The position numbers and the translations under genes were made by a program. A model generated the notes under the pieces. It worked only from the letters and a program-made list of their open reading frames with translations. It was not told the origin of the DNA and did no database searches. From contig QPGO01000323.1 of assembly GCA_008632985.1 (NCBI GenBank), positions 1-55,287 on the forward strand: a stretch of DNA of 55,287 nucleotides. Direction: 5' to 3'. Every line of letters starts with the position of its first letter. Position 1 is the stretch's first letter. The DNA comes from Psammoneis japonica (Eukaryota). Shown here one piece after another: positions 1 through 55,287 of the stretch.

Positions 1-3000
1 GGTTTCAGCTTCGTGCTCGCGCCATGCCACCTTCACCTTTGCCATCTCCTCATTGATTGCACGAGCCCAACAATCTGTCCCCGTTTCCTGATCAACCGCA
101 AAGCGTCCTCCGTGGACTTGGGCAGTCGGGCCCAAACTTGTGAGTCATGCGCCAGTGTTTCTTCTTGACCTTGGACACAATGCGATTCCATTCACGTGGG
201 ACATGTGTGACCCACCAAGCAAAAGCAGGTTCTTCCGTCAACCTGTTCGCAACAGCATGCTCAGCAACTTCAATGGGGTTGGAGTCCTTTAGATCTTTGA
301 GTTTGACCCAAGATGAGCTGCCATCCTTCCATCCAACCAATGACTTCCATCCTTTTGTTGTGATCTTCTTCTTCTCCTTCCCGTCAGCGGTTCGTGCGGT
401 GCCGTCAGCAATCGACACCGCATTGTCACTCCTCTCGTGGTCCTGCATCTCGTGCAAGATAGAATGCTGGTTGCCCTCGCTGTCGACCTGAGCAAACATG
501 TTCTTGGCAATGACATTGGCTGCACACTCATCTGTGGTTCCGTCGGCATGTTCCACTTCGTTTTCGCGAGTGTCAAACAATGGGTTTTGATGCCGAGTCC
601 CAATTGGACGCCCATCCTGTCCTCTTGCACGTTTCGTTNGCCGTCAGCTCCGATGTCAAACATGAGTTCCATTCCCAGGTGTTGATTGATTGCCTGCTCG
701 TCATCGTCGTCTGGTCACTCGTCGGGCAACAGCATGTTGCCACACTCCTCGTCCTCTGGCGTGATGCCACCCTCACATTCCACACCAAGGTTGCCGTCAA
801 TTGCAAGATTATCCAACACGAATGCGGGCACAGCTTCATTGCCTTTTAAGACAAAGTCAGCATCGTCCAATCGCTTCTTCAGCTGCTCGTTAAAGTTGTC
901 GACCTCAACACGAATGTCCGGTTGTGCCATGTCAGCCTGTGTCACATGCTCGACCAATGTTTTGGAGACAATCTTCCCGCTTTCCACAACAATCCAATGG
1001 CACATGTCCAAGCCAACTTTGTGTGAGATGCCAAGCCACCGTCCAAGCCTTCGAGGATCGTCAGTTGCACTCGGCTTGTTGGGCCTGTCCCACCACCATG
1101 CCATGTCGAAGAAACCAAAATCCAAACACTCGCCTGTCTCTGGTGTCTGCCCAGTGACCTCTTCACATCCAGCCCTCTTGTCCCTGCCTCTTGCCATGCA
1201 CGACACTAATTCTGACTCGCAAACAAGACCAAAATCCCACAATCGCTTTGGCACCTTCTTCTTTGTCATCCGCAGCCAACAACGTTTGGCCAAGAAACCA
1301 ATTTCGCGCTCCGCTGCCTGGTTCTGGTTCTTCCGACCCTGCTCTGATGTTCTCAATTGAACTCTCATGCATCGTACGTGTCTCACAAGCCTGTCGCAAA
1401 ATGATTGAAGTTGACAGATGGGAGACATGGACGACAGTTGCATTTCGACCTCGCCCCAGCGTGCTGCTTGGGACTTTGCCTTCTCGCTCCTTAGTTCCGA
1501 GACCTGTTCTTGTCGCATGCCAGAGGTCAATGATTGAATGGCACGCATCTCCGCCTGCTCTCTAGCGCGCTCTGGCAAGCCCATGTCCATCTGTGCTGGA
1601 TCCCATGCATCACCTGTCAACAGCACAACCGGCAAGTTCTGTGCTTCCCAATCCGTTGGAACACGAGACTTGAAAGACACAATTGTCCCTGTGGCATTGA
1701 AAGGGATGAAAGCTTCGTCAGCTTCAATGCCAAATCCGTTTCGGGCGTCGCAAGGGTTGTCGTGTGCGGGCATGTTGTGCGCACGGAGTTGGTTAGGATT
1801 CAAAAGTGAGTGTTGCATGTTGGTCCCAAACCAGAGCATTTGATCACCAACCAGCAAACATTCACGAGTCGTTTCCGGATCTGTCCATGCGGTGCAACAA
1901 CGTGCCACAGGAATCTGTTTGATCAGCTCACAAGAGTCCAGAAATGGGTGCACCTCGCACACTTCATTTGTCATCTCCATGAGCTTCCAGTTCGCCCCAG
2001 TGCAACAAGTGTCTGCGTGAGTGTCACATTCATTTCGAGCGACAAACCCAGGTGTTGTCAAATTTGTCATCTGTGCAGAACTCGTCGATCGGATCACACA
2101 TTTTGATGTCACGGCAATGTGCCTCTTTGTCGCCTTTCCTTTGAAACGAGATGTTGGGTGGGGTTTGGTCAACAGCAAGAAGGGTGGCACAAGCAAAAAC
2201 GACAAGTGTGCCAAATGCACCAACACTCCAGTGGCTGTTGCCACCCCAAGGAGTCAGGTGGAGCCATTGCATCCACCGCGATCCCGGTCAGCGCCGCGAC
2301 CACGCCCGCCACTCCTTTGCTCCTGATCCTGTTGTTGGGTTTGGCCTTGGCCATCTTGACAGACTTGGGCTTCAGCCACATGCCTGCCGCCCCCATCGCG
2401 TCCTTGTTGACCTGCGGGAGACCCACGGCCACCACCGCGTCCATGACCCATTCGTTCGCCAGCTTGGAACACGCAGCTCATGCCTCCATTGTGCTGTGAC
2501 TTTTCCCATTCTAGAGCACTAAAGCTCCTTGTAGGGTCGGATGCATTGACTCCATTGATCATCGTAGTGTGGTCGCCACCTCTGCCTTGACGGCCACCAC
2601 CACGTCCGCGTCCACCCCCACGTCCAAATCTTCCTCCACGACCGCGACCTCGATAAAAACCGCGGCCACCACCGCCACCACGGCTCATTTCAGAAATCTT
2701 GCGCTTCAAGCAACGCCGGGCTTCCAACTGAGCACCTGCATGCAAACGAGAGACTTCGGATGAGAAACAAGCACATGCCCCCGCAAAGTCACGAGGGTGC
2801 TGACTGCCAATGACAGCCGTTGCTGCAATGAGACGAGTGTCATCCGTTCGGATCCCCTTTAGAAGAATGTCAACTTTCTGTCGTTCAGATTTGCAGTCGT
2901 CCGGTGATTTGTTCAAAGTGGTGAAAGCACTGGCAAGTTTGTCATTGAACTTTTCGAACGGGAGCGATCCTTCCTTTTCACAAATCAAGGTTTCAACAGT

Positions 3001-3494
3001 TGCCGCAGCCAGATGGATGCGCTTGCTCAACTCGCCCTGTCCATTGCAATGGTCAACCCATGCGTTGAATGCTCCACGTCCGTCTTCTGTCGCGTCAAAC
3101 GGTTCAATCCATGCCCACCCTGCTGTGTTGACCAAGTGTTCCTTCAACACACGGCAAACGCTGCGGTTGTCCTCGTCATGTGCGGCACCATTCATTGGCA
3201 TCTGGCACATGCGCTGTTGTTGAGCATCCGTGAATGCAGCCGGAGCTGGCATTGTCCTTACGACACAGTGAAGGGGTTCTTTCAACACGCCAAATTTCTG
3301 TGCCAAGAGATTCAGGAAAGCATCTTCGCACACATCAAAGTCATCGGGCTTGAACTTTACGAGACCGCTTGCCAACGTGTCCGAATCCATGTGCTCCTTT
3401 TCGATGTGCATGCCATTCCGGCCCGCAGCCACAGCTGCTGCATTAAAGTCTGCCGCAACCAATGGCTGATTCCGTTTGAGCAAATCCTGGCACC
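1..3494 (-). repeat. Copy 2 (cut by the window edge) of a 4598-bp tandem duplication of gag-pol
   Basis: Near-identical to 4581-8092 (offset 4598 after the N at 639, which replaces about 17 bp). Confidence 0.92.
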
Positions 3495-6400
3495 TTCCTC
3501 CTCAATGTCCCCGTAAAACTCGGTCCAGTCTGCGTTCGAATTGAAAATAGATTCATCAATCACCGGTTCCTTTGGATCAAATCCGATGCGTCCGACGTTC
3601 TGGTGTTTCTTCATGTGCGCAAATGCATGATGCAATGCCTCAAGATGTCCTTTCCTTGGATTAGCTTGATGTTGAGATGGGATTGAAACCTCATGCAAGA
3701 CATCGATGCGACCCAACTTGATCGCCCAACGACAAATCCCTGTCAGCTGCAAATGCATGTCCACCAAGTCGGGGCCCAACTCGTCCGTCACGTCCAGTTC
3801 CAGTTTGTGCTTTGGGGGTGGTGGATCCTTTGCACTGTTCTTCAGAACCTCTCCATTGCCATCTTCATCCAATGGGCCTTCCACAGCCTCAATCGCCGAT
3901 TTGACATGTGACCTCGGTGAACTCGCCCAGATTGTGCGCCCATCCTGAGTCTGAACCTTCTCAACGTTAGCTCCAAGACAAACTTCTGGTTCTCCTTCGC
4001 TGCCGGGCTTCACGGCACAGTGTTCACCCATTGCAGCAACAATGGACTTCCCTTGATGGGAAATGACCAGCATGTCATCGACGCAAACCAAAAGCACTTC
4101 ACAATGCTCGTGCCCATCCTCACGAGTCGCCGCACGCAAGTGGACATCTGGGTCCGCTCTCGTCGATTCGAAGCCTGAGTCACGTGAGACCGATGACAGT
4201 GCAGACCTCCAAGAGTGTCCCTGGCTCTTTGAGCCATGCAACGCCCGAGCAACAACAAGCACCTTTCCTTCGCACTCGCCGCATTCCTTTCCACCTTCAA
4301 ACCACATCTTTTCTGTGCACGGTGCATTGAGACAAGCATTCTCCAGATCAATCGCCGTGGTGTCGACACCATTCAAGGCTGCTGACAAGAATCCAAGTCG
4401 CGCACTGTCTCTGGAAACCACGCCAGAGCAAGTGATCGATGCCGGGGCCTCTGTCGTGTGTCCGCCAGCTACAAACCTTGCCTTTCTGGTGAAATCCATT
4501 TTAATGTCGAATGCCATGTGGCACCTGATCTCCTGACAACCACGCAAAGTTGTGCTCTTGCCCCCCTGGACGACTTGAGGGGTTTCAGCTTCGTGTTCGC
4601 GCCATGCCACCTTCACCTTTGCCATCTCCTCATTGATTGCACGAGCCCAACAATCTGTCCCCGTTTCCTGATCAACCCGCAAAGCGTCCTCTGTGGACTT
4701 GGGCAGTCGGGCCCCAAACTTGTGAGTCATGCGCCAGTGTTTCTTCTTGACCTTGGACACAATGCGATTCCATTCACGTGGGACATGTGTGACCCACCAA
4801 GCAAAAGCAGGTTCTTCCGTCAACCTGTTCGCAACAGCATGCTCAGCAACTTCAATGGGGTTGGAGTCCTTTAGATCTTTGAGTTTGACCCAAGATGAGC
4901 TGCCATCCTTCCATCCAACCAATGACTTCCATCCTTTTGTTGTGATCTTCTTCTTCTCCTTCCCGTCAGCGGTTCGTGCGGTGCCGTCAGCAATCGACAC
5001 CGCATTGTCACTCCTCTCGTGGTCCTGCATCTCGTGCAAGATAGAATGCTGGTTGCCCTCGCTGTCGACCTGAGCAAACATGTTCTTGGCAATGACATTG
5101 GCTGCACACTCATCTGTGGTTCCGTCGGCATGTTCCACTTCGTTTTCGCGAGTGTCAAACAATGGGTTTTGATGCCGAGTCCCAATTGGACGCCCATCCT
5201 GTCCTCTTGCACGTTTCGTTACAACACCATGTCGCTCGCCGTCAGCTCCGATGTCAAACATGAGTTCCATTCCCAGGTGTTGATTGATTGCCTGCTCGTC
5301 ATCGTCGTCTGGTCACTCGTCGTGCAACAGCATGTTGCCACACTCCTCGTCCTCTGGCGTGATGCCACCCTCACATTCCACACCAAGGTTGCCGTCAATT
5401 GCAAGATCATCCAACACGAATGCGGGCACAGCTTCATTGCCTTTTAAGACAAAGTCAGCATCGTCCAATCGCTTCTTCAGCTGCTCGTTAAAGTTGTCGA
5501 CCTCAACACGAATGTCCGGTTGTGCCATGTCAGCCTGTGTCACATGCTCGACCGATGTTTTGGAGACAATCTTCCCGCTTTCCACAACAATCCAATGGCA
5601 CATGTCCGAGCCAACTTTGTGTGAGATGCCAAGCCACCGTCCAAGCCTTCGAGGATCGTCAGTTGCACTCGGCTTGTTGGGCCTGTCCCACCACCATGCC
5701 ATGTCGAAGAAACCAAAATCCAAACACTCGCCTGTCTCTGGTGTCTGCCCAGTGACCTCTTCACATCCAGCCCTCTTGTCCCTGCCTCTTGCCATGCACG
5801 ACACTAATTCTGACTCGCAAACAAGACCAAAATCCCACAATCGCTTTGGCACCTTCTTCTTTGTCATCCGCAGCCAACAACGTTTGGCCAAGAAACCAAT
5901 TTCGCGCTCCGCTGCCTGGTTCTGGTTCTTCCGACCCTGCTCTGATGTTCTCAATTGAACTCTCATGCATCGTACGTGTCTCACAAGCCTGTCGCAAAAT
6001 GATTGAAGTTGACAGATGGGAGACATGGACGACAGTTGCATTTCGACCTCGCCCCAGCGTGCTGCTTGGGACTTTGCCTTCTCGCTCCTTAGTTCCGAGA
6101 CCTGTTCTTGTCGCATGCCAGAGGTCAATGATTGAATGGCACGCATCTCCGCCTGCTCTCTAGCGCGCTCTGGCAAGCCCATGTCCATCTGTGCTGGATC
6201 CCATGCATCACCTGTCAACAGCACAACCGGCAAGTTCTGTGCTTCCCAATCCGTTGGAACACGAGACTTGAAAGACACAATTGTCCCTGTGGCATTGAAA
6301 GGGATGAAAGCTTCGTCAGCTTCAATGCCAAATCCGTTTCGGGCGTCGCAAGGGTTGTCGTGTGCGGGCATGTTGTGCGCACGGAGTTGGTTAGGATTCA

Positions 6401-6842
6401 AAAGTGAGTGTTGCATGTTGGTCCCAAACCAGAGCATTTGATCACCAACCAGCAAACATTCACGAGTCGTTTCCGGATCTGTCCATGCGGTGCAACAACG
6501 TGCCACAGGAATCTGTTTGATCAGCTCACAAGAGTCCAGAAATGGGTGCACCTCGCACACTTCATTTGTCATCTCCATGAGCTTCCAGTTCGCCCCAGTG
6601 CAACAAGTGTCTGCGTGAGTGTCACATTCATTTCGAGCGACAAACCCAGGTGTTGTCAAATTTGTCATCTGTGCAGAACTCGTCGATCGGATCACACATT
6701 TTGATGTCACGGCAATGTGCCTCTTTGTCGCCTTTCCTTTGAAACGAGATGTTGGGTGGGGTTTGGTCAACAGCAAGAAGGGTGGCACAAGCAAAAACGA
6801 CAAGTGTGCCAAATGCACCAACACTCCAGTGGCTGTTGCCAC
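3495..6842 (-). pseudogene. pol: copia A pol (protease, integrase lacking its core, chromo-like domain, RT; RNase H lost at the duplication junction)
   Basis: ORFs 5313-6842 and 3357-5270 contain DTHADT, WKDGSSSW, RKARFVAGGH, DLENACL, ALHGSKS and CVDD (from YVDD). Confidence 0.9.
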
Positions 6843-8092
6843 CCCAAGGAGTCAGGTGGAGCCATTGCATCCACCGCGATCCCGGTCAGCGCCGCGACCA
6901 CGCCCGCCACTCCTTTGCTCCTGATCCTGTTGTTGGGTTTGGCCTTGGCCATCTTGACAGACTTGGGCTTCAGCCACATGCCTGCCGCCCCCATCGCGTC
7001 CTTGTTGACCTGCGGGAGACCCACAGCCACCACCGCGTCCATGACCCATTCGTTCGCCAGCTTGGAACACGCAGCTCATGCCTCCATTGTGCTGTGACTT
7101 TTCCCATTCTAGAGCACTAAAGCTCCTTGTAGGGTCGGATGCATTGACTCCATTGATCATCGTAGTGTGGTCGCCACCTCTGCCTTGACGGCCACCACCA
7201 CGTCCGCGTCCACCCCCACGTCCAAATCTTCCTCCACGACCGCGACCTCGATAAAAACCGCGGCCACCACCGCCACCACGGCTCATTTCAGAAATCTTGC
7301 GCTTCAAGCAATGCCGGGCTTCCAACTGAGCACCTGCATGCAAACGAGAGACTTCGGATGAGAAACAAGCACATGCCCCCGCAAAGTCACGAGGGTGCTG
7401 ACTGCCAATGACAGCCGTTGCTGCAATGAGACGAGTGTCATCCGTTCGGATCCCCTTTAGAAGAATGTCAACTTTCTGTCGTTCAGATTTGCAGTCGTCC
7501 GGTGATTTGTTCAAAGTGGCGAAAGCACTGGCAAGTTTGTCATTGAACTTTTCGAACGGGAGCGATCCTTCCTTTTCACAAATCAAGGTTTCAACAGTTG
7601 CCGCAGCCAGATGGATGCGCTTGCTCAACTCGCCCTGTCCATTGCAATGGTCAACCCATGCGTTGAATGCTCCACGTCCGTCTTCTGTTGCGTCAAACGG
7701 TTCAATCCATGCCCACCCTGCTGTGTTGACCAAGTGTTCCTTCAACACACGGCAAACGCTGCGGTTGTCCTTGTCATGTGCGGCACCATTCATTGGCATC
7801 TGGCACATGCGCTGTTGTTGAGCATCCGTGAATGCAGCCGGAGCTGGCATTGTCCTTACGACACAGTGAAGGGGTTCTTTCAACACGCCAAATTTCTGTG
7901 CCAAGAGATTCAGGAAAGCATCTTCGCACACATCAAAGTCATCGGGCTTGAACTTTACGAGACCGCTTGCCAACGTGTCCGAATCCATGTGCTCCTTTTC
8001 GATGTGCATGCCATTCCGGCCCGCAGCCACAGCTGCTGCATTAAAGTCTGCCACAACCAATGGCTGATTCCGTTTGAGCAAATCCTGGCACC
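3495..8092 (-). repeat. Copy 1 of the 4598-bp tandem duplication
   Basis: The junction at 3494/3495 (ggcacc|ttcctcctc) joins the end of RT (FYGDIEEE) to mid-gag (WCQDLLKR). Confidence 0.92.
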
Positions 8093-8366
8093 ACCACACT
8101 GGCGCCTGCAAGTTCTTGATCTGAACAGTCCCAAGAGTCACACGTCCATCGGCCACCGTGCGACGAGACGCCCTCTGTGCCATGTCTTCCACATTGTGAT
8201 CACTCTCCATCACTGTGATGTTTTCCAAAGTCATGGGCCCTTCACAGAAGACCAACCTCGCCCTTGCGTTCTGGCCAGCAACACCACAAACTGGCAAAAC
8301 TGCGTCAATGTCAGCTGCCATGGCTGACGCCACAAGTGCTGCTGCTGGTGCTGCCGCTGCTGCCAT
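6852..8366 (-). pseudogene. gag: copia A gag with an RGG-rich C-terminus
   Basis: Open frame with copia gag motifs (AWIEPF..DGRGAF..GQGE, ERQKVDILLKGI). Only one Tyr remains. Confidence 0.85.
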
Positions 8367-8826
8367 CCCACAACAGAGAAAGGGTGTGAAGGTCCCACAC
8401 AAGGAACACACAGCTGTGAGTCTGCATGGTCATGATGGCTGCACTTTCTCTGTGTTGTGATGACGGGTTCACACAGCCACCCGACGTCAGGGTGATCAGT
8501 CCTGTGTCGTTCATGTCAACCAACATTGTTGAGCACACGCTCGGGCATGTCGCCCAATGCCGCAGTCCCTTCACACCCATCACATGTGTGAGGACAGTCA
8601 CTGTCTTTGAGAGTGTCACCATTGCAAGCTGTTTTTGTGGATGTCACAACAAGTGACACGAGACGCATCATCGTGCGCATCAATCCGAATTCTGACGCAT
8701 CGCGCACAGTTCAGCACCGTTTCTACAGCTGCACGTTCCATGCAAACAGCACAACAAACAATCGTCCATGACGAATTGTGTTTGAAACCATTTCGCTCTG
8801 TCTTTTTCGTCTTGGCTCTGACAAAG

Positions 8827-9008
8827 CGAATAAATCTCGATGCAATGAAAGAACAAGCACGACACCTTGAGTCTAAATGGAAAGCAGCGACACTGTCAAT
8901 GCAAGCCTGAACCTGATTAGATTGTGAGTGTGTTGCTGCAGCACCACTCGATCCATGTGTCTCAACCAATCACCAATTGCAACACAGCCCTCCATCCAGA
9001 TTCACTCG
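8827..9008 (-). repeat. 5' LTR of copia A (182 bp, CG...CG termini)
   Basis: Homologous to 27858-28039 and 34543-34692. A PBS-like ctttgtcagagcc follows immediately (8814-8826, minus). Confidence 0.88.
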
Positions 9009-9029
9009 CGTGCACGCCGTGGTTGCCAG

Positions 9030-9830
9030 TGCATCATTGGAGCACGCTCCAAGCATCGTCAATGTCAACACTGCCACCAGATTCAACAGGATGGCTGTTG
9101 TGGCTGTCAACCACAGTGCCAACCAGGCAGCAACAGTGCCTGCTCTTTTCATCAACATTTGAAGCAGCAAAGGTGGCTTTCTCAGCCAGTCAATCCCCAG
9201 GGCAGGCATGTGCTTCTTGTGCTGCCCAGCTGCTCTGCTTTTTGAGTTTCTTCTGGCACACCCTTTTCCTTTTGTTTGTTTGCATTGGTTGTCTGAGAAG
9301 AGCTTGATCCAGTGCTTGAATCCTCACCCTTGCTGCGACAGAGCACAGCTCCTTGCATCACATGGGCAAGAAGACCGTGCCATCATCACGCAAAAAATTG
9401 AGGCCCTTTTTCAGACCATGCTTTTTTGGATGGCGCAGGTGGCAAAACAGCTGGTCCATGCACGCCATGGCCACCAACATGTTGTTCGAGCATGCTGGTC
9501 TTGCGCAGCTTTGCACATGTTCCAAGCCTCATCAATGTCAACACTGCCGCCAGATTCAACAGGGTGGCTGTCAACCACAGTGCCAACCATGTGGCAACAG
9601 AGCTTGCTCTTTTCAACATCATTTGAAGCAGCACAGGTGGTGCTCTAAGCCAGACAATCATCATGGCAGGAAACTGCTTCTTGCGCTGCCCAGCTGTGCT
9701 GCTTTTTGAATTTCTTCTGGTGCAGCCATTTCCTTTTGTTTGTTTGTGCTGGCCGTCAGTTGACTGCCTGTGTTTTTTTCTTTCTCTGTCAAGCTGGAAT
9801 TGTGCTGCATGCAATTCCACGCGTGTTCCA
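9030..9830. repeat. Two diverged copies of an unidentified repeat module 'R'
   Basis: The blocks tcaatgtcaacactgcc / tttcttctggc..ccttttgtttgttt recur at about 9060, 9530, 37995 and 39778. Confidence 0.7.
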
Positions 9831-9853
9831 ATTGAAAGCACCTGCATGTTTTC

Positions 9854-11620
9854 ATGGCGTCTTCTTCCGTTGCCAACGGCAGCCACACACCTTCCCGTTG
9901 TGATGACGTGACTGTGGCCAATGACATCACTGTCGACCAATTGTCCATCAAGCCTTCCTCCAAACTGACAGAGTGTCAGTTTGAGGAACTTGCCCTTCGT
10001 TTCAATGTCATTGGTCCAAAAGCATGGCACAAGCCGATGACTCTTGTTGCCGCTCATTTGCAGGTCCTTCAACAAATTCTCTTCACCTGCTGTGAGGACG
10101 TGAAGATCATGGACAATGACAACAACCAAACTGCCCACGTTGCCACAGCCGAATGGGTGTCTTCTCTTCAACACGAACAACATTTTGTCATTTCAACGAC
10201 TTGCAAAGGTGAAAAGTGTCCTCTGACTCACCGCTCATGCCACCGGATCTTTGCAAAAATTCCTCTGCGTGACACTTGCTCTCATCCTCACATCCAGAGC
10301 ATTTTGGATTCTAACAACATGGGCATGAAACGTCATTTTGGGAATGAATCAGATGTCAAAACGGCCTCCCCAGCATGCCACATTGCTGCCACGACCAAAC
10401 ATGCTCCCGTCAACGAAGCTGCAAAAATGTTCCTCTGTGATCTTGGGAAATGCCAGACCAAAACACCAAAGTTCAGGTTGGCGCCCATCTCAATTCATGC
10501 TGATGACAAAGGTCTTGCTCCTCCCCTCCATGCTGCTGCCTTCACCACTGAGGCATTGATGGAGGACTGTCGCTTGGCTGGAAAGGCCTTGCTTTGTGCA
10601 TCAGAAAAGTTCCCGACACACATCGTCATGGCCAAGACCCGGCACATCTCCCCCCTCACCTTTTGTGATGTGGTCAAAATCCAGGCTCATTGGAATGAAG
10701 ATGCTTTCTTTGTTCCACTGTCGAGCACTGCTCCGGACATCATGCTCTGCTTTAAAAATCAACTCAAGGCATTGAAAGACATGAAAGCAATCTTCCCATC
10801 AAGTGCCGCTGCCGGCCAACACAATGTCCTCGTCAACCCTCTCGAGTTCAAGTCTGCCAGGGCTGCCATTTCTGCGTGCATCATGAACCTTGTCCCAACA
10901 ATTTTGAAAGAAGCCTGCCCCACCCCACTCTTCAGGGATCCTCCTCAAGTCTCTGGCATGCCAGAGGAGATGTCGGACACTGGCAAGTCCACTGTGTCAG
11001 CTGGCATCCACAGCCTGGAATCTCTCACCTTTTCCAACGTTTTGCCTTTGACAGACAACCAAGCTTCAGGAAATCACCAACAACCACCACCATTGAAATT
11101 GGCGGGCCGCAGTTGCAATGGCAGAGGTCAAGGTTTCCCAGGCCATGGTGCTCAACCAGGCTCAGCTGTTCCTCCCCACATCTGCACCCACTGCTCCCAG
11201 AACTCACCCTCGCCACCCGGGTGTCCCAGTTGCCCTGGCATGAATTCTCCTCCGTGCTCACATGCACAGGCTGCACAGTCGACCGCCAGTTCCATCACCT
11301 CCGTGCAGCTGGCTGATGTCCAACGCAACATGTCTCAGATGCAAGAGAAAACTGAGAAAGCCTTGGAGGATCTACGTTCACAACACTCACTAGATGTTGA
11401 GGTGATTGACGGTGCATTCGCGCAACAACCTGTGCAGGACATCGCTGTGTCACAGGCTCAGCACTCTCAACAACTTGCGGGCATGCAGGACCAGATGAAT
11501 CAGATGGTGCAACTGCTCCAAGCAAATCAACCAGTCCAAACATCAGCAAGGAAACGTCCAAATCACATGGACACACCAGATTGCTTGGCTGACTCACATG
11601 ACAAGGAGAAGGATTTTTAG
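9854..11620 (+). pseudogene. LINE ORF1-like protein (588 aa, Q-rich coiled-coil-like C-terminus)
   Basis: Long ORF directly upstream of the APE domain. No Tyr seen in 588 aa. Confidence 0.6.
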
Positions 11621-11692
11621 ACAGGGGTTGGACTTCGCCGCCTCCACCCCCTCAGACCATCAGGCGTCCACCAGACATCTCATCTCCTCCAA

Positions 11693-14600
11693 ATGATTCC
11701 CTCGCCATCTTCCATTTGTTCCACTGCACTGCCAAGTGTTCTCCTGCAGCGCAGCATCACCCGACAGTCAGAGCTCCAAGCCCCAGTCTTCTCCTTGGAG
11801 GAGCGTGGCCCCAACATGAGCAGTGACTCCATTGGTGCATCCTGCATTGACAAATGGCAATCACTCCTGAGTGGCACCAGCAACAGCGCATCAAGCACTT
11901 GAAGCAGTGATTTTTCTTGGCTGACATCCAATGATCCTGTTGGTGATGACCTTCGTCTGAAGCTGCCTCATCACACTCGACTGCATGCATTCAACGCCAA
12001 TGGTTGTAAATTGGACAAAAGAGGTGGCGACGTTCGTGAATGTTGTCAAATGGCAAACGAGATCCAAGCAGATGTCATGGGCATTTTGGAAGTCTGTCTG
12101 GACACTGCACAGTGTGAAATTTTGTCAGTGTGTCGATCTGCTGCACACAGTGCAATTTCCAACAGATGCAGCACCTTCTCATGCAGCTCTGCCCCCTTTG
12201 CCACTCAGCACAAACCTGGTGGTGCGGCCCTTTTGTCGGGGAACTCCATCTCAGCATGATGCCAAAGCCAAGAATCAGATCCACTGGGCCGTTGGTCTGC
12301 TCAGATCTTCGACGGGCGCAATGGCAAGCAAGTCATGTTCCTTTCGTGCTGCAGAGTTTGTGCAAAAAATCAAAGGACCCCTGGAAAGACTGCAGCATGT
12401 GCACAACAAGCAGCCCTTTTACGACAAAACGGTGGACAGTCCATTGACCCCAGGAAGGAATTTTGCACGGATTTATCTTGTTGCCTGCAAGAGTTCTTGG
12501 TCAACTCAAATCGTGAAGTCATCATTTGCGGAGATTTCATCACTGATTTTTTGATTGACGCGGACACTCTCGCCTCCCTTGCACAGCGTTTTACCCTTTT
12601 GGATGTGTCACATGATTTGATGGGCAGCACTGAATTTTCCACATGCACGCCAGGACGGAAATGCCTGGACTTTGTGCTTGCTGCCCCCGGTGCCTTGTCT
12701 GCTTCCAGGTTCAGCAGATGTGAAGCATTCGGTTGTCGCATCACTTCAGACCACCACGCTTGCTTCGTGGACTTTGACACGATGGCCTTGTCTGGGAACC
12801 CCACAGTTGACTTGCCTGAGGCCAGCTGCAGGGACATCCAGTGTTCTTCACAACCCCAAATTGCAACCTGCTCAGATGCCATTGGACAGATGTTGGCCAG
12901 CAGACAAATCTTGGCTTGCTCACAGGCACTGCTTGATCAAGACGCCCCTGATCACAAACCAGCAGAAAGGTCAGATTGAGGCATGTTGCAGCTCTCCTTG
13001 GCTGCTGCTGAGAAGTGTCGGGTCCACCAAGAACCAGAGTGGTCGGTTGAACTGTCACAACTGTGGCACCGAGTTCATGTCCTTGGCCATGTGGTCTCAA
13101 TGATGCACACCCGCCTGGATCAAGTCAGCCATGTCCACACTGTCTGAGACAAGCTGCAAGGTTCTTTTGCCTTCCCAGGCTGAATGTGGACAAGTTGCTG
13201 CTGAGAGCGTTGCACACTGCAAAAATGAAATGGCCAAGAAGATTGCCTCACTAGAAGTGGAAGGCACAAAGGAGTCAAAACAGAAACAAAGATCACACAA
13301 AATGTCCACAAGGCCAAAGAAACCAAGAAACTTTTCTGCAAGATTGAATGCTGCAAACTTGACAGTGACAATGGCATCAACAGCGTGCAGGTGCCCCGGA
13401 ACCCCATGGTGAATCCCAAAGAGTGTGAGGACTGGGTTGCCATGGACGCCCCAGATGATGTGGCTTCCGCCATCTGCCACCGCAGCCAGCATCATTTCGG
13501 TCAAGGAGCGTGGCCCCAACATGAGCAGTGACTCCATTGGTGCATCCTGCATTGACAAATGGCAATCACTCCTGAGCGGCACCAGCAACAACGCATCAAG
13601 CACTCGAAGCAGTGATTTTTCTTGGCTGACATCCAATGATCCTGTTGGTGATGACCTTCGTCCGAAGCTGCCTCATCACACTCGACTGCACGCATTCAAT
13701 GCCAATGGTTGTAAATTGGACAAAAGAGGTGGTGACATTCGTGAATGTTGTCAAATGGCAAACGAGATCCAAGCAGACGTCATGGGCATTTTGGAAGTCT
13801 GTCTGGACACTGCACAGTGTGAAATTTTGTCAGTGTGTCGATCTGCTGCACACAGTGCAATTTCCAACAGACGCAGCACCTTCTCATGCAGCTCTGCCCC
13901 CTTTGCCACTCAGCACAAACCTGGTGGTGCGGCCCTTTTGTCGGGGAACTCCATCTCAGCATGATGCCGAAGCCAAGAATCAGATCCACTGGGCCGTTGG
14001 TCTGATCAGATCTTTGACGGGTGCAATGGCAAGCAAGTCACGCTCCTTTTGTGCTGCAGAGTTTGTGCGAAAAATCAAAGGACCCATGGAAAGACTGCAG
14101 CATGTGCACAACAAGCAGCCCTTTTACGACAAAACGGTGGACAGTCCATTGACCCCAGGAAGGAATTTTGCACGGATTTGTCTTGTTGCCTGCAAGAGTT
14201 CTTGGTCAACTCAAATCGTGAAGTCATCATTTGCGGAGATTTCATCACTGACTTTTTGATTGACGCGGACACTCTCGCCTCCCTTGCACAGCGTTTTACC
14301 CTTTTGGATGTGTCACATGATTTGATGGGCAGCACTGAATTTTCCACATGCACGCCAGGACGGAAATGCCTGGACTTTGTGCTTGCTGCCCCCAGTGCCT
14401 TGTCTGCTTCCAGGTTCGGTGGATGTGAAGCATTTGGTTGTCGCATCGCTTCAGACCACCGCGCTTGCTTCGTGGACTTTGACACGATGGCCTTGTCTGG
14501 AAACCCCACAGTTGACTTGCCCAAGGCCAGCTGCAGGGACATCCAGTCTTCTTCACAACCCCAAATTGCAACCTGCTTAGATGCCACAGGACAGATGTCA

Positions 14601-15537
14601 GCCAGCAGACAAATCTTGGCTTGCTCACAGGCACTGCTCGATCAAGACGCCCCTGATCACAAACCAGCAGAAAGGTCAGATTGAGGCATGTTGCAGTTCT
14701 CCTTGGCTGCTGCTGAGAAGTGTCGGTTCCACCAAGAACCAGAGTGGTCGGTTGAACTGTCACAACTGTGGCGCCGAGTTCATGTCCTTGGCCATGTGGT
14801 CTCAATGATGCACACCCGCCTGGATCAAGTCAGCCATGTCCACACTGTCTGAGACAAGCTGCAAGGTTCTTTTGCCTTCCCAGGCTGAATGTGGACAAGT
14901 TGCTGCTGAGAGCATTGCACACTGCAAAAATGAAATGGCCAAGAAGATTGCCTCACTAGAAGTGGAAGGCACAAAGGAGTCAAAACAGAAAGCAAAGATC
15001 ACACAAAATGTCCACAAGGCCAAAGAAACCAAGAAACTTTTCTGCAAGATTGAATGCTGCAAACTTGACAGCAACAATGGCATCAACAGCGTGCAGGTGC
15101 CCCGGAACCCCGTGGTGAATCCCAAAGAGTGTGAGGACTGGGTTGCCATGGACGCCCCAGATGATGTGGCTTCCGCCATCTGCCACCGCAACCAGCATCA
15201 TTTCGGTCAAGCACACGGAGCTCCTCCTGCTGTTCCTCCATTGTCCGTCAACCTCGGCTGTGAGGCATGCACGATTTTCACCGATCTAATCTCAGACGGT
15301 GAGCGCAACACCGCCCAACTCAATGAGGCCATGTCTTGCTTTGTTCAGCACCTCAAGCATCATTCCCCTGTTGCTGTCTCCTCTTGCCTCACTGCCAATG
15401 ATTTAGAGGGCAAGTTGAAGTCGTGGAAGGAAACTGCCTCTGTGCCCATGAAGCCAGGATTGCCCCTTGGTCATTGGAAGGCCGTGCATGCTTCCCACTC
15501 TCATTCTTGTGCCAAGACAAAGGACGGAGATCTGACA
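11693..15537 (+). pseudogene. LINE ORF2 N-terminal part (AP endonuclease, present twice)
   Basis: APE motifs in ORFs at 12011/12335 and 13425/14049; ORF 14836-15540 continues up to the copia B insertion. Confidence 0.8.
11799..15211 (+). repeat. Tandem duplication of about 1705 bp (11799-13503 and 13504-15211)
   Basis: aggagcgtggccccaac occurs at 11799 and 13504; both copies end in catcatttcggtcaag. The junction has AG microhomology. Confidence 0.92.
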
Positions 15538-15714
15538 TGAAGAATTTGCCATGTGGTTTTGTCGGAAACAGTGTTTGGAACTGTGCATTTGGCGATTCGG
15601 AATGGGAAGACTCCATCTAGGGATCTACTCACAATCTCAGAAACAGTGGCACGATGTTGCAACGATTTTCTGTGACTTTGTTTTCTGGCAAGCGACTGCG
15701 GGGTAATTTGTTCA
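15538..15714 (+). repeat. 5' LTR of copia B
   Basis: tgaagaatttgcc...ggtaatttgttca; direct repeat of 22291-22466. Confidence 0.93.
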
Positions 15715-16401
15715 CTTTGTCAGAGCCATCGCCGCATGTGACGACAGCGGCAATGATTGCTGCACTTGCGAACGATTTGCAATGCGACCATTCGTTCCAA
15801 CTTGTCAGAGATGACATGAAAACATCAACGAACGTGAGAAGACGTTCGTGCTTGACGAGCATGTAACTCCCAGGGCTAGTTCGGCCGCAATGCTTGTGGA
15901 CAACAAAAGCATCGACTGTCCTGATGTGTTTTGTGAGCGTAAATGCGCGGACACAGAGCACAAAATTGGATCTGGGACGCCATTTCCACACCGAAGTTGT
16001 CTCGGAGGCAACTGTGTGGCGATTTGAAATCGCCGAGTGAGCATGTGAACACATCCAAGTTGAACATGCAGACGCGATGTGATTGACAAATTGTGCACAT
16101 TTGACCTCACCATTGGTCAATGCAGACCAGGGAACGAGCATGTTGCCGATGATCGGCACATGCATCATTTGATCATGCAGATTGCAACAGTGGCCGTTGC
16201 ATCTGAATTCCCATGCAGACATTGATCCACGTGGATTAAACACAAACAGCCATCTGTGGACACGTTGATCGCAGTTGTGACGATTGCTTTCATCCAACGG
16301 TGGAAAAGCGATACGAAGTTCACGCACCTCACTCACTTTCCGCACACAACCACACAAAAGTTTGCGAGAACATCAAATTGCGCCGTTCGTAACCATCAAC
16401 C

Positions 16402-17892
16402 ATGGCGGCAGTCGCTGCAGCGATGCGTGCTGCCCACACCCGACTGGGGTTTGCCGCGCAAGCAGCCGCGGCTTCAACCGATGAGCAGGGAATCGACTCA
16501 GTCGATGAACTGCGTCATCTCGACGACCACGAGGTCGAGACCTCATGCAAGGTCATTCGTCGCCCAGGAGGGGCTGTGGCAGGGAATCCGCCGGCAGGAG
16601 GGAATGCCCAACCCAACCCAGGGACGTCAGTCCCGTCACGAGCCGAGACGAATCTCAAGCTCGCCGCGCACATGGCTCGTCACTACGAGCGTGTGTCCCG
16701 GACGTTGCGAGCTGTCGACATCAACCTTGCACGAGTGCGAGGCCACCGACACTTCCGCACCACAGAGGAGACCTGCGCACCGCCCGAAACGCTGCCAACG
16801 ATCATCAAGAAGGACTGGCCGAAGACGATCGAGTCGATTCAGGAGCATCTGCGGGCATGCCAAGGCGAGACGAAAATGCCGCTAGCGTGCGTCATCCGCG
16901 ACAACCAGGAAGTGACTCCCGAGGCCGATGATCCGGCCACCAACTGCGACAATCCCATCGAGGAGATGATCGCAAGGGCCCCGCATTCACCACTGGGAAC
17001 GACCCTCAACCTGCCGAAACGTTCGCGGCCGACAACATCAAAGTGTGGGAAATCATTGCAGGCATCACACGAGAACACACGAGTTGGGCCCCATGTCAAG
17101 TCGGCCCAGAGGAGTCAGGATGGCAGGACGGCCCACCTGAACCCATGCAACCATTTCTTGGGCCCCAATGATGTGGACAACATGGCGAATGCCACTGAAA
17201 AGCGCCTTGCCAGTTTGTCCTGCCACGGGGAAAAGCGCAATTGGAACTTTGAGTGCTGCGTGCGAGTTCATGTCGAACAACACGCGATTCTGGATGGCTC
17301 AACCCAGCATGGTTGTGCCGGGATCGACGCACGATCCAAGGTCCGCCATCTCCTTGCAAGTGTCAAGGACTCGTCGCTCAACTCAGTCAAGGTGCAGATT
17401 GTGTCTAGCGCAACGTTGCGCAACGACTTTGATGCTTGCGTCATTCTGTTCAAGGACTTCATCAAGCAGTCCAAGCCGGACAATGGCGCGAAACGTCTTC
17501 ATGTTGCGGCTCTCAAGGCCGGGAAGCATGGACAAGAGGCTGTCATTCATGCCGATGACGTGGAGGACAAGCACTGCCCTCCCAAAGAGTGCAGTGAGCC
17601 ATCTCCCCAGGCTGGGAAGAAGCTCAAGTCGCCACGCGACACACGTGGTGACACGAAAACCGGCAAGGCCACGGCGGCCGGTGACGCCAAACAGATCAAG
17701 GCTCTGACCAAGACGGTCGCTGCTGTTTCAGCTCAGACAGACGATTCATCCGATGAAGGCAGCAGTGAATCTGAAACTGAAGAGCCAATGAAGCCTCCGG
17801 CTGCCAAGCAGGATCAAAACCGCGACAACAAGGCGTTGATTCGCAAGGCTGCTCGCAAGCATGTCCCCAAGGCTGGGCATCGCAAGGAGTGA
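16402..17892 (+). pseudogene. gag: copia B gag
   Basis: 496-aa ORF with copia gag motifs (PLACVIRD, DGRTA, GEKRNWNFE, SKVRHLL). Confidence 0.85.
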
Positions 17893-20800
17893 CCACCAAT
17901 GGTGGCTGTCATGCGGCTCAGTCCATGCAGACTTTGCGCTTGACCCAGACAAAGGTCAAGGGACCATCAAACGAAGAGTCTTGCACGGACATCGACAGTC
18001 ATGCAGACACAAGCGCACTGGGCAAGCACGCTTTAATTTTGCTTGACCATGACAGGCCAGCAGACACAGAAGGGTGCGACCCGACATTGGGTGCCAGCAA
18101 GCGTCTGCGCACCGTCAGCGGAGCTGTTGCTTGCACCGATCCTCAGACGGGCCACCCACACGTCTTGGTTGTCCACCAAGCAGTCCACACACACCACACC
18201 TTGAGCACAACTTGCTGTGTCCAATGCAGTTGTGGCTGAATGACATGGAACTTTCATTAAAACCGAAGTTTCCACTGACAAAGCCCAACAACAAGGAACA
18301 TGCGATTGTCGCCAAGGACGCAAATGGCACTTCATTGGCTGTGCCTTTGGACCTGGAGGGAGTCTCGAGCCACTTCCCCTCCAGTGTCCCGACTTTGTCT
18401 CAATGCGAGGATGCGGCCCAAGATGGGAGCGTGTGCGAACTCATGCATGAGTCCCCGGAATGGGACCCCGCCTCCTCTGATTTCCACGCTGGGGAAGATG
18501 CCATGACCGATGCTCTTGGCAGAGTGCATGAGACCAGGGATGACACGCGTCCTCATGTGCACATTGTGAGCACAAAGCTCTCACGCACTGCAGCTCAAGA
18601 GACCTCAGACTCTCTGGGGAATCAGCCGTTGCGTGACATTTCCAATGCATGCAATGACCGTTTGCTGCTGGCATCCATGAATCTGTCTTCGCTCAAGACA
18701 ACGAAGCGCGGCTTCAAGGTTGACACTGAACGTTTGGCCGAGAATTGGTCCATCAGCCTCAAGGATGCTCAGAACACTCTCAAGGTTACGACACAGCGTG
18801 GAGCTGGGACGGTTCTACATCCTGCGCTGTCGCGACGTTTCCGTGCCAATGATCGACAACTGCGATGCAGGCACGTCTCAAAGGAGATGTGCTCCGACAC
18901 CATGTTCTCCTCTGTCAAGTCCAGGCGAGGGAATGTGTGCGTGCAAGTGTTCGCAATGTCCAGTGGATGGGCATGCGCTTGTCCATTGAAGTCAAAACAT
19001 CTGGCGCACGAGGCGTTGTCGTTGCTCTTCGCGCAAGAAGGCGTGCCCCATGCTGTGCCAGTGGACAGGGCGAGAGAAGAGACAATGGGGCAGTTTAGCA
19101 AGAAAGCCAGGGAGGCTGATTGCAACACAAGACAAACTGAACCACATGCCCCTTGGTCTGACACCGCAGAGGGCGCAATTCGTGAACTCAAGCGAGGTGT
19201 TGGGTGCAAGATGGTCAAGTCACAGGCCCCAAAATGCCTGTGGGATGATTGCCTGGAACTGGAAGGCCTCACCAGGTCTGACACCGCTCGAAGCATCTGT
19301 GAGCTTGACGGTGAAGTCCCGGAAACTGTTGTGTCCGGTCAGACGGCTGACATCTCGCACACATGCGAACCAGGCTGGTGCGACTGGGTCATGTTTCGAG
19401 ACACGGCAGTCTCATTTCCCGAGGACAAGGAAGTCCTGGGGCGATGTCTGGGTCTGAGCAGGGATGTGGGCCCAGCCATGACGGCCAAGATGCTCAAGGA
19501 GAACGGACAGGCAGTCCATCGCTCATCTTGCAGGGCACTGACTCCCGAGGAGCAGGGGCACAAGACGCACATGGCGTTGCATGAAAAGTTTGACAGGTTG
19601 ACAGAGGTCAAGCTGGGCCCTGGCATGACCGTCGGGGACTTTGACGACCCTGACGCAATTGCTCCCACCTTCGAACCGTGCGAGGATGACGAGGAACAGG
19701 ATGTTCCGTCCAGTGCCTCCGATGAGGATGACATGCCAGACGAAGCCTGCGATCAACATGTCAACGCAGAAGCACTGCTGCCTCACGGGGACATGGAACA
19801 GACTGGGACAGTGAAGCGACGCAAGCTCAATCCGGACGGCACACCTGCCGGACGGTCTGGCCCAAACCCAACACTTGACACTCGTGTGCACAAGGTCGAG
19901 TTTCCTGATGGACAGGAAGCGGAATTCGCGGCGAATGTCATCGCTGAGAACATGTTCGCACAGTGTGACAATGAAGGCAACCAGCACTTGTTGCCAGATG
20001 CAATTGTTGATCACAAGACTGACGGGCATGCTGTCAAGAAGGAGGACGCCTTCATCCAAGACAGTCAAGGACGTCGATCCATGCAAGACCACCAAAGGCT
20101 GGCATCTTTGCATGCAATGGAAAGACGGATCCACATCTTGGGAAATGCCATCTGACTTGAAGGAATCTAACCCAGTGGAAATGGCAGAGCATGCCAGGGC
20201 TAGATCTGCAGTGGATGAACCCGCATTCGCATGGTGGGTTCCCTTTGCCTTCAAGAAACGTCAGCAAATCACAGCCACTGTGAACGACATCACAAGTGCA
20301 CTCACAAGCACGGGATGCGCATTCCCAAGACCTGTGAAGAGGCAGTCGAGATCGATGAGGCTGACGGCGACCGCTTGTGGCAGGACGCCGTAGATGAGGA
20401 GATCGAAGTCGTTGCGAAAGCCTTTGAGATTGTTGACGATGACGAGGAGCTTGTGGGTTGCCAGCGTGTCTGCTGCCACTTGGTCTTTGATGTCAAACTG
20501 CAAGACTTCAAGCGGAAGGCTCGTTGTGTGCAGGGGGACACACCACTGAACCTCCAGCGACCCTGACGCATGCAAGCGTCGTCTCCCGTGAAAGTGTGAG
20601 GATTGCCTTCGCTCTGGCGGCTCTAAATGACTCAGAGGTTAAGGCTGCGGACATTGAGAATGCCTGTGTCACCGCACCCAACAGCAAGAAGATCACTGCA
20701 ACTCCAGGACCTGAGTTTGGACCCAATGCTGGGAAGCGCGCCACAGTTGAGCGCGCATTGTACGGATTGAAGAGTGCAGGTGCATCCTTCGGGAACCACT

Positions 20801-22020
20801 TGGCATCGTGCATGCGTCATCTTGGTTGGGAACCATGTCTGGCTGATCCCGATGTGTGGATGAAGGCACAAGTTTGACCAGATGATGGGTTCCGTTGCTG
20901 TGCCCGTGCACTGTTGCATGTCAACGACATGCTTGTGGTGCACCACGACGCTACGTTGGCGCTCAAGGAATTGGACCAACACTTCAAGATGAAACCCGGA
21001 TCCATCGGTGACCCTGAGATGCACCTTGGGGCGAAGATCCGTGAAGTGCAAATGCCGAACGGTGTCTGCGCGTGGAGCATGAGCTCTGGCAAGTGCATCC
21101 AACAGGCTGTTGGAAATGTTGAGGGGTGTCTAGATGAGTCTGCTCCCAGATGGACGTTGCCACGCAAGGCAACGGCTCCGTTTCCGCACTGCCATTGACC
21201 GGAGCTCAACATTGCGCCAAAGCTCGATGCACCGCTCGATTTCGCCAGTCGCAGGTGGGAGTCCTGCGCTGGACAGTGGAACTCGGACGAGTCGACCTCA
21301 TGGCAGAGGTGTCCGAGCTTGCCTCATTCCTTGCCATGCCCAGAGAAGGTCATCTCGGCGCAGTCCTGCATGTGCATGGACACCTTGAGAACAGACGTGA
21401 CGCCACGTCAGCGTTCGATCCGACGCACCCGGATGTCGACATGTCTGACTTTAAGGAATGTGATTGGCAGGCGTTCCACGGGGACGTAAGGAGGCAATTC
21501 CGCCGAATGCACCAGAAGCTCTGGGCAAGGACATTGATCTACGTCCATTTGTAGATTCAGATCATGCGAATGACAAAGTGACGAGACGCTCTCGCACTGG
21601 TTGTTTTGTCCATTTGAACATGGCATTAATTGCCTGGTTCTCCAAGCGCCAGAGTGCCATCAAGACTTCAGTCTTTGGTGCTGAGTTTGTGGCTGTGAAG
21701 CAGGGCATGGAAGCTTTGCGAGGCCCAAGGCACAAACTCAGGATGATGGGAGTCCCGCTCAGCGGACCATCGTGCATTTGTGGGGACAACATGTCAGTCA
21801 TCCACAACACCCAAAGCCCAGAGTCGACTTTGAAGAAGAAGTCTAACTCCGTGTGCTGCCATGCCGTCAGGGAGTTTGGCAGCTGTGGGTGAGTCCCTTG
21901 CAGGACACATTGGATTGGAATGCAATCCGGCTGATCTTGCGACTGGGGTCATGTGCGGTGGCATCAAGCAAGATGGCCTCGTTGGTGTGATGCTGCACAA
22001 CACATGTGATGATCAAGGAT
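17889..22020 (+). pseudogene. pol: copia B pol (protease, integrase, RT, RNase H), frameshifted
   Basis: Motifs DIDSHADT; SDTMFS..VDRAREE..AEGAIRELKR; KRKARCV; ALYGLKSAG; HVND (from YVDD); VDSDHA..RRSRTG..WFSKRQ. Confidence 0.9.
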
Positions 22021-22290
22021 GAATGAAGAATGAACAGTTGCTTCCTTGGCTGATTCTTTTTCTGTTTCTCCTCACATCTGGCAAGCATGTTAGCTTGCAC
22101 TGGCGGGCATGTTGGCTTGCATTCCTTCCATGCGCTTCTTGGAAGGGCACAGTTTTAGACCGGCACCCTTTCCCAATTTGGGTTTCAGCAGGTTGTTGGG
22201 GTTTCCTTGTCACTTGGTTGTGGCTGAACACTGTCGGAGTGCAAATTGGATCAAGCCGATTGAGTGTCCACTTCAACGACTTGAGGGGAC

Positions 22291-22466
22291 TGAAGAATTT
22301 GCCATGTGGTTTTATCGGAAATGGTGCTCAGAACTGTGCATTTGGCGATTCGGAACGGGAAGACTCCATCCGAGATCTGCTCACAATCTTAGAAACAGCA
22401 GCACGATGTTGCAACGATTTTCTATGACTTTGCTCTCTGGCAAGCGACTGCGGGGTAATTTGTTCA
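22291..22466 (+). repeat. 3' LTR of copia B
   Basis: Follows the PPT; direct repeat of the 5' LTR. Confidence 0.93.
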
Positions 22467-22470
22467 GACA

Positions 22471-25204
22471 GAGGCCTGCATCCACCTGGACAATGTGCAG
22501 CAGACCTTGACACAAATCTGGCTCAATCTGCTCAATTGCGCCTTGTGCTGGGGATGCTCCTGCGACCGATGGAGAGACACCTGTAAATGTGATGACATTC
22601 AAGGAAGCTGGCAACAACAAGATCCATCGTTTGCACGTTGTTCATGTCTGCAAGGCAGATTTCCAACTCATCTCAAGTGTCCTGTGGCATTTGTTGGCTC
22701 AGAATGTGAAGCACCGCAAATTGTGCAACCCAGGCATTTGTGGTGTGCGTCCTTTCCTGCATGCCAACGTCCCATTGTGTTTGGAAGAATTGATGTTGGA
22801 AATCAACAGGGTGTCTCGGAAAACAGCCATCCATGGCAACGGCAACTGTGCCTCCTGTTGCGATGGGAACATTCCCACTCTGGCAGCTCTTGAAAGTCGC
22901 AGCAATGGCGTGCCTGAGACCGTGACAAAGTCAGCAACATCTGCCCTCCTGCAAGCTCGTCACTGGCTAAAAACAGCCATCGGATTGTCTCCCACCTCAT
23001 GTTCCCACTCATTGGACATTCCCATCTGCGGCACAGGACAAGGCAGTGAAAACTCTCCACTGTGCTGGAACCAGGTGTGCAACAGTTTGTTTGATCTCTT
23101 CAACCAAAAAGCTCACGGAGCCTTCTTTGAGTCTCTTGGTCATTCTGTGTCACTCAAGATCTGTGACCGAGGCTGCACAGACAACACATCCAAGCAGGTG
23201 AACGACTTCACTGCATCCCCCCAGCCTGATGGTTTGGAGTTGGCACTCAAAACGCAGCAAGATGATCAACTTTGGCGCGACCCGCTGAACGCAGCAGGAC
23301 ACAAGCTGGAACTTCCGAAGTGCTCCTTTCATGTCATTGAATGGAACTTTGTGGAGGATGGCGAACCTCACCTCCGCGCATGCAATGACGACATCGTCAT
23401 TGACATTTCCTCCACAGACAGGTCCAACAGCAGGCCCAGCACTCAACTGTCGCCTTGCACCTCCCACAAGACTTTGGGCCACCACAAAGCTCCGGCTGGA
23501 ATGCAAAAGATGCACTGCAAGGCCTTGAAGAAGAAGAGCTGTGATGTGGCCTTGTTTCTTTGCTCATGCCCGTTAGATTGTCACAAAGCATGAACCCATT
23601 GCTTTGCATGCTGCTTGGCAGCGATCCAGAGGAAGGCCATGCGCACGATCTTTGCAAAATGTGGGTGTGATTGCAACATGAAACGAAATGCCTCATTTGG
23701 CCCACATTCCCTTGGAGGCGGCGGTTTCCGGTCCTTGGATGTCAAACAAGGAGTCAGCCAAGTCACGCAGTTCATGTCTCACTGGAGAGGTGTCGGCCAA
23801 CCACGTGCCCTTTCACGGACCACAGCATCTTGGGTTCAGTTCCATCTGGGCACCGGTGTCAGCTTTTTGAAGGATGTGCACTCCCGCCCACCACATTCTG
23901 AGTCAAAATGGCTCAGCTCACTTGGATCCTTTCTCTCCCGCATCAACACTTCCTTTGACCTGGACGAACCTGGAGTCCTTCCACTTCAACGAGACAATGA
24001 CCAATGTCTCATGGACACAGCACTTGACTCGGGACTTTTCTCTGACAAAGAGGTCAGGTGGGTCAACTGCTGTTGCCTGTTTCTCAACGTCCTCACAGTT
24101 TCGGGTGTCACCTTGCCCGATGGCAGAGCACTTGACAAGCACAAGTTCCGCTGACACACCTCAGTTCTCAGTGGCATTTTGACATTGAACCAAGTTGAAC
24201 AGGCAGCCCCATCTGCCAGAGCATGGAAACAATGGCAACGTGCCTGCAGGTTGTTTTGCAAGAATGTTGATTTAGAGCTTCAAGGCCCCCTTGGCTCTTG
24301 GGCAATTCCAGCGACAGAGATGCTTGCGACCTTTCCAGCGCACTGTGAACCTGACGAAGATCATTTGCGTGTAAAGTCGGACACGGGATTTCAGGTTTTC
24401 CCCATGTCTCATGGCTCCACCCAATCTGTTGATCCTCTCAAGGTTGCACCTGATCTGTCTCTGAGGGCTTCTCCAGTGATGGCAGGTGCCAATCGAGATG
24501 GCTGGTGGTGCACTGGACACACTGGTTCTTCATTCGACCCACCTCCCGCCACACCGGTTCCTTCAGACTTTTAAGCTTGGTTGTCATCATTGCAGCAATG
24601 GGAGTCATTCCTCTTTGCCGACGCGCACTTGCATGCACCCGTCTTTGAGATTGCACGCTGCTTGCAGACACACCGGTCAACAGCTGGCAGCGATGGCTCC
24701 ATCATCAGAAATGCAGGAACTTTCAGCTGGACTCTCGCCGTCAATGGTGCCGTCCAATGGAGCGCAGCTCACACTTTGCACCTCAGGGGCACGGAATTTC
24801 CTTCTGATGTGGAGGAGAGCATCTGGAGATTGGGTCAGTCAGCTGCCATGGGAAGCTTCATTTGGCCTCAATGGCGGGAGCTGTGGGATCAACATGATGA
24901 CGAAGTGCATGGCCACGATGCGGAGACGAGGAAATCAGCCCAACGGAGAGGCGCAGAGGCAGAAGTCAAGGTCATTTGCCCCAGATCAAGCAAATGTCTT
25001 GCAAAGGATGGGCCCACCTTGCTCAACTTGGTGGAAGAACACTCAGCTCATTCTGCTTGCAGGTTGTGAAATTGGCTGGAAATGGTGACACCCATGTTTG
25101 AGTCCAGCATCAAGGAGGTGAAACGGCTTGCAGCAAGGGGCACTCGTGCTGTTGCCAGTTGCTTTGGCGTGGCATCACCTGAGGGCGATGCCGGCACAGG
25201 CTGA
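22471..25204 (+). pseudogene. LINE ORF2 RT / RNase H / C-terminal part, internally deleted
   Basis: Resumes in frame with the codons before 15538 once copia B and one GACA are removed (GAT CTG ACA GAG GCC ... GTG CAG CAG). Confidence 0.82.
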
Positions 25205-25495
25205 TTGCTGCATGCCCCTGCCACAGACATGTGCGCTGGGGGTGTGGGCCAGCTTGTTGCCAGAGTTGCTGGGCGGAAGCGCAGTGGCACCTTAAAAATG
25301 GACACCAGGTTTTTGTTTTTGGGGCTGTGCTGCATGCAGCCCAGAATGTGCGGATGGCTGGCGCATCTGGACGATGTGCTCCAGCCTTTGGCTGGACTCT
25401 GTGCAACATTGGCGCAGCAGAGCTCTGTGCGAGAGATCCACAACACAAGAAACTGCCACGCTGTCAGCCACTTGTTTTCCAGGTCATTTTGCTGC

Positions 25496-25815
25496 CTGCA
25501 AACACGGGCATTTTTTCTGCAAACACGGGCGCTTTTCCTGCAAACACCAGCACTTTTTCTGCAAACATGAGCGCTGCTCCTGCACATCTGGTTGCACACA
25601 AATCCAAGATGAGCACCAGCATGACAAAATTTCCACTGCTGTCAAAAGTTGGGCTTGTCTTGTGTTCTCAAGACATGCTCAAGATCTGGGTGGGACCTTG
25701 CGCTGCTGAGTTGCGGCATCATTGACGCGAAGCCATTTGGGTTTCCAGGTCACTTTGCAGCCTGCAAACACGGGCATTTTTCCTGCAAACATGGGCATTT
25801 TTCCTGCAAACATGA
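25496..25815. repeat. Two short arrays of a 20-22 bp minisatellite (ctgcaaacacgggcatttttt)
   Basis: Four units at about 25496-25572 and three units at about 25762-25818. Confidence 0.8.
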
Positions 25816-27144
25816 GCGCTGTTCCTGCACATCTCTGGCTGTGCACAAGTCCAAGATCTGTGCCAGCTGACAAAATTTGCATTGCTGTGGGGCCTCACAC
25901 TGCTGAGCTGTGGCATCGTTGGCATGAAGAGCGAGTGGCCAAATGTCTTTTCAGGCGTTGTTCTTTGCCACACATGATCTTCCCCAATTCTGTCAAGGAT
26001 TTTTGGCAGCAGCTGGCTGGGTTGGAGTGCAGCCATGCACTCTCTGGGTCAGCTGTGGGGGCACAGTTTGAAACAAACTCCTCTGGCTTGTGCCACTTGT
26101 CAGCTGAGAAGAGCTTCATTCTGTGTTTGAGCTCATGTTCATCTGTGAACAGACTAAAATTCTCTGCCGTCTGACGGCCATTGTCTGGTGATTTGTCAAT
26201 CACCACTTTCAACTTTGGCACCAAAAAACAACGCACCACCCCGGCAAGCAAGATTCAGCACTCTGCCGCTCCACAGCTGCAAAAGTTTGCTCATGCTGCA
26301 CTGCAAAGTTGTTCTGCACACTGTGAAGTGTGCTGTCATTGCTTGAAATTTTGATTTGAGGCAAGGGATCATTGCAGGCATTGCAGCCAAAGTGATGGAT
26401 GATTGTGCGTTAAAATTTTGATCTTTTGCAGCATGCCTCAGTGCTGGGCAACATGGCGAGACCTTGCATGGCATCTGGCGCATGGCAGTGTGCAACTCTG
26501 CCTTTGCTTCATGGCCGCTGGCACAGATGTTGCCCTTTTCTGACGATGTGATGATGGTTCTTGCCTGCCTGTTCAGATGCACTCTTTTGTCAACACGCCA
26601 TTGTTCTGCGATCATTGGCAATCTCATGCAGCGGAAAATGAATTGCGCCAAGCTCTTGTGGCTTGTTTGCTCAACGCTCTTCTTGGCATTTTTTGTTCTT
26701 GCATGCAAAGTTTCTGCGCAGATCTCAGTGCAAATTCTGCATGTTCTGCAAGTCATTTCAGACTGATGACTCATCAAAATGCCGGCTGCTCTCTCTCTCT
26801 GTGCCTCTCAAGTGTGAACGACCCCCTTCTCTCCATTGTCTGTTCAAGTTTCCTGCGTTTTGTGGCAAACATTTTCCCATCGTTGCTGTTTTTGGAAGTT
26901 TGAAGCAGTGACCAATTCAGCGTGCATTGGCCATCCTTCCACGTGCCAACAAGTCTGCACAAATTTCAGCACAAATTCTGCGTGTCACGGAAATGCTTTC
27001 AAATGGCTGATGCCCCAATCTCTTGACTGCTCTTCACAAATGCCTGGCAAGCTCCAAAGACTCCCCCTTTGCCCGCTGTCCCTTTGAGTTCTCTGCTTCA
27101 TGTGGCAAACACTCTTCTGTTCTTGTTGCTGCCAGAAGTGTGGA

Positions 27145-27540
27145 CGGGTTCCAGCCCCAGGTGGGACTCCGTGTGACATTGGGCCCACAGAATTCTGCGT
27201 GCGAGCTCCGCAGCAAATTTGTGCTGCAATGAAAACATGAATGATCGCCAACAGAAAAAGAGGCAATTTTACAAACGCATCTCCTCCTTCATGCTTGCAG
27301 CACATCATTGACAGTTTGCCCGGGCATGTTCTTCAGACATCAAAGAACACACCCAGCATGTTTTTATTCTCATGAATGTTGAAAATAGAAAGCCTTTGGC
27401 TTCGCAAAACAGGGAGCATGAAACAATTTCGTAGAATGCAACACGTAGAAATGTGCGTGCGCGACATGCAACGCGATCCAAAAAACTGTTGATGTCACAG
27501 TGCAGTGGCACGAGGTCCCACCCATGGTTGGAACGCGTCT
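27145..27540 (+). repeat. About 390-bp module 'S' bounded by inverted repeats (MITE-like)
   Basis: Homologous to 40112-40497 (+) and 35768-36163 (-). Confidence 0.65.
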
Positions 27541-27857
27541 GTGAATTTGAGATCAACTCATTTGCCAATGCTTCCTGCCAAGTTCCTGCGCATGACTCAG
27601 CACAAGTTCTGCATGTCACAAAAACAATTTCTGATGGCCAGTCTCTCGATCATCCGATTGCTTTCTGTCTGCACCTGCCAAGCTCCAACAACCCCCCCTT
27701 TCCTCAATGCCTTTTTAAGTTCTCTGCTCCATGTGATGAACACCCTTTTGTTGTTGCTGCCACAAGAAGTTTGACTTTGAGACCAAAATGGTGGTTGGCA
27801 ATGTTTTGGTCCTTGGCTGTGACATTTGTGGTGTTTGCTCTGTTTCAGATCCATTCC

Positions 27858-28039
27858 CGAGCAAATCTGGATGGAGGGCTGTGTTGTGATTGGTGATTGG
27901 TTAAGATGTGTGGATCCAGTGGTGCTGCAACGACACGCTCACAATCCAATCAGGTTTGGGTTCGCATTGACAGTGTCGCTGCTTTTCATTTAGACTTGAG
28001 GTGTCGTGCTTGTTCTTTCGTTGCATCGAGCTTTGTTCG
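27858..28039 (+). repeat. 5' LTR of copia A
   Basis: cgagcaaatctgg...ctttgttcg. Confidence 0.9.
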
Positions 28040-28499
28040 CTTTGTCAGAGCCAAGACGAAAAAGACAGAGCGAAATGGTTTCGAGTGCAATTCGTCATGG
28101 ACGATTGTTTGTTGTGTTGTCTGCATGGAACGTGCAGCTGTAGAAATGGCACTGATCTGCACGCGATGCGTCAGAATTCGGATTGATGCGCACGATGATG
28201 CATCTTGTGTCGCTTGTTGTGACATCCACAAAAACAGCTTGCAACGGCAATGCTCGCAAAGACAGTCACCATCCTCACACATGCAACGGGTGTGAAGGGA
28301 CTGTGGCATTGGGCGACATGCCCGAGCGTGTGCTCAACAATGTCGGTTGACATGAACGACACAGGACTGATCACCCTGACGTCGGGTGGCTGTGCGAACC
28401 CATTGTCACAACACAGAGAAAGTGCAGCCATCATGACCATGCAGACTCACAGCCACATGTTCCCGGTGTGGGACCTTTGTGCCCTTTCTCTGTCACAGG

Positions 28500-30045
28500 A
28501 TGGCAGCAGCGGCAGCACCAGCAGCAGCACTTGCGGTGTCAGCCACGGCAGCTGACGTTGACGCAGTTTTGCAAGTTTGTGGTGTTGCTGGCCAGAATGC
28601 AAGGGCGAGGTTGGTCTTCTGTGAAGGGTTCACGACTTTGGAAAACATCGCAGTGATGGAGAGTGATCACGATGTGGAAGACATGGCGCAGAGGGCGTCT
28701 CGTCGCACGGCGGTCGACGGACGTGTGGCTCTTGGGACTGCTCAGATCAAGAACTTACAGGCGCTAGCATGGTGGTGCCAGGATTTGCTCAAACGGAGTC
28801 AGCCATTGGTTGCGGCAGACTTTAATGCAGCAGCTGTGGCTGTGGCCCGGAGTGGCAGGCGTGTCAAAAAGGAGCACACGGATTCGGACGCATCGGCAAG
28901 CGGTCTCGCAAAGTTCAAGCCCGATGACTTCGATGTGTGCGAAGATGCTTTCTTGAATCTCTTGGCACAGAAATTTGGCGTGTTGAAAGAACCCCTTCGC
29001 TGTGTTGCAAGGACAATGCCAGCTCCGGCTGCATTCACGGATGCTCAACAACAGCGAATGTGCCAGATGCCATTGAATGGCGCCGCACATGACGAGGACA
29101 ACCGCAGCGTTTGCTTTGTGTTGAAGGAACACTTGGTCGACACAGCAGGACGGGCATGGATCAAACCGTTTGACGTGGCAGAAGATGGACGTGGAGCATT
29201 CAACGCATGGGTTGACCATTGCGGTGGACAGGGCGAGTTGAGCAAGTGCATCCATCTGGCCACGGCAACTGTTGAAACCTTGTTTCACAAAAAGGAAGGA
29301 TCGCTCCCGTTCGAAAAGTTCAATGAGAAACTTGCCAGTGCTTTCGCCACTTTGAACAAATCACCGGACGACCGCAAATCTGAACGACAGAAAGTTGACA
29401 TTCTTCCAAAAAGGAATCCAAACGGATGACACTCGCCTTGTTGCAGCAACGGCTGTCATTGGCAGTCAGCACCCTCGTGACTTCGTGGGGGCATGTGCTT
29501 GTTTCTCATCCGAAGTCTCTCGTTTGCATGCAGGTGCTCAGTTGGAAGCCCGGCGTTGCTTGCAGCGCAAGATTTCTGAAATGAGCCGTGGTGGCTGCGG
29601 TGGCCGCGGTTTTTGTCAAGGTCGCGGTCGCGGAGGAAGATTTGGACGTGGGGGTGGACGCGGATGTGGTGGTGGCCGTCAAGGCAGAGGTGGCAACCAC
29701 ACTGCGATGATCAATGGAGTTGATGCATCCAACCCTGCAAGGAGCTTTAGCGCTCAAGAATGGGAAAAGTTGCAGCACAATGGAGGCATGAGCTGCGTGT
29801 TCCAAGCTCGCGAACGAATGGGTCATGGACGCGGTGGTGGCCGTGGATCTCCCGCAGGTCAACAAGGACGCAATGGGGGCAGCAGGCATGTGGCTGAAGC
29901 CCAAGTCTGTCTAGATGGCCAAGGCCAAACCCAACAACAGGGTCAGGAGCAAATGAGTGGCGGGCGTGGTTGCGGCGCTGACCGGGATTGCGGTGGACGC
30001 AATGGACGTGCCTTCGGTTGGGGAGCCTGCAATGGTTCCACCTGA
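28500..30045 (+). pseudogene. gag: copia A gag (frameshift near 29410)
   Basis: ORFs 28479-29429 and 29395-30045 are collinear with 6852-8366. Confidence 0.88.
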
Positions 30046-30054
30046 CTCCTTGGG

Positions 30055-33000
30055 GTGGCAACAGCCACTGGAGCATTGGCGCATTTGGTGCACTTGTCGT
30101 TTTTGCTTGTGCCACTCTTCTTGCTGTTGACCAAACCCCACCCAACATCTCGTTTCAAAGGAAAGGCGACAAAGAGGCACATTGCCGTGACATCAAAACG
30201 TGTGATCCGACCGACGAGTTCTGCACAGATGACAAATTTGATGACACCTGGGTTTGTTGCTCGAAATGAATGTGATGCTCACGTGGACACTTGTTGCGCT
30301 GGGGTGAACTGGAAGCTCATGGAGATGACAAATGAAGTGTGCGAGGTGCGCCCATTTCTGGACTCTTGTGAGCCGATCAAACAGATTCCTGTGGCACGAT
30401 GTTGCACCACATGGACAGATCTGGAAACGACTCGTGAATGTTTGCTGGTTGGTGATCAAATGCTCTGGTTTGGGACCGACATGGAACACTCACTTTTGAA
30501 TCCTAACCAACTCCGTGCGCACAACACACCCGTGCATGACAACCCTTGCGACACCCGAAACGGATTTGGCATTGAAGCTGACAAAGCTTTCATCCCTTTC
30601 AATGCCACGGGGACAATTGTGTCTTTCAAGTCTCGTGTTCTGACGGATTGGGAAGCACAGAACTTGCCGGTTGTGCTGTTAACAGGTGACGCATGGGATC
30701 CAGCACAGATGGACATGGGCTTGCCAGAGCGCGCTAGAGAGCAGGCGGAGATGCGTGCCATTCAATCATTGACCTCTGGCATGCAACAAGAACAGGTCTC
30801 GGAACTGAGGAGCGAGAAGGCAAAGTCCCAAGCAGCACGCTGGGGCGAGGTCAAAATGCAACTGTCGTCCATGTCTCCCATCTGTCAACTTCAATCGTTT
30901 TGCGACAGGCTTGTCAGCTCAGTGAACGTGGCTTGTGCATGTCGCGACAACGTGGACAAGAGGCACAGGGCAGTCAAAGATTTGCACAGCAAGGATCGGC
31001 ACTCGAAGGTTGACGCTGAAGAGCTGGCCCGAAAATGGAGCATCGGTTTAGAAACGGCAAAAGACACTCTCAATGTAACAACTCAGCGCGGTGTGCAAAC
31101 GGCGACACAGCCGATGTCACGAAGAGTGAGGGTGGATCATCTTGACTTGCATCAGAAGCGTCTGAAAGGAACATGGTTTGTGGACACTTTGATGTCCAAG
31201 GTGAAGTCTTTGCTTGGTGACACGTGTGCCAATGTTTGCACTCAGGGCAAACTCGTGAAGGTTGTGCCGATGACCGCTGGGTCGGAGGCAGGTTTGTCTC
31301 TTGTTGAATTCACAGACGACGTGGGTGCACCAGAACATCTCACATCGGACGGGGCAGGAGAGTTCACAGGAAGGAGCACCGAATTTGTGAGACATGCACG
31401 ACGCATGAGAGTGCAACCAGAACAACAGAGCAGGGTCGGAAGAACCAGAACCAGGCAGCGGAGTGCGAAATTGGTTTCTTGGCCAAACGTTGGCGGCTGC
31501 GGATGACAAAGAAGAAGGCACCAAAGCGATCATGGGATTTTGGTCTTGTTTGCGAGTCGAAATTAGTGTCGCGCATGGCAAGAGGCAGGGACAAGAGGAC
31601 TGGACATGAAGAGGTCACTGGGCAGACACCAGAGACAGGCGAGCATTTGGATTTTGGTTTCTGCGACATGGCATGGTGGTGGGACAGGCCCAACAAGCTG
31701 AGCGCAGCTGACGATCCTCGAACGCTTGGACGGTGGCTTGGTGTCTCACACAAAGTTGGCTCGGATGTGTGCTGTTGGATCATTGCAGACAGCGGGAAGA
31801 ATGTCTCCAAAACATCGGTTGAGCACGTGACACAGGCTGACATGGTGCAACCGGATGTTTGCGTCAAGGTCGACAACTTTAATGAGCAGCTGGAGAAGCG
31901 ATTGGACAATGCCAACTTTGTCTTAAAAGGTGATGAAGCTGCACCCGCATTCGTGTTGGACGATCTTGCAATTGACGGCAACCTCGGTGTGGAACATGAG
32001 GGCAGCATCACACCAGAGGACGAGGAATGTGGCAACATGCCATTGCCCGACGAGCAACCAGACGACGACAACGAGCAGGCAATCGATCAACACCTGGGAA
32101 TGGAACTCATGTTTGACATCGGAGCTGACGGCGAGCGACGTGGTGTTGCAACAAAACGTGCAAGAGGACAGGATGGGCGTCCAATTGGGACTCGGCATCA
32201 AAACCCATTGTTTGACACTCGCGAAAACGAAGTGGAACATGCCGACGGAACCACAGACAAGCACGCAGCCAATGTTGTTGCCAAGAACATGTTTGCTCAG
32301 GTCGACAGCGAGGGCAACCAGTGTTCTGTCTTGCACGAGATGCAGGACCATGAGAGGAGTGACGATGCAGTGTCGATTGCTGACGGCACCGTACGAACTG
32401 CTGACGGGAAGGAGAAGAAGAAGATCACAACAAAAGGATGGAAGTCATTGGTCGGATGGAAGGATGGCAGCTCATCTTGGGTCAAACTCAAAGATCTAAA
32501 GGACTCCAACCCCACTGAAGTTGCTGAGCATGCTGTTGCAAACAGGTTGACGGAGGAACCTGCTTTTGCTTGGTGGGTCACACATGTCCTGCGCAAACGG
32601 AGTCGCATTGTGTCCAAGGTCAAGAAGAAGTGCTGGCACACGACTCACAAGTTTGGGGCCCAATTGCCCAAGTCCACGGAGGACGCTTTGCGGGTTGATC
32701 AGGAAACGGGGACAGATTGTTGGGCTCGTGCAATCAACAAGGAGATGGCAAAGGCAAAGGTGGCATGGCGCGAGCACAAAGCTGAAACCCCTCAAGTTGT
32801 CTGGGAAGGCAAGAGCGCAACTTTGCGTGGTTGTCAGGAGATCAGGTGCCACATGGCATTCGACATTAAAATGGATTTCACCAGAAAGGCAAGGTTTGTA
32901 GCTGGCGGACACACGACAGAGGCCCCGGCATCAATCGCTCACTCTAGCATGGTTTCCAGAGACAGTGTGCGACTTGGATTCTTGTCAGCAGCCTTGAATG

Positions 33001-34380
33001 GTGTCGACATTGCGGCGATTGATCTGGAGAATGCTTGTCTCAATGCACCGTGCGCAGAAAAGATGTGGTTTGAAGGCGGAAAGGAATGCGGCGAGTGCAA
33101 AGGAAAGGTGCTTGTTGTCACTCGGGCGTTGTGTGGCTCAAAGAGCTTGGGATGCTCTTGGAGGTCTGCACTGTCATTGGTCTTGCGTTGCTCAGGCTTC
33201 GAATCGACGAGAGTGGACCCAGATGTCTGCTTGCGTGCGGCGACTCGTGAGGATGGGCGTGAGCATTGTGAAGTGCTTTTGGTCTGTGTCGATGACACAC
33301 CAATCATTTCCCATCAAGGGAAGTCCATTGTTGTTGCAATGGGTGAACACCATGCCGTGAAGCCTGGCAGCAAAGGAGAACCAGAAGTTTGTCTTGGAGC
33401 TGACGTTGAGAAGGTTCAGACTCAGGATGGGCGCACAATCTGGGCAAGTTCACCGAGGTCACATGCCCAAATTGGCGATTGAGACTGTGGAAGGCCCGCT
33501 GGATGAAGACGGCAATGGAGAGGTTCTGAAGAACAGTGCAAAGGATCCACCACCCCCGAAGTGCAAACCAGAACTGGACGTGACAGACGAGTTAGGCCCC
33601 GACTTGGTGGACAGGCATTTGCAGCTGATGGGGATTTGTCGTTGGGCGATCGAGTTGGGTCGTGTTGACATCTTGCATGAGGTTTCAATCCTGTCTCAAT
33701 GTCAAGCTAATCCGAGGAAAAGGACATCTTGAGGCATTGCATCATGTGTTTGCGTGTGTGAAAAAACACCACAACGTCGGACGCATCGGATTTGATCCAA
33801 AGGAACCGGTGATTGATGAATCTATTCTCAATTCGAACGCAGACTGGACCGAGTTTTACGGGGACATTGAGGAGGAACTGCCGCCACGGGCACCAAAGCC
33901 TCGTGGTGATCTGGCAAACATCTGTGCATTTGTTGACGCTAACCATGCAGGGAATGTTGTCACTCGCAGGTCGCATGGCGGGACTCTGACATTCGTCAAT
34001 GACACGCCAGTGGTGTGGTTCAGCAAGCGGCAGAACACGGTGGAATCGGCAACGTTTGGAAGTGAATTGGTTGCGATGCGGACTTGCAAGGAATTGATTG
34101 TTGCTTTGCGTCACAAGCTTCGCATGTTTGGGGTTCCCCTTGAAGGACCGGCAAGTGTCTTTTGTGACAATCGCGGTGTTGCAAAGAATGCAAGTGCACC
34201 CAAGTCGGTTTTGCACAAGAAGCACAATGCCATCAACTGCCATGTTGTGCGAGAAGCGGTCGCAGCGGGAATCATTCGTGTGGGCAAGAAAGATGCGGAA
34301 ACGAACTTGGCCGATCTACTTGCGAAGGTGGTCACAGGAGAGCGGCGATGGAAGCTTTGCTTGTGCATTTTTTGGCAATG
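30055..34380 (+). pseudogene. pol: copia A pol (protease, integrase, chromo-like domain, RT, RNase H) with about three frameshifts
   Basis: Motifs DAHVDT; WFVDT..TSDGAGEF; RKARFVAGGH; CVDD; FVDANHAG..WFSKRQNTVESATFGSE; NLADLL. Confidence 0.92.
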
Positions 34381-34542
34381 TCCCGACACCAAGGCCAGGC
34401 ACCTGTGGCTCGCGCCCACGCATCGTGGCCTCCCAAGCCAGTGTGTCTGGTGGTTTAATTTGGGTTCTTGTGGTTTGCCTCTCTGTGAGAGGATGTCACA
34501 TGTTTGGACGAACCGGCACTGTCATTGCCGTTTTGCGGGGAC

Positions 34543-34692
34543 CGAGTAAATCTGGATGGAGGGCCATGTCACAACTGGTGATTGGTTGAGACACATGGAT
34601 CCAGTGGTGCTGCAATGACACGCTCACAATCTAATCAGGTTTAGGTTCGCAAGGTGTCGTGCTTGTTCTTTCATTGCATCGAGATTTGTTCG
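34543..34692 (+). repeat. 3' LTR of copia A (about 32-bp internal deletion)
   Basis: cgagtaaatctgg...gagatttgttcg. Confidence 0.9.
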
Positions 34693-35489
34693 TTCCAACT
34701 TTGCAATGTTCCAAGATGGCTTGCTTCAGTGGAATGATCAGATCCAGTCAGAAGAAAAGAGTCACTCTGTTGCTGTGGTTTCAAGTGCTTTGAAGGTTGT
34801 GAATCAATTTGCTGTTGCTGTTCACGACACCATTCCCAGCTGTTCCCGAGGGGCGTCATTGTTTGGCAGTGACACCCACCTTGGCCAACCACAACACATT
34901 CCTGCCGCGCCACTGGTGCGCTGAGGGTGTGGGTCAGCTTGTTGCCAAAATTGCAGGGTGGAAGCGTGGCAGCACTTTAAACATGGAATTTTGGTTTTGT
35001 TTTTTTTTGCGTGGCAGCGCAGCATTGCCAACACGCACCCGGGAAGCATGGCCACAGGAGGGCACGGCTCTCATGTCTCAGGCAATCTAGAAGGATGCTG
35101 TGAGAGCAAAGCACTCCAACCTGTTGTCTGGCCCACAACAGTGGCGTGATTCCACACAATGACATCACTCGTGCACAGCACATGATGGCATGATTTGCAC
35201 AATCCACAGCGCGAGTGTGCGATTGATTGGCATGATCCAAAATGCAAGTGAGTGGGAATTTGACAAGATTCCCCATTCTGGCGATTCCATTTCTCTGCGC
35301 ATGAACTGGCTCACAATTTTCACATCGATGCAGTTGCAACACACCCAGATTTTTGTTGCCTGTCACATGTGTGGGGCACAGCAATGTTGCTCCTGCTGCA
35401 ACGCTTCATGCACAAGCCGGCTGAGGTTTTTGCGTGCGACCATGTTGCGTGAGCTGTTGAAATTGATGGCAGCATCTCTCAGAGGAGAA

Positions 35490-37790
35490 ACACTGGAGTC
35501 ATCACCAAATGATGAACTCTGTGACTTGTTTGAGTGCAGAGTGCCAAATGCATGGCAGAAGATCATGACTCTGCAGAATTTTGACCCGTTGGCTCATGCC
35601 ATGTCCGAGTTTGTGCAATTCTGTGAGCGGATTGAGCAGGTCAAATCTGCTGAAGGCAACCAGGACCAACATGCCAAGGTTCCATGCAAGCAGGGCCGTA
35701 GAACGGACAATCCTGAGTTGTTGATCACAAATCAGAAGAACACCCAGAAGTCGTGCATGTCCACGGGATGCACTCCAGCTCCAGGTGGGACCTTGCACTG
35801 CTGCACTGTGACATCAACAGTTTTTTGGATCATGTCATGTGTTGTGCGCGCACATTTCTGCGTGTCACATTTTACAAAATTGTTTCATGCTCCCTGTTTT
35901 GCAAAGCTAAAGGCTTTCTGTTTTCAACACTCATGAGAATGAAAACATGCTGGGCACATTCTTTGATGTCTGCAGAACATGCCCAGGCAAACTGTCGATG
36001 ATGTGCTTCAAGCATGAAGGAGGAGCTGCGTTCACAAAATTGCATCTTTTTCTTTTGGCAATCATTTGTGTTTTCATTGCAGCACAAATTTGCTGCGGAG
36101 CTTGCACGTGGAATTCTGTGGGCCCAACATCACACAGAGTCCCACCTGGGGCTGGAACCCATCATGGGACTGACTTTGGACACCATGCTGACAATTGCCA
36201 TGCACTCAAGCACCGCATGAAACATGTCAAGACTGACCATGCCAGTGGTGGAGGTGGCAAGCCTGATCAAAAATCCAAGCCTGAAGAAGACATTCATGCC
36301 ATCATCAGAATGAAAGTAGAAGAATTCTTTGCCGGTGCTCAGAAAAAGTGCAAGGCATGCAAGGAAGAGCTCAGTCACTTCCGCGACCTCAACTCAAGTG
36401 ACTCCGATGATTCAGATGCCTGAGAAGGGGGCCGACACAACACTGGTGGTTTCAATGCATTGGGTGAATGCATGAATGAACAGCCGACATGCCATCGCAC
36501 ACATGTTGCAGGCCAATCCCATGAATGAGTTAAAATGACTCACCTTGCACCAATCTTGTTTGCAGCCATGAATGCTGAGCATGGCAAAGGCAAGACTGAG
36601 GCTGTTGAGGTGCTGCCACATGGTGGTGCCAGCAGTGCTCTGCTGGATGAACAATGCTGCAAGTGTCTGCAATGCCGTTCAATGGCTGAGACAAACTGGG
36701 CTGTGGCAGCAGGCTTGCTCAGCACGGCCAGTGATTGCGCCATTAAATTTAAGTTGCCAGAACTGTCAGAGACTGTGGAACTCACACATGCTGTCCACAC
36801 ACACAATGGAAAGTTGGGCAAGTGCGATGTGATTGTTGGGCAAGACACTCTGGTGACACAAGGCACAGACACTGCCTTCTCCAAACAGATGACAGAGTGG
36901 CCAACAGTCAATGAAGAAGTGCCAACGCGGTGCGCAGATGCCACTGTGGAAACCTCCTTCTTTCTTCAAGATCTAGAAACCTTGACTTTGGAAACCGACC
37001 AGATTTCGCGCATTTTGGACACCAAGTGCACGCCGGCATGCATCAAGGACATGGCGCGAGGGGCAGTGTGACTTTTTGTTGTGCAAAAGGACAACCTTTT
37101 GGCATTGTTGAAACACCATGAACCCTTGTTTGATGGGACATCAGGAGAATGGAAAGGAAAACCCTGCCACATCCAACTTGAGGATGACACAGAACCATGC
37201 CATGCTCATCCGCACAAAGTGCCTCATGTGTGCAAAGCTGTGCTGCACAAGGAAGCAGAGTGCCTTGCATGTGCAGGTGTTCTCAAACGCATCAACTGAT
37301 CCCAATGGGTGGCTCCATCATTTGTCATGCTGAAGAAAGACTTGGTGGTCTGGTTCATTGATGATTTCAGAGAGCTGAGCAAACGGATCAAGTGATTGCC
37401 TTGTCCAGTCCCTCATGTCCAAGACATGCTTGCGATGTGATTGTTGGACGAGACATTTTGGAGACACAAGGCACAGACACTGTCTTCTCCAAACAGATGG
37501 CAGAGTGGTCAACAGTCAATGGAGAAGCACCAATGCAGTGCGCAGATGCCACTGTGGAAACCCCCTTCTTTCTTTGAGATCCAGATGCCTCAACTTCAGA
37601 AGCCGATCAGATTTCACGCATTTTGGACACCAAGTGCATGTCGGCATGCCTCAAGGACATGGCATGAGGGGCAGTGTGACTTTTTGTTGTTCAAAAGGAC
37701 AACCTTTTGGCACTGTTGAAACACCATGAACCCTTGTTTGATGGGACATCAGGAGAGTGGAAAGGAGAACCCTGCCACACCCAACTTGCC
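35490..37790 (+). mobile_element. Ty3/gypsy remnant: gag C-terminus, aspartic protease and RT N-terminus, with a local duplication
   Basis: Gag motif VPNAWQKIMTLQNFDP..EFVQFCERIE; protease motifs GASSALL and CDVIVGQD; RT motifs LFDGTSGEWKG, WVAPSF..KKD, DFRELSKRIK, PHVQDML. The stretch about 36823-37178 is repeated at about 37430-37787. Confidence 0.85.
35768..36163 (-). repeat. Module S inserted into the gypsy gag
   Basis: tccagctccaggtgggac at 35774 and gtcccacctggggctgga ending at 36156 form a 17/18 inverted repeat. Confidence 0.7.
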
Positions 37791-38330
37791 ATGGCAGAGC
37801 ACAGCTCCTTGCATCACATGGGTGAGAAGACTGTGCCATTGCCATGCAAAAAAATGAGGCCCTCTTTCAGACCATGCTCCTTCAGATGGCACATTTGGCA
37901 AAACAGCTGGTCCATGCACGCCACAGCTGTCAACATGTTGTTGGAGCACGCTGGTCTCCGCGCAGCTTTGTGCATGTTCCAAGCCACCTTGTCAAAGTCA
38001 ACACTGCCACCAGAGTCAACAGGATGGCTGTCAACCACAGTGCCAACTAGGTGGCAACAGCGCCCACTCTTTTCATCATCATTTGAAGTGGCGAAGGTGG
38101 CGCTCTCAGCCAGACAATCCCCAGGGCAGGCACATGCTTCTTGTGCTGCCCAGCTGCTCTGCTTTTTGAGTTTCTTCTGGCACACCCTTGTCCTTTTGTT
38201 TGTTTGCATTGGCTGTCAATTGACAAGCTGTTTTTTTTCTCTGTCAAGCTGGGATTGTGCTGTGTGCAGCCAGAGTGCGTGGATGGCTGGCGCATCTGGA
38301 TGATGCGCTCCAGCCCTGGATGCGACTCCA
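37790..38330. repeat. Repeat module R
   Basis: Homologous to 9335-9830 and 39645-40105. Confidence 0.7.
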
Positions 38331-39644
38331 TGCTACACTGGGGCACCAGCAGCATCCGAGACCCGCAGACAAGGCCATGAGTCACAAATCATCAAACCCC
38401 ACCATCTCATGGTGTGCACACGCACGCAAACATTGGTCGGCCACACTCCAGATTGAAGTCGACATCACTTGTTGGGGGTGCAACATTTTCATTTGTTTTC
38501 ACCATCCTGATTGGCACCTTTTGCACTCATCGCTCCTGGGCACATTTTGTTCAATGTGCACTTGTTGACTTGTGTGCCAACGTGCCAAGCAACATGGCAG
38601 AATTGCTCCTTTGTCTCTGAACAATTGCATTTCATTCCAACTGAAACATGTTCATTTTCACATTGCACATGCATTTGTGCCAAAAGTGTGGCATTTCTGT
38701 CTTCATGACAAGCGTCAATCATTCAGCAAAATTTTCACCTTTTTCTGTTTCCCCTCACACAAAAAAAAACATCCTCACCATCGACTCACAATCGTGCATG
38801 GGGCATTTGTCCCCTCCACTTGTGATCTGTGGATCCAATCCCCTGCGCATTTTGTGATCACTGCAGAGCCGCGAAAGCAGTGTGACGAGGAGTCCGTGGA
38901 TTCTCTGCATGAGACTGCACGGGTTCTCCATGAATCAACATTTCTGCTGCACTTGATGGTGTGCTGGAAGCGCGGGTTGGCCGGCGCTGGCTTGGCTGGC
39001 AAAGGAGCCACAGCACTCCAAACGTGGATCTGGTTTTTTTCGTGTGCAGCTCTTTGCCTCGTGCGATCTTTCAAAAACTCTTTGTGGATTTTTGGCGGCA
39101 GCCGGCTGGGCTGGATTGCAGCCACACGCTCTCTGGGTCAGCTGCGCGGCTGCATTTTGAAATGAACTCCTCTGGCTCATGCCACTTGTCAGCTGAGAAG
39201 TGACTGAGACAAGCTCCAGCTCCAGGTGGGGCCTTGTGCTGCCGAGCTGTGACATCATGCCGCATGTTGTGCACGCAGGCAGCTGCATGACTTTGGCCAA
39301 TTTTTTTTGCCATTTTGTGGCGCAACTGTTGGGTTGTCCACTCAACAACTTTTGACATTTGTCTCTTCCACGCCGCCCTCAAATGTCTCAAGAATGGAGC
39401 AGGGCAAGTGGAGGTTCAAAAAAGCCAAGTGTGAGTGGACTTGCATGTGCTGCAAACATGGTTGTTTGTTTGATGTTGAAGACAAACACATCCTTCAACT
39501 GAGTTGTTGCACCGCAGAGCTTGCGCGCAGAATTCTGCGGGCCCAACGTCTGCAGGCCCAACGTCATGTGGAGTCCCGCCCAGGGCTGGAGCCCATCTTG
39601 ATTCTGCGCTTGATTCCACGTCCTTGCTGTGGCAGATCACAGCT

Positions 39645-40497
39645 CGAGGCCCTTTTTCAGACCATGCTTTTTTGGATGGTGCAGGTGGCAAAACAGCTGG
39701 TCCATGCACGCCATGGCCACCAACACGTTGTTCGAGCATGCTGGTCTTGCACAGCTTTGCACATGCTCCAAGCCTTGTCAATGTCAACACTGCCACCAGA
39801 TGCGACAGGGCGGCTGTCAACCATGGCACCAGCCAGGTGGCAACGGAGCTTGCTCTTTTCAACATCATTTGAAGCAGTGCAGGCAGCACTCTCAGCCAGA
39901 CAATTGTCAAGGTGGAGAGCTGCTTCTTGCGCTGCCCAGCTGTGCTGCATTTTGAATTTCTTCTGGCGCAGCCATTTCCTTTTGTTTGTTTGCGCTGGTC
40001 ATCAGCTGACAAGCTGCGGTCTCTTTCTGTTGAGCCAGGGTTGCATGCGCAGTTGGAGTGTGGGGATGGCTGGTGCATCTGAACAATGCGCTCCAGCCCT
40101 GGGTGGGGCTGATGGGTTCCAGCCCCAGGCGGGACTCCGTGTGACATTGGGCCCACAGAATTCTGCGTGCGAGCTCCGCAGCAAATTTGTGCTGCAATGA
40201 AAATGCAAATGATCGCCAACAGAAAAAGAGGAAATTTTACAAACGCATCTCCTCCTTCACACTTGGAGCACATCATCAACAGCTTGCCTGGGTGTGTTCT
40301 TCAGATGTCAAAGAACACACCCAGTGCATTTTTGTTCTCATGAATGTTGAAAATGGAAAGCCTTTGGCTTCGCAAAACAGGGAGCGTGGAACAATTTTGC
40401 AGAATGTGACACGCGTGCACGACATGCGACGCAATCCAAAAAACTGTTGATGTCACAGTTCAGCAGTGCGAGGTCCCACCTGGAGCTGGAGCGCATC
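39645..40497. repeat. Module R followed by module S
   Basis: 39645-40105 matches 9400-9800; 40112-40497 matches 27145-27540. Confidence 0.7.
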
Positions 40498-42605
40498 TGA
40501 ACAAATGCTGACACACTGTCACAAATGCAGGCAGTTTATGTGCCATTGGCAATTGGTCCACTGTCGCTCAATCAGTGGCCCCGGTGGTGTGACATCTCTC
40601 AATTCTAGAACCGGTTGATGCTGTTCAACACTCTGTCTTGTCTTGCACCCAATTCTCAGCTGTCATGGCAGTGTTCATTCACTTTGTCAGAGCCAATGCG
40701 CTGTGATGTTCATCGCCTGGAACGGGCATCACGAACGGTGCGACGGCGTCGTTGCGATCAATCAATTTTTGCGGCAAGCGCCATGTTGGTCCCATGGTTG
40801 CTCATGCAATCGCTGAGTCCTTTGCACATGTCAACATTCATGGATGTGAACGACATGCTCTTGGAGACCAGAGCTGTGATCCGTCAGACATGACGTTGGA
40901 GTGCGGAATGTTTGATCACGTGGATGGAATGTGTTGGCTAAGGCATGCAAACATTCGTGACAAAGACAACACAATGATTTGTGCGCCAAGGTCTGTTGTT
41001 TGATCATGTGCGTTTCATTGATCAAAACACGTCATCAAATTGTTTGGACACTGCACATGTGGACACATGTCTGTTGGGTGTCATTGCTTTGGGGCAACAC
41101 CGCCTGCTCGCGGGTTCGCTGGGCAGAAACCACCAAATCGGCACAAGAGCCACACATTTTTTTCCTCCACTCACACAAGTGGATGCTCACGCGTCGAAAC
41201 ACAAACAACCACTGATGCACCATGGCCGCTGCCGCAGCCTTTGCCACCTGTCTTGCGCATTGCGGATGCAATGCACAGACGCGTGCCTGCACAGCCCGTC
41301 AAGGCTTCACTGCTGTCGAGGACCTGGAACAGGTCCCTTTGACTGAAATTGCCGACATGACAAAGGGCATTGTGAAGAGCGTGGATGCCGCCGCTGACCC
41401 TCAAGTCCACTTTCCCCACCTGGCAAGTCGCAAGCTCAAGGCACTGCACGCATGGATTGACTGCCGCAGAGCCCAGAATCAAGAGCCGACTGCTGCTCTC
41501 TTCGCTGGGCGACGTCATTGGGACATGGACGGCATGTCTGACGGAACCAGAGCAATTCAAGTCCGCTGACTCAGACGACAAATCGGCTGCCAAAACCGCC
41601 GTGGAACTCAAGAACCCACATGACTGGCCTTCCTTCCAGGAGCCATTGGAGACCGAACTACGTCATCACCGCAGTGCCGTCACCGGAGTGCCCCTTGTCC
41701 ACCTGACTGGGGAACATGAAGGTGTCACTGCCGAGATGTTGGCTGCCACCTGCGCTGCCATTGACAAGGACCTCATTGCTGCCACCCGTCTTGCAGGAGC
41801 TCAGCATGCACAGGACAGGCAACGCCTGCATGACCTCTTGAAGAAGCCAGTGACAGGGGGGCCTGGGTGGGCTTTTGTCAAACCTTCCAATCGCAGCCAC
41901 GATGGTTGCACTGCCTTCTTTGCACTTGAGAGGCAGGCGGAAGGATCGACTGCCGCCACCACCCGAAAGAACCGTGCTCATGCACAGATTGCCACCGCGA
42001 AGTGCACCGGACGAGGTCAATTTACATTTGATCAGTGTGTTCAGCGTCATCAAAAGGCTCGCAACGACTTGTCTGAGCTCAACGAACCGGCAGCCAAGAC
42101 CAAGAAGGTCTCTGACTTTCTGAAGGGCATTTCCGACCCTGGGTTGGAAACTGGTGAGAGCGCAGTGGATGGAGACCCAACGAAGCTGGTGGACTTTGAG
42201 GCATGCCAGCAGTGTGTGAAAACTCTGGTCAAGAATGCCAAGAACTGCAATGTTGACACTCGCAGGGTTGCATCCATCCAACGCTGCAACAACAGGCACA
42301 CTGACCCTGGTGGGAAGCACCAACCTAAAAAGGACAAGCCCAGAATCCGGGCAGGTCATTGTCCCATCGAAGAGTGGAGTGCTCTTGACGGTCCCGAACG
42401 AGAGCAAGTCCAAAAGCTCCGTGGTGCCAAGAAGGCCGAGAAGAAATGCAAAGCTGCTGCTGCGTCCTTGGAGGCTGAGTCGGTCGACACCAAAACTCGC
42501 GCCGCAAAGAAAGTGGCTGTCGCCGAGCCCACTTCTCAACCTGCTGATGCACCAAAAGACTCCGAAGAGAATGACAAACCTGCCGCCAATGCAGGTGCCC
42601 AACTC
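40498..42605 (+). mobile_element. 5' part of a third copia family (C): LTR, PBS-like site and gag
   Basis: TG..CA segment 40498-40681 followed by ctttgtcagagcc (40682-40694). Gag motifs GVPLVHL, GGPGWAFVK, DGCTAFFAL, KKVSDFLKGISDP. Confidence 0.82.
41215..42605 (+). pseudogene. gag: copia C gag, frameshifted and cut at its 3' end
   Basis: ORFs 41222-41569 and 41385-42617. Confidence 0.78.
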
Positions 42606-43060
42606 CACTGCAGATGAGATTCTCTTCATTTATGCTCCGAACACTTTATTCTGAGCAACGCTTCATTTAAATTGTCCCGACACAATGTGGGACATTCAGA
42701 GCAAACAAGAGTCAATTAAGGCGACAACGCCCATGCAGAGCACAATCAGAGTAAATTTGGTCATTCGGAGCCATAGAATTTTGTTTGGAGCATTGCATCC
42801 AGAGCATCAATTTGCAAATTAGAGCATTGTGCTGACATTCAGAGCGCTGCTGTGATTGTGTCCATTCAATCAGAGCACGACTCTGAATGATGTTTGGATG
42901 CCCGTGGAATCTCCATTTAATTGGAGCAAAGCTCTGAATGGACAACGGACATTTGGCTAGAGCAAAGCTCTGAATGAACAACGGACGACGACAGCCTCTC
43001 CATTTAAACAGATCACAGCTGTGATCAAATTTGCTGATGCTCTGAATGACTGTCATTTAC
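42606..43060 (+). mobile_element. Probable CACTA/CMC transposon terminus with subterminal repeats (second copy at 47839-48293)
   Basis: Begins CACTGC (CACTAC if TA is restored) at the point where gag C stops. About 15 copies of a TCAGAGCA/GCTCTGA-type motif follow, in both orientations. Confidence 0.6.
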
Positions 43061-43179
43061 GAAGCTGTGCTTCGATTGACTCTGTTGACAAACACATCCG
43101 CCGAACCCTGACTGTGCCGGTGAAATCAATCCCAAGCAATCACATGTTGTGTTGCGTCGTGCGCATGTGTTGTGTTGCC

Positions 43180-43500
43180 TTGTTGTTTGTTGTTGTTGTT
43201 TCGGGTTGTCCTTTGGCGCCGTTTGTTAGATGCAGCTGACATGGTCTTTTGACAACACTGCACACACAATGCAAACCTGCAATTGCAAGAACCATTCAAT
43301 GCGTTCATGCAAACCCAAACTGCCTTTCTTTGTCCAACCTTGTAACTGCTTGATCCAAAAACAACATCACACTTTTCGCCACAGCACTTTGTGGGGAACA
43401 GTGGGTTGGTTTTGAAGCACGCTTGAGTGGAATATTTTCCGTCATCTTGATGGACCAAGGCATGGAACAAGTGAGCCTCCTCGCACTTGCACTGCAAACA
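43180..43500 (-). pseudogene. Small Cys-rich, possibly zinc-binding protein fragment (second copy at about 48413-48733)
   Basis: CEEAH..PTKCCGEKC..VWVCMN..CRFALCVQC within ORF 43126-43686; some of the Cys are probably former Tyr. Confidence 0.4.
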
Positions 43501-43879
43501 CAAACAAACAAACACAATTGGTTTGCATGCGTGAACAAGACAACACAACAACAGGCATGCCAAATCAACAATGACGTTCGCTCCACACCTGCGAATTGCA
43601 AGCAGTTGTTTGATCCACTTGAGCCACAACGAGTGTTGCAGTTTTGTGTGTGCGTTTGTCATTTGCTGTCTTTGTCTTTGTTGCAAACAAACAACAAAGT
43701 GAGAGGTGATGTTTCCAAGACACTGCGCACAATCTGCACGACTTCATCATGCATTCTCACCGCTTTGTTTTGCAATGGATTTAACAATGGTTTAGAGTGG
43801 TTGGCTGGTTGAGTCTGCAAAAGAAATGCCATCATGACACACATTGAATGCCGTTGGATCAACTTCTCAATGGCAATCC

Positions 43880-44500
43880 GGAGCACCAACAATGCTCTCA
43901 CCTTTTCATTTGCGCCATTTGCCATTGTCTCTTCGACCTTTCTCATTGCAAACAACAATGGCTGTGTGAGACGTGTCCGATGAATTGCACAATTGGCTGC
44001 AAGACAATGTGATCTTGCCGTCTTCTGTGGTGCTCTCTCTGGCATTTCAGCAACTGGGGATGGTTGAGTCTGGCATCCAGCAATGACACCCCAAAGTGGT
44101 TGGAGCAATTGTTTCATTTGCAACTGGAGCACCGACAATGCTCTCACCTTTTCATTGTTGCCACTGTCAACCACCTCATTTGCCTGGTCATGAAGAACAG
44201 CAGGAGCAGTGTGATTGGTCAATCCAATCCATGTGTCGTGCTCTGCCTCAGAACTCTGTTCACCCACTTGTTTTTTTGTGCTCGCTCCAGTGTTTCAACT
44301 GTCTGGGATGGTTTGGTGTGGCATCCCAGCAACCCAATGAGGCCAAAGAGCTGTTAGAGCAACAGTCCAAATTGACAGCTGGAGCACCGACAATGCTCTC
44401 ACCTTTTCTTTTGCACCAGTTGGCTCGTCCATCTCATCAACCTTTTGCATGAAGAACAGTGGTGTGAGCGACGTGCAATTCAGCCGCATGACATGGTGCA
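43880..44500. repeat. Three diverged units of about 250 bp
   Basis: ggagcacc(a/g)acaatgctctcaccttttc at about 43880, 44126 and 44381. Confidence 0.7.
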
Positions 44501-45130
44501 TTTTTCTTGCCGCTGGAGCGTTCCCGGGCTCTTGTTCCATCCTGCAACAAGGGGACCCAGACAGCTGTGTCTGACAAGCCAAAAAAGGCATCAAAGCGGA
44601 AGTTGGTTAGAGCCATCCAACACCACAGCAATTGGACCACCAAATCACACAGTCACCTGTGACACATCCAAATCCATGGTGAGGGGTTCTGGTTCATCAT
44701 TGCGCTCCCGACGAGGAATTTGCTCTGCCTCCTTCTCCTTCTCGGTTAACTTCCGCTTTGCCGTTGGTTCGGATGGGCAATTTAGCGCGGTGTCCATGGT
44801 CAGTGTTGACACCTGAGTTTCGAACTCATGTTGCAGATCAAGCACAATCTCTTCGTTGACCATTTGGGATGAACTGGTGACTGTCATGCTGCCACGAATC
44901 GACTGGAGCAAATCTTCCTTGGACAGCGGAACTCCCATTTGTTCTGACAACATGCTTGCTGTTTTCGCAAGGTCCACAAGGGATGCAATGTCAATGTCTT
45001 TGCTGGATGCTCCCTGAGCAACTTGTTTTGATGCTTCGGTGTTCTCCTCCTGCTGTCAAGGACCGGAAATGGGAACGAAGTTGTCAACCAAACAAGATTG
45101 TCAACAAAAGGACAAACAAACAATGTGCGA

Positions 45131-45895
45131 CTAACTCACCGCCACTGGTTTCATCGACACGATGTAAAACTTTGCTTTGGTTGTTGTCCCCGCATTGGTT
45201 GCAGCGGGGACGGCCACATGTGTTTTACCTCCATTCTCCTTGTTGCTCTTGTGCATTGTAGTTGCCACACACCAGCCTGCTTTCCGCAGCATAAACTCGA
45301 CAAACATTTTAATTGTTTGACATTTGGCTTGGCGTGCCACCACAGCAAACCCGCCTCTGTCATCGCGGTGCATTTTGCGAGGTTTGCTGGAAGTGTCCGT
45401 GGTGTGCGGCATGAGCTTCATGTTGTTTGCGGTGAACCATTTGTCAATGGCAGCAGCCAGCCATCCTCTGTTGCGATGAAAGGCGTGGAAAACTTGACAC
45501 ACGAGCTGCTGATTCTCGGTTGTGTTGTCCATGCTTGCCAGAATGTTTTTGAAGTCTTCTGTTGTGACGGGATTGGTGTTTGTTGATGGCATCACCACTT
45601 CCTTGTCCATTGCATTTTTCTGACAGCCCTCCAGGTGTTGAGTCATGACGTGTTGTCGAAGGGACGACCGGATTTGTGCCACCTCTTGAAGCATCTTCTT
45701 GCCATTGGGCGGCACCGTCTCCACCTCACCAAGTTGTGGACGTGCCTTTAGGCATGACCACAAAAGAGCAGCATCCTCTGGTCTTGTGGGGTCAGCCCCT
45801 GTCGTCGGATGGAAAAAGTCTCTTGGACAATCCAATGGACGATTGGGCGCTGTTGTTTTTTCCCCTGGATTTGTTGCAGAAGCTTCCCACTGCAT
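45131..45895 (-). pseudogene. Unknown protein-like ORF, possibly spliced to 44645-44977 (second copy at 50334-51128)
   Basis: Composition looks like a real globular protein; no family recognised. Confidence 0.4.
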
Positions 45896-48800
45896 GTCAG
45901 ATCACAATGTTGGCTTCCAAACACACACTTTGATTTCAAATGCACCTGCCTGTGTTCCCTGCTGTTGCAACATCTGTCCTTGACGGGGTTGTGTTTCCCT
46001 CTGTTGAAGTGTTTGCCCTCGATGTGTTTGTAAGATCAAGGCTGACGACCGACACCTGTGTCTGATGAAATGAATTCGTCATTGTGTTTTCGACTTCTAA
46101 TTGCTTTTCACACTTGTGGATGGTCCGGGACGAGCCGAATCTGTTTGGCGCAATTGCAAAGTCACGGTTGCATGTTCTCATTGCACGGTTTTTGAGTTGT
46201 GTTCAGTTTCATTCATTTCTGCATTTTTTGTTGTTTCAATCAAGCACTGTTGTTCTGAAATGAACATTCACAACCATGTCGACCTGTTGTGTTAAGAAGA
46301 TTGTTCTTTCCTCCCATTTGCAACAAAATTTTCTTTAAACAAAAATTGGGTTCTCATTGGTTCACTTTTGAATGCATGATTTTCCACAATTGAAGTTTGA
46401 TTTTTCATGTGTGTTCTTTTTTAAAGTGAACGCTTCATCTACGTTGTTGAATGAAATGCATTGTGCAATCACACGATTGGGTGGGAGTGCATGCACGCGC
46501 GCGTGCTGCTCTTTCAGCGTGTGGAACATGTGTGGGGCCCCACGTGCAGGGCTTGTCTGCAAATGCGCAGTGCAGCAGAGTGCATGTGTTTTGCGCTTTT
46601 GGTGATTGAGAGCACATGCGTTGCTCCACCTCATTTTCACAAATCCTCTGCGCTGCGCAAGCCCATCAACAGAACTGCGATCCCTCCCCTCTTTTCCATC
46701 CAATCATCTTTTGGGACTCTTCTTGAATCTTGCATCTTGCTCTTTTGTGCGTTGAACAATCCCAAATGACGCCATGGACGACATGGCAAACAATTGGGGG
46801 TGCAATTTGGTTGCCGTTAGCCCGCGTGGCTTAAAACGCAATGGCGAAGATTTGATGAATTCTTCCATGGACATCGGCCATCACAAGCAGTTGGAAGAAG
46901 TCATTTTTTGTCACTTTGATGGCGAATTGCTGCTGCACAAAGTGACGCCAAACGGCTCCAATGCAAATTTGTTGGCTGCCACCTGCACTGCCATTGACGA
47001 GGACCTCATTGCTGCCACCCGTCTTGCAGGAGCTCAGCATGCACAGGACAGGCAATGCCTGCATGACCTCTTGAAGAAGCCAGTGACAGGGGGGCCTGGG
47101 TGGGCTTTTGTCAAACCTTCCAATCGCAGCCACGATGGTTGCACTGCCTTCTTTGCACTTGAGAGGCAGGCGGAAGGATCAACTGCCGCCACCACCCGAA
47201 AGAACTGTGCTCATGCACAGATTGCCACCGCAAAGTGCACCGGACGAGGTCAATTTACATTTGACCAGTGTGTTCAGCGTCATCAAAAGGCTCGCAACGA
47301 CTTGTCTGAGCTCAACGAACCGGCAGCCAAGACCAAGAAGGTCTCTGACTTTCTGAAGGGCATTTCTGACCCTGGGTTGGAAACTGGTGAGAGCGCAGTG
47401 GATGGAGACCCAACGAAGCTGGTGGACTTTGAGGCATGCCAGCAGTGTGTGAAAACTCTGGTCGAGAATGCCAAGAACCGCAATGTTGACACTCGCAGGG
47501 TTGCATCCATCCAATGCTGCAACAACAGGCACACTGACCCTGGTGGGAAGCACCAACCTAAAAAGGACAAGCCCAGAATCCGGGCAGGTCATTGTCCCAT
47601 CAAAGAGTGGAGTGCTCTTGACGGTCCCGAACGAGAGCAAGTCCAAAAGCTCCGTGATGCCAAGAAGGCCGAGAAGAAATGCAAAGCTGCTGCTGCGTCC
47701 TTGGAGGCTGAGTCGGTCGACACCAAAACTCGTGCCGCAAAGAAAGTGGCTGTCGCCGAGCCCACTTCTCAACCTGCTGATGCACCGAAAGACTCCGAAG
47801 AGAATGACAAACCTGCCGCCAATGCAGGTGCCCAACTCCACTGCAGATGAGATTCTCTTCATTTGTGCTCCGAACACTTTATTCTGAGCAACGCTTCATT
47901 TAAATTGTCCCGACACAATGTGGGACATTCAGAGCAAACAAGAGTCAATTAAGGCGACAACGCCCATGCAGAGCACAATCAGAGTAAATTTGGTCATTCG
48001 GAGCCATGGAATTTTGTTTGGAGCATTGCATCCAGAGCATCAATTTGCAAATTAGAGCATTGTGCTGACATTCAGAGCGCTGCTGTGATTGTGTCCATTC
48101 AATCAGAGCACGACTCTGAATGATGTTTGGATGCCCGTGGAATCTCCATTTAATTGGAGCAAAGCTCTGAATGGACAACGGACATTTGGCTAGAGCAAAG
48201 CTCTGAATGAACAACGGACGACGACAGCCTCTCCATTTAAACAGATCACAGCTGTGATCAAATTTGCTGATGCTCTGAATGACTGTCATTTACGAAGCTG
48301 TGCTTCGATTGACTCTGTTGACAAACACATCCGCCGAACCCTGACTGTGCCGGTGAAATCAATCCCAAGCAATCACATGTTGTGTTGCGTTGTGCGCATG
48401 TGTTGTGTTGCCTTGTTGTTTGTTGTTGTTGTTTCGGGTTGTCCTTTGGCGCCGTTTGTTAGATGCAGCTGACATGGTCTTTTGACAACACTGCACACAC
48501 AATGCAAACCTGCAATTGCAGGAACCATTCAATGCGTTCATGCAAACCCAAACTGCCTTTCTTTGTCCAACCTTGTAACTGCTTGATCCAAAAACAACAT
48601 CACACTTTTCACCACAGCACTTTGCAGGGAACAGTGGGTTGGTTTTGAAGCACGCTTGAGTGGAATGTTTTCCGTCATCTTGATGGACCAAGGCATGGAA
48701 CAAGTGAGCCTCCTCGCACTTGCACTGCAAACACAAACAAACAAACACAATTGGTTTGCATGCGTGGACAAGACAACACAACAACAGGCATGCCAAATCA

Positions 48801-51800
48801 ACAATGACGTTTGCTCCACACCTGCGAATTGCAAGCAGTTGTTTGATCCACTTGAGCCACAACGAGTGTTGCAGTTTTGTGTGTGCGTTTGTCATTTGCT
48901 GTCTTTGTCTTTGTTGCAAACAAACAACAAAGTGAGAGGTGATGTTTCCAAGACACTGCGCACAATCTGCACGACTTCATCATGCATTCTCACCGCTTTG
49001 TTTTGCAATGGATTTAACAATGGTTTAGAGTGGTTGGCTGGTTGAGTCTGCAAAAGAAATGCCATCATGACACACATTGAATGCCGTTGGATCAACTTCT
49101 CAATGGCAATCTGGAGCACCAACAATGCTCTCACCTTTTCATTTGTGCCATTTGCCATTGTCTCTTCGACCTTTCTCATTGCAAACAACAATGGCTGTGT
49201 GAGATGTGTCCGATGAATTGCACAATTGGCTGCAAGACAATGTGATCTTGCCGTCTTCTGTGGTGCTCTCTCTGGCATTTCAGCAACTGGGGATGGTTGA
49301 GTCTGGCATCCAGCAATGACGCCCCAAAGTGGTTGGAGCAATTGTTTCATTTGCAACTGGAGCACCGACAATGCTCTCACCTTTTCATTGTTGCCACTGT
49401 CAACCACCTCATTTGCCTGGTCATGAAGAACAGCAGGAGCAGTGTGATTGGTCAATCCAATCCATGTGTCGTGCTCTGCCTCAGAACTCTGTTCACCCAC
49501 TTGTTTTTTTTGTGCTCGCTCCAGTGTTTCAACTGTCTGGGATGGTTTGGTGTGGCATCCAGCAACCCAATGAGGCCAAAGAGCTGTTAGAGCAACAGTC
49601 CAAATTGACAGCTGGAGCACCGACAATGCTCTCACCTTTTCTTTTGCACCAGTTGGCTCGTCCATCTCATCAACCTTTTGCATGAAGAACAGTGGTGTGA
49701 GCGACGTGCAATTCAGCCGCATGACATGGTGCATTTTTCTTGCCGCTGGAGCGTTCCCGGGCTCTTGTTCCATCCTGCAACAAGGGGACCCAGACAGCTG
49801 TGTCTGACAAGCCAAAAAAGGCATCAAAGCGGAAGTTGGTTAGAGCCATCCAACACCACAGCAATTGGACCACCAAATCACACAGTCACCTGTGACACAT
49901 CCAAATCCATGGTGAGGGGTTCTAGTTCATCATTGCGCTCCCGACGAGGAATTTGCTCTGCCTCCTTCTCCTTCTCGGTTAACTTCCGCTTTGCCGTTGG
50001 TTCGGATGGGCAATTTAGCGCGGTGTCCATGGTCAGTGTTGACACCTGAGTTTCGAACTCATGTTGCAGATCAAGCACAATCTCTTCGTTGACCATTTGG
50101 GATGAACTGGTGACTGTCATGCTGCCACGAATCGACTGGAGCAAATCTTCCTTGGACAGCGGAACTCCCATTTGTTCTGACAACATGCTTGCTGTTTTCG
50201 CAAGGTCCACAAGGGATGCAATGTCAATGTCTTTGCTGGATGCTCCCTGAGCAACTTGTTTTGATGCTTCAGTGTTCTCCTCCTGCTGTCAAGGACCGGA
50301 AATGGGAACGAAGTCGTCAACCAAACAAGATTGTCAACAAAAGGACAAACAAACAATGTGCGACTGACTCACCGCCACTGGTTTCATCGACACGATGTAA
50401 AACTTTGCTTTGGTTGTTGTTTCCGCATTGGTTGCAGCGGGGACGGCCACATGTGTTTTACCTCCATTCTCCTTGTTGCTCTTGTGCATTGTAGTTGCCA
50501 CACACCAGCCTGCTTTCCGCAGCATGAACTCGACAAACGTTTTAATTGTTTGACATTTGGCTTGGCGTGCCACCACAGCAAACCCGCCTCTGTCATCACG
50601 GTGCATTTTGCGAGGTTTGCTGGAAGCGTCCGTGGTGCGCGGCATGAGCTTCATGTTGTTTGCGGTGAACCATTTGTCAATGGCAGCAGCCAGCCATCCT
50701 CTGTTGCGATGAAAGGCGTGGAAAACTTGACACACGAGCTGCTGATTCTCGGTTGTGTTGTCCATGCTTGCCAGAATGTTTTTGAAGTCTTCTGTTGTGA
50801 CGGGATTGGTGTTTGTTGATGGCATCACCACTTCCTTGTCCATTGCATTTTTCTGACAGCCCTCCAGGTGTTGAGTCATGACGTGTTGTCGAAGGGACGA
50901 CCGGATTTGTGCCACCTCTTGAAGCATCTTCTTGCCATTGGGCGGCACCGTCTCCACCTCACCAAGTTGTGGACGTGCCTTTAGGCATGACCACAAAAGA
51001 GCAGCATCCTCTGGTCTTGTGGGGTCAGCCCCTGTCGTCGGATGGAAAAAGTCTCTTGGACAATCCAATGGACGATTGGGCACTGTTGTTTTTTCCCCTG
51101 GATTTGTTGCAGAAGCTTCCCACTGCATGTCAGATCACAATGTTGGCTTCCAAACACACACTTTGATTTCAAATGCACCTGCCTGTGTTCCCCGCTGTTG
51201 CAACATCTGTCCTTGACGGGGTTGTGTTTCCCTCTGTTGAAGTGTTTGCCCTCGATGTGTTTGCAAGATCAAGGCTGACGACCGACACCTGTGTCTGATG
51301 AAATGAGTTCGTCATTGTGTTTTTGACTTCTGATTGCTTTTCACACTTGTGGATGGTCCGGGACAAGCCGAATCTGTTTGGCGCAATTGCAAAGTCACGG
51401 TTGCATGTTCTCATTGCGCGGTTTTTGAGTTGTGTTCAGTTTCATTCATTTCTGCATTTTTTGTTGTTTCAATCAAGCACTGTTGTTCTGAAATGAACAC
51501 TCACAACCATGTCGACCTGTTGTGTTAAGAAGATTGTTCTTTCCTCCCATTTGCAACAAAATTTTCTTTAAACAAAAATTGGGTTCTCATTGGCTCACTT
51601 TTGAATGCATGATTTTCCACAATTGAAGTTTGATTTTTCATGTGTGTTCTTTTTTAAAGTGAGCGCTTCATCTACGTTGTTGAATGAAATGCATTGTGCA
51701 ATCACACGATTGGGTGGGAGTGCATGCGCGCGCGCGTGCTGCTCTTTCAGCGTGTGGAACATGTGTGGGGCCCCACGTGCAGGGCTTGTCTGCAAATGCG

Positions 51801-52006
51801 CAGTGCAGCAGAATGCATGTGTTTTGCGCTTTTGGTGATTGAGAGCACATGCGTTGCTCCACCTCATTTTCACAAATCCTCTGCGCTGCGCAAGCCCATC
51901 AACAGAACTGCGATCCCTCCCCTCTTTTCCATCCAATCATCTTTTGGGACTCTTCTTGAATCTTGCATCTTGCTCTTTTGCGCGTTGAACAATCCCAAAC
52001 GATGCC

Positions 52007-53506
52007 ATGGACGACATGGCAAACAATTGGGGGTGCAATTTGGTTGCCGTTAGCCTGCGTGGCTTAAAACGCAATGGCAAAGATTTGATGAATTCTTCCA
52101 TGGACATTGGCCATCACAAGCAGTTGGAAGAAGTCATTTTTCGTCACTTTGATGGTGAATTGCTGCTGCACAAAGTGATGCCAAACGGCTCCGATGCAAA
52201 TTTGTTTGCAATTAATTCTGTGACGGGAGGTTGTGTGGCCGGCGATCATGGGCCTGTCCACTGTTGGACTGCCAGCACGTTCAGTGCAGAACATGGTCCG
52301 AGCACGGCAATGCACCCAGATGACGTGTTTAACTCTTTTACACGCAATCACACCATTGCGCTGCCGCATCATGTGCCAGGCACTCTGAGCTCCGCGGAGC
52401 TCAGTGAGCACGAAAACGATTGTCTCAACCACATTCATCTCCGTTGTTTGATGCAGGCTGTAAAGAAGGTGCCAATCACTGCATTGTTTTTAGAATTGAT
52501 GCTGGCAAACAATGGCGCAACACTCAGCGACAACTTTCTAGAATCTCTCGGTCGGTTGGCTCACCACCATTCCTTTGAGATTGTTGTTGATGAAATTGTG
52601 ACGGGCGGACGCAGTGGATGCATGCTGTCATGCCTGGCCAAACCCAAGCATTTTGTTGATGCTGTTGCCTGTGTTGCCATGGGCAAATGGCTGCAAGCTG
52701 GCACAGTTTTAGCAAAACCCGATCGTTGCAATCGGTTTTGCAGCATGACATCATCTCTTCCCAATCGTGGTGCCTCCACGGGCATGGATTGCAAACAAAC
52801 TGTCATGACATGGAAGACTGCAACTTCACAGTTTCATCTTACAGCCGAGCGTCAACAAACTGTCCTGAAGAAACTCAAAGTGACAGAGCAAGATGCGTGG
52901 GGCAGCGGCTTGCTTGTGTTTGCTCCTGTGAAACGAAGTGATCTGACACCAGTGATCAAGAATCGTTTCCTTCCTTTGCTTTGCGCCGCCCCATTGGACA
53001 ACGTGAAAGTCCAAAAGCACGATCAGTGGACGAAGCCTCTTGTGAGCCAATGCATTGTTGATGGGTGCCGCTGTTGGTCAAACGCACACCCGCACACGGA
53101 CGAGGAAATGAGCGGCACACACAAATTGCTCAGTCATTTTGCGGATCAACCCGCGGGCACGTGTTTTCAAACTAAGGGGCTCATGATGAATGTCCTTGGT
53201 GGGAAGCCTCACACACTGCCGCAAACGTGCCAACTGTTGCGTGCTGCAGAAAAGGCCGGGCTTGTTGGCAAAACATTGGTGACTTGCAAATGCCTGCATG
53301 CCTGGAAATCGTTGGCCCCGACAACCATGTCAAGCAAGAAGAACCAACCTGCAATTGCATTGTCTTGCCGCTTGCGTTTGTGCAACCTTGTTTGGACAGC
53401 CTTCGGCATTTCAAAAAAAACTGCTTCCTCCACTGCTGATTTTGGATCTTCTGCCAGTGCATCTGTTTCAAATGTGTCATTCCCTGAACACCAATTCAAC
53501 CACTGA
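52007..53506 (+). pseudogene. Class-III PLP-dependent aminotransferase-like gene
   Basis: NGSDANLFAI, ALFLELML, IVVDEIVTGGRSG and VAMGKWLQAG match the SGSEAN / EP / DEVxTGxGRxG / GK signature. No Tyr in 499 aa. Confidence 0.7.
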
Positions 53507-54306
53507 ATGTCTTTTGCCGGAAGAGCAAATTCATGATTGGAGTTGAAGATCCAACCACCATGCAAAGCAGTGCAATGATTGTTTGTCAACCGACAAAGAA
53601 CGATGTCATCGGCAACGCAGGTGTTCAAATCGAAGAATCCCCTCTTGCCAGCTGCCATTTTCTGACGCTTCTTGCATGCGCACCACTTCATTGATGCAGC
53701 CAGTGGAGGACAAAGCTTCTGCTTTTGTCCCAACAACATGCCAATGGCGAACTCCAACCATTTGTTGTTGGTGTTCTCTGATCTGCAAGAATGGTCCATG
53801 CAATTCACAACATGTCGCTCCATCCTTTCATCTCCAATGTAATTTGGGACACTGGCCAGGCTTGAAAACACGCACGTGTCTTTCTCCCCTTGTTGATGTT
53901 TGACTGGGGGTCCCGAGCTGGGAAATTCCAGCCCGCTTTTGTCTGACACGTGACCCTCCGGCAGTCTGCACCATTTCTTCCCTGGTTCCCAATCACACAT
54001 GGCCTTGTGCACTGTGGGACATCGCTGCTGAAAATTGGCTCTTGCCCACTCCATGGTGTGACAGCGCGGTTTCTTCCTTGTGCCAACCCCCACGAATGCT
54101 GGCGTTCCCTCCGGACCTTCAAAATCATCATCGGCTGCAAGCCCCTCCTTCGTTGGCTCCTTCTCTGTCAGCCGTCTCACTTTGTGAACCTGGCCATTGT
54201 TCATTGCGTGATCAGCTCTTTTGCCAATTTGCCTCTTTTGTCTGGCATTGAATTTCACTCTTGTGTTGGGTTGCTTTTTTGGCTTCCTCAATTGCGGCTC
54301 GAACAA
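53500..54306 (-). pseudogene. Protein with a C-terminal papain-like (C39-like) peptidase domain
   Basis: QQ....CVFSSLAS ... HCTAL ... WIFNSN gives the Q-C-H-D/N order of papain-fold proteases. Confidence 0.55.
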
Positions 54307-54360
54307 GGTTCATCTTCCCTCCTCCAATGTCCCCTGTCATTCGTCGCTCCAAAATGGTCT

Positions 54361-55140
54361 TCAGCAAATGTTCTGCCGTGCTTGAAATCTTCGAACCATC
54401 CACACAAAACTGGCTGGCACCTCACTTTCATCCGGCCGTGTGGCCCGATCGACCCACTCAAAGCCATGCAGCCGTTCCAATTCTTTGGCATCCTCACAGC
54501 ACATCCTCGCCTCATGACGTAGATCTTGACATTTCTTGTCCCCAGCAGACAACACTTTTCTTCGTGACACAAGGAGACCTTGATCTTCTGGCTCCGATTC
54601 GGACTCCTCTTCCTCTGGGTCACCATCTCCCTCTTGTGGTTTCGGCTCCGTCTTTTCTCTCTTGTTTCCCCTGGCAGAGAATTTTTTGTCAAGCATCGCC
54701 TCCTTCGCCAGCTCTGTAAAACGACATTGTCGGAACAACCGATTGATCTGGTGCCAATGCAGTTGTTCCGCTTCTTTGCACCAAATTGCAGTGTGTCGCA
54801 AAGGTGGCAGAAAGAAATCCTTTTTGTTCAACCGCACTTGGCATTTCTCTGGGTCCTTCAGAGTTTCTCTGTCTTCTTGTGCAGCGCCAATCAGCAGTTC
54901 GCACACTGCACTTTTGCTTTGTGCAGTGCAAATGGGGCACTTGCCCGGAACACACATTGCATGATCACAGCAAGGTCCCGCAAGGGCTGAAAACAAAGTT
55001 GCTGCTGGTGACAGTCCACCTTGATCTTCCTGGTTGCAGTCGATGGGAAACACCATGTTGCACGTGCTGCACTTCAAATGGATGCTTTCAAGAAGTTGGC
55101 GTGTGGCTCCATCATCACCCAAAGGCATTTCCATTTCCAT
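54361..55140 (-). pseudogene. Unknown ORF with CxxC motifs and an acidic linker
   Basis: CSTC...CDHAMC..CPIC (RING-like spacing). It probably belongs to the same frameshifted gene as 53500-54306. Confidence 0.35.
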
Positions 55141-55287
55141 GTCTTCATCTGAATCGCTCCGACTCCGTTGGCGACACTTGGGGTTGAGAACATGCTTCCG
55201 GTCATCAGTTCCCGACTCCGCAGTTGCGCCAAACTTGCCCCTTCACACATTTCGCTCTTGAGCTGGCTCAAAGTCCTCGATCGAAAC

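Follow-up and report, generated by a model that had tools for sequence, protein, structure and literature searches.

A TpA-erasing A:T>G:C hypermutation footprint in repeat-rich DNA of the diatom Psammoneis japonica

Several systems are known that leave dense point mutations in repeats. Repeat-induced point mutation (RIP) of fungi, which depends on a RID/DNMT4-like protein and acts on repeats only, at a premeiotic stage, introduces near-saturating transitions after insertion, on either strand and in a dinucleotide context, destroying coding capacity and leaving a strong dinucleotide skew. Its change is C:G>T:A, mostly CpA>TpA, and it makes TpA and AT-rich DNA. APOBEC/AID enzymes likewise produce dense transitions in retroelements within a short strand-specific motif, by converting C to U on one cDNA strand before integration. 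To our knowledge, all described systems that hypermutate repeats or retroelements (RIP, APOBEC, AID-like) deaminate cytosine, towards A:T. Deamination of 5mC also turns a palindromic dinucleotide into TpG or CpA by one transition on either strand; its target is CpG and TpA is spared. Enzymes of the TadA/ADAT type, and the base editors derived from them, convert A into I, which is read as G, and require T/U at -1, the native bacterial site having a pyrimidine, C, at +1. Their natural substrates are tRNA loops, and we know of no natural member of this family that hypermutates chromosomal DNA. Finally, very-short-patch repair of E. coli changes a TA-containing word into CA/TG through biased T:G mismatch correction, but the resulting CTAG depletion is mild and concerns one tetranucleotide.

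The DNA described here, further called the window, is the whole of positions 1 to 55287 (forward strand) of contig QPGO01000323.1 from the Psammoneis japonica assembly GCA_008632985.1. Over its entire length (1..55287) it forms a uniform TpA-depleted tract. Only 246 TA are present among its 55,287 bases, an observed/expected ratio (o/e) of 0.08, while TG (5643) and CA (5610) both reach 1.63. AT (2996, o/e 0.92) and AA (3729, o/e 1.21) are untouched, and CG (2339) stands at 0.64. All 56 one-kb bins have a TA o/e of 0.00-0.18, and the depletion is equally strong whether elements, LTRs or unclassified DNA are considered, coding and non-coding sequence being alike. An earlier note on this DNA had claimed a window-wide, near-saturating and context-specific A:T>G:C change at TpA in coding and non-coding DNA, with abundant TG and CA, and these counts bear it out. 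It had also held that neither RIP nor 5mC deamination explains the loss, and rightly. In contrast to RIP, TpA is destroyed here, GC rises and TAY tyrosine codons become CAY or TGY; in contrast to 5mC decay, TA is removed under a strand-specific flank rule. The mutation pattern is thus opposite to that of every known repeat-mutating genome defence. Diatoms do carry a DNMT4 related to RID whose function is unknown, as stated in the accessible text of one report (PMC9998398); being a cytosine enzyme, it cannot explain TA loss. Very-short-patch repair differs as well, since depletion in the window is about 90% overall and CTAG, with a survival of 0.30, belongs to the contexts that persist best.

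The scarcity of TA has a direct consequence for reading frames. In the three forward frames there are 105 TAA and 89 TAG triplets against 1152 TGA, and long ORFs are abundant because TAA and TAG are so scarce relative to TGA. The four long tyrosine-less ORFs pointed out before were recovered as stop-to-stop frames of 594, 700, 724 and 505 aa, each devoid of Tyr.

The features of Ty1/copia elements, namely LTR pairs, a primer-binding-like site and a pol with an RVT_2 match, are all present. A decayed copia-type LTR retrotransposon with an RVT_2 match, el1 (1..9008, minus strand), is truncated by the window start and contains a segmental duplication (1-3494 = 4581-8092, 99.1% identical in self-BLAST). 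A second copia-type element with RT, el2, lies at 15534..22466 on the plus strand (LTRs 15534-15714 and 22288-22466). The third, el3 (27857..34692, plus strand; LTRs 27857-28039 and 34542-34692), has a pol ORF at 31308-33479 (plus strand), the 724-aa frame without Tyr; its RT ORF shares 89% amino acid identity with that of el1. When this frame was used as a query, diatom copia proteins were found as the closest intact relatives (55-61% identity, E 1e-266). No close paralogues were present in the protein collection, the best matches reaching 61% (near-length) and 67% (shorter), and a scan of genome contigs with the window pol returned 40 pattern matches and no relatives. An 11-base primer-binding-like motif adjoins the 5' LTR of el2 (at 15714) and el3 (at 28039), and the identical motif occurs close to where the 5' end of el1 is expected (8827, minus strand). 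Whether relatives have TA at the place in this motif where the window has TG does not emerge from the comparison, as they are too variable at that base (T in 7, G in 2 and A in 2 of 11 matches from 77 loci).

Among the remaining features, two are tandem duplications on the plus strand: dupB (11799..15211; copies 11799-13505 and 13504-15211, 97.2% identical) and dupC (41737..52206; copies 41737-46973 and 46970-52206, 98.8% identical). A very high-copy repeat of about 380 bp lies at 27143..27522 (plus strand), with further copies at 35767-36164 (inverted) and 40110-40497, all of them equally TA-poor. An aminotransferase class-III-like ORF of 505 aa without Tyr (51989..53503, plus strand) belongs to a multi-copy family. 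A Pfam search of 156 ORF translations, some of them overlapping, detected RVT_2 of the copia type, a weak Aminotran_3 match in this last ORF and three weak sub-threshold matches (Bet_v_1, DUF7560 and DUF1635). None of these translations gave a match to gypsy, LINE or DNA-transposase domains, though decay may hide other families; the gypsy and LINE content proposed in the earlier note was not confirmed, copia-type RVT_2 being the only retroelement match. Rfam and tRNA scans of the window were empty, and together with Pfam they revealed no recognizable single-copy gene.

We then compared conserved residues with those of intact relatives, taking a column as conserved when the residue is shared by 9 or more of 11 relatives. 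In one copia copy none of 17 conserved tyrosines is kept (8 became Cys, 7 His, 1 Val and 1 Asn), and in the other, el1, none of 13. Other conserved residues are retained (Gly 36/36, Phe 12/12, Pro 12/12, Lys 16/18, Asn 12/13). In the aminotransferase-like ORF all three conserved tyrosines are replaced, by one Cys and two His. Taken over 65 non-duplicated codons that specify Tyr in intact relatives, the window has His in 31, Cys in 24, Tyr in 3 and other residues in 7, which in codon letters means CA 31, TG 24, TA 3 and other 7. Altered RT motifs were located exactly where they had been reported: CVDD at 33285 (in the pol ORF of el3) and 4074 (minus strand), HVND at 20917, ALCGSK at 33126, ALHGSK at 4227 (minus strand), and NACL at 33030 and 4329 (minus strand). 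The RT of el2 carries HVND and retains ALYGLK at 20755. Among 77 related metagenomic copia loci none is TA-depleted, no TA o/e falling below 0.54.

Survival of TA depends strongly on both flanking bases. It is lowest in R-TA-Y (0.002-0.02), intermediate where the context is mixed (0.03-0.13) and highest in Y-TA-R (0.30-0.35), and in our own fit to the survival table the logarithm of survival is nearly additive per half-site. The direction of change follows the flank too: tyrosine codons preceded by a purine went to CA rather than TG in a ratio of 26:7, those preceded by a pyrimidine in a ratio of 5:17 (odds ratio 12.6, Fisher p 6.7e-5). The flank rule rests on this codon test, because sites chosen for disagreement between copies necessarily supply one TG for every CA and are unsuitable. 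The motif is strand-specific, R-T-A>R-C-A or, equivalently, T-A-Y>T-G-Y, with R in the order A > G >> C, T; on the other strand this reads as a strict T at -1 and a preference T > C >> G, A at +1. As far as the letters can tell, a lesion on A (in T-A-Y) and one on the paired T (in R-T-A) would fit the same data. Strand choice is not coherent over long distances: in runs tests 22 runs were counted where 26.0 were expected, and 26 where the expectation was 31.3, and neighbouring sites more than two bases apart differ as often as they agree. Whichever way the element is oriented, tyrosine codons in R-TA-Y context show the 26:7 excess of T>C on the sense strand. A bias of this kind is not expected from purely symmetric attack, and adenine deamination of an exposed non-template strand would give the reverse.

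The two LTRs of one element place the change relative to insertion. The LTR pair of el3, aligned over 151 bases, differs by 5 TG/CA doublets and 4 TA-versus-TG/CA sites, that of el2, aligned over 179, by 3 doublets and 4 such sites. Between el1 and el3, TG/CA accounts for 84 of 101 adjacent double mismatches. Copies in integrated DNA were thus changed independently on either strand, as in RIP (5, 3 and 88 doublets in LTR pairs and paralogous copies), whereas TA-versus-CG does not occur once in five pair tables. Since the LTRs of one element differ by TG/CA doublets, TA loss postdates insertion. TA content reconstructed at the split amounts to 38 per kb for element bodies and 61-93 per kb for LTRs, and intact relatives (77 loci) have 47 per kb. 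These comparisons point to ordinary TA content at insertion and later loss, separately in each copy and independently on both strands. For dupB and dupC the corresponding estimate is about 8 TA per kb each, both duplications having arisen once most TA had already gone. In the three copia elements 0.73-0.95 of TA was lost per copy.

In rate, TA loss exceeds other substitutions 62-294 fold in six pairs, roughly two orders of magnitude over local background, and it is several-fold faster than CpG decay (5-103 fold). In the copia pair the figures are 269-fold for TA and 26-fold for CpG, with 137 CG-versus-TG/CA sites beside 225 shared CG; the weaker CpG decay forms a second layer over TA loss. The loss roughly tracks background divergence, which runs from 0.04% to 1.4% per copy in the six pairs. 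RIP-like bursts account for this relation no better, and perhaps less well, than a slow process that acts continuously, and a genome-wide bias is compatible with it too.

We tentatively explain these data, with somewhat less than even confidence, as a post-insertion A:T>G:C footprint at T-A-Y that is enzyme-driven and directed at silenced repeats. LTR retrotransposons and other repeats entered the region with ordinary TpA, and afterwards one base pair of nearly every TpA underwent an A:T>G:C transition, each strand being struck separately and the products being TpG or CpA, never CpG. The process may be aimed at silenced repeats and not at the whole genome, following RIP-like logic with the opposite chemistry. 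As its mechanism we would prefer a deaminase-fold enzyme that turns adenine in DNA into hypoxanthine at T-A-Y, inosine then being read as G at the following replication; we hold this to be possible, with considerable doubt. A TadA/ADAT-like adenine deaminase, named already in the earlier note, is a possible candidate, as it would fit the requirement for T at -1. The preference for T over C at +1 is at odds with the native TadA site. That the process serves as a repeat-directed genome defence is plausible. In its full form, in which this lineage or diatoms in general would direct to silenced transposons an adenine deaminase that naturally works on DNA, or else an enzyme whose substrate is the paired thymine, and convert A:T to G:C at 5'-T-A-Y-3', we consider the idea rather unlikely.

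Alternatively, altered replication or repair, for instance because one lesion was no longer repaired or because a glycosylase corrected mismatches with a bias, might have raised T-A-Y>T-G-Y everywhere, with genes keeping TA by selection and dead repeats changing neutrally. The clock-like scaling of loss with divergence, the flatness of depletion along the window and the similar loss in three copia elements, as from one shared onset, are in its favour. Against it stands the normal TA at insertion (38-93 per kb, 47 in relatives), which implies that active lineages were not long under a roughly 100-300 fold TA pressure, so that the bias must be recent or active copies must have been shielded. It would also impose a very heavy load on Tyr codons, stops and other functional TA throughout the genome, and the strand-specific three-base motif resembles an enzyme site; altogether we regard it as unlikely. 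Distinctly improbable is the decay of a modified thymine, in which a TET/JBP-type or similar enzyme would mark T in R-T-A on silenced repeats (as 5hmU, 5fU or a J-like base); the modified T would mispair with G or be misrepaired to give T>C, a TpA counterpart of 5mC decay at CpG. Such bases would have to be mutagenic. R-[T>C]-A is an equally good reading of the motif, CpG decay accompanies TA loss in the same DNA, and the excess of sense-strand T>C suits a T lesion cleared from the transcribed strand. But a symmetric, maintained mark would not make each flank steer its own strand only, and literature matching "diatom" and "5-hydroxymethyluracil" concerned, judging by the titles among the matches listed, dinoflagellates.

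A technical origin (misreading of a modified base, chemical conversion of the library or faulty polishing) is very improbable. The sole DNA run that contains the stretch, X1, may be the assembly's own sample and not an independent one. Nevertheless, contigs built from X1 alone reproduce the fine-scale TG/CA mixture exactly, with not one deviating letter along 1456 and 439 bases (depth 32-36), and this excludes a consensus artefact. From strand-wise misreading of a modified base one would expect long runs of change on one strand, or else TA mixed with CG, against which stand near-random runs and the absence of TA-versus-CG; young duplicates have common TG/CA states (one doublet in 5236 bases of dupC, none in 3494 of dupA); and Tyr is replaced by Cys or His in three public protein records of other sources (Logan, ENA and JGI). 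The footprint is real hypermutation fixed in DNA. Still less credible is A-to-I editing of retrotransposon RNA by an ADAR- or ADAT-type enzyme, copied into DNA by reverse transcription. Known A-to-I editing enzymes do prefer U at -1, but LTRs that were identical at integration differ by TG/CA doublets, which rules out ADAR-type editing as the main cause; moreover, both strands are affected (His 31 against Cys 24) and DNA lacking a retroelement Pfam match is equally depleted. Untouched AA and AT exclude ADAR-type editing, and with it a WA pattern of Pol-eta and decay of 6mA at ApT. Error-prone Pol-eta synthesis, with its WA motif, changes A to G at both TA and AA, and falls with the AA o/e and with the Lys and Asn counts set against Tyr (0/17), although it had been proposed before. 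The decay of modified adenine (6mA), likewise proposed, is weakened: an AMT1-type process would have the symmetric ApT as its target, and here the target is TpA in dead repeats. According to the part of one report available to us (10.1101/2024.10.28.620566), eukaryotic 6mA lies at ApT on active genes and not on TEs, has little mutagenic effect, is accompanied by no depletion of ApT, and was undetected in one diatom, Phaeodactylum tricornutum.

The footprint, which concerns one dinucleotide in a clean three-base motif at about 90% saturation, is apparently undescribed so far, as no description of TpA-erasing hypermutation was found in the literature covered, subscription journals lying outside that coverage. 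If an enzyme stands behind it, chromosomal DNA would for the first time be seen to have a natural A:T>G:C mutator. Such an enzyme would readily supply an activity that converts adenine (or thymine) naturally and at a specific sequence, and it would represent a new type of genome defence, found in algae that are ecologically dominant. As a defence it would erase tyrosine codons and turn TAA/TAG stops into sense codons, a chemical mirror image of fungal RIP. Even under a genome-wide bias, a dinucleotide mutable about 100-300 fold over background would be an extreme case of mutation spectrum, and in this genome it would distort gene finding, repeat dating and codon-usage analyses. Applied to the full assembly, the motif and the LTR-pair comparison can put the question to a direct test.

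Run X1 was the only DNA run, and no RNA runs containing the window were listed. Its loose-end consensus letters include TA, with low agreement (0.36-0.61), and we draw from them no sign of TA-normal DNA elsewhere. Among 7602 paralogous contigs of this run placed along the window, transitions make up 1323 of the 1501 differences listed, and some of them form adjacent CA<>TG pairs. Against a depth of about 32-36 for exact single contigs, the summed contig depth amounts to 54,764 for the repeat of about 380 bp at 27143..27522, and to at least about nine times the single-contig value in 30 of 30 bins between 16001 and 36000, a region that is therefore repeated. Contigs of X1 also link position 27856 directly to 34698, representing a form without the el3 body.

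The TA dinucleotide occurs in the window 246 times against about 3,250 predicted from base composition (observed/expected ratio 0.08), while TG (5643) and CA (5610) each reach a ratio of 1.63; the ratios of CG, AT and AA are 0.64, 0.92 and 1.21. The TA ratio lies between 0.00 and 0.18 in all 56 one-kb bins, so the depletion is flat over the entire tract, and the window-wide rarity of TA and abundance of TG and CA reported in an earlier note on this DNA are confirmed. Forward frames contain 105 TAA and 89 TAG triplets versus 1152 TGA. Long open frames run throughout the window because TAA and TAG are nearly absent, and presence of an ORF here is no evidence for a gene. All four long ORFs named in the earlier note indeed have 0 Tyr, and the altered motif variants it quoted exist where it placed them.

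Self-comparison of the window combined with LTR searches delimited three decayed copia-type retrotransposons: el1 (1-9008, reverse strand, with an internal duplication), el2 (15534-22466) and el3 (27857-34692). A single N stands at position 639, within el1. Intact copia-type polyproteins align to the best frame, at 31308-33479, with 55-61% identity and E down to 1e-266; the only named sources among the matches are the diatoms Nitzschia inconspicua and Fragilaria crotonensis. The 11-base motif TTTGTCAGAGC occurs four times, at 15714, 28039 and 40681 on the forward strand and at 8827 on the reverse strand. It lies directly inside the mapped 5' LTR of el2 (15714) and el3 (28039) and, at 8827, close to the expected 5' end of el1, and looks like a primer-binding site common to these copia families. 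Of the families listed in the earlier note as affected, copia stands with its three elements, and neither gypsy nor LINE domains were found in 156 ORF translations of the window. In every bin of 16001-36000 (20 kb), contig depth of a public DNA run is at least about nine times the single-contig depth, which identifies this part as repeated DNA.

Comparison with intact relatives reveals the direction of change. Alignment columns were taken as conserved if 9 or more of 11 intact relatives share the residue. One copy keeps Tyr at 0 of 17 such columns and the second copy at 0 of 13, Tyr having given way almost only to Cys (TGY) or His (CAY); at columns conserved by the same rule, Gly, Phe and Pro were all retained, as were nearly all Lys and Asn. 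Further frequent changes (Ile to Val, Met or Thr, Leu to Ser or Pro, Val to Ala, Thr to Ala) are those expected for TA>TG/CA in or across codons. A wider tblastn comparison of 120 copia and 40 aminotransferase-like relatives with the window gave 73 codons with Tyr in at least 80% of aligned relatives, 8 of which, in younger copies of duplications, were dropped. Among the remaining 65, CA now stands at 31, TG at 24, TA at 3 and other sequence at 7; intact Tyr-containing relatives bear out the earlier reading of TA loss to TG or CA. The aminotransferase class-III-like ORF (51989-53503, forward strand) has 0 Tyr versus 8-18 in its relatives, and its conserved Tyr is replaced at 3 of 3 sites. One of the three surviving Tyr codons belongs to the intact ALYGLK of el2 (20755-20772); the catalytic motif of this element reads HVND.

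We have little doubt that the footprint is real. One DNA run contains 39% of sampled words from a 6-kb stretch of the window, and among its contigs are pieces, at depth 32-36, identical to the window over 1456 and 439 bases. These exact matches exclude a consensus or polishing artefact; the run may be the assembly's own source and hence not sample-independent. Differences listed among 7602 placed contigs comprise 1323 transitions versus 178 transversions and include adjacent CA<>TG pairs (e.g. 17379/17380). Strand-by-strand misreading of a modified base predicts long same-strand runs, but the states are interleaved: TG/CA sites where copies disagree form 22 runs (26.0 expected) and 26 runs (31.3 expected). 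Young duplicates in the window have TG/CA states in common. The same footprint appears to be present outside the window, as judged from three copia fragments among protein records of Logan, ENA and JGI (P0206, P0217 and P0156), where Cys or His replaces conserved Tyr at 4/4, 4/4 and 4/5 sites. By contrast, the TA ratio is 0.54-0.93 in 77 related metagenome loci.

When an element integrates, its two LTRs are identical. Over 151 aligned bases, the differences within the el3 pair now amount to 5 TG/CA doublets, 4 TA-versus-TG/CA sites, 2 at CpG and 2 of other kinds; for the el2 pair, over 179 bases, the corresponding counts are 3, 4, 1 and 5. The el1/el3 alignment spans 5513 bases, and TG/CA accounts for 84 of its 101 adjacent double mismatches. 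Counted by dinucleotide, it holds 88 doublets and 19 TA-versus-TG/CA sites, with TA shared at 15. TA-versus-CG never occurs. Assuming independent loss per copy and equal strand choice, TA density at the split is estimated at 38 per kb in the element bodies and 61-93 per kb in the LTRs, values in the normal range given that intact relatives have 47 per kb. Three duplications, dupA (1-3494/4581-8092, 99.1% identical), dupB (11799-13505/13504-15211, 97.2%) and dupC (41737-46973/46970-52206, 98.8%), all segmental or tandem, had merely 5-8 TA per kb at formation. These densities set the order of events as insertion, erasure, duplication. Residual TA kept being lost slowly thereafter (8 TA-versus-TG/CA sites and 30 shared TA in dupC). 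Relative to substitutions neither TA- nor CpG-derived, TA loss in six pairs is 269, 294, 93, 293, 155 and 62 fold and CpG decay 26, 20, 5, 62, 103 and 54 fold, counts being small for LTRs, dupA and dupB. CG-versus-TG/CA sites dominate the differences within dupA, dupB and dupC (9, 24 and 42); the region is still rearranging, with CpG decay ongoing.

With tetranucleotide frequencies in the 77 intact loci as the baseline, TA survival is 0.002 in GTAT/ATAC, 0.004 in ATAT, 0.02 in GTAC, 0.03 in ATAG, ATAA and their complements, 0.11-0.13 in GTAG, GTAA and complements, and 0.30-0.35 in CTAG, TTAG/CTAA and TTAA. A fit to these values makes log survival nearly additive by half-site (A 2.8, G 1.9, C 0.6, T 0.5). 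In Tyr codons, where the 3' base of TA is always a pyrimidine, a 5' purine gives CA and TG in 26:7 and a 5' pyrimidine in 5:17 (odds ratio 12.6, p 6.7e-5). Since the changed strand tracks the flank, the unit of attack is R-T-A>R-C-A of one strand (partner T-A-Y>T-G-Y), not a symmetric duplex site. At R-TA-Y Tyr codons, sense-strand T>C is in excess over the symmetry prediction (26:7), in both element orientations (9:1, 9:2 and 6:4; regions 3495-9008, 15534-22466 and 27857-34692) and at 2:0 in the aminotransferase-like ORF, which hints at transcription- or sense-linked asymmetry. In the el1/el3 alignment, adjacent TATA became TGTG or CACA in 6 of 6 neighbouring pairs and never TGCA or CATG, suggesting either that a single event changed the two steps together on one strand or that a context rule applied once the first site had been hit. 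The same pattern is visible at 18190-18193 and in el3 LTRs.

Several agents are excluded or made less likely by these data. RIP and 5mC decay are wrong in direction or in target, as the earlier note had recognized, and APOBEC/AID act on cytosine. Pre-integration RNA editing does not fit, given LTR differences within elements and both strands being affected. Two candidates from that note do not fit either: Pol-eta WA errors, along with ADAR-like preferences, because AA is untouched (1.21), and modified-adenine decay, as 6mA at ApT, because AT is normal (0.92). A preprint (10.1101/2024.10.28.620566) places 6mA at ApT on active genes with little mutagenic effect and describes none detected in the single diatom examined. 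The remaining agent would recognize a three-base, strand-specific site and act on integrated DNA. Enzymatic deamination of adenine at T-A-Y in integrated DNA is the mechanism we favour, tentatively and as a possibility rather than an expectation; mutagenic thymine modification at R-T-A comes next, followed by a bias of replication or repair that depends on context.

Repeats may be targeted, or a general mutation bias may operate. TA loss is roughly clock-like relative to background divergence, which favours general bias, but elements that came in with normal TA are incompatible with long-standing genome-wide pressure of such size and argue for targeting or recent onset. That the footprint is both enzyme-driven and repeat-directed seems to us a nearly balanced proposition, leaning slightly to the negative. 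Fungal RIP is closest in logic, since both hit repeated DNA after it has inserted and leave dense transitions tied to sequence context, but its chemistry is opposite. Diatom DNMT4 enzymes, related to RID and without known function according to PMC9998398, are cytosine enzymes, which would not explain loss of TA. No known kind of system covers the footprint: a full-text literature search, with most subscription journals outside its scope, returned no description of one, in agreement with the earlier note.

A related copy of the start of the multi-copy aminotransferase-like ORF lies at 46756-47847, and the family forms protein clusters with up to 273 members on Mb-scale contigs; in eukaryotic assemblies it has the look of an enzyme-like gene that is carried by repeats or massively amplified. 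Scans of the window for RNA genes came back empty. A repeat of about 380 bp lies at 27143-27522, 35767-36164 (inverted) and 40110-40497. Its summed contig depth in the DNA run is 54,764 versus about 32-36 for exact single contigs, implying roughly a thousand copies or more. Two of its copies lie 3.9 kb from each other in inverted orientation, and the primer-binding-like motif occurs at 40681, so this repeat may be an LTR or terminal repeat.

Follow-up and report, generated by a model that had tools for sequence, protein, structure and literature searches.

Context of surviving TpA sites as a probable substrate footprint of a TpA-to-TpG/CpA mutator in repeat DNA of a diatom-like lineage

The TpA (TA) dinucleotides that survive in a stretch of repeat DNA from Psammoneis japonica are sorted by local sequence context, which we interpret as the substrate-preference footprint of a mutator that swept the repeats and converted TpA to TpG or CpA. 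We place this reading at a probability of roughly 0.55, a joint figure for its observed and its inferred parts alike. The change runs from TA to CA or TG, and its pattern implies a process that reads sequence, not drift, in agreement with the first-pass annotation of this DNA, which had argued for sequence reading over passive drift.

The analyzed window, 55,287 bases in length, is TA-erased from end to end (1–55287). It contains 246 TA dinucleotides, an o/e ratio of 0.08 by dinucleotide count over the whole window, with CA and TG at 1.63, CG at 0.64, and no depletion of AA, GA, or AT. In 2-kb bins, TA o/e stays between 0.02 and 0.14 throughout and CpG o/e ranges from 0.31 to 0.96, with TA density running from 0 to 11 per kb. 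Because every bin is depleted, there is no unmutated stretch inside the window to serve as a contrast. The comparison was instead drawn with 80 unmutated, related Copia loci from metagenome data (TA o/e 0.49–0.93), none of which (0/80) is TA-depleted; a scan of viral contigs likewise found no relative.

The residual sites fall largely into one class. YTAR had been described as resistant, and 147 of the 246 TAs are indeed YTAR (TTAA 53, TTAG 44, CTAA 25, and CTAG 25), with ATA/TAT contexts contributing only 21. After masking of repeat copies, YTAR makes up 57% of TAs in the window (88/154) against 16.5% in the relatives (OR 6.8, p = 6e-30). The exceptions were said to be very often TACG or CGTA, and 33 of the 99 non-YTAR sites touch a CpG compared with 15% in the relatives; the masked share is 36% (24/66; OR 3.2, p = 1.6e-5). 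All 16 of the TACG/CGTA coordinates in the first-pass annotation are correct, and the full tally comprises 22 TACG and 14 CGTA sites which, with three CGTACG sites counted in both, amount to 33 CpG-flanked TAs spanning 1373–54521. The TACG sites start at 1375, 3259, 3358, 5973, 7857, 7956, 11373, 12420, 14125, 16312, 16684, 18787, 20761, 20952, 21540, 32392, 33857, 41659, 43058, 46440, 48291, and 51673, and the CGTA sites at 1373, 2563, 3512, 5971, 7161, 15938, 16388, 20389, 21485, 27430, 27444, 32390, 35697, and 54518. CGTACG, with a CpG on both sides of the TA, lies at 1373–1378 and recurs at 5971–5976 and 32390–32395. In hot contexts, some of the remaining TAs may have arisen anew from TG and so not be survivors.

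Several repeats within the window can be compared with one another. Ty1/copia copy A1 (partial; 1–3494, minus strand) is 99.1% identical to 4581–8092 by self-BLAST, within copy A2 (3495–9008, minus strand), which carries an RVT_2 remnant (Pfam, E = 2.3e-8, ORF 3357–5312) and has homologues of up to 64% identity, the named ones including Fragilaria crotonensis and a Cyclotella cryptica model. Copy B (27858–33877, plus strand) shares 92.4% identity with A2 and serves as both an independent replicate and an outgroup. There are also two tandem duplications, one of 5.2 kb (41726–52209; halves 41726–46976 and 46959–52209, 98.6% identity) and one of 1.7 kb (11799–15211, 97.2% identity). Pfam searches of 59 further ORFs returned no families apart from a sub-threshold Aminotran_3 match.

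Between copies A2 and B, 88 sites are CA in one and TG in the other, compared with ~10.5 expected from CpG decay; 15 TAs are shared and 19 are present in a single copy. Decay of CpG alone was thus rejected as the source of these discordances, of which it accounts for only ~10. The copies were converted independently at homologous sites and on both strands, as expected of action after integration or duplication, and the A on each strand of a TA was edited independently of the other. Edits on the sense strand make up 0.57–0.58 of the total, and the 88 discordant sites show no runs indicative of strand processivity (40 versus 45 expected, z = −1.07). With each strand of a TA edited on its own, the survival of a site equals its two half-site terms multiplied together, and this product model fits the class indices: 0.049 for TAR+TAR, 0.0073 for TAR+TAY, 0.001 for TAY+TAY, and 0.065 for TACG+TAR. 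The CGTACG site is TA in A1, A2, and B alike (in B at 32390–32395), and when A and B are aligned, TA faces CA at one double-CpG site (columns 3539 and 4535).

How fast an A is edited is governed by the bases on its 3′ side (on the opposite strand, those 5′ of the T). A pyrimidine at +1 is hot and a purine ~10-fold colder. Among converted ancestral TAs, the share edited on the A is 0.70 before C, 0.59 before T, 0.29 before G, and 0.14 before A. At polarized single-TA sites, the A on the Y side was the edited one in 13 cases versus 1, so that TAY (RTA on the other strand) emerges as the preferred target, as had been suggested. Survival was indexed as TA/(TA+CA+TG) by +1/+2 base; normalization relied on three proxies for the ancestral sequence, and the relatives are Copia loci, whereas the window includes other repeat families. 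The relatives' TA share is flat over TACN (0.276–0.315). In the window, half-site survival is 0.34 for TAGA, 0.29 for TAAA, and 0.04–0.12 for other TAR, compared with 0.127 for TACG, 0.052 for TACA, 0.015 for TACT, 0.010 for TACC, and 0.009–0.022 with T at +1. The survival index itself varies >20-fold. The requirement for T at −1 is strict, and TAT is at least as hot as the hot TAC. Two further rules are absent from the first-pass annotation. An A at +2 protects ~3-fold in every row and renders TAR nearly immune, and an A or T at +3 aids survival (TACGA/T 20/312 versus TACGC/G 5/328; individually TACGA 11/162, TACGT 9/150, TACGG 4/137, and TACGC 1/191, p = 0.009).

A CpG directly at +1/+2 lifts the survival of TAC ~10-fold. 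With repeat copies removed and under all three normalizations, TACG survives ~10 times as often as TACC/TACT and 2.4–2.8 times as often as TACA, so that the claim of TACG sparing withstands the comparison on which it had been staked. In counts, this is 25/640 for TACG versus 7/1828 for TACC and TACT together (OR 10.6, p = 7.5e-10), and OR 2.8 (p = 5e-4) relative to TACA. Homologous pairs give discordant/single/shared counts of 22/8/2 for TACG, 25/0/1 for TACC, 25/1/0 for TACT, and 28/4/2 for TACA. The only large deviation from a multiplicative model of +1 and +2 comes from CG, which adds a factor of 15.6 beyond the main effects in a logistic fit (LRT chi2 58.5, p = 2e-14). The effect has the same direction in 5/5 partitions of the window and is significant in three. 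It needs direct adjacency, with no effect at TA-N-CG (0.94). Regional patchiness was rejected as its cause, CG frequency at offsets 1–40 from surviving TAs being 0.044 versus 0.041. The protection is partial: TACG fares better than other TAC contexts but is not immune.

What sets TACG apart is a combination of hot conversion and cold survival. Of the converted TACG sites, a share of 0.68 (CI 0.52–0.82) was edited at the A next to the CG, like that of TACC (0.71), and survival of TACG, 0.13 (CI 0.08–0.20), is like that of the cold TAR contexts, whose edited share is only 0.09–0.40. These figures come from a baseline-corrected product test, which replaced a raw TGCG:CACG ratio that lacks a baseline. 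In contests with TAR halves, the A on the CG side was edited in 4/4. Because most ancestral TACG sites were thus edited with hot kinetics at the A beside the CG, TACG appears to be a mix of hot and protected sites and not a uniformly poor substrate, and this mixture favors an effect of CpG state over a plain sequence preference. We consider it probable that the state of the CpG, whether methylation or a protein on the CpG, gates the editing, and the odds within this reading divide about evenly between protection by a methylated CpG (or its reader) and protection by an unmethylated or occupied one.

Methylation of these CpGs is suggested by their decay. Copies A1 and A2 differ by 12 substitutions, 9 of them at CpG; the outgroup polarizes CG-to-TG/CA in 8/9 cases. 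Of the 69 mismatches in the 5.2-kb duplication, 42 are CG versus TG/CA, compared with 7 TA versus TG and 1 TA versus CA, and 30 TAs are common to both halves. Copies A and B have 224 CG/CG and 137 CG/decayed sites, a decay of 0.23 per copy, and CpG decays ~19 times faster than other sites here, which suggests that the CpGs are mostly methylated. Methylation in diatoms is described as predominantly CpG (PMC5124317). When sites are grouped by the base that follows CG, TA survival falls in the order A>T>G>C while decay of the +1 cytosine rises in that order (A<T<G<C), a weak hint drawn from four points only and using the pair-based decay ranking, which disagrees with the composition-based estimate on CGC. 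Within a copy, 2/5 TA conversions also lost the CpG versus ~1.2 expected, from few cases. Plain deamination of 5mC was rejected as the whole explanation, since relatives with CpG o/e of 0.14–0.27 keep TA o/e of 0.60–0.82.

Less probable than gating, though still to be taken seriously, is an intrinsic extended specificity, in which the same strand-wise TpA editor simply reads +1 to +3 and dislikes C-G-(A/T), with neither methylation nor a protein involved. The dependence on +3, from TACGA to TACGC, would follow directly from such a preference, and the TACG pair counts on their own fit a uniform rate. Splitting the window into halves of low and high CpG o/e also leaves the effect present and equal in both, hence local CpG o/e, as a proxy for methylation, does not discriminate. 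The product ratio of TACGA/T is 0.59, and because its interval (CI 0.33–0.88) overlaps the cold contexts, an intrinsic preference against TACGW keeps part of the probability. The pooled TACG ratio, however, lies above the ~0.48 that this reading predicts, TACGA was the edited side in 3/3 contests with TAR halves, and G at +2 is unprotective after A or G (OR 0.67 and 0.42). The first-pass annotation had offered, beside a protein bound at the CpG, a block by methylated C at +1, in its simplest form a direct block by the methyl group of 5mC. Its observation held, in that TACG is over-represented among survivors after ancestral normalization, but the evidence on the methyl group as the cause is in conflict. 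A steric block would account for the restriction to the directly adjacent CpG in transposon DNA whose CpGs appear methylated, and for the near absence among survivors of TATG (4/1441), the top-strand decay product of TACG. Thymine, however, carries the same C5 methyl group as 5mC, and T at +1 is the hottest neighbor, which argues against a simple steric block. Most ancestral TACG was moreover edited on the adjacent A although CpG decays ~19-fold faster, and the +3 ranking is inverse to +1 cytosine decay. We regard this version as unlikely, and causes of the CpG effect other than gating or intrinsic specificity as a little less likely again.

Three further readings each have a very small share of the probability. 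If residual TAs were new, having arisen by ordinary mutation after the mutator stopped, their context would be uninformative. One clear CG>TG>TA path does exist (A1 ATAAT, A2 ATGAT, B ACGAT), and in the recent duplicates Y versus R contests stand at 3 to 3, with TA/TG differences that fit a uniform G>A rate. Arrival from CA/TG contexts predicts a flat index, however, against the wide variation observed; the 15 TAs common to copies A and B lie at homologous sites, 11 of them YTAR; and such arrivals can account for the floor of ~0.003–0.005 in hot contexts. An artefact of sequencing or assembly, in which a modified base at TpA is miscalled k-mer-dependently in heterochromatin, is just as improbable: choice of consensus strand could in principle make one site read CA in one copy and TG in the other, but contigs from a public run (possibly the source data themselves) show 0 differences from unique segments of the window along 383–678 bases, and CpG decay and transversions between copies behave as real divergence. 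Slightly less plausible still is that retroelement RNA was edited in an ADAR-like manner prior to integration. The element is indeed a retrotransposon and U/T is favored 5′ of the edited A, but the hot ADAR motif is 5′UAG (PMC10661471), and TAG is cold here, with an edited share of 0.29 and survival of 0.04–0.34. Both the 3′ preference and the two-strand symmetry contradict this reading (sense-strand T>C 0.43 versus A>G 0.57; Y>H 13 and Y>C 13), and the depletion is equal in non-coding repeats and in tandem duplications of DNA.

The simplest agent for the strand-wise DNA editing that we favor would be an adenine deaminase that takes one A at a time from duplex DNA, giving hypoxanthine that is read as G, and that contacts the T at −1 along with two or three bases on the 3′ side of its target. 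A-targeting and T-targeting chemistry would leave the same sequence footprint. Fungal RIP, in Neurospora and other fungi, converts C to T at CpA and so makes TpA in repeats. As in the present case, transitions at a single dinucleotide fill the repeat DNA and destroy its coding sequence, and the preference for the base 3′ of the target is graded, but here TpA is erased, and RIP was rejected for its reversed direction. TadA/ADAT2 enzymes recognize a U33-A34 geometry, and some members can act on DNA; as here, a T/U lies 5′ of the target A and TAC is a good substrate. In contrast to what a TadA-like specificity would predict, the cognate UACG is over-represented among survivors, as TACG, and TAT, which is not an anticodon context, is at least as hot as TAC. 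TadA/ADAT2 and TadA-derived base editors prefer 5′ACG (PMC10661471, Table 1). APOBEC3 and ADAR deaminases likewise leave a neighbor-coded footprint over a few bases around their target, but APOBECs act on C, and ADARs prefer 5′UAG on dsRNA (PMC10661471), whereas here both DNA strands are hit and TAG is cold. The motif hence argues against ADAR-type and, less firmly, against unmodified TadA-type preferences. Among the titles listed for an effect of 5mC on adenine deaminases, no paper was found.

The closest precedent comes from Bigelowiella natans, in which the integrated DNA of giant viruses and virophages undergoes TpA-restricted hypermutation (Mettrop et al., bioRxiv 10.64898/2026.01.13.699255). 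Literature searches for a TpA mutator of diatoms or other algae, or for its sequence context, turned up this preprint only. The changes there are near-exclusively A>G/T>C at TpA, yielding TpG or CpA by strand, with 231 de novo mutations in its Table S2, and an ADAT2-like adenine-deaminase defence is proposed. The two cases share long-term TpA depletion with a gain of CpA and TpG in transposon-like sequence, and differ in lineage, a chlorarachniophyte versus a diatom-like one. The words context, flanking, CpG, and diatom do not occur in the preprint's main text, which therefore describes neither the +1/+2/+3 rules nor the product model for two strands nor the CpG effect. As far as its main text goes, this single 2026 preprint on an unrelated alga puts a TpA-erasing mutator in print at the dinucleotide level only.

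The same signature, A>G/T>C changes at TpA with conserved Tyr replaced by His or Cys, is present here. In columns with Tyr in at least 80% of 12 homologues, copy A keeps 1/16 (Y>H 8, Y>C 6) and copy B 0/15 (Y>C 7, Y>H 5). The sole conserved Tyr left in copy A is that of FYGD, a TAC-G codon at 3512–3515 (minus strand) whose homologous site in copy B is 33857–33860 (plus strand), with the TA common to both (column 6000). Surviving Tyr codons had been called mostly TAC-G, which holds for 3/5 codons in 16 long ORFs, a small sample: FYGD in copies A and B, and HYER at 16684–16687 (plus strand; ORF 16393–17892). The other two are TAT-C (FYRG), one site in a recent duplicate, and LYGL, also cited as an example, lies outside these ORFs.

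The context rules predict which of the Tyr, Leu, Ile, and stop codons are lost from affected DNA and why long false ORFs arise in it. A strand-wise edit with T at −1, a hot Y at +1, a protective A at +2, and a CpG exception provides a fingerprint against which candidate deaminases may be compared, and the CpG effect bears on how cytosine methylation and adenine editing interact as layers of silencing. We propose, tentatively and at less than even odds, that the state of the adjacent CpG gates an adenine-editing genome defence in a diatom at single-base resolution. If so, cytosine methylation, or a CpG-bound protein, and the TpA mutator would interact, and the surviving TACG sites would record the methylation of transposons at the time of attack.

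The window holds 246 TA dinucleotides in 55,287 bases, an observed/expected (o/e) ratio of 0.08, with CA and TG at 1.63, CG at 0.64, and the other dinucleotides near 1. No 2-kb bin exceeds a TA o/e of 0.14 (range 0.02 to 0.14), so the window as a whole represents one mutated tract. It is repeat DNA: self-comparison delineates three Ty1/copia copies with weak RVT_2 remnants, A1 (1-3494) and A2 (3495-9008) on the minus strand and B (27858-33877) on the plus strand, alongside two young tandem duplications and several shorter repeat families. A1 and A2 are partial elements arrayed head-to-tail (1-9008); their junction (3494/3495) brings together the positions that correspond to B 28774 and B 33877, and both lack ~470 bases present in B at 30917-31385; position 639 of A1 is a single N inside a 6-base stretch absent from that copy, where A2 has a TA site. 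The closest protein relatives reach 64% identity, and the named ones, among them Fragilaria crotonensis and a Cyclotella cryptica gene model, are consistent with a diatom-like host.

Short repeats at 27000-27663 and 40280-40943 have a summed contig word depth of ~40,000-52,000 in the public sequencing run X1, against ~30 for unique stretches, and appear to be members of an extremely abundant family. Tandem repeats of ~246-255 bases, with copies ~66% alike, lie inside a duplicated block at 43853-44459 and 49086-49692. On the plus strand, 51989-53506 resembles Aminotran_3 below the threshold (E 8.2e-5; 21.9 bits versus a cut-off of 30.5) and may represent a piece of a host gene that has been mutated. 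Since TAA and TAG are erased and nearly all remaining stops are TGA, long false ORFs are plentiful across the window; 27 stop-to-stop ORFs reach at least 250 aa, the majority without a Pfam match.

Where tyrosine is conserved (Tyr in at least 80% of 12 homologues), copy A retains it in 1 of 16 columns (His in 8, Cys in 6) and copy B in 0 of 15 (Cys in 7, His in 5). Most other residues are largely retained in copy A (G 30/31, D 27/30, W 13/14); Ile (8/17) and Leu (21/31), both of which have codons containing TA (ATA, TTA, and CTA), are also hit. The A and B copies align at 92.4% identity over 5,513 bases, with 88 sites carrying CA in one and TG in the other. The ancestor of such a pair must be TA or CG, and CpG accounts for only ~10.5 of the 88 as expected from 224 CG/CG and 137 CG/decayed sites, so ~78 go back to a TA that was hit in each copy independently, on opposite strands.

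Among the residual TA sites, 147 of 246 are YTAR, as the first-pass annotation had noted, and all 16 TACG or CGTA positions that it considered spared are correctly placed; the full tally of CpG-flanked residual TA is 33 sites (22 TACG and 14 CGTA, three CGTACG counting in both). Its further claim that surviving Tyr codons are mostly TAC-G draws on five codons, three of them TAC-G and two TAT-C. As repeat copies are not independent, wherever a repeat had at least 75% identity over at least 90 bases, its later copy was masked; with 19,114 bases hidden in this way, the analysis ran on 36,173 bases and 154 TA sites. Survival was normalized by a TA/(TA+CA+TG) index, by discordant sites in repeat pairs, and on metagenome relatives. 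The index, computed per 3' context in the masked window with the two strands folded, is 0.039 for TACG (25/640), 0.014 for TACA (22/1547), 0.005 for TACT (4/880), and 0.003 for TACC (3/948), with odds ratios (ORs) for TACG survival of 10.6 versus TACY (p=7.5e-10) and 2.8 versus TACA (p=5e-4). When CA/TG discordant sites in 11 older repeat pairs are taken as converted ancestral TA, the discordant/single/shared counts are 22/8/2 for TACG, 28/4/2 for TACA, 25/1/0 for TACT, and 25/0/1 for TACC. None of 80 Copia relatives taken from metagenome contigs is hypermutated (TA o/e 0.49-0.93), and their TA share is flat over TACN (0.276-0.315); normalized on these, survival per half-site (one strand's A of a TA, with its 3' context) is 0.127 for TACG, 0.052 for TACA, 0.015 for TACT, and 0.010 for TACC. 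All survival rates refer to one window, with proxy baselines standing in for the true ancestor. After normalization, TACG survival is higher than that of TACA, TACC, and TACT, the opposite of the outcome that would have refuted the first-pass annotation. Overall, the original observation holds and its interpretation finds partial support.

YTAR makes up 57% of TA sites in the window versus 16.5% in the relatives, and CpG-flanked sites 36% versus 15% of non-YTAR TA. The TACG excess has the same direction in five of five window partitions (significant in three) and is present in both halves of the window ranked by local CpG o/e. Surviving TA shows no regional CG enrichment (frequency 0.044 versus 0.041 at offsets 1-40), and CG one base further off (TA-N-CG) has no effect on TA survival; hence, the excess is not regional.

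TA sites survive as expected if two half-site terms are multiplied (TAR+TAR 0.049, TAR+TAY 0.0073, TAY+TAY 0.001 [1/979], TACG+TAR 0.065). The edited-A share, the fraction of converted ancestral TA that is now TG (relatives as baseline, bootstrap intervals), rises from 0.14 with A at +1, the first base 3' of the edited A, through 0.29 with G and 0.59 with T to 0.70 with C; where one copy of an older pair is still TA, a Y followed the edited A 13 times and an R once. These shares and contests indicate that the rate is set by the 3' neighbors of the edited A. Among neighboring discordant sites, edits do not cluster by strand (40 runs versus 45 expected), and 57-58% of edits fall on the sense strand. 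This pattern is consistent with single-base events that occur independently on duplex DNA, but not with editing of the retroelement RNA or with long single-stranded tracts as substrate.

Further rules were not noticed in the first-pass annotation. An A at +2 protects ~3-fold in each row (TAAA versus TAAB, OR 3.0; TAGA versus TAGB, 4.2; TACA versus TACY, 3.75), and G at +2 after A or G gives no protection (OR 0.67 and 0.42). The CG cell is the sole large outlier in a +1/+2 main-effects logistic model (LRT chi2 58.5, p=2e-14, x15.6). A or T at +3 favors survival, within TACG as A 11/162, T 9/150, G 4/137, and C 1/191.

Alongside the mutator, the window undergoes ordinary CpG decay, at ~0.12 per cytosine per copy versus ~0.006 for other transitions by arithmetic from copy comparisons. 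At 8 of the 9 CpG-type differences between the near-identical A1 and A2, the outgroup B has CG, and 42 of 69 mismatches in the youngest duplication (5.2-kb tandem, 41726-46976 versus 46959-52209) are CG versus TG/CA. Four relatives (L031, L059, L071, and L078) are strongly CpG-depleted (o/e 0.14-0.27) and keep normal TA (0.60-0.82), so TA is not lost through CpG decay by itself; in the hosts of these loci, methylation decay proceeds with no TA mutator. The 5.2-kb duplication also has 8 TA differences with a strand bias (7 TA/TG versus 1 TA/CA); several of them lie in hot ATA/TAT contexts and may have arisen as new TG>TA changes instead of through the mutator. At column 3189 of the A1/A2/B alignment (A1 in 1-3494, minus strand), B reads ACGAT, A2 ATGAT, and A1 ATAAT, most parsimoniously explained by CG>TG>TA, a TA newly created in a hot context.

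The product ratio of TACG, 0.68 (CI 0.52-0.82), is of the hot type, as is that of TACC (0.71), whereas its survival, 0.13 (CI 0.08-0.20), is of the cold type; cold TAR contexts with similar survival have ratios of 0.09-0.40. In TACG versus TAR half contests, the CG-side A was edited in 4 of 4. Together, these results imply that most ancestral TACG was converted like any TAC and that a subset was protected, which is suggestive, but not proof, of a mix of hot and protected sites rather than a uniformly poor substrate. Such a mix is what one would expect of a site-specific state, e.g., methylation or a bound protein. An intrinsic preference reaching to +3 is a possible alternative to a CpG state, given the wide interval of the ratio for the TACGA/T class when TACG is split by +3 (0.59, CI 0.33-0.88).

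As to which CpG state protects, the first-pass annotation had proposed that 5-methylcytosine (5mC) at +1 blocks the reaction. The strict adjacency required of the CpG favors this proposal, as do the rapid CpG decay and diatom methylation, described in PMC5124317 as mainly CpG. Against a direct steric block, the protected state is in the minority, yet the CpGs look mostly methylated. Thymine has the same C5 methyl group as 5mC, yet T at +1 is the hottest neighbor. Ranked by the base that follows CG, the +1 cytosine also decays in an order (A 0.067, T 0.076, G 0.095, C 0.117) exactly the reverse of that of TA survival (A>T>G>C), though with four points only. As this evidence conflicts, the protecting state may have either polarity.

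ADARs favor 5'UAG and TadA/ADAT2 favor 5'ACG (PMC10661471, Table 1), and the window matches neither preference: TAG is a cold context, TAT and TAC are equally hot, and survivors are enriched in TACG. The direction of RIP is opposite to that of this mutator. In the literature searched, TpA-restricted A:T>G:C hypermutation was found just in the Bigelowiella natans preprint (Mettrop et al., bioRxiv 10.64898/2026.01.13.699255), whose main text reports the mutator at the dinucleotide level only and in which the terms "context," "flanking," "CpG," and "diatom" never occur. The context rules and their CpG exception add a new level of detail, open to testing, to a type of mutator that has been described only very recently.

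Follow-up and report, generated by a model that had tools for sequence, protein, structure and literature searches.

Loss of TpA and reciprocal CpA/TpG states in copia retrotransposon copies with diatom relatives point to probable TpA-specific hypermutation in place

The window, which is the whole 55,287 bp stretch of DNA analysed here, contains three copies of the element copia A, an unrelated copia family B and two tandem duplications (Table 1). By homology, copia A is a Ty1/copia LTR retrotransposon of the diatom, CoDi-like type: direct LTRs (present in copy P) flank a gag-pol frame (seen as a single frame in copy M2), there is an RVT_2-type reverse transcriptase (PF07727, E = 2.2e-8, 34.4 bits against a cut-off of 31.6), and 905 homologues are found at E ≤ 1e-5. 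The named relatives of both window elements are all diatoms. As for the domain order, RVT_2 is the only Pfam match in P0121, as it is in P0122, an intact homologue, and PF00665 followed by PF07727 is listed in two distant homologues. The M2 reading frame has 1685 codons (8411..3357) with just two in-frame TGA stops, and its last ~46 codons extend into M1. A segment of 467 bp of copy P is missing from M2, and the 3' LTR of copy P carries a 32 bp deletion. M1 differs from the segment of M2 that it duplicates at 12 of 3493 columns, and the CA/TG states of M2 are all common to M1.

Table 1. Coordinates of the elements and duplications in the window.
Feature	Coordinates	Strand	Details
Whole window	1..55287		TpA-depleted, CpA/TpG-enriched DNA
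copia A, partial copy M1	1..3494	-	DNA-level duplicate of 4581..8092
copia A, copy M2, 3'-truncated	3495..9008	-	5' LTR 8827..9008
Tandem duplication, 1.7-kb unit	11799..15211	+	97.2% identical
copia family B, diatom-type, unrelated to A	16393..21874	+	gag-like ORF 16393..17889; ORF 18053..20152; RT similarity 20506..21874
copia A, copy P, both LTRs	27858..34692	+	5' LTR 27858..28039; 3' LTR 34543..34692
Tandem duplication, 5.2-kb unit	41737..52209	+	98.7% identical

A Pfam search of 64 other stop-to-stop ORFs of at least 150 aa gave nothing above threshold; sub-threshold matches to Aminotran_3 and DUF1635 both fall on one of these ORFs. tRNA and Rfam scans of the window returned 0 matches, and no recognisable host gene was found in the window by the Pfam, tRNA and Rfam scans.

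The window contains 246 TA dinucleotides where 3251 are expected (TpA observed/expected 0.076), and the ratio lies between 0.01 and 0.16 in every 1.5-kb bin. The window holds no DNA of normal composition that could serve as an internal comparison. The depletion is as strong in the ~35 kb that lack recognisable retroelement ORFs as it is in the elements. The first-pass annotation had confined the phenomenon to 3495..33900, and although it is real there, these are not its limits, since the whole window is depleted. TG and CA are enriched (observed/expected 1.3-2.0), CG ranges from 0.33 to 0.94, and the dinucleotide totals are balanced between strands (TG 5643, CA 5610). Of the stop words on the + strand 1152 are TGA, with only 105 TAA and 89 TAG, and tyrosine makes up 0-0.3% of residues in 13 long window ORFs (0-0.2% in the M2 frame), whereas across 232 proteins the median is 3.6%. 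Because TAA and TAG stops are absent from such regions, long spurious ORFs arise on both strands, and, with their Tyr residues replaced, the proteins of such regions are missed when domains are searched for.

Alignment of M2 (3495..9008, minus strand) with P (27858..33877, plus strand) gives 5513 ungapped columns and 420 mismatches, comprising 386 transitions and 34 transversions; all counts are site-wise. Ten codon pairs cited by the first-pass annotation, with His in one copy and Cys in the other, are all present where it had placed them, examples being CAC at 4739..4737 (minus strand) against TGC at 32631 and CAT at 4238..4236 (minus strand) against TGT at 33132. The three states that it had read at the LTR starts are likewise correct, with cgagTAaatc at 34543, cgagCAaatc at 27858, and cgagTGaatc at 9008 (minus strand). 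When reciprocal pairs are set against all other double substitutions, CA/TG accounts for 88 of the 114 adjacent double differences, whereas permuting the substitutions 1000 times gives a mean of 5.3 such pairs and a maximum of 14. The other 26 double differences are AC/GT (12), AA/GG (4), CC/TT (3), CG/TT (2) and five singletons, and CG/TA pairs are found at 0 of the 5513 columns. No strand-coordinated conversion runs were found globally (40 runs where 45 would be expected, z = -1.07), and strand agreement is confined to neighbours no more than 5 bp apart (9 of 11).

The cited codons had been read as ancestral Tyr, and this reading survived comparison with 60 full-length homologues. Tyr is the commonest residue at seven of the ten (60/60, 60/60, 59/60, 53/60, 37/59, 28/60 and 24/60 homologues), and two are without Tyr as a clear consensus, one where Trp is commonest (56/60) and one where Tyr ties with Arg at 6 each of 28 homologues; Arg is dominant at none of the ten. 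One reciprocal column of the RT alignment has Ala in 52/60 homologues. Across the alignment there are 25 Tyr-consensus columns. At 22 of them each copy reads CAY or TGY, the two copies agreeing at 13 and showing reciprocal states at 9; TAC is kept in both copies at one column, and two columns have other states. No CGY codon occurs in M2 or P at the 25 Tyr-, 15 His- or 7 Cys-consensus columns. In family B, Cys or His is present at 9 of 9 Tyr-consensus columns. Among 57 related metagenome copia loci found by a profile search, all of them ordinary in TpA content, TA observed/expected is 0.47-0.89, compared with 0.08-0.10 in the window copies. A near-identical unmutated copy was not found in the metagenome contigs, and a search with the mutated protein gave 27 pattern matches with 0 confirmed. 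The direction of conversion in the window is thus from TA to CA or TG (A>G/T>C), which runs counter to the GC>AT bias normally seen. The attribution of the reciprocal pairs to TpA holds for most of the 88, although about ten are expected from ancestral CpG.

The Cys or His outcome is predicted by the flanking bases, with a simple rule, T-A*-Y (equivalently R-T*-A). With the ancestral TA density estimated from relatives at 43-64% protein identity rather than from the true ancestor, ~94% of TpA has been lost per copy and ~90% window-wide, and TA survival relative to relatives ranges from 0.002 for ATAC and 0.004 for ATAT up to 0.36-0.41 for CTAA, CTAG and TTAA; these Y-TA-R sites make up the bulk of the surviving TA. 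Gains are similarly skewed, at 3.23 per kb for ACAA against 0.54 for ATGA, and 4.58 for GCAA against 0.44 for GTGA. Tyr codons that follow a pyrimidine have become Cys 16 times and His 3 times, and those that follow a purine Cys 8 times and His 18 times (Fisher p = 7e-4). Of the 88 reciprocal sites, 37 are flanked R..Y, as compared with 222 of 889 concordant CA/TG dinucleotides (chi-square p = 5e-4). The proposal of an independent conversion on two strands is supported, with one refinement: both strands were hit (His 21, Cys 24 at Tyr codons in M2 and P together) and each copy separately, but the choice of strand is not free, and it follows the flanking bases.

The copies and duplications also place the conversion in time. 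M1 matches M2 at every one of 45 sites that are reciprocal between M2 and P, so that the CA/TG states were copied along with the DNA. Comparison of the 5' LTR of copy P with its 3' LTR shows five reciprocal pairs and four TA/x sites in 150 columns, and 16 of the 18 mismatches are of TA or CpG type. Because reciprocal states separate the LTRs of a single element, conversion would have followed integration, and we infer from the sequence that it acted on DNA already in the chromosome. The 5.2-kb duplication has 64 differences between its units, of which 42 are CpG-type, eight TA/x and one reciprocal, and the predominance of CpG-type changes over a single reciprocal one argues that this duplication is later than the TpA conversion. 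In the 1.7-kb duplication there are 46 differences, including 24 CpG-type, four reciprocal and two TA/x. Rates per lineage are 2.85 for TpA, 0.27 for CpG and 0.010 per base for other sites, and TpA is thus converted at ~10 times the rate of CpG and, relative to other sites, at ~140 times per base or 285 times per dinucleotide.

We conclude that a TpA-specific hypermutation at the DNA level probably acted in place on this transposon-rich region of a nuclear genome, with adenine deamination as its likeliest chemistry. Going by the names of the relatives, the genome is probably that of a diatom. Conversion would replace one A:T pair of each TpA by G:C, leaving TpG or CpA, and since the converted site is no longer a TpA on either strand it would be immune to further change, such that double hits to CpG are not seen. 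The changed A would precede a pyrimidine (5'-T-A*-Y-3') or, on the opposite strand, the changed T would follow a purine (5'-R-T*-A-3'). An R-TA-Y site would then be a good target on either strand with a stochastic outcome, which could give rise to the reciprocal Cys/His pairs, and Y-TA-R sites (TTAA, CTAG, CTAA) would be poor targets. Conversion appears to have come near saturation, later than integration and earlier than the local segmental duplications, and would have replaced Tyr codons by codons for His or Cys while eliminating the stops TAA and TAG. In parallel, CpG decays to TpG or CpA in the ordinary way and more slowly, and this decay dominates the most recent differences. By analogy with Bigelowiella natans, the change may well be from adenine to inosine in DNA, catalysed by a TadA/ADAT-like deaminase acting as a genome defence.

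Because TpA is self-complementary, a thymine target fits the counts as well as an adenine target does. The T in 5'-R-T-A-3' could be modified or oxidised by a TET/JBP-like enzyme to a base of the 5-hydroxymethyl- or 5-formyl-uracil type that mispairs with G and yields T>C, and since all the counts fit R-T*-A>R-C-A equally with T-A*-Y>T-G-Y, sequence alone does not tell the two routes apart. Dinoflagellate DNA, which contains 5-hydroxymethyluracil preferentially at TpA and TpC, offers a precedent, but we know of no such thymine modification on record in diatoms, and the TadA/ADAT substrate has an invariant U33-A34 that matches the T-A context of an adenine target. We consider the thymine route unlikely, and the sole published treatment of the signature proposes, in its main text, deamination of A (bioRxiv 10.64898/2026.01.13.699255). 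It is also conceivable that editing occurred during retrotransposition, with the element RNA (A>G) and minus-strand cDNA (T>C) deaminated before integration. Every copy has its own pattern, as this would predict, and retroelement nucleic acids are known targets, of APOBEC on cDNA and of ADAR on RNA (bioRxiv 10.64898/2026.01.13.699255). Editing before integration nevertheless seems very unlikely, given that the two LTRs of P itself differ at the reciprocal and TA/x sites described above, that the ~35 kb lacking recognisable retroelement ORFs are depleted equally, that His and Cys outcomes are balanced, and that the main text on B. natans describes a process acting in place on integrated, single-copy viral DNA (bioRxiv 10.64898/2026.01.13.699255). 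A variant in which ADAR-type RNA editing is fixed by reverse transcription, and which affects the transcript strand only, was rejected because of the same His/Cys balance (21 and 24) and the differing LTRs of one element.

An almost complete loss of a single palindromic dinucleotide over 55 kb, irrespective of composition, is what would be expected of a systematic miscall, in which a modified base at TpA is misread and the consensus becomes CA or TG by chance; the sequencing platform of run X1 is without record. Such an artefact is highly improbable, as M1 shares the state of M2 at all 45 sites that set M2 apart from P, and per-base majority calling should also produce mixed CG or TA, whereas there are no CG/TA pairs. 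In run X1, 378 of 1809 contig pieces match copy P at ≥99% and other pieces show the reciprocal state, with alternative states among other copies running from CA to TG in four and from TG to CA in one of 34 listed events; X1 is possibly the source of the window's own assembly, and is therefore not independent support. Two further sequencing runs, X2 and X3, yielded one contig piece and none, respectively. Database proteins from other assemblies share the Tyr to His/Cys signature, in 17 of 20 columns for P0024 and 8 of 29 for P0144, which also argues against a miscall. A further copia protein from another assembly, P0252, is grouped with these two for the same signature. A cluster look-up attached no name to P0024, P0001 or P0002. 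The classical route to reciprocal states is decay of ancestral CpG (Arg CGY) to TpG or CpA through deamination of 5-methylcytosine, and it has been active here: CG/TG (74) and CG/CA (63) differences between M2 and P are common, P polarises 8 of the 12 M1/M2 differences as CpG losses, and among the 49 Arg-consensus columns there are five with a loss in one copy and one that reads CAG/TGG. CpG decay is hardly credible as the main cause and was rejected on the homologue residues and the rate model, and it remains as a minor second process. The Cys/His codons are Tyr, not Arg, in the homologues; 225 CpG are retained in both M2 and P, and with ~23% lost per copy CpG decay should account for just ~10 of the 88; and both the TA observed/expected of 0.08 and the absent Tyr would be left unexplained.

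The known forms of hypermutation in genome defence work by deamination of cytosine, with RIP in fungi and APOBEC in animals. Fungal RIP converts CpA/TpG to TpA through C>T changes, and is repeat-linked, in place and copy by copy. Like the process proposed here, it kills transposon copies in place through dinucleotide-specific transitions on either strand with few indels, but its direction is the mirror image, since RIP makes TpA and here TpA is destroyed (A>G). RIP itself, with C>T at CpA and an excess of TpA, was rejected for the window on the TpA observed/expected of 0.076 and the TA>CA/TG direction. Decay of methylated CpG in silenced transposons (CG to TG or CA) can also affect either strand, with reciprocal TG/CA states as a possible result, and is present here as the second process, although its rate per site is about a tenth of that of the TpA process (0.27 per lineage, compared with 2.85) and it leaves the Tyr codons unexplained. 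APOBEC3 on cDNA and ADAR on dsRNA similarly inactivate retroelements by clustered, deaminase-type transitions, whereas the changes here appear to be post-integration, affect both strands and include non-TE DNA. The preferred 3' neighbour of ADAR is G, and that in the window is a pyrimidine. The natural substrate of TadA and ADAT2-ADAT3 is A34 after the invariant U33, and the bacterial TadA loop, U-A-C-G, corresponds to T-A*-Y; the U-A context is thus shared with the window, and activity of such an enzyme on chromosomal DNA would be pure inference here. The B. natans preprint describes ADAR as preferring a U 5' of the edited A, and cites a report of DNA editing by ADAT2 in amphioxus (bioRxiv 10.64898/2026.01.13.699255).

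For a version that is directed at adenine, specific to TpA and active on chromosomal DNA, the one report is a 2026 chlorarachniophyte preprint (bioRxiv 10.64898/2026.01.13.699255), and apart from it our literature search found no paper on TpA-directed hypermutation and none joining TpA, TpG, CpA and diatom. The flank rule T-A*-Y is new here, in that the words 'context', 'flanking' and 'trinucleotide' are absent from the main text of that preprint, the supplements of which may hold context data (bioRxiv 10.64898/2026.01.13.699255). The motif narrows the search for the enzyme and allows the Cys or His outcome to be predicted. More tentatively, and with a substantial chance of being wrong, we suggest that an alga of the diatom lineage possesses an adenine-directed equivalent of RIP, in which a T-A-Y deaminase acts to saturation on integrated selfish DNA, copy by copy and strand by strand, and, given the same signature in a chlorarachniophyte and in the copia proteins P0024, P0144 and P0252, that TpA editing is a widespread and possibly ancient eukaryotic defence. 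If so, it would not be one species' peculiarity, and the motif would be the first sequence motif for finding the TpA-editing enzyme.

The closest comparison is with B. natans, in which mutation-accumulation lines show A>G/T>C changes only, at TpA only, in integrated foreign viral DNA (Mettrop et al., bioRxiv 10.64898/2026.01.13.699255). According to the main text, the long-term signature is TpA depletion with CpA/TpG enrichment, and reverse transcriptase and DDE domains are over-represented among TpA-depleted CDS (bioRxiv 10.64898/2026.01.13.699255). As in the window, the changes give TpG or CpA according to strand, on integrated DNA, and the target described there is single-copy, unlike that of RIP. 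The two cases differ in extent, the NCLDV region having a Rho of 0.45 compared with an observed/expected of 0.076 over 55 kb in the saturated window, and in target, which here is LTR retrotransposons with named relatives that are all diatoms. The LTR pair of copy P also supplies a post-integration argument that sets the window apart from B. natans. The window would thus represent the end state of TpA hypermutation on LTR retrotransposons with diatom relatives, and adds to the B. natans system an LTR-pair clock argument, a quantitative contrast of rates and the flank motif T-A*-Y.

Self-comparison and pairwise alignment place three members of a single LTR retrotransposon family, copia A (copies M1, M2 and P), in the window, which also contains a second copia, family B. 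M2 can be read through 1685 codons in one frame, interrupted by just two TGA stops, and contains an RVT_2 reverse transcriptase domain. It has 905 homologues at E<=1e-5 with a best identity of 64%; those with eukaryotic names are diatoms (Fragilaria crotonensis, Nitzschia inconspicua), and one listed match is labelled as a bacterial MAG (Marinobacter). One match to family B also carries a bacterial MAG label (Plesiomonas). The segment of P that is missing from M1 and M2 is either an insertion in P or a deletion common to M1 and M2 via their duplication. The M1/M2 junction represents a DNA-level segmental duplication of an element that was already converted. An ORF with a sub-threshold Aminotran_3 match may be a degraded fragment of a captured host gene, or a chance match.

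Coordinates of copia elements and other features in the window
Feature	Coordinates	Strand	Description
copia A copy M1	1..3494	minus	99% copy of 4581..8092; head-to-tail with M2
copia A copy M2	3495..9008	minus	5′ LTR 8827..9008; 3′ end truncated
copia A copy P	27858..34692	plus	both LTRs present
Segment in P	30918..31384		467 bp
M1/M2 junction	3494/3495		truncated M2 3′ end meets internal M1 point (equivalent to 8092), head-to-tail
ORF	3357..5270		runs through junction 3494/3495
Family B	16393..21874		unrelated to copia A; named relatives diatoms (Fragilaria, Cyclotella, Thalassiosira)
Tandem duplication	41737..52209		5.2-kb unit; no Pfam match
Tandem duplication	11799..15211		1.7-kb unit; no Pfam match
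ORF	51989..53503	plus	Aminotran_3, 21.9 bits (cut-off 30.5); weak DUF1635 match
21-bp tandem repeat	25490..25829		two short arrays ~200 bp apart; consensus about CTGCAAACACGGGCACTTTTT
Lone N	639		rest of window sequence complete

The first-pass annotation drew attention to codons that read His in one copia A copy and Cys in the other, and this observation is confirmed: all ten of the pairs it cited, and the three states of the LTR start (TA, CA and TG), are present at their coordinates. The alignment of M2 and P has 5513 ungapped columns and 420 mismatches, 386 of which are transitions. Reciprocal differences, with CA in one copy and TG in the other, make up 88 of the 114 adjacent double differences, the remainder being AC/GT (12), AA/GG (4), CC/TT (3), CG/TT (2) and singletons (5). 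When the M2/P substitutions were redistributed at random in 1000 trials, reciprocal pairs averaged 5.3 and never exceeded 14. One-sided CpG differences are also common (CG/TG 74, CG/CA 63).

Reciprocal TG/CA pairs are classically explained by CG changing to TG on one strand and to CA on the opposite strand, and CpG was initially expected to be the ancestor of most sites. This expectation was overturned by composition, homologue residues and a model of the pair table. TpA observed/expected lies at 0.08-0.10 in M2 and P and at 0.01-0.16 across all 1.5-kb bins of the window, which contains 246 TA in total (3251 expected); among 57 related copia loci from metagenomes (hereafter the relatives) the ratio is 0.47-0.89. 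The TA density is 45.6 per kb in the relatives versus 4.45 in the window, a gap that would by itself lift G+C by about four points; G+C is 51.5% in the window and 42-52% among the relatives. Thirteen long ORFs have 0-0.3% Tyr and elevated His and Cys, and the Tyr median in 232 proteins is 3.6%.

With 60 full-length homologues as outgroup, Tyr is the consensus in 25 columns, and the two copies are concordant at 13 of these (CAY/CAY or TGY/TGY), reciprocal at nine, retain TAC in both at one, and are otherwise at two. Among the ten cited codons, the proposed Tyr is the commonest homologue residue at seven, ties with Arg at one (6 each of 28), and gives way to Trp at one; Arg is dominant at none of the ten. 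At 49 Arg-consensus columns CGN is present in both copies at 23, the CpG is lost in one copy at five, and there is one CAG/TGG and one CAG/CAG. A two-process model with ~383 CpG sites and 23% loss per copy predicts ~10 reciprocal pairs; the remaining ~78, together with 19 sites where TA is kept in one copy only, correspond to ~175 TpA sites with 94% loss per copy. A further 15 TA are retained in both copies, and the model's ancestral TA number falls within the range of the relatives. TpA depletion, the Tyr homologues and the model fit therefore indicate that the ancestor was TAY (Tyr), as the first-pass annotation proposed, and the evidence supports its interpretation in a refined form. CpG decay also occurs, as a genuine second process of minor extent. 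We note that CpG observed/expected is 0.33-0.5 at 9001..15000, 22501..27000 and 34501..40500 versus 0.7-0.9 in the copia A copies; either greater age or heavier methylation sets these stretches apart.

There are no CG/TA pairs in the M2/P pair table, and no CGY derived from a Tyr-, His- or Cys-consensus codon. A site that has been converted is immune, in keeping with a requirement for TpA as the target. Either strand is hit, as had been suggested, with 21 His and 24 Cys at the Tyr codons of M2 and P, and 5643 TG and 5610 CA in the window. TA survival, measured against the relatives, is strongly neighbour-dependent, rising from 0.002 (ATAC/GTAT) and 0.004 (ATAT) through 0.02 (GTAC), 0.03 (ATAG, ATAA) and 0.12 (CTAC, GTAA) to 0.36 (CTAA), 0.37 (CTAG) and 0.41 (TTAA), and arithmetic on these ten values shows that they fit an additive model in which each flanking base has its own rate. 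The gain from ATAA is +3.23 per kb for ACAA versus +0.54 for ATGA, and from GTAA it is +4.58 for GCAA versus +0.44 for GTGA. The product direction therefore places the changed base pair next to the informative flank, i.e. 5′-T-A-Y-3′ where A is the target or 5′-R-T-A-3′ where T is the target. This rule predicts the codon outcome, with 16 Cys and 3 His at Tyr codons preceded by a pyrimidine and 8 Cys and 18 His at those preceded by a purine (Fisher p = 7e-4). Sites with R..Y flanks are good targets on both strands, and occur at 37 of the 88 reciprocal sites versus 222/889 concordant CA/TG dinucleotides (chi-square p = 5e-4); nearly all residual TA in M2 and P are Y-TA-R. We found no long-range strand coordination of conversions (runs z = -1.07), and strand agreement is seen just for neighbours within 5 bp (9/11).

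TpA conversion took place after integration, reached near saturation and preceded the local duplications. M1 is the same as M2 at all 45 of the reciprocal M2/P sites within its range, so the states were passed on when the DNA was copied and do not reflect consensus noise. Recent duplicates differ mostly by CpG-type changes (9/12 differences between M1 and M2, 42/64 in the 5.2-kb tandem and 24/46 in the 1.7-kb tandem), so TpA conversion is the earlier process and CpG decay is ongoing. The LTRs of one element should match at integration, yet those of P have 18 mismatches in 150 columns, made up of 5 reciprocal pairs, 4 with TA in one LTR only, 2 CpG-type and 2 other; conversion therefore took place in the chromosome. 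The family is multi-copy, since contigs of sequencing run X1 include 1809 matching pieces, of which 378 reach >=99% identity. The 34 variant events listed for X1 include CA>TG (4), TG>CA (1), CA>CG (7) and just a single CA>TA; this run may be the assembly's own source data, its platform is unrecorded, and we give it little independent weight.

The process is a TpA-specific A:T>G:C transition, with one hit per site on either strand and a dependence on the flanks. Per site it runs about ten times as fast as CpG decay, and per dinucleotide its rate is roughly 285 times the per-base rate elsewhere (~140 times per base). We infer that an enzymatic genome defence lies behind the conversion. The sequence data fit a route through modified thymine equally well; the likeliest chemistry would be that of a TadA/ADAT-like enzyme deaminating adenine to inosine in DNA. 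TadA/ADAT enzymes have U33-A34 as their substrate, which the T-A context matches.

Depletion extends beyond copia A, and ~35 kb without recognisable ORFs is depleted equally to the rest of the window. Family B has Cys or His at 9/9 Tyr-consensus columns, and its CpG decay is greater (His, Cys, Gln or Trp at 9/34 Arg-consensus columns). The signature also occurs in some copia database proteins that belong to other assemblies: His or Cys occupies 17/20 Tyr-consensus columns in P0024 and 8/29 in P0144, and P0252 has 1.0% Tyr; P0122 and P0141 have no His/Cys replacement in 29 Tyr-consensus columns. P0024 shares no more than 54% identity with any sequence of the window, and so represents a different lineage. 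From P0024, P0144 and P0252, the same process may operate in other genomes or element families.

TAA and TAG are nearly absent on both strands of the window (plus strand TAA 105 and TAG 89 versus TGA 1152). As a consequence there are 89 stop-to-stop ORFs of at least 150 aa, many of which overlap an ORF of the other strand. Most of these ORFs are probably not real and would lead gene callers astray.

The one relevant publication that a full-text literature search turned up is a 2026 preprint dealing with Bigelowiella natans (Mettrop et al., bioRxiv 10.64898/2026.01.13.699255). As described in its main text, two integrated viral regions in mutation-accumulation lines mutate ~1000 times faster than the remaining genome, the changes are nearly all A>G/T>C and all at TpA, reverse transcriptase and DDE domains are over-represented among TpA-depleted coding sequences, and an ADAT2-like deaminase is the proposed cause. 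The words 'context', 'flanking' and 'trinucleotide' are absent from that main text, and the window adds a flank motif as well as evidence from an LTR pair. The B. natans process is of the same kind as that in the window, although here the targets are diatom-type LTR retrotransposons and conversion is saturated over 55 kb; the window is a further case of a very recently described kind of process.
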